A DNA stretch of 63,773 nt, filler included, from Octopus bimaculoides (lineage: Eukaryota): the NCBI RefSeq assembly GCF_001194135.2. It is 5 parts of 4 records of this genome, joined end to end, with 100 filler letters (N's around TTAATTAATTAA, not from the genome) between each part and the next. Parts side by side here need not be neighbours in the genome. Positions count along the whole stretch, not along the records: positions 11,692 to 33,034 come from NC_068985.1; positions 33,135 to 51,842 come from NC_068982.1; positions 51,943 to 59,073 come from NC_068996.1; 2 more parts are not named here. One strand, 5' to 3'. The notes under the pieces are model-generated. The model was not told the origin of the DNA. It did not search any database and saw only the letters and a program-made list of their open reading frames with translations. Shown in pieces: positions 1-63,773 of this stretch; within the stretch, counting starts at the first letter, position 1, and each line of letters opens with the position of its first letter. Both the position numbers and the translations under genes were made by a program.

Positions 1-1
1 C

Positions 2-337
2 TCTTATCACCTTCCTCCCACAATATGTTGGAAGGAACAATATTAATTCCCCTTCTAGAGGCTGACTTGCAGCAATGCAAGCTTCTTCAGGGTTGTCAAA
101 AAGCAACCACACCGTTGCATATTTGACACCCCTGTACACAAAATAATTTTTAGCTGGCAAACATTTTGTCAGCTCTTTATTGATAATATCCCTATCGAAG
201 AGGGCAATGGCGTCACGCGACCTAGAATCGGTCCGTAGTACCACCGTCCTCCTCTCAAGGTCTTCAAGCCACTGCTTGGGTGAGACAATCTCCCACTCCA
301 AAGCAGTAGTCTTCCCTTTAAACTTTTTTCCTGCCAT
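2..337 (-). CDS. N-terminal 112 codons of a probable ORF1 (gag-like) of an L1/Tx1-like non-LTR retrotransposon; runs off the window edge
   Basis: ATG at 337-335, no stop down to base 2 (absent from ORF track because it has no stop): MAGKKFKGKTTALEWEIVSPKQWLEDLERRTVVLRTD...YRGVKYATVWLLFDNPEEACIAASQPLEGELILFLPTYCGRKVIR. The F..PEEA and P.Y.G pattern resembles Tx1/L1 ORF1; family call is by recognition only. Confidence 0.55.
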   Translation of the reverse strand, partial: MAGKKFKGKTTALEWEIVSPKQWLEDLERRTVVLRTDSRSRDAIALFDRDIINKELTKCLPAKNYFVYRGVKYATVWLLFDNPEEACIAASQPLEGELILFLPTYCGRKVIR

Positions 338-956
338 AAATAAAAGTTCTAATACGAAATAATTGTTCACAAAAGTCTCAAAATAATGACAGTTCAGAAA
401 AAAGAAATAGTTCAATAAAAAAACAAAAACAAAAACAGTTCAAAAAAAGGAGGAAGAGAAAAACAAGGAAAACAGTTCAAGGAAAATGTAAAGAAAAAGA
501 ATCCTCGGCAGGAACAAAATGGGCTACACCGTACTCCAGCCCTGGCTTGAACTGATATTCCGTTGCGGTTAAATAAACACACAAAAGTCCTGGTCCATAA
601 TCGGAGCGACCGAAGTGAGAAAAAAATCTTTAAATGGTTTCTGCTTGCTGAACTTGGTTATTTCATAGAAACGCCCACCAGTAGCCAGCCACACACACTA
701 TACCTGGAGCAGGCAACAATTCAATTTTCTCAAATTTTCAAATTTCCGACACCGCCAAACACAAGCGAAATGCCCCAGAGCTGGGCAGAATATACTGTAA
801 AAATAAAAACCCAATACTTCTACTCAGCTCACAAAAAAAAAAAAAAAAAAAAAAAACAAATTCGCTTACCCTGACGGTGTCCTCTGTTCCTTAGACGGAG
901 CTATGAGCTACACGTCTATCTTCTATGGTAACCGGAAGTAGACTGCCAACACAAAC
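338..956 (-). mobile_element. Probable 5' UTR of the same L1/Tx1-like element
   Basis: Non-repetitive segment between the ORF1 ATG and an abruptly truncated SINE head; includes a long A run (T run on the element strand). Confidence 0.4.
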
Positions 957-998
957 TTGGCAAGCAAGCTACTAACCACACAGCGACTCGTGTGCCTA
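957..998 (-). mobile_element. SINE family A head, truncated
   Basis: Reverse complement TAGGCACACGAGTCGCTGTGTGGTTAGTAGCTTGCTTGCCAA matches the head of the copy at 23946 (TAGGCGCAGGAGTGGCTGTGTGGTAAGTAGCTTGCTTACCAA). Confidence 0.75.
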
Positions 999-1026
999 AA
1001 TGTTTCGTGGCAACCTCCGGATGCCG

Positions 1027-1059
<33 letters not shown>

Positions 1060-1206
1060 CATACATACATATATATCTGTCTATCTATCTATCTATATAT
1101 ATACATAAGTTTAAAAAAAAAGACAAAAAAACAATAACAAAAAACAACAACGTGAGGATGTGATACGGATAGTGTTATTAGACCCTCGGGAAAGGAAAGA
1201 AAGAGA

Positions 1207-1241
1207 ATATGACGTTTCGGGCGGAGCCCTTCGTCGGAAAC
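1207..1241 (-). ncRNA. Minimal type-I hammerhead ribozyme motif (U4C core variant, stem I degenerate)
   Basis: Minus strand GUUU CCGACGA A GGGC-UCC-GCCC GAAA CGUC^AUAU: stem II GGGC/GCCC, palindromic ACGU stem III, GUC site. Confidence 0.65.
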
Positions 1242-1440
1242 AAGGAAAGTTCAAAGAATGGAAAAACGGAGGAAGAAAAAATCGGCACCGATGCCCACGA
1301 GGTTACATTGTGGAAGGCGGGTACAGGACGTCACAAACAGTGCAAATAACATGAAATACGTAAACAAACAAGGGAAAAACGAGTGAAATATGTAAACAAC
1401 GAGAAAAAATGGAAAACAGGACAATTAAACACAGAGAGAG

Positions 1441-1488
1441 GACCCTTCGTCAGCTGTTAGCTGTCTTTCTACTCTTCATTTCGAGCAT
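1441..1488 (-). ncRNA. 3' half of a permuted hammerhead (same family as 12048-12169)
   Basis: Minus strand AUGCUC GAAA UGAA GAGUAGAA AGACAG C UAACAG CUGACGA AGGGUC aligns to the 12048-12095 segment; 5' half replaced by (GT)n. Confidence 0.6.
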
Positions 1489-2289
1489 TCAATGATACAC
1501 ACACACACACACACTCACGCACATATATATATATATATGCTGAACACATTTCTGGCATTGTTAATTTTCATAATTTAAATAAGAATGAGCTAAGAATGAT
1601 AACTTATGGTGGCCAGTAGTAGAATTACCTAGGCAATAAATATATGATGTGTTCAACTCTTTTTCTATATGCCAGTACTCTTTGGACACTAGAGATATGT
1701 TAGGAGAATATTTGTACTGATGACGTCTGTTGTGGAAGAAATACGTGCCCACCATTCTCCTCTCATCTCCAGACAACATATCCATGCTTTTCCTTAACAG
1801 CACGTCAGTTTTTGAGAATTCCTCATTCATAATATTATCCTTCTGGATCTGGTCTCAATTTCCATATGATAGTTGTGACATATCCTCTAGAAGTGGAGAT
1901 AATTTTAATAAATCAAGAATTTATGTGCTATGGTATAACTGCATTTATGCATGTCGTTCATAAACATACCACTGGCTCTTTAGAGTAATTTCTCTTGGCC
2001 CATTTTTGATCATGTGTGTGTTTTTGTGCGAGTGTGTGTGTATAGTGACAATGTGTGTTACTAGATGGCACTTGGAATACGTTAGACGCTAGAGGGAAAT
2101 GCGAGGACTGGACAGTCTTCTATGTGGCGCTGTCATCAAGGCGCGGTTATTACTGTATTTAACTTCCAGAGTGGTTTCGACTAATAACTTAGATTATACT
2201 TTTGCTCATGTCTGCATTTACCGAATATTTTCAACTATTGGGTTACTTTGACAACTCTAATATTATTAGTCTTTTCTAAGCAGTGCATA

Positions 2290-2700
2290 AAATACAACTT
2301 TTGCTGCCATTTTGGTATAGACTGGAATTTTCCGGTACGTTCTATTCGAAACTCTTTTTTTTCAAAGAACTGATACAGTTGGGCAACTTAATCGTGTAAT
2401 GTTCCTCAAATCAGACAGTCAGCGATAGTATCGTTTCTTAAATTTCTCTTTGACCATACTCATATATTGCTTGCCGGTGCATCCACAGTTTTGATTTACG
2501 AGCTCACCATTTGTTTGCCTCTTCGGCATTGCAGGTTCTGTTAAGTTAGCAGACGTTGGTGTTATTGGAAGAACAATTTATCTCAAGCATGACTGTGGTT
2601 TTGTGCGATGTCATATTTTCCATGATTCAAACACCAGTGTAGTTAAACTTCAGTGTGTCTGTTAAATATATTCCTATACCTGTGGTTACCGGAGAGGGAA
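2290..2700 (-). mobile_element. Possible decayed Helitron helicase remnant
   Basis: Minus-strand translations across frameshifts give ANLTEP...NGELV and TRLSCP...RKIPV, weakly like LRNL...NGTRL and PRI.L.P...RQFPV. Heavily decayed. Confidence 0.25.
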
Positions 2701-4326
2701 GTGCTAATTTAATAAGTTAAAATAGATTTTAACTTTTTCTATGATTCTACATCGTGCATAACATAATAACGCCACACTTTCTTATCTTCTTACATTTGCC
2801 TGTAGGACTGTTCGCTCAATCAGAGCAACTTTGACTGAAAAAAGTATGACCACCATCACCAAAACAACAAGAACGGAAACAAAACAACTACAGGATCCTT
2901 TGTTATCAAGTTCAGTAGAGGATGAAAATTAGATCCTTAGCTTTCAAAATTTAAATCTAAACTATAAAAGAACACTTAAATGTTGTGAAGAAGTTATGTT
3001 CCTTGTTTTACCGTCTCTACCAAGTCTAGTGAATTCCTAACGGGGTCCAATACTGCAAATTTAAAAATAGTGAAATATGAATGTAAAATGTTCATACCTT
3101 GGATAAAGATACAAAGGCTATTGATCAAATGAAATGTCCGAACTTAATATCATAATGAACAGCGATCATCCCAGGCAGAAAGCACAGGCAGAGCTGAAGT
3201 TTTCATAGCATCAACATGATCTCAGGTTCGATTTCAATGCGTTGCCTTTTAGGCAAGTATCACCCATCATAAACTTGCGTGCACAGAGCCTTGTAGCCGA
3301 GATTTGGCAGACGGGAACTATCGGGAATTCCATCCTTGTTTTGATTTGGGCTGATAAACTAAATCCCTTCGCACAGCTTAACACACCGTGTGAACGTTGA
3401 GCCTCTTTGGAGGGGTCCACTACGTTACAATTGTAAACAGGCGAGCATCCAGAGAAAATTCAATCAATCTGAGGTGAGCAATTTGGCTGATTAGCACTTA
3501 CAGAAACACACCCGTTTATAGACTACGGTGGGATGCTAACTCCTCTATCTTTTTCATCACTACTATAATGACATCTGCTTCTCAGGTTTGGTTGGGTAGT
3601 ACCTCCACCTCTCAGGCACACCCGCACACCTATTTCCACTCGTGTCATTCTTGTTGTCTCTTACCCCTTTTCTCCGCACTGGCGAATATGGCTAGTCCTT
3701 CTTCGCCAGGACATCACTCCGCTGGAATTTTCTGATTCGTGTCTTTCCAACAAATATAGGCCTATAACAGCTTAAGCGGAACATTAACAGCGTTAACCTC
3801 TGTGGGCCAGCTAGGGCTTTGTTTCTTCCTCCACGCACAGCAAATTCAAAATTATGTTGGCGTCCAAATTTCCGTACCGAGCCACTTATAAGGTAATTGG
3901 GTTTGACGATAACAAAAGAAATAAAATATACCCTTGAGGTGATCGGTGGAGTCAATTGAAACGAATAGAGTTTATTCTATAATTGGTTTCATTGGAGTTA
4001 AGAATGAAGATTCTGTACGATCACTCGATCTTTTAGAAACGACAATCTTTCTTAAGTCATACCATAATGTCTTAAAAATCGGAGAACATACACTACAATG
4101 AAGTGCATGACATACAATAAGACATGATGGCCACGGCAAGCACGTCATTCACTACCCATCTGACCAATCAGAGCTAACCCAGGAATATACAACAGCAGCA
4201 ACAACAGTAACAATAGACGTAGCAAAGGTAGTAGTATCAATTAGTGATCATTGTATCGTTTCTGGGAGGGACCAATGGCAGAAGATTCCTCGATAGAAAC
4301 TAAACACAGAATTCAGGAGAGGAGAG

Positions 4327-4385
4327 GAGTGAGTGAATGAGTGAGTGAGTGAGTGAGTGAGTGAGTGAGTGAGTGAGTGAGTGAA

Positions 4386-4432
<47 letters not shown>
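4327..4432. repeat. Compound (GAGT)n(GATA)n microsatellite
   Basis: Seen directly. Confidence 0.95.
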
Positions 4433-4433
<1 letters not shown>

Positions 4434-4559
4434 GGAGCGAGCTAGATAGATATATACGGAGAGAAATAAAGCGACCAATATGGCGACGGAAGAGGAGAAA
4501 AATGAATATATTCGTAACTATTCAGTGCAAAATGTGTAAAACCATATTGTCTGGTGGTT

Positions 4560-5070
4560 CTAATACCATTTCTGTGCAATTCCACCGCTGAACATAACAC
4601 GGAAATTAATAATAATAGCATTTGTACAGTAGAGAATAACGGCGTGAAAACAGTTACAGCAATGATGATGACGATGCTGATGCTGATAATGCTGATGACG
4701 ACTACAACGAGGAAGAGGAAGGGGAGGGGGAGGAGAACAGATAGCGAAAGTGGAGGAGAAGGACATCTACAATATGACGATGGCGATTATAACGACGATG
4801 ATGATAATGATTGTGATGGTGACGTCAATGATGTTGATGATGATGCGAATGATATGTGGCGATAACGGTAATGAAAATGATAATGTTGACGATTATGATG
4901 ATGATCATCGTTATGATAATCATAATAGATGGTGGTGGGGTAGTTCAAGAGGAAGTCGTGTGTGTGAGCGCGCGTGTGTATGTATGTGTGTCTGTATATA
5001 TGTATAGATGTTTGTATAAATATGAATATATATATGTATGTATATACGCATGTGTATATATACATGTATA

Positions 5071-5143
<73 letters not shown>

Positions 5144-5530
5144 GATATGTATATATGTTTGAGTGCGTGCATATATGAATATATATATGTATATGTGCAT
5201 GTATATGTGTATATGTATGTATATATGTATATATATACATATGTATATCACATGCGTGTGTACTTGTGTGTGTGTGTGTGTGTGTGAGTGTGTGCGTGTG
5301 TGTATGTGTATGTGTGTGTGTGTGTGTGTGGTGTATGTGTGTACGTGTGTGTGCATGTACGTGCGGGTAAATGCGAGGTCTTCGAGAGCAGAAGAAAGGT
5401 GAAAAAAAAAAAGAGAAAAGCGGAGGAGGGCGCCGCTAATGATGAGAGTGACGACGACGATAATAGCGTTAGTGCGGCAAAGAAAAAGAAGAAGAAAAAG
5501 AAGAATATAATAATGATGATGGTTTGTGAA
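4560..5530. repeat. Low-complexity block: (ATG/GAC)n-like, (TA)n, (TG)n, (AAG)n
   Basis: Seen directly; source of the many YI/HT/CV-repeat ORFs. Confidence 0.9.
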
Positions 5531-5786
5531 GCGGCGGCCCTGGCCGAGTACAGTACTATTATTTCGTGATTACATTTCTGAGTAAGGCGCCAAATGTACG
5601 CAATGGAGAAAGTAATTGGAGTTTTTGGCATTTACAGAACACAGCCAGACTGTCCGTTAATCTCTACGTTGTCTGTATGTGTGTATGTGTGCATGCATGC
5701 ATGTATGTATGTATGTATGTATGTATGTATGTATGCATGTATGTATGTATGTATGTATGTATATATATATATATATATGCCCATAA

Positions 5787-5818
<32 letters not shown>

Positions 5819-6352
5819 TTATATATATATATNNNNNNNNNNNNNNNNNNNNNNNNNNNNNNNNNNNNNNNNNNNNNNNNNNNNNNNNNNNNNNNNNNNN
5901 NNNNNNNNNNNNNNNNNNNNNNNNNNNNNNNNNNNNNNNNNNNNNNNNNNNNNNNNNNNNNNNNNNNNNNNNNNNNNNNNNNNNNNNNNNNNNNNNNNNN
6001 NNNNNNNNNNNNNNNNNNNNNNNNNNNNNNNNNNNNNNNNNNNNNNNNNNNNNNNNNNNNNNNNNNNNNNNNNNNNNNNNNNNNNNNNNNNNNNNNNNNN
6101 NNNNNNNNNNNNNNNNNNNNNNNNNNNNNNNNNNNNNNNNNNNNNNNNNNNNNNNNNNNNNNNNNNNNNNNNNNNNNNNNNNNNNNNNNNNNNNNNNNNN
6201 NNNNNNNNNNNNNNNNNNNNNNNNNNNNNNNNNNNNNNNNNNNNNNNNNNNNNNNNNNNNNNNNNNNNNNNNNNNNNNNNNNNNNNNNNNNNNNNNNNNN
6301 NNNNNNNNNNNNNNNNNNNNNNNNNNNNNNNNNNNNNNNNNNNNNNNNNNNN

Positions 6353-6395
<43 letters not shown>

Positions 6396-6719
6396 GCATA
6401 TACATTCATACATTCATACATGTATATATATATATATATATAGACGTAAACGTGGCTCTCTGCTAAGATGTTTGCTTCTCATCTGCATGGTTTCAGGCCC
6501 AATCCGACTGAGTAGCGCCTTGTGCACGTGTCTCCTCTATAGACCTGGAACTGCCAAAACTTTGTGAGTGGATTTGGTGGACAACAACTGAAAGAGGCCT
6601 GTCGTATACATAATTATATTTATATACATATACTTGTGTGTGTCTTTATGTCTGTTGTCCCTTACCATTGCTTGACAATCGTTGCAACTTTAGTGGTTTG
6701 GAAATAACCGCTGTCTAAT

Positions 6720-6801
<82 letters not shown>
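6720..6801. repeat. (ATAG)n microsatellite
   Basis: Seen directly. Confidence 0.95.
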
Positions 6802-7158
6802 GTGTTGCTAAACACTCAACGTTCTTTAGTACAAGAGCGGCTGATGAAGTGAAGTATAATCCCATTGTTTGGAAGGTGGATTGATTTGTAGGAAGATACC
6901 TCTCCACTGAAAAATATGCCCCGCTTGTTCTCACACACGTTGCTCGTTAATTTGTAAATGAGTTAATTAAATGAAAAATGAAATATAACCAGCGTGTGTT
7001 TTTGTTGGCAGAGCGTCTTTCTGCAAATACAGAATTGAGCTGACGTACAGGTCTGATTGACGTGGAGTAACTAAGGATTCTGTAATAATGAATTACGTGT
7101 AGTAATGAAGTCGGCATTCCGCAACGCTTCTTAAAGCCAACAATTTGTCTGATGTGTG

Positions 7159-7190
<32 letters not shown>

Positions 7191-7593
7191 TGTATGTATG
7201 CATGTTTTACAGTAGACCCTTCTCCGAAACTCCTAGCCTTGTGCCGAAATTTGAAACCAATTTAGAGTAAATTTTGTCCGGTAGAAAAGAATCTTGTTCT
7301 AACAATTATCCTATAAATCTTAAAAAATTCTTTCAGATTTTTATCATCCAAGATATTGCGATTGTTTGCAGCGTATGAATTACGGATTTGCATTCTCTCC
7401 CGGAGATCCCAAGTTCACCCATACTTTGCTTCACACGGGTTGGTATGTATCCTATTGCTCCAATGATGTATGTATGTATGTATGTATGTATGTATGTATG
7501 TATGTAGGCATGTATGTATGTGTGTGTGTGTTTGTGTGTGTGTTGTGTGTGTGTATGTGTGTGTTTGTGTGTGTGTGTGTGTATGTGTGTGTA

Positions 7594-7633
<40 letters not shown>

Positions 7634-7974
7634 CATTTGATGCGTGAATGAATGCCTGCTTCCCATCTCGTTCGTCGATGCTAGTCATCGCATGCTTCAT
7701 TAAACACACTTCAACTCACTGAGAGATCCGACAGCTACCTTCACAATTAATTTTCCCCCTCCTGTCGAAGCATTTTATAGAGATATGGTCTCGGTGAGTT
7801 TTACATCTTCTTGAAGCCATAAATGAATGATGGACCTTCAGTTGAAGCCAAGGATGAACGTGTTTTTTCCACGAGAATATGTCAAGTATCTCCATTAATG
7901 ACGTCCATGCCCTCAAAATCTTTTTTATCTGCTCATGATATAACCACGTGTTGAGCTTTTCATATTTTTTCATA

Positions 7975-8300
7975 TTAATTCCGCTGAGGTCAACTTTGCT
8001 TTTCATCGTTTCAGGGCCAATAAAATAAGCACCAGCCGTACACTGGGGTCAATCGTATCGACTTAATCAACCTCCAGCAAAATTGCTGGATTTGTACCAA
8101 AAATTTGAAACAATTATTTGTTTATATTTATATACGACAGTGAATTGGGAGAATCGTTAAAGCGTCAGCCAAAATGTATTGTAATTTTGGGCACTATGTC
8201 CTGAGTTCAAATCACGTCGACGTCAACTTTCCTTCTTATAAGTCGATTTGAGACTGATTCAGCCAACTAACCCCTCCCTCTACCATTGCCAGCGTTAGAA
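7975..8300 (+). mobile_element. Two degenerate SINE family B copies
   Basis: AATTCCGCTGAGGTCAACTTTGC...AATAAGCACCAG...CTGGGGTCAATC and GAGTTCAAATCACGTCGACGTCAACTTT match the family B core at 42275-42480. Confidence 0.7.
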
Positions 8301-8980
8301 AGAATATTCATTCCTTTATAAAGGAGTCAACGAAGACATCTTTAGATGGTAGATCGATTTTGTTGAAATAGCCACCAATTTACCTACAAAACATAACCTA
8401 CTTAAAAAAAAAAGAATGAAACTTGTAATGAAGCTTGTCTACTCAAGCAGAGCTGAATTGGGGAACAAAAGTAACAGCAACAACAACACCGTTTTCTAAC
8501 TTATTGTCTCTTGTACGACGTTGTCCTTCGTATTACACTTCTTCGAGGAGAATGGACAATTTCTAATTGTGGCATACAATTGGTTCCAGGTGCTAGATTA
8601 ATGGTGAATGGATGGAATATTAGTGGGAATGGTATTCACTGGAGGTTGTCAAAGTGCATGATTCTCTTTAGTATTCTTATGAAGAATACTGCTGTGTGTG
8701 TGTGTGTGTGTTGGTTGGTTGCTGGCAGCGCAAGCACTCATTAGATGAAATATCAGTGTTTTGGAAGCACTCCTCTTGTGCACCAAACATTCGAAGTATT
8801 CAGACTCCAGTGGATGTCTTGCAGACAATCCTAAGATGTTCGGAATGGCAAACAAATAGGTTATTGTTGAGACAGTATAAAAGCTAAAAGATATTACAAT
8901 TTCAAAGGTGTACAACGCATAACTGCAAATTCACGACAGTCGCACACACACACACGTACACACACACACACACACACACA

Positions 8981-9043
<63 letters not shown>

Positions 9044-9436
9044 TTGCAGGAACAAACTGGCCAATGCCGAAAGAGATTTCCAATAAGACGGATTAATGAT
9101 GGATTTAATCTGATAAATAAATGAATCTGGCGGAAAGAAAATGGAAGAAAATAATGAATTATTAGTTATTTAGGTGAGGGGAAGAGGTGCGAGTGACTGG
9201 CTGCATTTTCACACCTTGAATTATTTGTACCCGCGGTTGTGCCTGCAAGTATTGGAATTCTGAAAACGCAGGCAGAAGCTAAATACTTTTATGTATTTAG
9301 TACTGCATTTAACTGTTGATGAAAGCTTTAAAATCAATGATGATGATGTTGATGATGATGTTGATGATGATGACAACGATGATAACAACCGTTATAATAA
9401 CAATATGCGTTTTATCGCTCTCTTCATCGTCTAGGG

Positions 9437-9726
9437 CAGTGGTTCTCAATCAGGGTACATATAAGATTCTTGGATGCCCACGCAAGCAAAATAGTTATTT
9501 GAAAATCTACAGCATTATGTTAAGGATCCATGAAAAATATATTTGCTTTAGATGTATTTGTTGTAAGAAACAGCTAAGCTTCTTTCTCTAACGCATAGTT
9601 TAACTTGTTTCTTACTGACGTATGCATGTGAACTTGTGAAAAACAAAACAGGTTATGAGGGTCACCAGAATAAAATAGTAATTAAGGGGGTCCACAGGTG
9701 AAAAAAAAAAAGGTTGAGTACCACTA
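9437..9726. mobile_element. hAT (Charlie-like) MITE
   Basis: Left TIR CAGTGGTTCTCAA, right end TTGAGTACCACTA; left 8-bp flank GTCTAGGG fits the NTCTAGRN Charlie target, right flank is degenerate. Confidence 0.7.
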
Positions 9727-10404
9727 TCTTTAGTTTCACTTTGAAAGCAAATTAATATCTGAGGTTTTATAAATGTAGAGCAGTTCAACCTTCCACTTTG
9801 TTCACCTATAGACAAACACAAATATTTAAGGCAATAAGCCGTAATTTTGCTATGTATATCTTTTCTTAACGGTATTGGCTCACCATGAATTTAAAATAAA
9901 GGGCAATTGCAAAGAAATTACACAACATACCACACAACTAATCAAGATAGAAATATATTAGTAGATAATACATACATAGTTAATAGAATCTATTGGAGAA
10001 AAAGACGAGATTAGCTATGGAAGCAATAATTATATGTCCACACAAGGCTACTATTAACATACAAATATACGTCACAAACAAAATAAGCGCATCACCGATG
10101 TGTAACTGTGACTGTAAAAATACGAACCGATAACGTGGAACGATAATGGGGAAAATTATGTATCTGATGAACTGTAAAGCCCTAATAGTTAAATTCTGGC
10201 TGTAGAAATCGGCATAAAACAAAATTCTGGCTCAAAGGTTTGTATAACCAAACCCGTCCACTTCAAAAAGGGGGCGTATAGAAGTCGCCAGCACTCCATA
10301 TCCTGAAGTTTAATGGTTATGATACACAGAGGTTATGATACACAGATACGAAAAAAGTAACACAATAAAATCGAAAACATCTGAACATAGTATATTTTCA
10401 ATGT

Positions 10405-10407
10405 AAT

Positions 10408-10446
<39 letters not shown>

Positions 10447-10449
10447 AAC

Positions 10450-10513
<64 letters not shown>
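10405..10513. repeat. (AAC)n(AAT)n microsatellite
   Basis: Seen directly; abuts the 5' end of the R4/Dong fragment. Confidence 0.95.
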
Positions 10514-10517
<4 letters not shown>

Positions 10518-10519
10518 TA

Positions 10520-11354
10520 CACAGTCAATTCCATGTTGCCACAACAGAAGTTGCTGGAAAAATAGGCGGAATTGGCTGATGAAAGGAACCCTAAAAGAAA
10601 AAAAAAGAATCCGAGAGCACTATACTGGCAGCGCAAGACGAAGCTTTGGCCACGAATTGGAGGGTCAACCTTAGGAATGAGTAAGTTTCCCTGCTGTGCC
10701 GCATCTGCAATAGAATGGATGAAACCATTGCCCATATCACGAACGAATCCCCTAGACTTGCCCAAAACCATTACAAGGTGTGGAGACACGACTAGGTAGC
10801 GAAAGTGCTACATTGGAAACTGTACGAAAAGTGGAGGCTAAAGAGAGGCAAGACATGGTATGAATACAAACCGCAAGTAGTGGCGGAGTCGGAGACCAGC
10901 AAAATCCTCACGAATTTCCCAATGCAAACAGAAGAGGTACTAGAGTATAACAGACCGCACCTAGTCGTGTTCGACAAGGTACACCACATAGTTGATGTTG
11001 CATGTCCCTTTGACCCAGGAATAGTCAAGAAGGAAGGTGAAAAGATAGATGCATTCAACTCTCTTAAATACGAAATAGCCCTGCGATGGAAAATGAAGAA
11101 GGTGACGATAGTGTCAATTATTGTTGGGTCCTGGGGAACAGTATCAGAAGGCATCAAGAGAAATATAAAGGAAACTGGAATAGAGTGCCCAGTAGAACTG
11201 TTACAAAAGGTTTGCCTCCTTGGTATGGTCAGAATAATGAGGAAAGTATTAGATAGCGGAAAAGAACGAATAGCATGGTTCCGTAGGCTGCAGGTAGTAA
11301 GCCCGTTATGCATGCAAGACTCCAGGAGCTCCAACAAAACCCGTGGATAAAGAG
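10520..11354 (+). mobile_element. 5'-truncated R4/Dong-type non-LTR retrotransposon (zinc knuckle plus restriction-like endonuclease, 3' UTR)
   Basis: One frame with two stops: ESTILAAQDEALATNWR...CRICNRMDETIAHITNES..AQNHYKVWRHD*VAKVLHWKLYEKW...NRPHLVVFD...VDVACPFD..KEGEKI..LKYEIALRW..IIVGSWG..LQKVCLLGMVRIMRKVL; followed by an (AAT)n tail at 11355-11413. Confidence 0.9.
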
Positions 11355-11412
<58 letters not shown>

Positions 11413-11414
<2 letters not shown>

Positions 11415-11591
11415 GCAGACAGTGCTACAGCTCCAAACAAAAGAGGGACTTGTGAAAACGAAAGCCATCCCCATTAGAAGAGGAATATTCCAGGGAGACA
11501 CGCTCTCTCCACTCCTGTTCTGCCTGGCACTCACACCTTTAACAGAATTGCTAAATAGAACTGGATGCGGTTACAAATGCTATGGAAAAAC
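11413..11591 (+). mobile_element. Second R4/Dong-type fragment (RT domain), cut by an artificial join
   Basis: WQTVLQL...IPIRRGIFQGDTLSPLLFCLALTPLTELLNRTGCGY; the GIFQGD.LSPLLF motif is typical of this clade. Confidence 0.9.
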
Positions 11592-11691
11592 NNNNNNNNN
11601 NNNNNNNNNNNNNNNNNNNNNNNNNNNNNNNNNNNTTAATTAATTAANNNNNNNNNNNNNNNNNNNNNNNNNNNNNNNNNNNNNNNNNNNN
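11592..11691. other. Artificial scaffold spacer N44-TTAATTAATTAA-N44 (also 33035-33134, 51843-51942, 59074-59173)
   Basis: Identical 100-bp layout four times; the 12-mer has stops in all six frames. Confidence 0.95.
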
Positions 11692-11692
11692 C

Positions 11693-11926
11693 CTCAAAAT
11701 CAATGCATTGAAGATACTTTATTGCAGCAACAATTATAATAACAGAAACAACCACAACAATCCAAACCTATGCACATTTCAATAGGGTATCCCGGATAAA
11801 TAAACCACATCATAAGATGTCTCGTAAAACTCAAACTTGAAATGTGCATAGGTTTGGATTGTTGTGGTTGTTTCTGTTATTATAATTGTTGCTGCAATAA
11901 AGTATCTTCAGTGCATTGATTTTGAG
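11693..11926. repeat. Inverted repeat, 90-bp arms (11693-11782 and 11837-11926), 54-nt spacer, one mismatch
   Basis: Arms read as reverse complements base by base. Confidence 0.95.
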
Positions 11927-11959
11927 CTCTATCTTTTTAAGAGACATATATATATATGA

Positions 11960-12300
11960 AATACGAAATACGAAAACATAGAATACGCACTTTATTTGCG
12001 AACAACGAAAGAAACAAATGGAAAACAAGACAAGTAACATAAAGAACGACCCTTCATCAGCTGTCGGCTGTTTATCTGCTCCACATTTCGAGCAATTACG
12101 ACAAGATGTATCTTCGAGAAAACAGTTACTCCCGCAAAGCAAAATAAAATTTGGGATTTGCGGAGGGTCAAAGTTGGTAACAAAAACAGGGCAGTGAAAA
12201 AAAAAACAGTAAGGGCTGCTAAGCCATAACGAGGTGAGGTGGCAAACGCTGGAGGAACAAGCTTTGACAGGAGAAAAGATAGGAGACACACACACATGTA
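11960..12300 (-). mobile_element. Penelope-like terminal-repeat relic
   Basis: Similar to 1380-1490; carries the permuted HHR and AATAAA near its 3' end. PLE identity inferred. Confidence 0.5.
12048..12169 (-). ncRNA. Non-circularly permuted hammerhead-like ribozyme, complete
   Basis: X GACCCU/AGGGUC; hairpin CCGCAAA/UUUGCGG; stem II GAGUAA/UUGCUC; IIIb CUGUUU/AAACAG; stem III UACAU/AUGUG; AUC^ site at 12105/12104; stem I UUGUCG/CGACAG; GAAA and CUGAUGA intact. Confidence 0.8.
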
Positions 12301-12739
12301 TAAATATATATATATATATATTTAATATTTTTGGATTAATGGGTATACGTCGATTAGGGTGTTGAAGTGTTGAGTTGAGCACTGGCATAGTTTGGGCTAC
12401 CTGGTGTCATCCGCAGTTGGGGTATATTTCGGTTGGATCTACTTCAGGAATTCCGCAGTGTTAGTTGAGATAATCGACCTCGGAGGAATTTGAACTCAGA
12501 ACGTAGCGACGGACAAAATACCTATTTCGTTATTGCCCACAAGGGGCTAAACATAGAGGGAACAAACAAGAACAGACGAACGGATTAAGTCGATCACATT
12601 TCAGAACCAAGATGTTTGATAAAAGCTAAATTATAATTTTTGCATGCAAGCTATATTTCCTGATATCACCCGTGGTGGCCAAATATATTTCCAAAGTAAC
12701 CTGTCATATGTTGTGTATCACTCTAGTATCTCTCTAAAA

Positions 12740-12945
12740 AATAGTCTCAAATTTTGGCACAAAGCCAGCATGTTTGGAGAGAGAGGCTAAGAGGATTGCA
12801 TCGACCCCAGTCCTCAATGTGTACTTATTTTATCAACCCCGAAAAGATAATGGGTAAAGTCAACCTCGGCGGAATTTGAACTGAGAACGTAGGGACGGAC
12901 GAAATGCCGCTAAGCCCGACGTATTAACGATTCAACCAGCTCGCG
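12740..12945 (-). mobile_element. SINE family B copy (another partial copy at about 12470-12530)
   Basis: GTCAACCTCGGCGGAATTTGAACTGAGAACGTAG...CCAGCTCGC is the reverse complement of the family B head. Confidence 0.8.
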
Positions 12946-13434
12946 ATATAAATATTGGATGGCTGGTTGGTTAATTACTCGTTACACTTTATATTGTATA
13001 GAGAGAGTGGGCGAGCAGCAGAGAGAAAGAAAGAGTTTAAGATAAATACAGAGAGGGAATTAACATACGCGATGCTAGATGAGTGCTCAATAACTTTCTG
13101 AAAAACATACAATTTTTAATTATTTCTGCCTTTTTGTTTTTTTATTCTTTTTTTCAACGGTAAGTTTCCGATGGAGTAGATAGCAATTATGTTGATAAAA
13201 TGTACAAAAATAATAACATATTTATTGCAAATATACACATGAGAAATGTGTTTTTATTTAATTTCATTTTAAGATAATAACCGTTTTGTATTGAAAATTA
13301 GTATCCATTTCATCATTTTGGTATAAATATCAAGAAGCTTGATAAAAACGAAATTGTAATTATTATACGCATTCCATATTTCATGATGGAAAAAGTATGC
13401 ATCAAAAGTTACCCGCTGTACACCGGGTGGTCTT

Positions 13435-14210
13435 CATCTTCTTCTAGTCAGGTGTCGCACTATGGGATGCTGTGGTCATCACGATGTCCTGCCACCTTCT
13501 CCTGTCCTCTACCCTATGGACAGCTGAGAATAAAGTCAATCCTGTGGCTGCGATGTCTTTCAGCCAAGAAGTGGGTGGTCTGCCTCTTTTATCGTCTGCC
13601 GTTCACCTTGCCAGTGATGATCGTTCGCTCAAGTCCATCCCGGCGCATGACGTGGCCAAAGAACCGTAGCTTCCGCTTCATAATGTTTCGCCGAAGCGTC
13701 ATCTCACAACCCAGCTTTTCTAGTACTCAGTTGTTCGTCCTTCTCTCCGTCCACGACACTCTAAGGAATCAGCGGTAACACCACATTTCAAAAGTGTTCA
13801 CTCTTTTCTCGTCTGCTTTCAGCATTGTCCAAGACTCACAGCCGTACGTCGCAATAGAGAAAGCGGCAGCCCGAAGTAGCCTTATTTTCAGCAGCATTGA
13901 CACGCCACGACTCTTCCAAATGTTCTCCATGTCTTGTACCGCTTGCCTCGCTATCGCGAGCCTTTTCCGTATCTCTGGTGTACTCGATCCACTGGTGCTG
14001 ATTGTGAATCCCAAGTACACAAAATCATCCACTTCCTCAATCATCTCTCCGCTCTACGGTGAAGTCAACTTGGTCTGTCCTGTACTTATCCGCCATTAAG
14101 ATCTTTGTCTTCTTTACATTCAGGAATAGGTCACTCGGTGCACTCATGTCTTTCACTTTGCGTATCATCTGCAGCAATTCGTCCTTGCTGTTACTTATGA
14201 GGGTGGTACT
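13435..14210 (-). mobile_element. RTE-clade LINE, 3' part (RT C-terminus and thumb), degenerate
   Basis: AADDT near 14170; EEVDDFVYLG..EIRKRLAIAR..KIRLL..YGCESWT..FEMWCYR*FLRVSWT.RRTN..KRKLRFFGHVMRRDGLER..GKVNGRR*RGRPPTSWLKDI. Confidence 0.9.
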
Positions 14211-14234
14211 CTAGTGTATATAATCATTTCTTTT

Positions 14235-14794
14235 ATAGGCGGGAGGCCTCAAATTTTGTAAGAGGGACGGGGTTAGTCGATTACATTGATCCTAGTGCTC
14301 AACTATACTTATGTTTATCGATCGCAAAAAGACGTAAGGGTAAGTCGACGTCGGTAGAATTTGATCTCAGAAAGTAAAGACGGATAAAATTCTGCTAAGT
14401 ATTTTGTTCGACGCACTAACGACTCTGCCAGCTCGCCGCCTTTAATCTCTTTATGATTAACTGGTATCTATTTTTATCGATCCCAAAATGATGAAAAGAA
14501 AAATTGACCTCTGCAGAATTTTATCTCAGGGCGCAAAAACGGAAGAAATGCCGTCAGAGCATTTTATCCGACGCCCCCAAATAATTCAATCAGCAAGCCA
14601 CCTTTAGTCTCCATATGATAATAGTTGATTACATCGACCCCAGTGCTCATCTGGTACTTATTTTTATCGATCCAGAAAGGATGAAAGGCAAAGTCGACCT
14701 CGGCAAAATTTTATCTCAAAACTAAAAGATGGAGAAATATTGCAAATCATTTTATAGACACCTGCTGACGATTCTGCCAGCTCTCCACCTTTAA
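14235..14794 (-). mobile_element. Three head-to-tail SINE family B copies
   Basis: Each has GTCGAC/TTGACC..GAATTT.ATCTCAG and ends in (G/A)CCTTTA; similar short linkers separate them. Confidence 0.8.
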
Positions 14795-15033
14795 CCCATT
14801 ACCTACCAGTGATCTCATATGAGATCACTTAAAAATTACAAATTTCGTAATTATCTGTCAATATTTACACATATCTAACCTTTTTGTTATATCTATTAGG
14901 TATATTTCTCTGATATTCAAATGAGGTTTGCTAATTTTTCACCCAATATCTCGCTTATTTCTATTTAAAATGTTATTTTGAAATGTTATTTTGATCATTC
15001 CAGCGTGTTAATAGAATTATGGGAGGTAATGGG
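14795..15033. mobile_element. piggyBac-type MITE with TTAA target duplication
   Basis: TTAA-CCCATTACCT...AGGTAATGGG-TTAA (TSDs 14791-14794 and 15034-15037). Confidence 0.85.
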
Positions 15034-15891
15034 TTAAACTCTGTATGATAATAGTCGATATAAATGTTTGTTGGTTGGGTTGTTGGTTGGTTGATTTCTC
15101 ATATGAGGGAGTATCATTCTATTCTATAATAAAGGACACATTACCTTGGTGGCAAAACTTTACTTCGAAAGTTACTTGTCATGACAGATGACTTCGAATG
15201 TTACCTATAATAAAGGACATACTGGATTATACAGAGTTAGATTAGCTGTCTGTTATAAAGTACAAGAAATTAATGCATGAAACACATTTAACCATAGGAC
15301 TTCCGGAACATTGTTGACAAAGATTATACACCATCAGGCATATACATTATCATAATTGCTTATTTCTTTCGATTAAGAATGACAACTTTTATAGATCGTA
15401 CAATGCAAATTCTTGTGTTCATCAGCTGACCTACGTAGGACCAAAGAGCTAGAAGCACACTGGTTGATTAATGACTAGAATCACGTGGTGTCTTCTTTAA
15501 TGAGTTTTCGTTGAAAACGTAGGAAAGCTTGGTTCTCTAATCCTCATTGAAAATCTATGCGGTTTCATATATTTTGATTAAAGAGCAACGTATGACTTCT
15601 TTCACCACCGTTACGCAGTTTATAAAGACCGCTTGTCATTCTAATAACAGAATCAATAGTTAATATATGGAGTAATGTTTAGGTCTAGATGTATATGCAT
15701 AAATATTCATATATATACGTACAAAGATGAATTACACATACACACACATAAACATATATACGGTGGAGAAACGCAGATAAAGTTATTCAACTGTTATTAT
15801 GTAAAGCGGTGTATTCCTGTGATAAGAATAAGCGATGTACATAGAGGTATATGTGTGTGCACGCACGCGCTTGTGTGAATGTGTTTGCGTG

Positions 15892-15926
<35 letters not shown>

Positions 15927-16614
15927 TTTTACATATATATACATATATACATATGCGTGTGTGTGTAGTTTATTTAAGTTGGCCCAGTGATCTATTGCTT
16001 TACACCATATTAAATAAACTACTGTACACCAATACTCCTGCGGATCGATACTCAGCGAAGCACACTCACACACAACTCTCTCTCTCTCTCAATCTCTTTC
16101 TCTCTCTCTCTCTCTCTCAATCTCTTCCTTCTCTCCCACTCACTTTCTCTCTCTCTCTCTCAATATATATATGTGTGTGTGTGTGCATATNNNNNNNNNN
16201 NNNNNNNNNNNNNNNNNNNNNNNNNNNNNNNNNNNNNNNNNNNNNNNNNNNNNNNNNNNNNNNNNNNNNNNNNNNNNNNNNNNNNNNNNNNNNNNNNNNN
16301 NNNNNNNNNNNNNNNNNNNNNNNNNNNNNNNNNNNNNNNNNNNNNNNNNNNNNNNNNNNNNNNNNNNNNNNNNNNNNNNNNNNNNNNNNNNNNNNNNNNN
16401 NNNNNNNNNNNNNNNNNNNNNNNNNNNNNNNNNNNNNNNNNNNNNNNNNNNNNNNNNNNNNNNNNNNNNNNNNNNNNNNNNNNNNNNNNNNNNNNNNNNN
16501 NNNNNNNNNNNNNNNNNNNNNNNNNNNNNNNNNNNNNNNNNNNNNNNNNNNNNNNNNNNNNNNNNNNNNNNNNNNNNNNNNNNNNNNNNNNTATATATAT
16601 GCATATATATATGC

Positions 16615-16669
<55 letters not shown>

Positions 16670-16773
16670 CATACATATACGTATATATACACACATGTGT
16701 GCTTATGCGTGTATATTAATTTGTGAGTGTGGTTGGTGCGTACGAGAGTCTTCATGTGAGTGTATGTGTGTGC

Positions 16774-16855
<82 letters not shown>

Positions 16856-17173
16856 ATGTATTTATGTATGTATGTATAATCTGACATTTAACTTCCGCTT
16901 TCAAGCTACATCCGAATACATCGGCCATGTTAGACTCTTAAACGGAGGTGTTTGTTCGTAAGCAGGCATTGGTTAACTGTTTGTTTATGTTCAGCAGTGT
17001 AATAAAGGTGATGCTGTAGAAATGTGGTAACAAGATGTTAGTCATTGGAAGAATGTGTAAACAAGTGAGAAATACATTCTGATTGGTTAACGTTTTCTGT
17101 CAATAATTGCTTTGCTTTGAATAGGCAAAGGGTTGCTTTTAGTCATTTATCGATTCTTATTGAATTTTTGGGA

Positions 17174-17247
<74 letters not shown>

Positions 17248-17270
17248 TGACAGATAGATATATAGATAGA

Positions 17271-17339
<69 letters not shown>

Positions 17340-17380
17340 GGATGGATGGATGGATAGATAAATGGATTAATATATATATA

Positions 17381-17430
<50 letters not shown>
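17174..17430. repeat. (GATA/GACA/GATG)n and (GT)n microsatellites
   Basis: Seen directly. Confidence 0.95.
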
Positions 17431-17431
<1 letters not shown>

Positions 17432-17446
17432 GTATGTATGTATATA

Positions 17447-18640
17447 CAGGGTGCGTAAAGTATTTGAGAACATACATTTTTGGGATCATTGCTGCATTTT
17501 TTGCTAACTCTGTATAATCTTTGTTTCAGAAGATAATGACGGCAGACCCTCAGCTTACTCAAGAAATGAAGGAGCTGTTATTGTGATTATAGAAGGATGA
17601 TAGTCGCGATTTAGAAATATCTCGATTTTTAAAGTTACCAGACCTTTCGTCTAAAAAGTGTGTAAGGTGCTAGAGACTGAAAATGGAAGCGTATCACCAG
17701 TATCAAAGCATAAAAAGCACTCTAAACGCTCTGAAATCATCAGAACACCTGAATTTATCCAGAAAGTTCAACAGACCATTGTTTACAATCCCAGAAATCC
17801 TTTGAGGCTAGTTGCAAAAGTTCTCCGTGTGTCAGAAGGAAGAGTCAGAAATGTTATCCACGATGACATCAGATACAAGTCGTATATGATGAGGAAAGGC
17901 CAATTTGTCAGAAAAGCAAATTTAAAATCGCTACATCAGATCTAAAAAGCTCTTAAACAAACTGAAATATCCAGCAGAAGAAGATTTGATTTGATTTTTC
18001 TCAAACGAGAAAAACTTCGACCAAGATCAATAAGTTAACAGAAGAAATGACAGATGGTTATGAGCAAACCCTTCTGAAATTCCAAGTGTTATGCATACAA
18101 AATTTCCTGCAATTGTCATAGTTTTAGGGGCTGTCAGCCGCCTACATTTAGGTCCTTTAAATAATTGTTAAACCTTGGATAGAGAGCGTATACAATGGAA
18201 GGCCATAAGTGTTTCAGTAAGGCTCTGCACTATCACATGGTTCTAGTAACACAGGAATGGATAGCTGAAAATGTTCATTATCACATAACCCCTAACATTT
18301 GGCATCCTAATTCCCCAGACCTCAAGCCATTGAACTATCACATACGGAACGTTGTTCAGAGAGAGAGGCGAATGCACACACCCATAACTCCAAAGATTCT
18401 TTGAAAGCTGCCATAGTCAGAGTAATGTCTAAAATGGACCAGGACCACTCGATTCGAGCATGGAGATGATTTAGATCTCGTATAGAAGCAGTTGTTGAAG
18501 CTGAAGGTGGCTTTATTGAATAACATTATAGAAAAGAAGGTTTATTTTTATCCTCATAGCGTCTTTTTGATAAATAAAGTTATTACCTGTTATTATATAT
18601 CTGTTTTCTATAAGCATAAAGGTGTCCTGAAATATCTTAC
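17447..18640 (+). mobile_element. Near full-length degenerate Tc1/mariner-superfamily transposon, maT (DD37D)-like; right TIR cut by a gap
   Basis: TA-CAGGGTG left end; interrupted transposase with RTPEFIQKVQQ, FFSNEKNFDQDQ*VNRRNDRW, VMHTKFPA, WHPNSPDLKPLNY; AAATATCTTAC before the gap resembles the inverted left TIR. Confidence 0.85.
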
Positions 18641-18854
18641 NNNNNNNNNNNNNNNNNNNNNNNNNNNNNNNNNNNNNNNNNNNNNNNNNNNNNNNNNNNN
18701 NNNNNNNNNNNNNNNNNNNNNNNNNNNNNNNNNNNNNNNNNNNNNNNNNNNNNNNNNNNNNNNNNNNNNNNNNNNNNNNNNNNNNNNNNNNNNNNNNNNN
18801 NNNNNTATATATTACATTCTACATAAAATATAAATATAAATATAAATTTACTTA

Positions 18855-19070
18855 TGCCATTGGCCTCTTTATCTCACTCTTATATGCTTAGCGAAATGTT
18901 TTGCGGTATTTCGTCTGCCGTTACATTCTGAGTTCAAATTCCACCGAGATCGACTTTGCCTTTCATCCTTTCGGGGTCGATAAATTAAGTACCAGTTGTG
19001 TACTCGGGTCGATCTAATCGGCTGGCCCCCTCCCCCAAAATTTCGGGACTTGTGCTTAGAGTACAAAAGG
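18855..19070 (+). mobile_element. SINE family B copy
   Basis: GAAATGTTTTGCGGTATTTCGTCTGCCGTTACATTCTGAGTTCAAATTCCACCGAGATCGACTTTGCC...TAAGTACCAG. Confidence 0.85.
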
Positions 19071-19394
19071 ATGTTCTGGGGAAGGTGGATTGGGCATTGT
19101 AGTTAGCAGGAGAAAAGTATAACGTTTCGGATATAGTCCTTCGTCGCGGATAGGCTCACTACTGAGAGGTGGGTGAAGAATACGGCTGTCGTTGCCATCG
19201 TTTTCATAGTTATTGTATAACACCAGGTCGGCTGTGATCGAGCAGACTTTATTCAAAGCTATTTCATCTGTGACTAACCTGTTTGTTTCAGGATTTTCTT
19301 TTTCTTACATTTTCTCTCAATTCGCAACGGACTCAGGAGCAGAATATCGAATGTGTATTTTTTATAAGACAGCAGTTGGTGATTTTAATATCGA

Positions 19395-19607
19395 TTTTTT
19401 TACTTGTTTCTGTCATTAAACTACGGCCATACTGGGGCACCGCCTTGAAGGATTTTTTAGTCGAATAGATCGATCCCAGTAAGTTTTGCTGAAATGCTAG
19501 GTTACGTGAACACAAACAAACCAACACCAGTTGTCAAGCAGTAGTGGGGTAAACATACATACAAAGACACGCACATAATATACATGTATATATGTCTATA
19601 CATACAC

Positions 19608-19647
<40 letters not shown>

Positions 19648-19835
19648 ACATGCATATGTGTGTGTGTGTGTGTGTGTGTGTGCCAACTTAGGTTTCTTTC
19701 AGTTTCCGTGTACTTAATTCACCACTCACAAGTCTTTGGTCGACTTGAGATTGCAATAGAAGAGACTTGCCCCGGGTGCCACGTGATAAGACTGAACACG
19801 GAACTGTGCGGCTGGAAAGCAAACTTCTTACCACA
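19395..19835 (-). mobile_element. SINE family A copy with internal (TA)/(TG) tract
   Basis: Tail at 19395-19560 and head part at 19680-19835 match 56640-57060. Confidence 0.75.
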
Positions 19836-20314
19836 CGAAGAAAGAGAAAGAGATAGAGAGAGATGAAGAGATGGAGAAATGGAGAGAGTGCGAGGAAAGT
19901 GAGGAGTAATTTATGTCTCTATTTCTCTGTCTCTCTCTGTCTCCCTTTCTCTCCTTATCTCTCTCTCCCTTTCTCTCTCACCCTCTCTCTTTCTCTCATT
20001 CTCTCTCTTCCCTTTTCTTTCTACCTGTTTGTCAAAGACATTTACCAGTCCCGAATTTAAAATGTTTCTGGAAATGTCAAATCAAAGAACTCAATTAATT
20101 ATTTACATCGTTTCGAAACAAAATCACTTTTCATTGCTTCCTTCATCAAATGCTGCTCTCCCCTCAAGCATCCCCTCATCTCCTTCCTCCCCTCCTCTCA
20201 CTCCCCCTCCTCCTTACTCTTACTCATCATCTTTTTTTCCTTTTTCCTCTTTCATCATTTCTTTCTTATTTCTTTACATCGCCCTCCGTTCCTTCTACAC
20301 CCCTCTCTCTCTCA

Positions 20315-20365
<51 letters not shown>

Positions 20366-20428
20366 GTCAGTTCTACTTTCCTACCTTCTTCCCTTCCTTT
20401 CTTCGATGCATTTTACTATTTATGCCAT

Positions 20429-20465
<37 letters not shown>

Positions 20466-23400
20466 ACTAGTGTAAACCTTAGACTTTAAGGTTGTTGACT
20501 CTGATTATATTGTTCTTTTTCTCTCTCCCTCCTCATTCTTTATCTCTCTCTCTCTCCCTCTCTCTCTCTCTATCTCTCTCTCTCTCTCTCTCTATCTCCC
20601 TCTCTCTATCTCTCTCTCAGCCTACGCTTACTCAAGCACACATACGTATACATATATGTATATATGTACGTATGTATATTTATATGTGTGTATGCATATT
20701 TGTATTTATGTATACATGCTTGTATGTATGTGTGTATGCTTATTTGTATGTATGTATGCATGTAAGTATGTATGTATGTATGTATGTATGTATGCATGCA
20801 TGTATGTATGTGCGCATTTATTTATGTATTAAGGTATGTGTGCATATACGTAACGATCTGGCTATGCAAATCTACTTATATATCTAGCTAACTACAAGGC
20901 TTTCTCTCTCACTCTCTCTCTTTCTCTTCCTTCTCTTTCTCCTCTTTCCCTCACACTCTCTCTTCCCATTTTTATTTTTACTTGCTAAAGCTGGAGAGTG
21001 ACCATCACAATGCACCACACACACATACACATATATATATATGTATATATATTAACACATACGCTTATATATATATATATATTATATATATAATATATAT
21101 ATATATATATACAGATATTATATTATGCATATACATTATATATATAGATNNNNNNNNNNNNNNNNNNNNNNNNNNNNNNNNNNNNNNNNNNNNNNNNNNN
21201 NNNNNNNNNNNNNNNNNNNNNNNNNNNNNNNNNNNNNNNNNNNNNNNNNNNNNNNNNNNNNNNNNNNNNNNNNNNNNNNNNNNNNNNNNNNNNNNNNNNN
21301 NNNNNNNNNNNNNNNNNNNNNNNNNNNNNNNNNNNNNNNNNNNNNNNNNNNNNNNNNNNNNNNNNNNNNNNNNNNNNNNNNNNNNNNNNNNNNNNNNNNN
21401 NNNNNNNNNNNNNNNNNNNNNNNNNNNNNNNNNNNNNNNNNNNNNNNNNNNNNNNNNNNNNNNNNNNNNNNNNNNNNNNNNNNNNNNNNNNNNNNNNNNN
21501 NNNNNNNNNNNNNNNNNNNNNNNNNNNNNNNNNNNNNNNNNNNNNNNNNNNNNNNNNNNNNNNNNNNNNNNNNNNNNNNNNNNNNNNNNNNNNNNNNNNN
21601 NNNNNNNNNNNNNNNNNNNNNNTGTATATATATATATATATATATACATATATATTTGTGTGTGTGTGTACATACAATCATACATACATACATACATACA
21701 TACATACATACATACATACATACATGCACATCACTGTGGCTGCCATTTTCTTTCTTTTTCTAGAGCTCAAACATTTGTTGCTTAATTCTTATTTGCAACT
21801 GTAACTTTTTTGTTAATTTTTGCTGTTTAAATTATTCTTACTGAAACACATTACGATGACGATTGTGATAATGATGGCAAACTATAATTTGTTGCTTTTC
21901 CATTTTACGTGCTTATATATATATTTTGTATACGTCATTGGTGTTGTTTTAGTTTTACTCACTAAAGTTAGTGTCAAGACCTACGGCTAGATGTCGCTGA
22001 TGTCAAACGATTAATTGCAAGATCAAACGGCGTGATCGTTGATATAAAAGAAAAAGAAAATAACACTTCAATAAAATATACGTCAGCTGAACGTCATTTT
22101 AGATGTTTCAAAATTTATATATCTGAGCGTGTGTCTACATTATAAACACCTGCATTTGTATACATCCGCGCACATTTTATGTATCATACGCATGTCCGTA
22201 CATGCGTAATATGCGCATATGTGATATATCATATATATATNNNNNNNNNNNNNNNNNNNNNNNNNNNNNNNNNNNNNNNNNNNNNNNNNNNNNNNNNNNN
22301 NNNNNNNNNNNNNNNNNNNNNNNNNNNNNNNNNNNNNNNNNNNNNNNNNNNNNNNNNNNNNNNNNNNNNNNNNNNNNNNNNNNNNNNNNNNNNNNNNNNN
22401 NNNNNNNNNNNNNNNNNNNNNNNNNNNNNNNNNNNNNNNNNNNNNNNNNNNNNNNNNNNNNNNNNNNNNNNNNNNNNNNNNNNNNNNNNNNNNNNNNNNN
22501 NNNNNNNNNNNNNNNNNNNNNNNNNNNNNNNNNNNNNNNNNNNNNNNNNNNNNNNNNNNNNNNNNNNNNNNNNNNNNNNNNNNNNNNNNNNNNNNNNNNN
22601 NNNNNNNNNNNNNNNNNNNNNNNNNNNNNNNNNNNNNNNNNNNNNNNNNNNNNNNNNNNNNNNNNNNNNNNNNNNNNNNNNNNNNNNNNNNNNNNNNNNN
22701 NNNNNNNNNNNNNNNNNNNNNNNNNNNNNNNNNNNNNNNNNNNNNNNNNNNNNNNNNNNNNNNNNNNNNNNNNNNNNNNNNNNNNNNNNNNNNNNNNNNN
22801 NNNNNNNNNNNNNNNNNNNNNNNNNNNNNNNNNNNNNNNNNNNNNNNNNNNNNNNNNNNNNNATATATATAAAATGTGTGTGTGTGTGGGGGGGGTGTTT
22901 GTGCGAGGGTTTGCATACATACGTACAAATGTTATGTATGTATTTACTTATGTATTCATGCGCATACACAAATATATGTCGGGCTTCTTTCAGATTTCGT
23001 CTACCAAATCCAATTACAGGGCTTTGGTATACCCGGGTCTATAGTAGAAGATATTTGTCCAAGGAACTGAACCCAGAAACATTTGGTTGGGTAACAAACT
23101 TCACGTCACCCAATGTATTTTTTTCATTTTTAAGGCATGTTATTTGGGTGAGATTTAACTGCTATTTCTAAAAGATTATTGATCACGAAAATGTTTTGTC
23201 ATTTAACTGAGTTTCAGTACTTCTTGTTGGCAGATGGAGTAGTGCTGTTATGAAAGACACTCATATAGTGACCCTCTCCTCTTTAACTCACAGATATATT
23301 ATCAAGAATAACATTATCCAATGAATCATTTTTTCCTTTTTTATTATGATATGATTTGTGAGAGATTTGGCTGTTGTTTCTAGCGAGTCGAACAATCCAA

Positions 23401-23945
23401 TAAATGTCCCTTTGTAGGCCTGTAAGAAGTTATGTTAAGTGATTGAGATCGTGGTAAGCTGTACTTATTGATTGAACGAGAATGGCATTAACCTGTTTCG
23501 ACATCACATAACGAGAATCTAATTCGTTGTGCAGGTAAGATGTTCGCTTTGCAACCACATGGTTTCGACTTCAAAACCACCATGCAACATCTTGGGCCAG
23601 GGTCTTCTTTTATTGCCCCGAGCTGACCAATGACTTGTGAGTGAATTTGATAGACGGAAACTGTGTGGAAGTCCGTCATATATGCGCGCGTGTTAGTGTC
23701 TGTGTTTCTCCAGCACGTACCGTCTCACAACAGGTGTTGGTTCGTTTAGGTCCCCGTAACATAGCGATTTCGGCAAAAGAGAACTGCTACAATAAGGACC
23801 GGACATAAAAATTGGCCCCGGCTTTATTTCTTTGACGTTCGACTAAACTATCCAAGAGGATGCTCCTTCATGGCCGCAGCCCAGGGACTGAAACAAGTGA
23901 ATGATAAACGATAAAAGATAAAAAAAATAAATCATACACAAGGAT

Positions 23946-24248
23946 ATAGGCGCAGGAGTGGCTGTGTGGTAAGTAGCTTGCTTACCAACCACATGGTTCC
24001 GGGTTCTGTCCCACTGCGTGGCATCTTGGACAAGTGTCTTCTACTATAGCCTCGGGCCGACCAAAGCTTTGTGAGTGGATTTGGTAGACGGAAACTGAAA
24101 GAACCCCGTCATATGTGTGTGTGTTTGTGTGACTGTGTTTGTCTCCCTAGCATTGCTTGACAACCGATGCTGGTGTGTTTATGTCCTCGTCACTTAGCGG
24201 TTCGGCAAAAGAGACCGATAGAATAAGTACTAGGCTTACAAAGAATAA
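23946..24248 (+). mobile_element. SINE family A, best-preserved head (older copy at about 23500-23900; fragments at 22975-23100, 29005-29180, 30400-30650, 32230-32420)
   Basis: TAGGCGCAGGAGTGGCTGTGTGGTAAG...GGTTCCGGGTTCTGTCCC with tRNA-like A/B boxes, then GGCAAAAGAGACCGATAGAATAAGTACT. Confidence 0.85.
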
Positions 24249-25468
24249 NNNNNNNNNNNNNNNNNNNNNNNNNNNNNNNNNNNNNNNNNNNNNNNNNNNN
24301 NNNNNNNNNNNNNNNNNNNNNNNNNNNNNNNNNNNNNNNNNNNNNNNNNNNNNNNNNNNNNNNNNNNNNNNNNNNNNNNNNNNNNNNNNNNNNNNNNNNN
24401 NNNNNNNNNNNNNNNNNNNNNNNNNNNNNNNNNNNNNNNNNNNNNNNNNNNNNNNNNNNNNNNNNNNNNNNNNNNNNNNNNNNNNNNNNNNNNNNNNNNN
24501 NNNNNNNNNNNNNNNNNNNNNNNNNNNNNNNNNNNNNNNNNNNNNNNNNNNNNNNNNNNNNNNNNNNNNNNNNNNNNNNNNNNNNNNNNNNNNNNNNNNN
24601 NNNNNNNNNNAAGGAAATGGTTTGAGTACATCAACCCCGGTAGGTTACCGATACTTTGTTTTACTGAGCCCCTCAAGGGAGGATGAGAGGCAAAGTTGAC
24701 TGACCACGGCGGAATTTGAACTAAGAATGTGAAGTGGAGGAACAAATATCGTGAAACGCTATGTAAAATATCTCCCGAAGCAGAACACCAAAATGTTTCC
24801 ATTCACCCTTGAAATAGTTTCCACCAAATATGTCTCTAGCGTATTTACGAGTTTGTTCGTCGACGAAGAATCATAAACAAACAAACAAAAAAGAAAAGCA
24901 TTACATCACTGTCGTAAATGATGTAACGGTGATACAGAAAGAAACTTTACAAGAGGAATATAAATGCTAGCATTTCAATATCCTTTTAATTCGTTTATAG
25001 AAGAAGGATCAATCGCAACCTATAGAAACCGAAACCTTACACATTGCAGAAATAACTGCAATAAATATTGCGAAACGAAAGGTTTTACAAAATCACAAAT
25101 ATTCTTGAAGTTAAATGGTAGCGACTCATGTCTGCTTCAATTAGCGGAAGTCGTTAAAACCATATTTCATAAATATGGGATATGTTCGTATTTTCACTAA
25201 TTAGTCATGGGAGAGACGTGTGTGTGTGTGTGTGTGTGCATACATATATACGTACATAGATACATGCATATATACGTACGTATATATATACGCTCCCACA
25301 TACATATACATACATATATAAGTGTACGTATATGTATGAGCGTATGTACATATATGTATATGTGTGTGTGTGTGTGTATGTGTGTGTGTATTCATACATA
25401 CATATATATATTCATATATAGATATATATATATATACATGTTCAAGCTTTGATTCTCATATACTTATA

Positions 25469-25501
<33 letters not shown>

Positions 25502-25948
25502 NNNNNNNNNNATATATATATATATATATATATATATACGTATGTGTATGTATGTATGTATATATATATATATACATATTCCATATGGTAAAACCAATAA
25601 CTCCTTGTACGTGTGCTCGTGTCAGCGATACATTCATTTTATTGTGCTTACCACAAAAATAAATCATCGATGCAAAACATTCCATTCATAGTGTCGATTC
25701 TGATAACAAATATGTGTGTATGCGTGTGTAACGAATTCTTCACAGTGTGTGTGTGTATGTAAATATGAATATGTGTGTGGTGTATGAGGCATGTTTGCGT
25801 ATTTGCGATGTCTTTCTACAGCGTATAAACGTGAATGTGAGGTTTTACGAGTGTGCATATCAGAGATGCCGTGTGTGTTTTAGACGGTCTGCGTGGTAGT
25901 CATATGAATCGCCTTCATCATTAAATGTAACATACTTTCGACTACAGT

Positions 25949-26017
<69 letters not shown>

Positions 26018-26898
26018 NNNNNNNNNNNNNNNNNNNNNNNNNNNNNNNNNNNNNNNNNNNNNNNNNNNNNNNNNNNNNNNNNNNNNNNNNNNNNNNNNNN
26101 NNNNNNNNNNNNNNNNNNNNNNNNNNNNNNNNNNNNNNNNNNNNNNNNNNNNNNNNNNNNNNNNNNNNNNNNNNNNNNNNNNNNNNNNNNNNNNNNNNNN
26201 NNNNNNNNNNNNNNNNNNNNNNNNNNNNNNNNNNNNNNNNNNNNNNNNNNNNNNNNNNNNNNNNNNNNNNNNNNNNNNNNNNNNNNNNNNNNNNNNNNNN
26301 NNNNNNNNNNNNNNNNNNNNNNNNNNNNNNNNNNNNNNNNNNNNNNNNNNNNNNNNNNNNNNNNNNNNNNNNNNNNNNNNNNNNNNNNNNNNNNNNNNNN
26401 NNNNNNNNNNNNNNNNNNNNNNNNNNNNNNNNNNNNNNNNNNNNNNNNNNNNNNAAGTAGACACCCTGTGCAATTCGCACACCCGATCATCCCACGCAAT
26501 GCCACTGGTGCATGTGGGATAAGATTGTATTCGTCGGAATCATAGTTCAATAATCCTAAGTGTCAGGAACCGACTGGTGGCTGGCAATTCTGTGCAAATA
26601 TCAATAAACAAAGATATTTATAAGAAACGAGAGAACAGAATCGGCTTGAACGTAATGTTCTTGAAAACACCAAAACTTAACTGTGCTGGTTGAGCAGAAT
26701 TATTGCCAATGACGGTAAACCCACCAAGTAATTTAACTGTTTTTCTGTTACACTGGCAAACGGTAAGTCAAGATAATCATTAACGTTTAATTCCCATTTA
26801 ATGTCACAATGTACCATAAAACATATATGGGTGCCATTTTAGCGTACAGTCTATCAGGTTATTTACACTTTTGCATGCAATCTAACACTGACCTTAAA

Positions 26899-26928
26899 CC
26901 CTAACCCTAACCCTAACCCTAACCCTAA
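26899..26928. repeat. Five CCCTAA (TTAGGG) telomere-type units
   Basis: Seen directly. Confidence 0.9.
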
Positions 26929-27089
26929 CCCCCAGCCAAAACCTAAATCTAAGCCAGATCAAGTCATTTTACAGCGTAGACTACGGATACTGCAGTAGAC
27001 TGCGCGCTTAAGTTGCACTCACATACGAGATACAATGCAGAAGTTTTGAGACTTTTGAGAAGAGGCAATTATAACTGTCCAAGGTTTTT

Positions 27090-27560
27090 ATAATGAAGAT
27101 AACATGGACGTCGCTCGGGCTCGAAAGATTGATCGTTATGTAAACCTCCTCGAGGAATGTGAAGACGCAGGCTGGAAAGTGGAACATTTTTCAATCGAAG
27201 TCGGATGTAAAGGTTTCATAGGACACAGTGTGAGACGACTGCTGTTATCGTTAGGTCAAACTGATCGTAAGGTAAATACCACCATGACCGATATCCAAAA
27301 TACAGTGGAGAAGGCTAGCCACTGGATTTGGTTAAAAAGAGACGATGAGCGATGACTAGAGGAATATTGAGTTTTATTTAATAACCAGTTGATCTAGCAA
27401 GCGGGGCCTCATATCAGTGAGGGGTGCCGGGGTGAATTGATGCCGTTGAGAGGTAGGCCCCGAAACGGCACTCATTCTCTCCTGATGACCCCATACACTT
27501 GCTAGCTTCCGGTATGAAGAGTTATCGATTGGTAGTACTTGCATGTGTATGTTGTCTTTC
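27090..27560 (+). mobile_element. 5'-truncated HERO-type (R2-group) non-LTR retrotransposon: endonuclease C-terminus and 3' UTR
   Basis: EDNMDVARARKIDRYVNLLEECEDAGWKVEHFSIEVGCKGF..SLG..EKASHWIWLKR. The GW...IEVG.GF and AS.WIWLKR motifs are characteristic of HERO-like RLE domains; 3' boundary approximate. Confidence 0.75.
27417..27496 (+). ncRNA. Non-circularly permuted hammerhead-like motif in the HERO-type 3' UTR
   Basis: Stem III UGCCGU/ACGGCA; GUU^ site at 27447/27448; stem I GAGAG/CUCUC; stem II GGGGU/GCCCC; GAAA 27462-27465; CUGAUGA 27482-27488; X GUGAGGGG/CCCCAUAC (one mismatch); enclosed by CUAGCAAG/CUUGCUAG. Confidence 0.7.
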
Positions 27561-28493
27561 AAACAACATTATTTTAGTAAATAATTGTTATACATTCAAT
27601 AAGTGAAGTGCACCTGCCAATTGTTGTTATCGCAGGTTGAAAGAGGCAGCTGTAACTGCACTTTGACACACCCTACAAAACATTGCCTTTCACAGCTGAC
27701 TAGTTTGCAGAATTAATCGAAGTAATCGATTTATCACCTACACCTAAAATTGCAGGCCTTGTGCTAACATTTGAAACCGGTTTTATAAAATTCTTAGAAA
27801 ATTCGGAATATAATGTAATTTTAATAATTTTTTATAGATTCGTACCAGGCTTTAAATGTAAAAAGTACTGGGACGATTCCTTCGACTAAAAGATTCTACA
27901 AGGCGGTGCTCCAGCTTGCCGCAGTCTAGTGGATGAAACAAGCTAGCGATAAATGATAAAAGATACAAATATAAATTATGCACGAGGAAATGGCTTGAGT
28001 ATTGACCTCAGAAAATGACTGAGGGAAGATGATTGGTAAAGTTGATCTCGGTGGAATTTGAACTCAGAATAGAAAGTAGCAGAACAAATATTGTATGGTT
28101 CTGTCGGGTGGTTATGCGTTTGTGTGTATATGTATGTGTGTTTATGGGTTTGTGTGTGTTTGTGATAATATTCGTTTATTTGTGTGTATTTGTATGTGTG
28201 TATGTTTGTATGTGTACGTTCATGGGTATGCGTACATATTTGTGGTTTGTGTACAGGTCGGTTATGTGTGTGTTAATGTATATATCGGATTCATGGGTAT
28301 GCACGCACACTTGTGTGTATGTGTGTGTGTGCGTGTGTGCGTGTGTGTGTGTGTGTGTGTATGTGTGTGTGTGCATCCATTTACAACATTATTTAACCAC
28401 CAGTATTCTAAAAGATGAATAAAACTTCATCCGGTCTTGATTTCCCGTCATTCATAAATCAGTTCTGTATTAACCTTATCTCTAACCACAATC

Positions 28494-28533
<40 letters not shown>

Positions 28534-29258
28534 TGTGTGCGTGTATATATACACATACATACACACTCACACAGATATATATTAATTTGATTAATGTAAT
28601 CAAATTAACTGATTAATAAAGTTTTTTTTTTTTAAATAATACAATCTTTGTGGAACATGAACAATAATACAAATTTAAATTTATGAGTAAAGCGAATATT
28701 GATAATATTTTTTTAATTGCCGAAGTACAGTTATCATGTAACAGCTTATTTAAATGTGAACTTAGAATTGAATCTTATTCAACGAAATTATTTGTTGGAG
28801 ATTTATAACTAGCTTTGTCATCTAAAATACGCTACGAAAAACATGTATGATGTTATCTGTTTAAAATAACTAGAGAGATGTCATCTATTTGAAGAATAAC
28901 AGTTAAGTTCGTATCAAGATATTTAATATGTTGAGTATTAAATATGGCAACTAGAAAATATTTATTTATTGTGGAAAAAAAAAAATGAGATCTTTTCTAT
29001 GGTACATAGGCGCAGGATTGGCTGTGTGTATAAGAAGCGCATTTTTTAACTACCTTGTTTCGGTTTCAGCCCCACTGAATGGCACCTTGGTCAAGTGTTT
29101 TCTACTATAGCTCCGAACTAACCAATGCCTTAGGAGTGAATTTGCTATTCGGAAGACGAACGGCTTAGAAGCTCGACAGGTGTATATATAAGTGTGTGTG
29201 TGTGTGTGTGTGTTTGTTTGTGTGTGTATGCAAGCATGTCTGTATATATGTATACATA

Positions 29259-29298
<40 letters not shown>

Positions 29299-30249
29299 CT
29301 ATGTATAAATAAAATGAAAAATACACATTGTGTACAGGACATCACCACCAAGTGAAAATGCGTAAACACACGAGAGAAAAGTACAGGATAAAATACCAAA
29401 AGTAGATAACTGCTCGCCAGTTGTCGGACTGTTTATTACTCCTATTTCGTGCTTTTAACGACAATATAAGGAACTTCATAACACAGCAGTATCTAGAAAT
29501 TTTTTAAATATAAAATTGAAGGCAAGTTAGAGCTTCGATCGGACAAACAACGACAGAGTGGATGTACAGAGTAAACAATCGACGAAGTCAAACATTAAGG
29601 GCCGTTAGGCCAAGACGAATTGTAATGAGGAACATCTGGGAGAAATTGTTTCAAGAAATAGAATAAGTAGAAGTGAAGAAAATAGTAGAATAGAATGATT
29701 AGAAGAGACGGATTAGTAGAAGAAAAATGTCGGGAGTCGAGAAAAATGACATCCAACCCGGTGAACGTCTAGATCAGAAAAGAAAGGGGCAATAGAAATG
29801 GTCAGTAGTCACGTGTGAGTAACAGAGGCAGAGGGAAAGAGGGGCAAGAAAAAGTATGAGGGTAAGAAACAAAAGGAGCGAGAAGGGAGAAGGAAGAGCA
29901 GATAGTAGGGAGTGGAAGAAAGACAGATAGGGGAAGCAAAGAAGTTTGTAGTGGGATACAGAGAAAGAATGCAGTGTGTAGTCGCAGAAATTATATATAG
30001 ATGTAAGAACTTACTGTGGTCAAGACTACGTGGCGTTCGATTATAAATAAATAAAATGAAAATTACACATTGTGTACGCGAGTTTCAAAGTGTGATGCTA
30101 ATCCTCAGCCATTGGAAACTCTGAGTAAGGATTTTGAATCAAACTGTTTTGATCCATTCATTTATGTATGTATGTGTGTGTGTATGTATGTATGTGATGA
30201 TGAGGAGGAGAGTGAATGAGCCAAAAAAAAAACACAAAAAAAAAGAGGG

Positions 30250-30360
30250 AGAAGGTTACACAAATGTGTTATTAGTGTAACGGTTCAAAAGGAAAGGGTC
30301 TTTGACGTTTCGGACATTAGAACCCCTTGAGAGAAACGGAAAGGAGACAAAGTGGTGGAA
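30250..30360 (-). mobile_element. Penelope-like repeat relic with decayed minimal HHR
   Basis: Minus strand keeps CCGAAACGUC^AAAGA but the CUGANGA half is lost. Confidence 0.45.
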
Positions 30361-30699
30361 AAGAAAGAAGGAATAGGTTTATATATGTATGTGTGTGCAT
30401 GTATGTCTACCTGTGTGAGCCTTTATGCCTGTGTTTGTCACACACCACACCACACCACACCACACCACACCACACCACTCCTCTACTTGGCAACCGGTGT
30501 TGGTTTGTTTGCCTCCCCGTAATAACGATTAGGCAAAAGAGAGATTAAGTACCAGATTTTGCGATTTTTATTTTCACGGAAACCTTTCGAGACGGTACTC
30601 CAGCATGGCCGCAGTCTAGTAACTGAAACAAATAAAAGCTAAAACATACCAGACACATTTCATATTACTATTATAATCACTAGTGTGACTAATACTATT

Positions 30700-30927
30700 T
30701 GACTTAAGCCAGAAGGCTGACAGAATCGTTAGTGTTTCGGACAAAATGCTTAGCGGCGCTTCTTCCAGTTCTTTGCGTTCTTAACTCAAATCGAAATCCG
30801 TTAAAATTTGCCTTTTTTCCTTTAGGGGTCGATAAACACAAGTTGAACACTGCTGTTGATATAGTCGACTTTCCTGCTCCCCCAAATTTGGTATTCTTGT
30901 ATCAAAATTTGAAAAATGTCATCATTA

Positions 30928-30958
<31 letters not shown>

Positions 30959-31135
30959 TGAAGCGGCGAGCATGCAGAACCGATAGCACGCCGGACGAAA
31001 TGCTTAGCGATATTTCGACCGTCACTACCTTCTGAGTTCAAATTCCGCCGTGGTCGACTTTACTTTTCATCCTTTCGGGGTCGACTTATCTCCTTCCCCA
31101 AATTCCAGGCCTTGTGCCCATAATAGAATGGATCA
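30700..31135 (+). mobile_element. Two SINE family B copies
   Basis: Heads GAAGGCTGACAGAATCGTTAG and GCGGCGAGCATGCAGAACCGATAGCACGCCGG with the family core. Confidence 0.8.
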
Positions 31136-31155
31136 TTACTATTATTATTATTATT

Positions 31156-31500
31156 GGCTTTGCACAGCTTCTAACGCTGGAGATTTACTACAGTGTCAGC
31201 CGTTCACTACCAGTGAACTAAGGTAACACCTCTTATTTTTCGAACACCTTCCGGAGTATTCGAGTGGTTCCAAGCAGTGCTGTTTTCTGCAAGTGCTCCA
31301 CCCTTATTGTAGCCCCTATTTGTTTCACATACTTCTAGAGATTTTTGCTCACTGTTCCCAGGGCTCCGACAATTATTGATACAACTGCTACCTTTTTCAT
31401 CGACCACAACTGCTTAACTTTCCAAGCTAACCTGCCATATCTCTCGACTTTTCTTTCTTCCATATCGCATACCTTGTTGACAGCTGGGCACGCTATATAT
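31156..31500 (-). mobile_element. Third R4/Dong-type fragment (endonuclease C-terminus and 3' UTR)
   Basis: IACP..KVERYGRLAWKVKQLWSMKKVAVVSIIVGALGTVSKNL*..LQKTALLGTTRILRKVF; (AAT)n tail at 31135-31155. Confidence 0.85.
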
Positions 31501-31539
31501 ATGATCGAACATAGCAGTGTATGTCACAAAAGTGACACT

Positions 31540-31975
31540 GAGTAAAATATACGAAGCCCAGTATACCCATCATGACTACCCGTCTGATAAGGGTACACCA
31601 GGCGCATGCATCACAACCCAATGTGCGCGACATTATGATTTCATATCAAGATAAACAGCGCATGACCTCGCAGGTGGGGCCCAGTTAGAATTTTCTTCGG
31701 GTTGAGTAGCTCATCCCGCTCAAAAAGTCCCTGAATAAAGGTTGTTTAAGGATGTTGGACAAAACACCCATGTTTCCAGGGATGAATTATCCAAACTTCG
31801 AAGAATTCCTCGTTACACATGACTATGATGCTCCCTCACTACTTCTGCTCGTGATCAGATATGCACATATTGCCAGTCACCAAGGGACATGCTCAACTAG
31901 TTAAGGTCAAACAACTGACAAGCAAATCTGTTATTAAGCAGAATGTTTGCTGTAGCCTGTCTTTTATATGGGAGA
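31540..31975 (-). mobile_element. Interspersed repeat, probably a non-autonomous or 5' LINE-derived segment
   Basis: GC-richer block with no ORF; recognised only as repeat-like, family and strand uncertain. Confidence 0.35.
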
Positions 31976-32060
31976 ATATACGAAAAAACAACAACAGACG
32001 AGGACAGGTGGTGTAAATAACAAAAGGATGTATTAGTATGACGCTCGGGAATACGGAGAG

Positions 32061-32097
32061 TCTTTGACGTTTCGAGCTACGCTCTTCAACAGAAAGA
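32061..32097 (-). ncRNA. Minimal type-I hammerhead motif (CUGUUGA core variant) in a Penelope-like repeat
   Basis: UCUUU CUGUUGA A GAGC-GUA-GCUC GAAA CGUC^AAAGA: stem I 5 bp, stem II 4 bp, palindromic ACGU stem III. Confidence 0.75.
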
Positions 32098-32429
32098 ATA
32101 CGGCGACAAGGAGAAAAGCACGGAGAAAAAAAATTGAATAGTGTTCAGTCAACGGTCAATCATTATATATATAAACACACACGCATATATATTTGTTTAT
32201 TTATCTATGTGCATGTGTTTTTATGTGTTAGACTCCCCATCATCGCTTGACAACTGGTGTTGTTGTGTTTAGGTCTCTGTAACTTAGCGGTTCGACAAAG
32301 AAACCGATAGAATAAGTACTGGGCTTAAAAATAATCCCTGGGGTCGCATGTATCGACAAAACCACATGAAGGCGGTGCTCCAGCATGGCCGCAGTCAAAT
32401 GACCGAAACAAGGAATAGAATTAGGCAAA

Positions 32430-32683
32430 ATAAATTCTGCATTTATTCGTGTATAAGCCGCACTGTACTATACTTGATTTTAATTGAAAAAAACTCCAAA
32501 AAAACTCGGATAGGACTTATACAAGGGTCAAAGCTACAATCATAAATATAAATAATTTCCTACCAAGATCTAACACTATATAATGGGGAGTGACTTATGC
32601 AGAAGTGCGACTTATAGACGAGTGTGACTTACATACGAGTGTGATTTATACACGAGTGTGATTTATACAGGAGTGAATACGGT
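32430..32683. mobile_element. pogo/Tc1-type MITE with five 17-bp subterminal repeats (32592-32676)
   Basis: Left ATTTATTCGTGTATAAGCCGCAC is roughly inverted to right GTGCGACTTATA(C/G)ACGAG...AATACGGT; unit GA(C/T)TTATACACGAGTGT. Confidence 0.65.
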
Positions 32684-35125
32684 GTACCTGAATAGTACTG
32701 TTTTCAGCTGCCATTGTACGTTCACCAAGTAGAAAGGTCTTTCTCATTCGTGAAGGGCCCTGTACGTGCCGATTTAGATTTTCTAGTGTTGGTGTTTAAT
32801 GCGATTAACTCGTGTGACATTTTTACTACTCATGTGTGTAAGCGTGTGCGTGTCTGTCAGTATGCACCTGTGTGTGTATGTATTGTACACGCACACACCC
32901 ATTTTATGTTTTTTTCCTTGATTTAGTTATTACGCTGAGGCCATGCTGTGGCACCAGTTTGAAAAATTTTAGTCGAAAGAATTGACACCAATATTTAAAT
33001 ATGCTAAATCTGGTACTTATATATATATATATATNNNNNNNNNNNNNNNNNNNNNNNNNNNNNNNNNNNNNNNNNNNNTTAATTAATTAANNNNNNNNNN
33101 NNNNNNNNNNNNNNNNNNNNNNNNNNNNNNNNNNTATATATATATATATATGTATATATGTAATATAATATTTAAATAAATAAACGTAATATATCTGTGA
33201 GTATAATATATATATTATATATATAATATGTATATTATATATAATATAATATATATGTTTATATAGAAATGTAAAAGAATATACATACATAAGTACGCAC
33301 ACACACATACACACATATGTATGTATGCGTGTATTTATATGTACTGATAGCTATATATAATTATACCATGTATTAATTTATCTATATTTGTATATATATC
33401 ACATAAGTATATATGCATATCTATAATATATTCACACACACAGACACAGACAGACAGACAGACAGAAAGACACTTACACACACACATTACTATACTTTTT
33501 AAACTTTATTATGTTAAACTTCATTATCCTAAGAAAGTGTGTTATATAGAACACTTTTTAACATTTCGGTTTCATGTAAATATATATGAAAATAATTTAC
33601 TCAATAACTTTCCTGAAATTTACATATAGAAAATATGCATGAATTATATTGCCTTTAACAAAGTATTTGTAAAAGAGAAAAGGTCGTAATGGAGTGTATT
33701 TTGTATATGCCATAACCTAACATTTAAAAGAATATGATATGGCGTTATTCAGTGATGCATGTCACTCACCATTCTACACTTTAACGATCTTTTGTTTATG
33801 CAGCAAAGAGCAAATAACAAGAGGTGCGTGATAGAGCAGATAGAGTCTAAGAGGGGTACAAGTTCTTGATAATTCTCCAGGCTGTGATGAAATAATTTTG
33901 AAAAATTAATTAATTTACTAATTAATTGACTAAAACAGGAATTCGCCATCAATGAAAAGCGCACTCGACGGAAATAAAAGCCAGTAGCGCCGGTAGAGAG
34001 CTCCTTCAAATGAAGACGTTGTATACGTAAGTGCCACTCCTGTGTGAACCTCTACAACCACAGCAAACTCTGCACCACCTTCAGCAGCTGACACAATTTC
34101 TTCGGGCATTGATCCATGGTCTCTCGAGACCGACGGATGCCTACTATAAAACTGAATTGAAATGTTAAGAGCCCTTATCTTCTCAGTTGTTGAAGTGCTT
34201 CACAACAGTCTCAAAATTTGGTAGCGTAATTGTATTTTGGGACGAAAATAAATTTTAAATTAGTAACGTGTAGGTCAGAGGGAACTCCATTGCGTACGGT
34301 GAGAGAGAATAATCTCACATGAATCCCAGGAAGTGAAAGGTGACATTCAGTATATGAATAAAAAGTGGAAAGAAAATACAACATGAGGCAATACCAGATG
34401 CATCAGTTTCGCTGTCAAGAAATGTAGCTTGAGATGCATCGAAATGTTCTGAAACAGAAGCTAATGCAACATTCTACAAGGAATTTTGTTTATGTCTATA
34501 TATATTTGAATACATACATGCGTATATATATATATATATATATATATATATNNNNNNNNNNNNNNNNNNNNNNNNNNNNNNNNNNNNNNNNNNNNNNNNN
34601 NNNNNNNNNNNNNNNNNNNNNNNNNNNNNNNNNNNNNNNNNNNNNNNNNNNNNNNNNNNNNNNNNNNNNNNNNNNNNNNNNNNNNNNNNNNNNNNNNNNN
34701 NNNNNNNNNNNNNNNNNNNNNNNNNNNNNNNNNNNNNNNNNNNNNNNNNNNNNNNNNNNNNNNNNNNNNNNNNNNNNNNNNNNNNNNNNNNNNNNNNNNN
34801 NNNNNNNNNNNNNNNNNNNNNNNNNNNNNNNNNNNNNNNNNNNNNNNNNNNNNNNNNNNNNNNNNNNNNNNNNNNNNNNNNNNNNNNNNNNNNNNNNNNN
34901 NNNNNNNNNNNNNNNNNNNNNNNNNNNNNNNNNNNNNNNNNNNNNNNNNNNNNNNNNNNNNNNNNNNNNNNNNNNNNNNNNNNNNNNNNNNNNNNNNNNN
35001 NNNNNNNNNNNNNNNNNNNNNNNNNNNNNNNNNNNNNNNNNNNNNNNNNNNNNNNNNNNNNNNNNNNNNNNNNNNNNNNNNNNNNNNNNNNNNNNNNNNN
35101 NNNNNNNNNNNNNNNNNNNNNNNNN

Positions 35126-35306
35126 AGTTGCAGGATTACTCATTTTTACCAGCTGAGAGAACTGGAGTAACGTGAAATTAAGTGGTTTGCTCAAGAATTG
35201 CAGTTTCAATTCCTGAGCCGAGCGACACCTTGAGTTCCTGAGCAAACCACTTAATTTCACGTTACTCCAGTTCTCTCAGTTTGTAAAAGTGAGTAATCCT
35301 GTAACT
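35126..35306. repeat. Inverted repeat, 72-bp arms (35126-35197 and 35235-35306), 37-nt spacer, 5 differences
   Basis: Arms read as reverse complements; they resemble a SINE core (GCTGAG.GAACTGGAG.AACGTGAAAT.AAGTG..TTGCTCAAG). Confidence 0.9.
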
Positions 35307-35592
35307 ACCGGTGATCCGGCCGATGGGTAAGTATATATACGCCACCACGGAAACCATATTAGTCTTGAGTCCCATATTAATCATCCCATATTAGTCCAGA
35401 GACCACAGGGCTCGTGAGTGATACTTTAACCTCATCTATGCGCGCGCGAGCGCGCGCACACACACACACACATATATTCATATAGTCAATTCAAAGAACA
35501 AACAATAGAAAAACAGAGGAGAAAAGGAAAACGACCGACGTGAGGATGTGCACAAGAAATATATTAATTTGCCGCTCGGTGAAAGGAGAAAG

Positions 35593-35628
35593 CTGTTAAC
35601 GTTTCGAGCATAGCTCTTGTCGGGAAGA
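35593..35628 (-). ncRNA. Degenerate minimal hammerhead motif in a Penelope-like repeat
   Basis: CCCGAC-AA GAGC-UAU-GCUC GAAAC GUU: G8 missing, so probably inactive. Confidence 0.5.
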
Positions 35629-36960
35629 GAAAAAAATCCAAAGAAAAATAAGGAAAAATAAGGCAAAATCGCCAACAATCCACGTATAAATATATATATA
35701 TATATATAATAATAATATTATTAGGGACAAAATCCAAAATTACAGGTAAAAAACTCAATTAAAATCAATTTATAAAAAATTAAAATTAAATTGAGCCTTA
35801 TAGATAAAGTATATATAAAATATATATAGTTTTAGGGAAAATAACCAATTTTCAAGAACTCATCGATGAAAATCCACTATCACATATAGAAAAATTAATA
35901 ATTAAAAGCACAATAAATGAGTATAATATAAAGTAAAGTAAATATCATAAGATAAATATAATAAAAAGATTACACNNNNNNNNNNNNNNNNNNNNNNNNN
36001 NNNNNNNNNNNNNNNNNNNNNNNNNNNNNNNNNNNNNNNNNNNNNNNNNNNNNNNNNNNNNNNNNNNNNNNNNNNNNNNNNNNNNNNNNNNNNNNNNNNN
36101 NNNNNNNNNNNNNNNNNNNNNNNNNNNNNNNNNNNNNNNNNNNNNNNNNNNNNNNNNNNNNNNNNNNNNNNNNNNNNNNNNNNNNNNNNNNNNNNNNNNN
36201 NNNNNNNNNNNNNNNNNNNNNNNNNNNNNNNNNNNNNNNNNNNNNNNNNNNNNNNNNNNNNNNNNNNNNNNNNNNNNNNNNNNNNNNNNNNNNNNNNNNN
36301 NNNNNNNNNNNNNNNNNNNNNNNNNNNNNNNNNNNNNNNNNNNNNNNNNNNNNNNNNNNNNNNNNNNNNNNNNNNNNNNNNNNNNNNNNNNNNNNNNNNN
36401 NNNNNNNNNNNNNNNNNNNNNNNNNNNNNNNNNNNNNNNNNNNNNNNNNNNNNNNNNNNNNNNNNNNNNNNNNNNNNNNNNNNNNNNNNNNNNNNNNNNN
36501 NNNNNNNNNNNNNNNNNNNNNNNNNNNNNNNNNNNNNNNNNNNNNNNNNNNNNNNNNNNNNNNNNNNNNNNNNNNNNNNNNNNNNNNNNNNNNNNNNNNN
36601 NNNNNNNNNNNNNNNNNNNNNNNNNNNNNNNNNNNNNNNNNNNNNNNNNNNNNNNNNNNNNNNNNNNNNNNNNNNNNNNNNNNNNNNNNNNNNNNNNNNN
36701 NNNNNNNNNNNNNNNNNNNNNNNNNNNNNNNNNNNNNNNNNNNNNNNNNNNNNNNNNNNNNNNNNNNNNNNNNNNNNNNNNNNNNNNNNNNNNNNNNNNN
36801 NNNNNNNNNNNNNNNNNNNNNNNNNNNNNNNNNNNNNNNNNNNNNNNNNNNNNNNNNNNNNNNNNNNNNNNNNNNNNNNNNNNNNNNNNNNNNNNNNNNN
36901 NNNNNNNNNNNNNNNNNNNNNNNNNNNNNNNNNNNNNNNNNNNNNATATATATATATATA

Positions 36961-37098
36961 TATAGTTTAGGACAATCAGTAAGTTCTCATGATAGGACTC
37001 AGTTTCAAATGCCGGAGCCAAGAGCTACGATGCATTCTCATCGGCTATTTGAAACTCTGAGTCCTATTATGACAACTTACTGATTTTCCTAAACTATA
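36961..37098. repeat. Foldback element, arms about 55 bp (36961-37014 and 37042-37098)
   Basis: TATAGTTTAGGACAATCAGTAAG...CAAATGCCG is inverted to CGGCTATTTG...TTACTGATTTTCCTAAACTATA with a few indels. Confidence 0.85.
36992..37048 (-). ncRNA. Type-I hammerhead motif inside the foldback element
   Basis: AUAG CCGAUGA GAAUGC..19 nt..GCAUUU GAAA C-UGA-GUC^CUAU: stem I 4 bp, stem II 6 bp, 2-bp stem III, site at 36996/36995. Confidence 0.65.
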
Positions 37099-38099
37099 CA
37101 TATATAAATTCCTCTATTTACCTAATATCGAGGTCTCATTCTTTTGTCATCATTTTTTATTGTATATAATTGTTAAAGAGGACAACAAACATTATGGCAA
37201 GGCAAACATCTCAAGTCGTTTACAATATTATTATAGGAAAGAATTCAAAATTCTACAGCTGTTTCTGGTATATCCCCAAGTATGGGATATTCCGCCATCA
37301 GAGACAAATAGGGGAAAATAGGGAAAATGAGAATGGTATATATTAAACAGATGGCGACGTAGAGGAAGGGAGTAAAGAAATAAGGAGATGGAGAGAGAGA
37401 GAAGAGAAAAGAGAATCGTTTAGATGACCCGTGAACTAAACGTCATACTTTGTATGAATATAAATATGTGTGTGGTTGTGCTTGTGTCTGTGTGTCTGTG
37501 TGTGCGTGTATTTTACAGATGATATGCAGAGATTTTCCATATAGAAGACACTTAGTAGTGCTCAAAAGATTCAAACTTCAACTCCGATGTCTTTACAAGG
37601 GATCGATTCCACAAGGTAAAGAAAGGCTATAAGAGGGATCAAGTGAAGCTGGTATAGAGGCAATTATGCGGATAAACAAATATATTAAATATATTAAATA
37701 TAATAGTTTGGGTATGAAATACAAAATATGTATATATGTATACATGTAAAACGAGAGAAAGCAAAAGGTGGAGGCTTTTGGATGATAAATTTTCAAGATA
37801 TTTATATCAATAGGTCAAGGGAAACATCTGTTCGACTTCTAACACCTTTATTCCATTCCTTCAATTTTCTCTGTCGTTTGTACTCTGTGTAAGTTGGACC
37901 TATTAATGCAAATATCTATATATTTATACTTAAAAATTCATCATCTGAAAGTTTACACCTTTTGCTTTCTCTCGTTGTGCATGTATACATATATACATAT
38001 TTCGTATTTCATACCCAATCTATTATATTTAATATATTTAATATATTAATTGTATCTAATTTGTTTATCCGCATAATTGTATGTATGTATGTATGTATG

Positions 38100-38130
<31 letters not shown>

Positions 38131-39788
38131 GTATATATGTATGTATATATATATGTATGTATGTACGTACGTACGTACGTACGTATGTATGTATGTATGT
38201 ATGTATGTATGTATGTACATATGTATGTATGTATGTATGTGTGCGTGCGTGTCTGCATGTAAATGTAAGGAAATCTGCAGTAGATGTATGCGTATAAAGT
38301 GTTAATAATGTATGATGTTATGATCCTTGTGCTTTCAGTGAAAGCAAATTGGGAAAAAATAATGAAATAATTTTATCAATGTGAAGAATCTGTTCTGTTC
38401 TTTTGTTAAAGCGAATGTCAAAACGAGTGCCAAACTGTAAGAGAAGTTAGCTGCAAAATATAATGACTATCACGTCACTTCTCTCTGCTGACTATCTTGT
38501 CCACTACCGGTTGTTCAGTAGTCCGGTAGCTGAGTTATCAGGTGCATATGTTCACATATAGCAGTATGGTAATCGCTGATTGTTTGAAAAAAATTAATTA
38601 AATTAATTCGGATGCCAAGCAAATCAGTGAGAACCAATTTATATTGCTGCATACTTAGAAGGTAGTCTTCCCTTTTCAGGAAGAGAACGCCCCAAAGTGT
38701 TAGTTTATATCGGCTACACTTTAATCCTTTATTGTACAAACCTTTCATCCTTCTATTTGTTATGTGTTCTATTTTTTTTAGACAACTTTTTATGTAGATA
38801 TTCTCATTCTTGCAATAGTGTACCTCTGAACATCTGATGTTGCCCACTAATTTTCATAGTTGTCACGTATCACAGAGCTACTGAATTTTGGAGTAATTTT
38901 TGGACAGCTTATTTTCAGTTGGGATTTAAACCGTAGTATATCACAAAAGTAACCCCTACAGTAGAAACTCAAACTGAAATAGTATTAAAAGCAACGTTCT
39001 AGATGTCTGCTGTATTATTGCTTTCACTATGATATTCAGATGTATCTGTATACTTTTATTATTTAGAAATCTTTCCTATAAGTTGGATCGACAGTTTGCG
39101 TATCCTATCCAACTGTATTATTATCAATCAACTGGGTCTCTACCAGGCTGAATATGTATTTTTATATAGTGCCACTTCACCACATTCAAATAATTATTCA
39201 ACAGCTGAATGAGTTAACCAGGAAGATTTTATTCACTTCCTCAATGTAGCAACATAATCTTACTACCGACTGGAAATTAAAAGCTCAAGTATTTTAAGTC
39301 CTAAACCAAAGTATAACCGTGACGTGGGTCATTTAATTAAATACGATATTTGATACAATGTGACATTATACATCAAATACTGAATAAGACCACCCATAAA
39401 ATATCAAAAAATAACTTGATAAGGTGGAATTATTTGCTACTTGGAGTGTGAGGCAGTCTAAGACAAGCAGAATAAATGTGAGTTAGAAATATAACAGTAT
39501 AGTTTCGACTCATTATTTAGAAAACGATAGAACAGCACTTTACGATTACAACGAAGAGTAAGTAAAAAAAAAAATAGGGTAAATATTGTTACGAGTAAGC
39601 TGATTTTGTTAATTTAATATCACTTCTACATGGTGATGTTTAAGATTACTGAAGATATTTCCCTAATAAAGAGCTCTTGTCAAAGCTGGTTGCAATGATA
39701 AAAATAACTAGTATTCATTTTTCAAATCTCTTAAGTTAAGCTAATCATTAATAGCGTGACTAAAACACTAGAACTTTAAACACTCGCA

Positions 39789-39881
<93 letters not shown>

Positions 39882-41158
39882 GAATGTTGTTTAGCCTTCA
39901 ATTTGTCGGATATCGAATCAACAACTGGAATATATTTGAAACAAACTGTTGAGACAAACTTGCAAATAAAACTTGTCAAATTCAAATGAAAATAAAAGGT
40001 TAATATTTTGACGTGAAAATTTTGTATGAATGTTCAAGGAAATTGCAGCCAATCGATTAAAGTTACTACTTTCCAAACTTCTTTGTAGTACCACCAGTCA
40101 AATCATCTTTTGACTTGTTGATGATCTCTTGAATGGTGTAAACCAAATAGGAAAATATCTGATAGCAATACTGAAAACATTAGAATTTAGTCAGTTTTAC
40201 TTCAGACAAAGAATACAAATCATTAGAACCCCTAGAAAAGTGACGCGACAGTATAGTTCACTAAGTGTGCTATTTAGTGATTGCATGTTGGCAAGAAGAC
40301 CAATTAGTTGTGGTTGTCTATACTATCGACTTGATGTCGTTGTCTCGCTACATCACTGTATTTTTCATCAGGTTTTGTAATCTGAGATTTCATATGCTTT
40401 AGTAAACAAGTTAGTTGAATTTCACGCTGTATCATTGAAAAACGCCTGGTCTGTATAACAGAGCCTATCGGTCATAAATAATATGAATGGAGACTTTCTG
40501 AAGAAAATATCCAGAAAGAAGAAAAAGAAAGAAATTTAGCATTTTGTTATCCTAGCATGGCGCCAGCTTTTTCAATGTATACAGATTTTGAAAAGAAATA
40601 TCTGCAACACATAACTTGAAGAAAGTAGCAGGAATGGTGATGAATCAGTAACTTTTTATATGTCTGTTATTGATTATGACTAATTTGAGAAGTTAAATGA
40701 AAAATGTAATCAGCAATTGGAGAAAGCGTAAGTTCTCATGATACTGGTTCATGACTGTCGTAGAAAATTGACTTGCTTCTCTTGGATATTACATCTCACA
40801 AACATAAAGCTAACAAATTGATATATGTAGTAAATGCATAGCATTACCTAATTATTAAGCTATGTATTAATCTTATGTGTTGATTCTTCATGATAGAATT
40901 TCTTTGATTTAACCATCAATGGCGGTGAATACGTAAGCATTTTGTCTGTTTGAAATAAATAAAAATAAGAACTTATCTGTAGTAACAAATGTATATACAA
41001 GATGAAACACTCCTATATGTATATATATATANNNNNNNNNNNNNNNNNNNNNNNNNNNNNNNNNNNNNNNNNNNNNNNNNNNNNNNNNNNNNNNNNNNNN
41101 NNNNNNNNNNNNNNNNNNNNNNNNNNNNNNNNNNNNNNNNNNNNNNNNNNNNNNNNNN

Positions 41159-41191
<33 letters not shown>

Positions 41192-41833
41192 GTAGGTAGG
41201 TAGACAAAAAGCTACTTTGAAAAGCAATAACATGTGAAAGCCTCAGACGTTATTTGTATATAACATAATTAATTTTTATAATAAAAGAACAAAAGAAAAT
41301 GAATAGCTCACAAATAACTTTTTAGAAACATTGAGCCAACAAGCAAACTTTAAGAAAAGATAATTTCTTTTCTTAGTTATTGAAGTAATACGATAAGAAA
41401 AATAATTCATCATCAAGAAACGTCTGTATCATTAAATAATAGGCTATTGATCTATTGTTTATCGTCGCAGTCAATAGTTATTTTTAGAGACAGCTTATAT
41501 TGTCTCAAATGGCAGTGATGAAGTAGACTTTTAATACTTATAAGCTACTCAATTTCCAACTATTCATAAAAAAAGCCGAAAAAAAAAATCGCAGTAATTA
41601 TTTGGAGGAGAGTCCATTAGAAAAAATTATTAAAATATTTTTCCTTTTCTGATATCAATTTTATCTTGGTCACTTTTATCTTTCGCTTCATTTCACACAT
41701 ATACACTTACAGAAACAAATCAGTAAAAAAATATATTTCAAGCTTAGTCTACTTGAATCCGTAGATGAAAAATGTCACACAATACATGCCAATTACATAC
41801 CACATACATACAATACACATACATACGTGCGCG

Positions 41834-41923
<90 letters not shown>

Positions 41924-42274
41924 GGCTCTAAACTTACATTTGGTTTTATCTGTATTATGTGTGTATAATGGTAGTTCCTAAACCATAATGTTACAAGATC
42001 ATCTTTTCTTCACGCAAAAGTACAAATCATTCAATTTAATTGATTGTTATTGTATACGACTATAACTACCAGTATATTTAGCGCCAAGTTGTTGGCTCAA
42101 AATTTAAACATTTTATTTCCAAAGCAATAATTTCTGACAATGCAACATAATAAAAACAGAAATAACTAATTTAAAATAATTAACAATATTATTAATAACT
42201 ATTAAAACACACAAATATCTTTAATTACACTGTATTTTTAATATTTGTATTTTTAATATTTGTATTTTTAATAA

Positions 42275-42700
42275 GGCGGCGAGCTGGTAGAAACGTTAGC
42301 ACGCGGGGCAAAATGCTTAGCGGTATTTCGTCTGTCTTTACTTTCTGAGTTCAAATTCCGCCGAGGTCGACTTTACCTTTCGGGATCGATAAATTAAGTA
42401 CCAGTTGCCTACTGGGGTTGATCTGATCGACTGACCCCCTCTACAAAAATTTCGGGCCTTGTGCCTAGAATAGAATAGATTATTAATGTTCCTAAAGACT
42501 GTCAGCTGGCAGAATCATTAACATACCAGATAAAATGCTTAGCATCATTTCTTCCAGCTTTACGTTCTGAGTTCGATTGCTGTTCAGGTCAACTTTGCCT
42601 TGGGTCAATATAATAATAAAAAAAAAACAGTTGAGCACTGGGATCAATGTAATCGACTTATACCTTCCCCTAACTTGCTGGCCTTGTACCAAAATTTAAA
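42275..42700 (+). mobile_element. Two SINE family B copies (first is the best preserved)
   Basis: AAGGCGGCGAGCTGGTAGAAACGTTAGCACG...GAGTTCAAATTCCGCCGAGGTCGACTTT...TAAGTACCAG...GGCCTTGTGCC. Confidence 0.9.
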
Positions 42701-43899
42701 ATCATTATTGTTCCTAATTTTGTAACAGAAGGGCATCTGGCACAAACATGGAAATTAGTACATCCTCGGGTGAAGCAAGGAACAGTTTGCATATAGTTAT
42801 GAGCTATTCATTCTCAGCTGATAGTTACCACTACAACCACTTGTTCATATACGTGCTGCTTTTCCACTATGAATATTCGATCGATACTACGTCAACTTCA
42901 GTTCTATTGAACAAGTTAGTTGTCTATCACCTCTATTCAAAGTACATTCGACACATTCCTGTCACCTTCTCTCGGTACACCATACTAACCATTTGATAGA
43001 ATACTTCCTATCAAGAACATCAAACTTGTTTATGTCGATGTTACCCCCGCAAGACTTATAAATGTTCAAACTGAGCATCATCGGTATTAGAGACTTGTGA
43101 AGGACACTGGAACATTCTCTACACGAAAACATTAAAAAGAAATGAACTTTGAAAAGTACTTATGTTTCGAAAATGCAATAAAGTCAATAAATTGGGTGTA
43201 TCCCTGAGTTTCATTACACAATAGGACTATATATATTGAAATATACTTAAACACAAAGACGCATCGACGGTAAAAATCACTGTTCAGCTTCTGAATGAAG
43301 CTCTGGCACGCAGTTGTTCACGAACACAGAGCTCCTAAAGCACACGAGACATCTACCAGATATCCCTTGATGAGGCGACTGCTGAGGGGATGATGGTTTC
43401 ACTTAAAAAACAATTTTCTGTTAAGCCTCCTACAGATAACAACGGGAGAGAGAACATGAATGTATAGAAGGTGTTCAAACTAAATACACGCACACACACA
43501 GACACATACATATATACATACACACACACGCACACATATGTCTCATATTTAAATGTGTGTACCTGTCTTTATGAATACGGGTGCGTGTGTGTCTATTTCC
43601 ACAGGGTTTGTGTGATCTATCTAGTGCAGTAGCACAGTAGTAACGTAATGCTTGTAGCTAGTGAGGTTGAATACTCTCTTCTTGCTGTTTTCTGCTTTTA
43701 GCTAATTTACTGGCTTACGTCCAGCATAAATGGTAAAAAGAGGAGTCGAGTCTGTAAGCTTGTCTCATTATAGAATTTCCTCATCACTAACATTTCTGCA
43801 ATACTTCCAAAGACAGAAATTGGGTACTTCACGACCCCAACTAAACTAGAAGAGTTCTTAGAGTTATATTGCAACCCAGAAATGTGAAGTGAGTGCTTA

Positions 43900-44930
43900 C
43901 AAGTATCTGGGCACTTCTGGATACTTCCTGTCACATGTAAATCAGTGTGTCAAATAAATTGTCTCAGCTTTGTGACAAGTTACTTCAGACAAGAGATGTT
44001 ACGAGACACCTTTACAGAATACCCATGTATTCTGGCAGTATGCTATAGATAGCCAAACAAAGGATTCTGCAGTCAGAAGGTGACATTGGTCGTCCTAGGA
44101 CATCCAGCCGCCATGTTTTTCCTACGAGAAGGAAGATAGAGCTTTTGAGAATAGAACACATTTTATGGGACTTCAGTTCAAGCGTATCCACCCACGACCA
44201 TGATGAACCTGGTCGATTCTTCCAAAGCATTCGACAATCGGAAAAGATTAACTTTAGCAGCAAATTCGTTTCATCATTTAATGTAAGATAGCTATAGTGG
44301 GCGAAATCTCGTCCCAGGAATATTCTTTCATATCCATCACACAACAAAGGTCCATACATCAAGAAGTTTACCTGCAACTATGTTGAAGTAGTACAGCCAG
44401 CTAACACTGCGTACAGTTCCTTGAGAAAACCATCGATTAAGGCCACCTGGGAGATCTTAATCCTTCATAACGACGAGAGCATGCCTATCATTAGGAAAGT
44501 AAAATATTTGTGCATATTTGCCTGAATATAAATTGCATAAATTGCAGCAGAATCTTTTGGTTCTAACAAAAAGCGCCTTTACAAACTTTGGGCAATGTAT
44601 CTTCTCAACATACCTAAACCAGTTGGCTCTATTTCCAGGTTTCATGCTGAAAAACAACTCACACATTTTCTGTTAAACGTGTGTCAACTCACACAATCGG
44701 TTTACTCAAGAAAAATCATCTTAAGTTATCCTTCTACATTCCTCTAGTTTCACCACATGTATACATAACTGCTACGTTTAAATGCTTATAACATAATAAA
44801 TGTATCAAAGACATCCAAGGACCAAGCAGAATGTTAAACCAGACGGCATGGTACATAAGTATATCACACGAGTTTACGACCCAGAAAATATAATATAATT
44901 TGGATTTTGTCTTGGTTGAGAAGAACCACA
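43900..44930 (+). mobile_element. Heavily decayed CR1/L2-type LINE RT region (42720-43130 may be its endonuclease part)
   Basis: VDSSKAFD at about 44212-44235 followed, at expected spacing, by traces of the GVPQG region and thumb; many stops and frameshifts. Confidence 0.5.
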
Positions 44931-47900
44931 CCAAAATTTATTGAGGCACTCATAAACGAGATATAAATATAATCCAGTTAGATTTACAGGTCAGAAAATA
45001 TGACATATAAATCTAGTTAGGGTGTTCTAGAAAGTAATATGAAAGAGACATCACTATCAGACGAACGAGATAAGATATAAAACTGAAGAGAGAAGTAGAA
45101 ATAAATCACATAGTTTTATTGAGACAGGGGTGGCATTAGTTTTCCCCAATAGATACTTCAGAAGTAGAAAAATAATCGCAATTATTACGTATTTTTATAG
45201 CGTTTAAGGTGTTTATATATGAAAGTATCTGAAATACTAAGAATTATTTTAATGCAGTAACAAATAGTACTTAGCATAATGTTTTATCTTGGAAAAAAAT
45301 CATGTTAGTAACATTAAATAAAAACTGACAAATTTATAAGATTTAAACTCATTTTTATTCCATACAAATGACACTGAATAGACTAAAACCGATTTTTTTC
45401 AAATGTATTTCCTTTTTGAACAATAATTATGTATATTTTCTTTAGGATAAAAACACAATTGAGATAAATTATTGACAGCCTAAAGAGAAATCTTACTGAA
45501 ATTCTGTATTGCTGGAGGTATGGTAGTCCTCATTCTGAAAGTTAACATATTTTTAACTTGCTGTCTGCTGTCAAATTTATTGGCAATTTTTCTTAACCAT
45601 ACAATTATTCACAGGTAAGGAAATAATGTAAATATTGTAGGGGTCTGAAGCAATGGCGTTCTTAACGCAAAAAATATCAGACTGAATGTTAATAAAAGTG
45701 AAGCAGTTATATATAGTGAATCTTCATCAAAAATCGAAGGTTATATGTATGATAGTTAATATTAATCTGTACAAATAGAAAATGAATAAACAAAAATTAC
45801 TATAGAAGAAAATTAGATTGCAATATAGTCCTGGGAATATAAATATTTCGGCTTTGGATGGCAATTATGTGTTTTAAAGAAGGTCATATGTCATGACAAA
45901 ATAGAACTCATTATCGCATGTTTATTAAAGGGCATGAAGACATGTAAATACATTCCTCATGCAGAGACGAACGCATACATCAATGGTTGCTAAACCATTT
46001 TACCAATGAAATTTTTATCCCTTTGCATTTTTATGAAATCATGCAATAATAGCTATGCAATATATAAATTATGTAATTATGCATTATATACATACAACAA
46101 GAAGCAACTACCAGAGATTTAGTTTTCCTTAGAGCCTCTTAGAGATTAAAAGGCATGCATTAAAGCGTAAAGTTTATATATATATATAGATATATATGAG
46201 ATATATAAAGATATATATCTTGAAGAATAGCAAAAGAATGCTTTGAAAATATGGACATGGTTCAACTTTTAAGAACACGAAAATAATTATTAATATTTCA
46301 CCAACAGATGTATTATAAATATTATACCTATATTTTGTTGAATATTGACAATAATGTAGTCTCAACGTTCATTATAATGTAAAATATTCAGGGGAAAAAC
46401 AGTCAACCTTCCGCAATTTATGAAAAAAAAATGATTTGTGCAAATAGTATTTGTAACCAAGCCATATTTTTATATAGGGTAAATAGATATGTTTTAATTA
46501 TCTTATGAAATCGAGTAAATCTTATCAAATGTGTTCAGATATAGGCTGTTCTAAAATTCTTATTCTAAATAAAGACCAGGATCACCAAGACTTCATTTCT
46601 TCCAATTTCTACAGAAATTGTACATAAAAGGAAACGAATTGCACAGGAAAACCTGTTTCTATATAAAAATTTTATTTCTTATGAAAACGATTCACTAATG
46701 TTATGTAAATAGCATAAATCTATATTTCTATTTTATTTTTATTACTCCTTTTGCACAAAAAATATTTTCACATGGATGCATTAAATGCAATGCTGGTCTT
46801 CATACTGGGGTATGTTTCAATAAATGACATTCAAAGTAATATGTAAGTCACCTGGATTAGTGAATAAAAAGTTAGGTGTTGTTTTTTTTTGTTTCTTAAA
46901 ATGATTTTTTTTCTCGAACAAAGGCTCATGTACCCGTGGGTCAAAATGTTTTCAAAATAAAATAAGCAACTGCTTTTATGATGATATATTTAAGAATATA
47001 TTTGGCATTAGCAGATTAAAATATATATATTATGTACTGTTACTGATGGATAAACGTAGTATTAGTATTAGTTTAAAGAAAATGTTCTCAACATTTTCTT
47101 CACAATATATTTATTCAATATATTTATTCATACTTAGAGTACGATATAAAACAAATGCGATTCCTCAAAAGAGGTACTTGGTATTTTCTACAAGATATGC
47201 TGACTTAAGAAATTCCCATGACATCCAATTGTAAAATTTTGTTCTATGCAAATTGATAACCGGTTAAATAAGTAGAACGAACACATGCAGTAACATAGCA
47301 TACAATGAAAGAAAACACGAAATACATGAAATATAGATCACGCCAGGCTTAGGTTTATGTATTAACTCCATATAAATAACAGTGGATTAAATCCATGAGC
47401 ATAAGTTGCAATTTGTAACTACAAGTTCTAGTTATCATTTCTAAAAATGATGATATGTAAGCTTGTTGAAACCTAAGGAATATATCACCATAGATCCCAG
47501 TGAGAGTAGTAAGCATAGCCATCACAAATTTGGGAGAAATATAAAATTTGAATGTATTAAAATAACATTTTAATGTATTTACGGTTTATTATTATGGAAA
47601 GCTTCAGAAACATACTAACAATGCACATAAATTGGAGAAAACTCAAAGCCTAGAAAGAACCTAGGCCTGAACAGTTGCTGTCTGGAGTGAACAAAACTAT
47701 TGAGTTGACAGTTAATATGAGTACATTAATAACATTGATATTTTGCAGCTCTAGGAAACAAAGCAGAAATTGAATGTATCATTGTAATCTATGCTGCACC
47801 AAACTGTTCACTTATTAATAACATTGATATTTTTTAGCGCCAGGAAAGCAGAAATGAGATGTATAATTGTGATATAAACATTACCAAAACCGTTTACTAT

Positions 47901-48479
47901 CAGCGTTACATACTAGACGCACTCCAGTTTGATGCAAGTTGACGCAGAAGAAATCCGCGCGCATGAAATAATGAAGCCATTTTTTATTTACTTGAAATCA
48001 CCGAAATCAAAGCCTAGTGTCTACATCTAGGCACAAGGTTTGGGAATAGGAAAATACTTCAGACTTTGTCTCTCACATACATATACATGCATACATTCAC
48101 TCATTCATAGATACATACATGCATACATACATACATACATACATACATACATACATACATACATACATACGTGCATACACACACACACGCACACACACAT
48201 ATAGGTACATAAGTGTATGTATATTCACACACATGTAAGATTATAAAATGACGGACGGCAATAAAATAATCAAGTTAAGGTTTAGATAGAATACGATAAG
48301 GTGGTAATAAAAGAATTGGTGTTAAATCATGATAAATGTGATGAGAACAAAGGAGCTAAGAAAATGAAATAAACTGAAATGGTAAAAAAAACCCGATGGA
48401 AAAAAGACATTTTGATAAAGAAAACAACAACATTACACGAATAGATGAAATCGATTGAAGTTATTTTAAAAGATAAAGC

Positions 48480-48800
48480 TAAATCACCTGCCTCTAATAG
48501 GAATCTTAACCAGAATTTGACAGTGCTTGACCCCAAATATCTCCTTGCTATGGATTCCATTCAGTTCTTGTTTCTTCAGTCGAATCCGTCTTTCAGATCT
48601 CATACTCGCAGCGAACTCAAATGGAAAATTGTTTGAGCCACTTTCTATCAAATCTTCTATGCGCCAAGGTTTGATTAATTTACCCACACTATTTTCTTTT
48701 CATTAACAATCAGCTCTTTGTTCTACCAATGCTCAATATTATGAAGATGATATCACCCTTCTCTCTTCCATGAACTTCTAAACACTGGATTCATCTTCAA
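48480..48800 (+). mobile_element. Decayed LINE RT relic
   Basis: YEDDITL at 48740-48760 resembles YADD.TL; little other support. Confidence 0.3.
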
Positions 48801-48861
48801 GCCACCGTAACAAGTACGACATATCTACACTTTCTTTAAGAACAGAAATATCGAATAGTTT

Positions 48862-48912
48862 TCCAATAGTTATGACAATCCAATAGTTATGACAATCCAA
48901 TAGTTATGACAA
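48862..48912. repeat. Three perfect tandem copies of TCCAATAGTTATGACAA (17 bp)
   Basis: Seen directly. Confidence 0.95.
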
Positions 48913-51777
48913 TCTTGTTTCTATGAACATCACCAATATACACTCGCTGCACATATTAACCAAACGACCTTCTACGTCATCCTCTCTAGTTTTAGACATT
49001 ATACAATTCAAATCGATAATTTCGCTGCAGATGTTGGCTTTTATCATACCTGATGCATTCTCTTAGCAATCACAAGTTAATAGCATGACAAAATCAGCGT
49101 CTCAAGACTAATGTTCTTCTCAGAGGCAGTAAATGTCTCATTCCCGAAAAACTGCTAGTACTCTAAAAAAAACAAGTGAGATCCATAAAGCTCTCTGTTG
49201 TTATGCACACACGCTGGACATCAACTGAATCATTCTAACTAGTCTCAAAAAGAGAACCAATGTCATGGATATAGTTTCTTCTTCCTCATTAAAAATTATA
49301 ACGCGAAAGGAAATCACGATAAAACGATATAATCATCTGCAGATTTCAGTGACGTGAATCAGGTAAATTCCCACGGCATAAATGACTGCGAAAATATTTA
49401 CTGCCAATGAAGGAAAAGTATAACATAATTCCTGCAAGATTTTCGTTAAAACATTTCATAAATAGGTTTATTTGACTGGTTTCTATAGGAGAATCAGTGA
49501 TTTTGATAATCACGAATCTAATGAATTTTGATACAAGGCAAGTGTCAAAGAAATAGATAAATTTTATTTCTATTTAAATGTAAATTTGTTAATCGAGGAA
49601 AATAAAATATATATACAAATTATGTCCCTTACTTGATTTTGAAAGATAATTTTTTTAACGTAGCTTAAAAAGGAGTAAACTGACACAGGCATCCATACAT
49701 TATACTAGAAATAGTTTTCTCACAAAATATACAAGATAAATGAACAATTAGCTAAATATTTGTTTTTAAAAGTTAATAAACTTTCATGTCTCTCAGCCAT
49801 CTGCAAAAAGTAAAAAAAACCCAAAAAACAAATCATTAATAGACAGCATTAATCAAATGTCAAAGGCAGATTTTGGAAATGGTGTGTAAATAAAAGATGA
49901 AAAAACATGTAATACCGATTAACATTTCCATGTAAACAATTTCAAAATTGTTTTTTTATTAAAAGACAGTAGCGTATAACTTTCTATTCATAAACTTCTT
50001 CCACTGAATTCAGAAATTTAAAATTCAATCAATATTTTATTTATTCCGCATTGATTTTCATTAAAAGCACAGCATTTCCAAATCAGTTGACATTAGTGTT
50101 CAATAAAAGCCACATCAATGTGCTTTTGAAATCACTTCACCGGAGTGTTACAGCAGATATTAATCCAAAATGAAATACACTCTTGTTTAATTTTTCAATA
50201 GGAATGCGCTCACTATAAAATCTCCCCCATTCTCTGTCTCCCATCATCGCTTTCTCATAACAATGTAGTTTTGTTTTTAACGCTTTTATATATTTTTTTC
50301 AAAATGTGTGAATACATACAATGTTACATTTTTTCTCTCCCCCGAAAGACTTATTCACACCCCAAGCAATAATCATTATTAGTATTTAGTTTTGTTCCTG
50401 CTATTTTTATACCAAAGTTTTGTCACTGAAATACGTGAGAATAATATAAATATGAAATGGACTATTGATTAAAAGCTCCCAAAAATATTGGAAAAGAAAT
50501 AAGATGTAGAATTATTTTGCTAAAGATTATTTGTGCATTTTACTTCGCTTGATAGAATAATGGAAACAAAAAATGAATAGAATTGTAAAGCCATAAAAAT
50601 GTTTTAGTATTATTGTTTCCGAGAAGTATTTTGGCTTTCAAATACAAAACAGGCAGAAAAAGAATTGATGAAAGAAAAAAAAATCATTAAAATCTTCATC
50701 CAGCTTCTTACACCTGCTGTACGATACTGACGTAGTTGCTATTCTCCTGAAGGCTCTTCTTGGTTTTCATATTAAAATAATAACGTTAGTCGATAATGAA
50801 ACTGAAATAATTGTTCAAGTTGAAGATTACTTCAGTTATTTCTGTATCTTGAATGGAATCTGAAAAAGAAACAATTTATTCAATTTGACGTCAATCCCAC
50901 GTTTATCAGGTTTGTTTCTGAGATGAACAAATATCAATATTACTGCTGGCATGTAAAACAATCGAACATCGTTATGAAGCAAAATGTCTGCCGAGAGGAA
51001 ATGGGAAGAGCAAAGATCAAACTGTGTGATTGATAGATCTTAGTTTGAAATGCTATAGCTTCTGTTATGCTAATTAATTATTTGGACTACATTCTAATAA
51101 CAGATATATCGTAAGAGTTAGTTGAAATATAAATAACCTGAATAAAATCTGACATCAATTTTGCTAATCTAACTCTAATGAATCATGAATTGCTCATGAC
51201 GTAATGGACTATAATTTCGTACATTTAATGTAGTTTTTCTACCTCGCTATATACGATGTCATCTCGAATATTTGGTAAATATTTATCATTTAGTATTTAT
51301 TAAATACAACAGAATCCACAGAGACTGGAGGTGGTCAGCGTCACCAAGACATTTGAGAAATGTAATGCTGTATTGAAGAAACAGGCCGTTGCCATGCCGA
51401 CCGTTTTCCAGAGCACATTTGGAGTACACTGCTGCGTACACCAGGCCTACCTGACGTCACCCACTTGAACTTGCTGAACTTAAACGGGTTTATTACTTGC
51501 TGGTTTACACGTGTTTGCGCAGGCATACACACGCATACATACATACATAGATATTTATGCAAGTTCATATGCACAGAGACCTGTAAATACCGGGAGATCC
51601 GACACACTGGAATATAGATAAATGTGTACGCAAGCATGCAGAAAAATAGTGTATAAATAAGTAGGAAATAACACTAAATAGCCAAATAAATAAGTCTTTG
51701 TATATATTATTGATAGTAGGCATTTTAACCATACACATACATACACTTATACACGCTCTCTTTCTCTCCCTCTCTCT

Positions 51778-51808
<31 letters not shown>

Positions 51809-51942
51809 CCTCTCTCTCTCTCTCCCCTCTCTCTCTCTGTATNNNNNNNNNNNNNNNNNNNNNNNNNNNNNNNNNNNNNNNNNNNNTTAATTAATTAANN
51901 NNNNNNNNNNNNNNNNNNNNNNNNNNNNNNNNNNNNNNNNNN

Positions 51943-51973
<31 letters not shown>

Positions 51974-52099
51974 CATATAGATATATATATACACATATAT
52001 ACATATATACATATATACATATATACATATATACATATATATATATATACAAATATATATATATATATACATATATATGTGTGTATATATATGGCTTTT

Positions 52100-53085
52100 A
52101 TTCTTTTATTCTTTTGCTTCTTTCAGTCATTTGACTGCGGCCATGTTGGAGCTCCGCCTTTAGTCGAACATATCGACCTCAGGACTAATTATTTGTAAGC
52201 CTAGTACTTATTTTATTGGTGTCTTTTGCCGAACAGCTATGTTACGGGGACGTAAACACACCAACATCGGTTGTCAAGGGATGGTGGGGTACAGACACAC
52301 AAACATACACTTACATATACGTACAAGAAGGCGAGCTAGCAGAAACGTTAGCATGCCGAGCAAAATACTTAGCGGTATTTTGTCTGCCGTTACGTTCTGA
52401 GTTCAAATTCCGCCGAAATCGACTTTGCCTTTCATCCTTTGGGGGTCGATAAATTAAGTACCAGTTACGCACTGGGGTCCATGTAATTGACTTAATCCCT
52501 TTGTCTGTCCATGCTTGTTCCTTCTACCTTAGCCCCTTGTGGGTAATAAAGAAATAAGAAACATACTTACATATATATATATATANNNNNNNNNNNNNNN
52601 NNNNNNNNNNNNNNNNNNNNNNNNNNNNNNNNNNNNNNNNNNNNNNNNNNNNNNNNNNNNNNNNNNNNNNNNNNNNNNNNNNNNNNNNNNNNNNNNNNNN
52701 NNNNNNNNNNNNNNNNNNNNNNNNNNNNNNNNNNNNNNNNNNNNNNNNNNNNNNNNNNNNNNNNNNNNNNNNNNNNNNNNNNNNNNNNNNNNNNNNNNNN
52801 NNNNNNNNNNNNNNNNNNNNNNNNNNNNNNNNNNNNNNNNNNNNNNNNNNNNNNNNNNNNNNNNNNNNNNNNNNNNNNNNNNNNTATATATATATGTATA
52901 TATATATACACATATATATATACGATGGGCTTCTTTCAGTTTCCGTCTACCAAATCCATTCACAAGACTTTGGTCGGCCCGAGGTTATAGTAGAAGACAC
53001 TTTCCCAAGGTTCCACCCAGTGAGACCGAACCTGAGACCATGTTGTTGGTGAGCAAGCCTCTTACCACACAGCCACTATGGGTAT
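52100..53085 (-). mobile_element. SINE family A (tail 52100-52310, head 52920-53085) with a plus-strand family B copy (52325-52560) nested in its internal microsatellite
   Basis: Both halves match 56640-57060; family B head GAAGGCGAGCTAGCAGAAACGTTAGC lies between them; an N gap intervenes. Confidence 0.75.
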
Positions 53086-53126
53086 ATTGATGAAAAAAGG
53101 AAAATAGAACTCAAAATATGAGTATA

Positions 53127-53267
53127 CGGTAACGACTCGATATACGAGTTAATTCGGTCCCGGAGAACGCTCGTAAAACGAAAACTCGTAAACAAAATAT
53201 AAAACTCGTAAAAGCCGTAAACCCGGGTGTCTCGTAAAGTGGATTCTCGTAAAGTGAGTTATTACTG
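53127..53267. mobile_element. Tigger/mariner-type MITE flanked by TA
   Basis: TA-CGGTAACGACTC...GAGTTATTACTG-TA; internal CTCGTAAA occurs five times. Confidence 0.65.
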
Positions 53268-53789
53268 TATGTATATTTTTATTAATATTTAGCAGGAGTA
53301 ATATTATTTCCACCAAGGAAATATATTTATCACCAGCTATATTTATTACCTCACAAGTCTTCGGCCTGTAATTAGTTTTGGTAAGTGCCAACGCACGAAA
53401 CTCTCCGAACTTGAGACACTCTGTTACTTCTGCTAAATATTGGGTTGTTTGGAAAGTTTGTGCCGATTTATAGTAGCTTACCTTTCGACTTATTTGCCAT
53501 GAAACCACCTCAATTCCGGGAAGAGGCTATTTTCAAGTTAAAGGAAAGATGGAGACGCATTGTGCAACAAAATGGTTCATATTTGGTTGATTAAAAATGT
53601 AATGGCAAGTATTTATTGACCTTTTTCTTTCCTTTAAAAGTCGACACGAAATTTCCGGACGACTCAATATTAATAAAAATATATACACACTCATATATAT
53701 ATCTGTTCTTCGTGCCTACATTTTGATGAGCTCTATCGACAAACTGAATATTAGCATGGAGAATTACCATCTACCGTACTTAGTGATAT

Positions 53790-54230
53790 ATAGATATATA
53801 CATTATTGAATACCGCCGTCCGTGCCTGAGAAATCTTGTACCCCTGCCGTAAGGCTTTACTTCCACACACGCCAGCTTAATTTAATTCATCCTTAGTCGA
53901 AAGATACCTGATGTTATGTCCTGTTATTTGTATTTGTGTAACTTTTTCTCTTTTTCTTCCGTCCTTGTTTTCGTATACATTCGCTGCTGTCTTCCAAGGA
54001 ATCTAATGCTCTTAGCTTAGTTTTTCCTTGGGGCTGGCCAGATTGGAACAATCTCGAGTATAAGCAGCCGAAATTGCAAAGATAATCTGGAGCTCGACTG
54101 AGGAAAGAAAACTCCGAATGAACCGTCCTTGTTTTCTTTGTATCGTCTGTCTAGATGTTTTGTTGTCCCCCTTTTGTATCAACTGTCTGGATGTTTTGCG
54201 TTCTTGTCCCATTTTGTATTTTTTATATAT
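53790..54230 (+). mobile_element. Probable Penelope-like terminal region
   Basis: Pyrimidine-rich repeat-like block containing the permuted HHR; no ORF, so assignment is inferred. Confidence 0.4.
54019..54113 (+). ncRNA. Non-circularly permuted hammerhead-like ribozyme, complete
   Basis: X AGUUUU(UC)CUU/AAGAAAACU; stem II GGCUG/CAGCC; IIIb CCAGAUU/AAUCUGG; stem III CAAU/AUUG; AUC^ site at 54053/54054; stem I UCGAGU/GCUCGA; GAAA 54070-54073; CUGAGGA 54098-54104. Confidence 0.8.
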
Positions 54231-54453
54231 TAAAAATATTGTTATATACACACATATATGCATATACATTTCCAAACACACACGCACACACATAAACACA
54301 TTATTCTTTCTTGGAATGGTTGATATCCACGCAGATTAAGCTATAAATAGTAGCGTGTAAGTATTGGACAGCTTTCAACATTTTCCTTCTAATATCCGAT
54401 AAATATACGCTAATATTTATAGATTTATCTCCTTCAAGATTCACCATTCCAAA

Positions 54454-54484
<31 letters not shown>

Positions 54485-54729
54485 AATGATTATTTCGCGT
54501 TCCTCTGAAGATTATAAATTATCATGACGTCAACAATATAAACATCAGTGGTCTGTAGGCTTGTGTCAAACAGCTGCTGTCTTGCACAGGAAGAGTCCAG
54601 CTGTCTACTGAGTCATAAGTGATAATGAGGCGGCACCTTCATCTGACGGAGAAGGAAGACAGATTGTTCTCTGTTTTCGCGAAAGAAGGTATGTGGCAGA
54701 CTCTTTTGGAAAGTTTGAAAACGGATACT

Positions 54730-54925
54730 TAGTTGGCAGAATCGTTAGCACCCCCGAGTAAGTTGGTTAGCGGCATTTCGTCCGTCTTTACGTTCTGAGT
54801 TCAAATTCTGCAGACTTCGATTTTGCCTTTCATCGAAGTCAATAAAATAAGTACCAGTTGTGTACTGGTGTCGATGTAATCGACTACCCCTTCCTCCAAA
54901 TTTCAAACTTTGTGTCTATAGCAGA
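54730..54925 (+). mobile_element. SINE family B copy followed by (ATT)n (54933-55044)
   Basis: TTGGCAGAATCGTTAGCAC...GAGTTCAAATTCTGCAG...TAAGTACCAG. Confidence 0.85.
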
Positions 54926-54992
54926 AAAGATTATTGTTGTTGTTATTATTATTATTGTGATTATTATTATTATTATTATTATTATTATTGTG

Positions 54993-55045
<53 letters not shown>

Positions 55046-56279
55046 GTTAATGCAATAACGTCATGCCACTTACTTTCTCGTTATTCTTATGTGTTAGATT
55101 TTCCTTGTAAATTATTCACGTTGAATTTAAGACAAAATAAATTTTGTGTTGAGTCAAAAATATTTGTGGAAAAAGGAAGAAAATTCTTGATGCATTCCCT
55201 TGAGATAAAAATAAATGGCAGCAGCTCTTAATAACGGAAGTTAAAATTGTCACCTATCTGTATCTCGGTTTTTAGATGTCATTGCTTTAAAAAAAATATT
55301 CCATTTCCTCCTTTTTTTGCCCATTCCTTCTATCAATTTGACACATTCAGTTGTTAGTTAGAGATCATGGTGCCCAAGCGTATAACCTCTTCATCGCAGA
55401 TAGAAATTCCAGGCAAGATCTGCTAAAGTTAATCATCGTTTCATAAGACTACATTTTCCTGTTTGAGAAAACTGATATTCAGAAGAAATATAAAGAACAT
55501 TTGAAGAATATAGCAGAATTGTTTATGGGAGTGTGATGATGGTATAAATAAGATTAAGGAAAGTAATTTAAGGTTTGGGGCACCACTAGTTGTTCATGTA
55601 AGCCAAACAAATAAACGAATCATTTAATTTTTTTTTTTTTTTTTTTTCGTGGGATATCAACTTCAAGAAAATGAAAATATTTTGCAGCGAAACACAATTT
55701 AGTGGATTGAAACATCTAGTGAAGTGATCACGTGAGGTGAATGAGAAAAGACAGCGACAAAGAACGGAGTGAGTTAAAAAATATATAAACAAATAAATAT
55801 TTACTAAATTACTTATAGGTGTATCTTACTCGTGGAAGAAATGGCTTTTTGGATGTAAAAAGACTGCAATTGTGTAGATCAAAAGAAATGAATAACTATG
55901 TGTTTATTATTGTCCTTACTTTTTCTTGCTAATATCTTTTAACACCTTACATCAGATTAAAAGTAGTGTTGTTACACATGTTAGATAAGATATCACTTCA
56001 AGTTAGATGAAATATTCCACTTTCCTGAGACAGCAATTCTAGGTTAATATAATCAACGCTAAATTCTTACATGACCTAATTTTTTAAGCAGTTACCCCAC
56101 CACCCAAATACACCAAAATAAACAAAATGGAAAGCGACACGGAAGTAAAATCAAACATTCCTTCAAAAAATACATCTACTCGGATGTTTTTTTTTCTTCT
56201 TTTTGTTTTCGTTTTACAGTCGTTTTAAATAAACGACATAAAAATTGTTAAATTTCACTTATATTCATTATCAAAGTGA

Positions 56280-56545
56280 CGATCGCTAGATCGTGCGTTC
56301 GATTCCCGGACTGAGCATTCTATCCTTCAGCAAAACACTTCCTTTTCCTTTGCTCTGCAATCATTTCGACATGTGACGCGTGGCACACTTGTGCACCTGT
56401 AGGGGCAATATTTTTGATGGAAAGCAATGCGCTAATGTGCAGTACATACATTTGATCGCTATAAACAGATCATTTACGCAGGTCATTCAGTAAACACTGA
56501 TCACTCATACGTCGTAATCGATAGGGGAGTCCATCATCATCGCCA
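56280..56545 (+). mobile_element. Probable third tRNA-derived SINE family, (CAT)n tail
   Basis: B-box-like GTTCGATTCCC then TCCTTCAGCAAAACACTT core-like segment. Confidence 0.5.
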
Positions 56546-56639
56546 CCATATCCTCGTCATCATAATGCTTTTAAAACTTTTCAATGCTATGCATATTTCC
56601 CTTCTTTTACAGTGTATACCGTGTATACTTACTCTCTTT

Positions 56640-56848
56640 TACTCTTTTACTTGTTTCAGTCATTTGACTGCGGCCATGCAGGAGCACCGCCTTTAGTCGA
56701 TCAAATCAACCCCAAGACTTATTCTTTGTAAGCCTAGTACTTATTCTATCGGTCTCTTTTGCCGAACCGCTAGGTTACGGGGACGTAAACACACCAGCAT
56801 CGGTTGTCAAACAATGTTGGTGGGACAAACACAGACACACAAAAATAT

Positions 56849-56914
<66 letters not shown>

Positions 56915-57060
56915 GACAAGCTTCTTTTAGTTTCCGTCTACCAAATCCACTCACAAGGCTTTGGTCGGCCCGAGGTTATAGCAGAAGACACTTGCCCAAG
57001 GTGTCACGCAGTAGGACTGAACCCGGAACCATGTGGTTTGTAAGCAAGCTACTTACCACT
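56640..57060 (-). mobile_element. SINE family A, nearly complete, with internal (CA)n
   Basis: Colinear reverse complement of 23946-24248 extended to the ...GCATGGCCGCAGTCAAATGACTGAAACAAG tail. Confidence 0.9.
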
Positions 57061-57199
57061 AATCATTTTATTATATGTAAACGCCCACACTTTATGTCTG
57101 TCTTTGTACTGTCCTTCTCATCCTTCACCCTTGTGGCAAATAAATTAAATCATTATTATTATTATTATTGTTGTTGTTGTCGTTGTTTAGCTATTATAG

Positions 57200-58870
57200 C
57201 CTAATTTAATTAGCTGGAATGTTTTCTGATGTTTAATGACAAGTCTCCTCAAATCTCAAGAATCATTCTTACAATTTCCGCAAAATACAAGATAATATTT
57301 TCGATGCTATGCGAAGTGAACCAATTACCACAGGAATAAATGTTGTTTTAGCCTTCTACACACTCTTCCGTTCTCTCGTTAGGTTCTGATATTTCTCAAT
57401 TTTATTTTATAAAAAGAATTTTTTTTTCAATTTCATTGGTATCGACTCTGCTATCTAAGGAAATTGCAAAATTTAATATCTTACGATGCTTATTTTGTCC
57501 TCTATAATCATATCTGGTCCTCCTGCTTCAATAGTATGATCTGTCTTTAGGTGAAAGCCCCACGAAATCTTGTAAATCTTGATTATTATTCATGCAAACC
57601 TGCACGTTATTTCGAAGCCACAACTTGGCAACATCCCAATGTACTCATTTGACTACACAATCATGCCTACACTTATACTCTTTTTGTGCTAGCTTACTAC
57701 ATTCACTGAAAAGGCTGATGCCTGCATTTGTCCCCTTTCCTGTAGATTCTACTTTTTCTGTCTTAGTTATTTCAGCGCTTCGGTTTCTCGCTTCAGGTGC
57801 CTGTCCGTCAACCAGAGCCAATGTTCTTTACTACCAACATTCTCGGTTTGTTGCATGAATTGGCCATGTAACTCCTTTTCTTTCTGTTTGTTTGTTCTGC
57901 AGTTCTACCTTTTTTCTTTGACTTCCCCTACTGTTTCAGTCACTTTTTGCGTATCTCTGGCTGCTTATAGTATTCTGTTTTTTTTATTTTTTTACTCTAC
58001 GCAACACAAGTTCTTCTATCCTAAACGTGTCTCCAGCGATTAGTAATCTTCTGCTACCTTCCTTTCATATTTAGCGCTGCGCATTTATTTACCCCCAAAT
58101 TGCATTCCAATATCTTTAATGAACGTTCCTACTGTTTGGATCAGTGAACCCAGGTCTTTCTCATTTTTACATATAGTTTGATGTTATCCCCATAAAGCAA
58201 GTGATTTATTTTCACCCTCAAATTCAATGGCAGGCCTAGATTTTCTCAGTATATTCAGAGGGATTAACACAATGACGAAAAGTAATGAAGAGAACGAGTC
58301 TCCTTGGAAAATTCCCTTGCATATTTTCATATTTCTCATCGATTCCCTTGCATATATCAACTCTACCTCTCATACTCCCGTTGCTTTCTCCAAAAGGTTA
58401 TCTTCTCGTTGTTGACTCCAGGTGTACTCAAACACTCCAAAAGCCAGTTGTGTGGGACACTGTCGTAATCCTGCCTATAATATGTCCATCCAACACCTAT
58501 ATTTCTTCTTTCTTATTCGTACCTCATTGAATATTCTTCTATCTATATATACCAGATCAGCAGTTCCACTTGATTATTTTCAATATCTATTTTGTTCTTA
58601 TGGCAATAGATCATTCTTTTCTAGAAAATTATACACTCTATCTGCTATGAAGCCAGTAAAATAATTTCCAGAGTAGTGGTAAGGATATAATAGGCCTATA
58701 GTTGCTGACTTTCTCTCTCTTTTCTATGTCGTTCTGTAAAAGAATATTCATTTCTTTAGTGCGTTCCACTTTTTATGCAACCAGTTGGTAAATGGTCGTA
58801 TATGGCTGTGTTTATCTGGGAAATCTTTGAACCAGAATCCTTGAACACCATCTGTTACACAGAATTTTTA
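57200..58870 (-). mobile_element. Fourth, longest and oldest R4/Dong-type copy (RT through endonuclease, with deletions)
   Basis: SNYRPI, DYDSVPHNWL-like, GIFQGDSFSSLLF, WLWL..LKRETEAL, ECSKLAQKEYKCRHD..VHWDVA, TDHTIEA..PD motifs in order; (AAT)n tail at 57150-57180. Confidence 0.85.
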
Positions 58871-58872
58871 TA

Positions 58873-59073
<201 letters not shown>

Positions 59074-59173
59074 NNNNNNNNNNNNNNNNNNNNNNNNNNN
59101 NNNNNNNNNNNNNNNNNTTAATTAATTAANNNNNNNNNNNNNNNNNNNNNNNNNNNNNNNNNNNNNNNNNNNN

Positions 59174-59206
<33 letters not shown>

Positions 59207-59224
59207 GAGTGTGTACGTGTGTAA

Positions 59225-59284
<60 letters not shown>

Positions 59285-60171
59285 GTAAAGAGATAGATAG
59301 TTCAGTAAAACGCCATCAGTAAATACCACGGGATCAGGTGAAGAGTGTCACCGGAATTTCTCAGGTTGAACTTGGCACACAGCTTGTGAAAAGCTGATGG
59401 CCGTTTTGCACATCATCTGCACGTAATTGTGCAATCAGTGTCCTTTCACAACAAAACAGCCCTTTTTTAGGATGGCACTGCTTTTCCCCTATGGAGGAGG
59501 GACCGAGAAAATGTGACCTAAAAGGTGATTACACGCATTGAACCTTGTCATTAGGTGTAAATGACTGGGCAACCAAACCTAATCCAGAAGATGAAGCAAA
59601 TCGAAAAATCAACCAGCATACAGAGAAGACAACAACCATATATCTGGTGGTTGTCTACTCCTTATGCAGAGGCCGAACACCGCCTGTACCTACACCTTAG
59701 ATCCATCGTAGCGTCTGATGTTTTTTTTTAAACCAGACGATGTTTTGAAAAGGCACATAAATTGAATATATCTGATTTGGACAAGCAAGGTCTCTGATTA
59801 AATTCTGATCTTTGTGCGTCCCAAAATGTCTGTTTCTATATATGTATTTTTGGTCATGTTATGTGTGGAGTGTATGAATGAATTCTACGCACAAGATAAG
59901 CTCCACACATAACATGGACAAAAAAACATATTCTTAAGAAAATACGTAATTAAAGTAATTTTAATGTCATGATTAGCGAAACAGTCGTCAAACATAATGT
60001 AAACTATATTTAAAAAATATATTAAAAACTATGCAAGAATGTGTGCATTTACCTTCTTTAGTTTCTTATATATACATATATATATATATATATATAAACA
60101 CACAGAANNNNNNNNNNNNNNNNNNNNNNNNNNNNNNNNNNNNNNNNNNNNNNNNNNNNNNNNNNNNNNNN

Positions 60172-60214
<43 letters not shown>

Positions 60215-60334
60215 CATACATCTATATATGTATGTATATATATAGTTGGAATTTATAACAAAAAAATACAAGACGAAAGTGGGTGTGTAAACAACAAACA
60301 GATGTATTAGTATAACGCCCGGGAAGTGAGAAAG

Positions 60335-60372
60335 TCTTGTACCTATCGAGTCTAGGCTCTTCAACAGAAAGG
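60335..60372 (-). ncRNA. Degenerate minimal hammerhead (CUGUUGA family) in a Penelope-like repeat
   Basis: CUUU CUGUUGA A GAG-CCUAGA-CUC GAUA GGUAC AAGA; homologous to 32061-32097 with GAAA mutated. Confidence 0.5.
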
Positions 60373-61429
60373 AACACAGAAATAACCAGAGAAAGAAAAA
60401 AAATATATGTATATATATATACACACACATATACATACATATTCAGGTTTATGTATTTGTGCTTGGGTGTTTGTGTGTATGAGTGTAGTTTTATGCATAC
60501 TGCTCAGTGCATCTTCTTGTCTTGCTTTGTGCTTGCATAGCATCCCGGTTCTTTCCCAGGAGCATTGTTTGCTGGACCCGTATTCACCCTTTACTAGTTT
60601 TTGTTAATCTTTTTCTCTGTAAGGTACCATGTAATTTGTTTCATATACATATATCTCAAACTTCATCCAGGATTAAAAATTAAAACGCATTAATGAATAA
60701 AAAAATTAATGTCAAATATTTTATCCAAGAACATTTGCAGAAATGCAATTGTAAACCAGAACCAATATTCCACAGGTTTTGTTTGGTACGTCTGTAGTAC
60801 TATTTATTATATATTTGAATTCCAATTTATTTCAAGATAAACACACCATAAATTGCAGTAGTTGACAAATATAAAATAAATCAACTGTTTTACAATGGCA
60901 CCAACATCTTTTATGTAAAACCAAAACTTCAAGTGGGGTTTCCTGTACACAAAATGAATGCTTTCATGCAAAACAGCCAGAAAGAAAATGGAAGGAAGGT
61001 AACATCCACAGGAAGAGAACATGAACTATAGGATCAAAGGAAGTTCCATGCCTTTGCTAAGCTCGAGAAATATATCAATTCAGTCACCCTGAAATAAAAT
61101 CATACCTAAGGAAAAATGGAATATTCCTACATGATACGATAAGTTTCAATAAACTGTGTCGAAATAATGACGGTACCATGTGCGAACATATATGTGGTTA
61201 GATAACGGTGGATATCTTCATTCAAGGCTAAACACCTAGAGCAAGATTTATTTCTTGTTATTCTTATGAACGATACAAAATACTATTTTATTTTCAGACA
61301 CATTTAATAGTCTTCTCCAAAATTATAAAATACTATAGCTATATGAGCTACGGTGTTTTATAATATCAATATGGTGTTTGAGACTGGAAACGTTCCAATG
61401 ACTTCCTCAAACGAAACAGACTCAACTGT

Positions 61430-62560
61430 TCACCAGAGATTTATAACGAAATAAAACTGCAATAAACATATTACGAAAATAAGTGTATAGTTATCTAAAA
61501 CCGTATGTTCAATACAGGACGAAACCCATAAAGAATTAGAAATATGATTGCTAATCGCACATATTAAAACAAAAGCATTAAAGATACAATTTTCAGACAT
61601 ATATTGAACAAACACTACAAATGTATTTATAAAGAGAAGGAATTGATGGAATAGACACAAATAACTTAATAAACTACAGCTATATACTAGAGCTTCGGCG
61701 TAAATTGAATGCTAAATTGAAAGCTTAAAGAACCAACAAAACTAGAAACATTTGAAAGGGTAAATTTACTTGCTCGAGTGGAAGAAAGTTTAGAGAAAGT
61801 ATTACAATGTAAAAACAAAGGAATTAGAAATCTACCTAGAACCACGCAAAGGGAAACTTTATAAGTGTAAGAATGGAACATCAAGGCATGCCTCTTCATA
61901 AAGAAAACAATAAAGTACAAAGTGGAAGTTCATTACAGTGAAGAAAATACTTCATATATGGCTACAACATAAGAAAGGAAAAAAAAAAGACTAAAAGAAT
62001 ACAGCATTCCAAAACATAGTGAGAATATAAAGATCTAACAGAGTGCAAGCCAATACGTGAAAGCTAATAATGACAACAAAATATCTGTAATAAATGAGAA
62101 AAAGAAGTGAATATAGACTCATAGTCAAAAACCCAAAATTAAAATATAAGGAAGAGTCTGACGTTACGAACAAAGTATGAAAACAGATTAGAAAAAAGAT
62201 TAAACATAGAATGGTTAATAGTTCCAATATGTTCACTCGATATTATTGCTTCCCAATTCTTGAAAAGCAATGCTATATCTAATGTATATGGCGTCAAGTG
62301 ACAACTCTTCGACAAGTAACTTAAATTAAGTTGTTTATACACGTCTAATGCACAGTACATCATAACGATCGGGCAAGAATTAATATGGGATATACCTGAG
62401 TAATATGATAATAAAATCAAAAGGGCATTTCCAGATATTATTATCACGGATTGAAACATAAAGCTTTGTAATCTTATAGATATATTAGACCCTTTCACTT
62501 AAACATGTCTGGAAAGTATTCAAGAAACTATCAAAATACGAGGTTATTAAAATAGAAATA
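61430..62560 (+). mobile_element. Possible highly decayed LTR-retrotransposon gag-pol relic
   Basis: A-rich former-coding-like block; LYKCKNGTSRH is a weak zinc-knuckle echo. Very weak. Confidence 0.2.
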
Positions 62561-63738
62561 AACGGAATGTTAGGTATAAGTGCGGATAATAGTGTACCAC
62601 TAAACATAATTAAAACAGGAACAGGTGAGACTAGGTATGAGTATCATGCGTCGTTATAGCGTTGCAGCGCGTCGCTGCATCCGCCGTTTGTTGGTGATTC
62701 CCTACTCATAGCGGTTGATACCTTTGCAGTACCTAGGTGACAATCCTCCAGCCTTCGGGTCTGTTAGGGCAGTCGTTGCTCCAACCCCTTTTAGTCGCGT
62801 TTTACAACACAGAGAGGAAACGTTGGATTTATTCTTTGACAGTGCCAGTCCACACAGAGCATGGACACAAGAGATATAAAACAAAAAAAGTAACAGAGTT
62901 TGGATCTCCAAACACAACACAAAAGTATAAATGCCAAGTTAATTCAACAGCCTATAGAGGATAAATTTGATTCAATGGCACAAACAACAGTAATATGTCG
63001 TAGCCCTCACACATTCAATTTCTGCTTAATTATAGAACATAGATATAAAGCACACACTTTATTCAGTCATCACCATATGAAATAACACGAAACATATTTT
63101 TAGATAACCGACATCCGACTGTCTAGCACATCACTCTCTTAACCAGAAACTCAGAAAGCTCATATTTTATTACCTAACTATATATTACAGCACACGCCGA
63201 ACAAAATCTGCACAATTATCGGTTCGATATTAATATACAATAAAGAACGAACGCAACACATACGAAACACAATCATAGTCCAACAAAATAATAGAAATTA
63301 ACACGAAGAAAAGAAGTAAACAAAAATGTAAAGGCAATTAAATATACAAATGTGCCTCGGCACGAGATATCCATCGACAGACTCTAATGAAGGAGATAAG
63401 AAAAAAGTAAATGTACAACGTGTGACGGTTCTGATTACACGATCAATAACTTGCTTTCCGACAGCATATTGCGAACGATAAACGCATACACTCATTCACA
63501 TGCACACTGCAATACACTCAATCCTTTTGTGTATGTGTGTGTGGACATGTGTGTTTGCGTGTTTGTCTGTGAGTGTGTGTGTTCGTGTAAGCATGTGTGT
63601 AAGTATCTGTCTATGTATATATACCCCATTGTTTATCTTTTCCTTTCTTTATATATATATATATAGGTATAATATATATATATATATATATATATGCCTG
63701 TAAACATGTATATATATGCATGCATGTATATATGTATA

Positions 63739-63773
<35 letters not shown>

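Follow-up and report, generated by a model that had tools for sequence, protein, structure and literature searches.

Three hammerhead-type motifs in probable retroelement sequence

The analysed window, 63,773 nt of Octopus bimaculoides DNA with filler included, contains three copies of one pseudoknotted hammerhead-type motif (Table 1): locus 1 within a high-copy repeat, locus 2 downstream of a retrotransposon endonuclease fragment, and locus 3 between (TA)n flanks such as also border locus 1. A descriptor (stem I of at least 5 bp, stem III of at least 4 bp) returned exactly these three sites in the window and 0.027 sites per window across 300 local dinucleotide shuffles. None of the 300 shuffles passed a fuller test, which also failed locus 2 itself (X of 2 bp; wrong II5' strand chosen by the script). 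An Rfam search of the window gave 226 matches, and the 150 that were listed include no hammerhead.

At all three loci, the strands follow the order III3'-NUH-I5'-linker-II3'-GAAA-III5'-IIIb3'-I3'-CUGANGA-X3' described in the initial annotation, the predicted cut sites lie where it had placed them, and the core (C3 U4 G5 A6 N7 G8 A9 with G12 A13 A14) is complete. The reading as a non-circularly permuted hammerhead, i.e., S-G-C block order with a full core, is thus borne out. The upstream part had to be redrawn: X5' does not lead directly into II5', as a hairpin (H) missed in the first reading intervenes at all three loci, and the X5' strands first assigned at 27417 and 54019 fall within H. The X5' strands in Table 1 are those consistent with the relatives, that of locus 2 extending into the distal X helix; the alternative pairings first read at loci 2 and 3 are possible on paper, and homology decides against them. 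The loci had also been called unrelated, which is true of their stem sequences but not of their structure, since a model trained solely on HERO-like relatives ranks all three top in the window. Two other candidate cores, at 48579 (-) and 15425 (-), lie outside the descriptor, and that model matched them weakly and over a short stretch at best. The window copies are decayed, with one mismatch in the six pairs of stem II at locus 2 and a short X at locus 3.

Table 1. Motif strands and adjoining features, in window positions
Feature	Locus 1 (-)	Locus 2 (+)	Locus 3 (+)
Adjoining feature	11960..12290, high-copy repeat unit of ~330 nt, (TA)n on both flanks	27092..27361, C-terminal restriction-like endonuclease fragment of 5'-truncated HERO-like non-LTR retrotransposon, 54-57% identity to RT proteins	
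Second family copy	1395..1487 (-), 5'-truncated (II3' to past X3'), 81% identity over 96 nt		
Whole motif	12047..12170	27385..27532	53990..54108
Closest relatives		L004, L005	
Model rank; E (rough)	3; 0.21 (not significant alone)	2; 1.5e-3	1; 1.3e-6
Outer helix (read by eye)		27385-27393/27524-27532	
Distal X		27394-27401/27498-27505	
X5'	12170-12164	27403-27406	53990-53993
H	12163-12132	27407-27422	53994-54031
II5'	12131-12126	27423-27428	54032-54036
IIIb5'	12125-12120	27432-27435	54038-54045
GA			54046-54047
III3'	12110-12106	27441-27446	54049-54052
N17	C, 12105 (AUC)	U, 27447 (GUU)	C, 54053 (AUC)
Predicted cut	12105/12104	27447/27448	54053/54054
I5'	12104-12099	27448-27453	54054-54059
II3'	12095-12090	27456-27461	54065-54069
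GAAA	12089-12086	27462-27465	54070-54073
III5'	12086-12082	27465-27470	54073-54076
3-nt bulge; GA (k-turn consensus)			54078-54080; 54081-54082
IIIb3'	12073-12068	27472-27475	54083-54090
I3'	12066-12061	27476-27481	54092-54097
CUGANGA	12060-12054 (CUGAUGA)	27482-27488 (CUGAUGA)	54098-54104 (CUGAGGA)
X3'	12053-12047	27489-27492	54105-54108

Host elements

Locus 2 represents the 3' UTR of a non-LTR retrotransposon of HERO-like type. The fragment upstream matches the C-termini of RT proteins of 1118-1153 aa, including P0002 and P0003, both with RVT_1; it contains what we take to be the nuclease motif, and a stop codon (27353-27355) where relatives have Trp. A single ORF in full-length relatives encodes RVT_1 and a zf-RVT-like region together with a C-terminal nuclease, the domain set of the RLE-encoding HERO clade. 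Compared by eye with the alignment in the PMC7650587 supplement, the P0002 RT agrees in each motif with HERO-1_BF and HEROTn, a visual match that makes placement in the HERO clade possible; the source names of the relatives say R2-type or LINE RT only. We found no report of a ribozyme in HERO elements in the literature searched, and comparison of the HERO alignment with viral contigs yielded 0 of 2 candidates.

The locus 1 repeat is covered by 6609 contigs (run X1), with depth dropping at both unit ends and family variants present among the contigs; a pattern search of metagenome contigs for this family gave no match. It is probably a Penelope-like pseudo-LTR or a non-autonomous derivative thereof. 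The second family copy begins beside a microsatellite, no more than ~10 nt from the predicted position of cleavage. In the scan of 104 of the 429 listed frames, no Pfam match above cut-off indicated coding sequence in the locus 1 repeat or GIY-YIG/RT coding at loci 1 and 3, the copies of which may be solo termini. No tandem pseudo-LTRs were seen at either locus, and four short words of the two loci had no match in Naiad consensus sequences.

Naiad Penelope-like elements share the (TA)n flanks of loci 1 and 3, and of the 54 published Naiad consensus sequences, ~10 show the same fold close to the 3' end when inspected by eye, including Naiad_Ovul and Naiad_Esco, both flagged 'HHR_half_core'. Canonical hammerheads have been reported absent from Naiads (Craig et al. 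2021, PMC8557442). As loci 1 and 3 have no adjoining coding sequence, their own membership in Naiad is only a possibility. That different retroelement lineages carry the motif, as first proposed, is correct.

Conservation and covariation among relatives

Of 83 related loci, 68 contain the motif according to a model built from 27 relatives, and in most HERO-like elements examined it sits behind the ORF. Under a rule allowing one mismatch per block, with N17 free and any pair accepted at 15.1-16.1, the core fits 49 of 73 loci and 0 of 100 shuffles, the whole core being invariant or almost so in the fitting loci. In the controls, 41 of 69 3' tails fit, compared to 0/69 reverse strands, 0/62 ORF stretches, and 1/690 shuffles. 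In all 49 fitting loci, U4, G5, A6, G8, A9, A13, A14, A15.1, and U16.1 are present, and N17, despite being left free, is never G, preserving the NUH site. G10.1 (48/49) and C11.1 (44/49) remain paired even though G10.1 is supplied by the upstream strand, while N7 varies freely and the base following A9 is variable.

Covariation, which the initial annotation had read from three copies, extends to every helix, with pair counts above those of shuffled controls. Across 33 representatives (under 80% identity, and picked by our own parser, such that pair counts lean toward structure), the paired fraction is 0.93 for stem I, 0.98 for II, 0.89 for III, 0.87 for X, and 0.96 for H, versus 0.44-0.67 when shuffled. 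In a plain MAFFT alignment (32 sequences), paired cells make up 80.9%, versus 55.8% in shuffled and 32-45% in slid controls, with double changes in 38 of 40 pairs. We regard the permuted hammerhead fold as virtually certain to be real.

Four loci found only by a model lacking stems I and II (L007, L014, L019, and L066) have a stem I of 6-7 bp and a stem II of 5-6 bp, with the motif 350-680 nt downstream of the ORF, i.e., beyond the 450 nt of the first scan; the motif-absence labels on the quick tree of the relatives are partly wrong, namely for these loci. Three others (L068, L082, and L083) gave no match to the model despite 1500 nt of flank, and a profile search of genome G001 gave no match, yet two weak copies lie there. 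Rfam searches returned no family at gathering score for 16 motif loci, and no Rfam ribozyme for 13 loci that lacked a strict fit.

A predicted four-way junction and kink-turn

An extra helix had been proposed between A9 and G10.1; the insert is present but consists of two helices, X and H, which make up a four-way junction. As judged from sequence, the strand following A9 does not form stem II. Pairing as in a classical SGC stem II has a paired fraction of 0.41 (0.40 when shuffled), forms its first pair in 3 of 33 representatives, and amounts to 0 bp at the window loci. From A9 to G10.1, X and H join with no linker nucleotides, and with no penalty applied this zero-linker junction is found in 27 of 30 cases versus 65 of 600 nulls. 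Stem II would stack on the A9-G12 pair, as it does in hammerheads generally, and X would stack on H, with strand exchange of the four-way junction at A9/G10.1. A perfect four-way junction also scaffolds the neighbouring catalytic core of the natural hairpin ribozyme; that is a different ribozyme class, however, and the present junction interrupts the hammerhead's own A9-G10.1 step.

The sharp bend of stem III posited in the initial annotation stands, but the dimer offered as its alternative is not needed, as a k-turn would account for the bend. The k-turn consensus consists of a 3-nt bulge, then tandem G-A/A-G pairs beside a canonical helix. This sequence consensus is found in 22 of 33 representatives, locus 3 among them but neither locus 1 nor locus 2; when the bulge is set to 0, 1, 2, 4, or 5 nt, the test yields 6, 1, 0, 0, and 8 representatives, respectively. 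A k-turn, or a bulge of at least 3 nt, would turn the III/IIIb arm back so that it reaches stems I and II at their far ends.

Relation to known hammerheads

The motif shares its cyclic S, G, C block order, short I5'-II3' linker, full core, and a helix linking stems I and II at their far ends with the type-SGC (HRIMA-1) and type-CSG hammerheads of Eckert et al. 2023 (PMC10085705), a study in which type SGC cleaves in vitro and needs the I-II helix. The helix labelled IIIb in the initial annotation corresponds to this helix of Eckert's. The earlier statement that types I-III lack this order holds, but the S-G-C order itself is already published. The novelty lies in the interruption of block C: in that paper, CUGANGA continues into stem II as a 'block C' assumed to be unbreakable, while in the present motif it is opened, and X and H close the break. 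The loci thus lack the uninterrupted block C of type SGC, as well as the circular permutation of types I-III. Furthermore, the published SGC examples come from metatranscriptomes and none from the genomes of known organisms, whereas the present motif is genomic and resides in retrotransposons; the main text of that paper makes no mention of a kink-turn.

Type I hammerheads of Penelope-like elements (PLEs) and non-LTR retrozymes (PMC4209133, PMC7229834, bioRxiv 10.64898/2026.07.22.740005) resemble the present motif in having a core near the retroelement 3' end, a wholly retained motif, a tandem arrangement, and tolerance of insertion between positions 9 and 10.1, where an extra base is usual in PLE hammerheads (PMC4209133). 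They differ in their C-G-S order and weak or missing stem III, with only stem I joining the products; the present motif is S-G-C, with a stable stem III and four helices joining the products.

No description of an X/H-split hammerhead was found in the literature searched. As a non-circularly permuted hammerhead, the motif would be the first from the genomes of known organisms, and it breaks the rule by which hammerhead permutations are enumerated, such that Rfam and published descriptors miss it. It also provides a testable answer to the Naiad puzzle of absent canonical hammerheads but occasional 'half cores', offers the k-turn as a solution to how stem III reaches the I-II helix in SGC geometry, and, for a clade of RLE-type LINEs, locates a candidate ribozyme in the 3' UTR. 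Self-cleavage at that place would be expected to destroy the template, and the transposition cycle of these elements would therefore have to contain a so far undescribed step. A ribozyme that nicks yet holds its products would also be useful for RNA circularisation.

Predicted cleavage and the retroelement cycle

The motif is likely to cleave itself, and we consider it probable that this conserved pseudoknotted hammerhead-type motif at retrotransposon 3' ends cuts after NUH to leave a nick. Genomic copies retain the whole motif, so any cut would have to be a bridged nick; a nick rather than a break is expected because 20-34 predicted base pairs span the two products. Copies of the same family end 84-342 nt downstream of N17, and the reverse-transcribed template is therefore not a simple 5' cleavage product. 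RNA reads on locus 1 (736 reads, run X24) displayed no pile-up of starts or ends, with both strands about equal. A dip in RNA-read depth at 12093-12131 was rejected as a cleavage sign because DNA contigs show the same dip.

Head-to-tail arrays, i.e., a same-strand downstream element, were found in 9 of 34 loci with at least 800 nt of flank, and in 6 loci the next element starts ~100-135 nt past the cut site. A single array, L020 followed by L008, could be read on either side; its members belong to two different families, with 638 identities in 857 aligned bases, and this heterologous make-up is a poor fit to rolling-circle copying of one RNA. When arrays or tandem pseudo-LTRs are transcribed by read-through, cleavage at one motif after the next would free unit-length RNA with 5'-OH and 2',3'-cyclic phosphate ends. 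The paired ends would be rejoined by the ribozyme or by RtcB, which circularises retrozyme RNA (PMC7229834), or be crossed by an RT template jump; new copies would thus carry an intact motif. We hold this processing role to be plausible, with the balance tipped slightly against it.

More tentative still, and on balance doubtful, is a wider reading in which a seventh natural hammerhead topology (split block C, four-way junction, k-turn) is a near-universal HERO 3' module that moved between HERO and Naiad. Cutting without product release would then mean that HERO LINEs transpose via nicked or re-ligated circular RNA instead of a plain linear template.

Rather than serving mainly to cut, the hammerhead fold could be kept as a 3' recognition structure for RT priming, with cleavage slow, protein-suppressed, or absent. 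LINE proteins bind their RNA at such a 3' site, as established for R2, and the motif occupies this place; k-turns, moreover, are protein-binding motifs. Copies always retain the entire motif, the RNA reads lack an end pile-up, and PLE hammerheads cleave poorly in vitro (PMC4209133). A binding site would nonetheless require neither invariant catalytic positions among stems that all vary nor a non-G N17 in 49 of 49 loci, and Naiads share the motif though their protein is unrelated; we thus consider this reading unlikely.

Slightly less likely again is an active ribozyme that disables or trims RNA. It would cut read-through transcripts, leaving only uncut RNA under protein protection to be copied, or else liberate the 5' end of the following element in an array, the task that R2's 5' ribozyme performs. 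The arrays, the spacing of the next element past the cut, and the heterologous nature of the readable array are consistent with this, as is the release of R2 from its co-transcript by a ribozyme (PMC7650587). However, an element's own motif would still cut its own RNA, and with most copies outside arrays, selection would act on a neighbour's benefit.

That cleavage needs a dimer, in which two motifs pair via self-complementary H loops and exchange strands, is very improbable: a perfect 6-nt palindrome is central in H in 16 of 33 representatives (5.9 expected from shuffles), three Naiad entries have similar loops by eye, and dimeric hammerheads are known in animals, but the palindrome is missing in 17 of 33, several of which have loops of 4 nt, those that occur draw on a few recurring words possibly shared by descent, and the k-turn removes the geometric need.

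As no more than an anecdote, contig L037 (1 of 10 contigs ending no more than 170 nt from the ORF end) terminates exactly at the predicted N17.

A permuted hammerhead core at three loci

The window is animal-type DNA with many microsatellites, short repeats and assembly gaps, and its Rfam matches (among 150 of 226 matches listed) are all of low complexity. At three loci the blocks NUH (cleavage site), GAAA and CUGANGA occur in that order, with a stem I of 6 bp and a stem III of 4-6 bp, both correctly placed. The initial annotation had claimed such a permuted core at these loci, and it was borne out: a descriptor picks exactly these three sites in the window against 0.027 matches per window in 300 local dinucleotide shuffles, and it has no match in those shuffles once the added helices are included. 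The strand after A9 does not pair with the strand before GAAA at any of the three loci. All three fit the parser order learned from HERO-like relatives of the locus 2 element, and this fit upheld the core of the helix order proposed earlier while moving X5' at loci 2 and 3, such that a hairpin, H, lies between X5' and II5'. A covariance model built from relatives ranks locus 3 (E 1.3e-6), locus 2 (1.5e-3) and locus 1 (0.21) as its top three in the window.

Positions of the motif copies and of neighbouring features in the window
Feature	Position	Strand	Remarks
Locus 1	near 12047-12170	-	high-copy repeat
Locus 2	near 27385-27532	+	candidate HERO-like host
Locus 3	near 53990-54108	+
Frame of candidate HERO-like element	27092-27361		ends just upstream of locus 2 motif
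Truncated second locus 1 family copy	1395-1487
Hammerhead remnant	1211-1237	-	canonical order, minimal PLE type; U4 changed, short stem II, GAAAC-GUC
Telomere-like (AACCCT)n run	26897-26931		~160 nt upstream of HERO fragment
Dispersed repeats	14220-14800, 18880-19070, 23530-24250, 30960-31085, 32216-32421		150-250 nt; at least two or three families, probably SINEs
Dispersed repeats, further	42270-42720, 52100-53077, 54730-54940, 56635-57060		as preceding

The locus 2 host element and its relatives

The frame upstream of locus 2 shares 54-57% identity with the C-termini of RVT_1 proteins of 1118-1153 aa, and 872 cluster representatives match at E <= 0.001. By eye, the RT of a full-length relative (P0002) matches HERO-1_BF and HEROTn at each motif of the alignment supplementing PMC7650587, a placement that suggests a HERO-like non-LTR retrotransposon as host; HERO is described in PMC4640811 as a mostly non-specific RLE clade. 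DNA of relatives was taken from the best 80 of 167 confirmed metagenome matches and 3 of 19 genome-contig candidates (83 loci), the latter presumably on misassigned eukaryotic contigs. L001, L002 and L003 (G001 contig C16) are HERO-like elements in records labelled as bacterial genomes; contig C16 carries two motif copies and is probably misassigned eukaryotic DNA.

Conservation of pairing and core among relatives

A strict parser matches 50 of the 83 loci, in the full order X5' - H - II5' - IIIb5' - III3' - NUH - I5' - II3' - GAAA - III5' - IIIb3' - I3' - CUGANGA - X3'. Among 33 representatives below 80% identity, with a mean identity of 0.50 over anchored columns and drawn from 51 rows in which X and H are both present, the paired fractions were 0.93 (I), 0.98 (II), 0.89 (III), 0.87 (X) and 0.96 (H), compared to 0.44-0.67 for the same five helices with shuffled partners. 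A classical stem II, formed by the strand after CUGANGA, was rejected, as its pairing was at chance (0.41 vs 0.40 shuffled). In a plain MAFFT alignment of 32 of the 33, 80.9% of cells were paired vs 55.8% in shuffles, and the covariation anticipated by the initial annotation was found as both-side changes in 38 of 40 pairs. Because the representative and alignment sets were parser-selected, controls were added: the motif fits 41/69 tails, 0/69 reverse strands, 0/62 ORF stretches and 1/690 shuffles. The junction has zero linker nucleotides in 27/30 real cases vs 65/600 nulls, scored without a linker penalty.

When the core was relaxed, 49 of 73 loci fit, with nine core positions invariant, variation at N7 and at the base that follows A9, no G at the predicted cut nucleotide N17, and G10.1 kept in 48/49. 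The covariance model, from which stems I and II and the window sequence were left out, matches 68 of the 83 loci, always on the strand of the element; 27 of those 68 are its training sequences. In four loci found by the model only, stems I and II are perfect. Its 15 misses comprise six loci with tails <140 nt, five with 290-500 nt, one decayed copy and three (L068, L082, L083) without a match in 1500 nt.

Several loci depart from the common pattern. The closely related L007 and L009 carry C3 -> U with stems otherwise perfect, a natural core variant; the decayed copies L023, L059, L067 and L073 have a changed G12 (to A or similar) in the CpG formed by C11.1 and G12, and RNA reads from the locus 1 family often show C11.1 -> U (12090) as well. 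At L037:1195-1279, the contig end coincides exactly with the predicted cleavage nucleotide (GUC). Two divergent elements share a near-identical stretch of ~40 nt after the stop codon (L075:1950-2000 and L077:825-875), which has no Rfam match, and neither has a motif match within 290-310 nt of tail. In L014, L036 and L058, TAATCC/GGATTA words repeat as hairpins in the first 250 nt past the ORF; the 3' UTR is long and the motif lies farther downstream.

Relation to known hammerheads

In vitro cleavage has been reported for hammerheads of types SGC and CSG (Eckert et al. 2023, PMC10085705), whose stems I and II are joined by a short linker and, at their distal ends, by a helix. The authors found the SGC RNAs in no genome of a known organism and assume that CUGANGA is inseparable from its flanking stem strands. 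The non-circular permutation of the initial annotation is thus correct as to block order but already published as type SGC; what is new is the break after A9. Perreault (2011, PMC3088659) lists core insertions of only 1-2 nt, and a 2026 retrozyme preprint (bioRxiv 10.64898/2026.07.22.740005) describes searches with type I descriptors. The open-access literature searched describes no hammerhead with helices inserted at A9/G10.1 and no ribozyme in HERO elements. The motif, predicted from its sequence to work like a hammerhead, is outside types I-III and outside type SGC as defined, and is a variant of the non-circular class that this literature does not describe.

Predicted fold

We infer a four-way junction in which the chain passes from A9 into X, from X5' to H, from H to G10.1 and from C11.1 to G12; this would let stem II stack on the core while X stacks on H. 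Since PLE hammerheads often have an extra base at the A9/G10.1 step (PMC4209133), this step would be a tolerated hinge. IIIb corresponds to the helix between stems I and II described by Eckert et al., who ask how stem III could reach it (PMC10085705). Between III and IIIb, 22 of the 33 representatives have a bulge of 3 nt, after which GA faces GA, and the remaining 11 have plain bulges or larger loops. The former arrangement is the k-turn consensus, which would supply the sharp bend. A 6-nt palindrome lies at the centre of H in 16/33 representatives (5.9 expected), an excess that may reflect common descent.

Proposed mechanism

Among same-family copies, common sequence reaches 84-342 nt past N17, so the copied RNA contains the whole motif. 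X, II, IIIb and III would bridge the predicted cut products by 20-34 bp (30 representatives), and the predicted cut would therefore be a nick. Of the 34 loci with at least 800 nt of flank, nine have a second element downstream on the same strand. We favour a model in which read-through RNA would be processed to unit lengths at the predicted cut sites, the held ends then being rejoined, or crossed by a jump; retrozyme RNA is circularised by RtcB (PMC7229834). The only array that could be read on both sides joins elements of two different families, which counts against unit-length processing with rejoining. Alternatively, the motif may be a protein-binding structure that cleaves little, may trim RNA to the benefit of the neighbouring element, or may cleave only as a dimer.

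In L006, L012, L020, L029, L047 and L050, the downstream array element starts 100-135 nt past the predicted cut with conserved short hairpins split by TGAC/TGGC-like words, a pattern that L040 and L053 share by eye; this run is possibly an internal promoter or a protein-binding array.

Loci 1 and 3 and Naiad elements

Locus 1 and locus 3 are each flanked on both sides by (TA)n runs. Locus 1 belongs to a repeat of ~330 nt, to which 6609 contigs of sequencing run X1 align. Among the 40 of 143 variant rows listed, which are unphased, the commonest convert a wobble pair to a Watson-Crick pair at two sites, 12061 (stem I) and 12128 (stem II), each at ~97% of run X1 depth; those at 12160-12161 and 12083 are accompanied by changes in their partner bases in H and III (loose-end cells, by eye). 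Locus 1 RNA reads have no pile-up of ends and represent both strands about equally.

Naiads, as described by Craig et al. (2021, PMC8557442), insert preferentially in (TA)n and lack canonical hammerheads; eight of them carry a 'half core' flag. Loci 1 and 3, for which no coding sequence is recognised (no Pfam match above a cut-off in 104 of 429 listed frames), are candidate Naiads at most. By eye, the motif lies near the 3' end of about 10 of 54 Naiad consensus sequences in that paper's supplement: Amil, Aacu, Anas, Obim, Ovul, Esco (weak stem II), three further entries and, tentatively, Bfor (names assigned from the following header and sheet order). Several nematode entries there show, by eye, the canonical order instead. 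In the window, the hammerhead remnant sits ~220 nt downstream of the 5'-truncated locus 1 family copy, and both types of ribozyme may belong to a single element.
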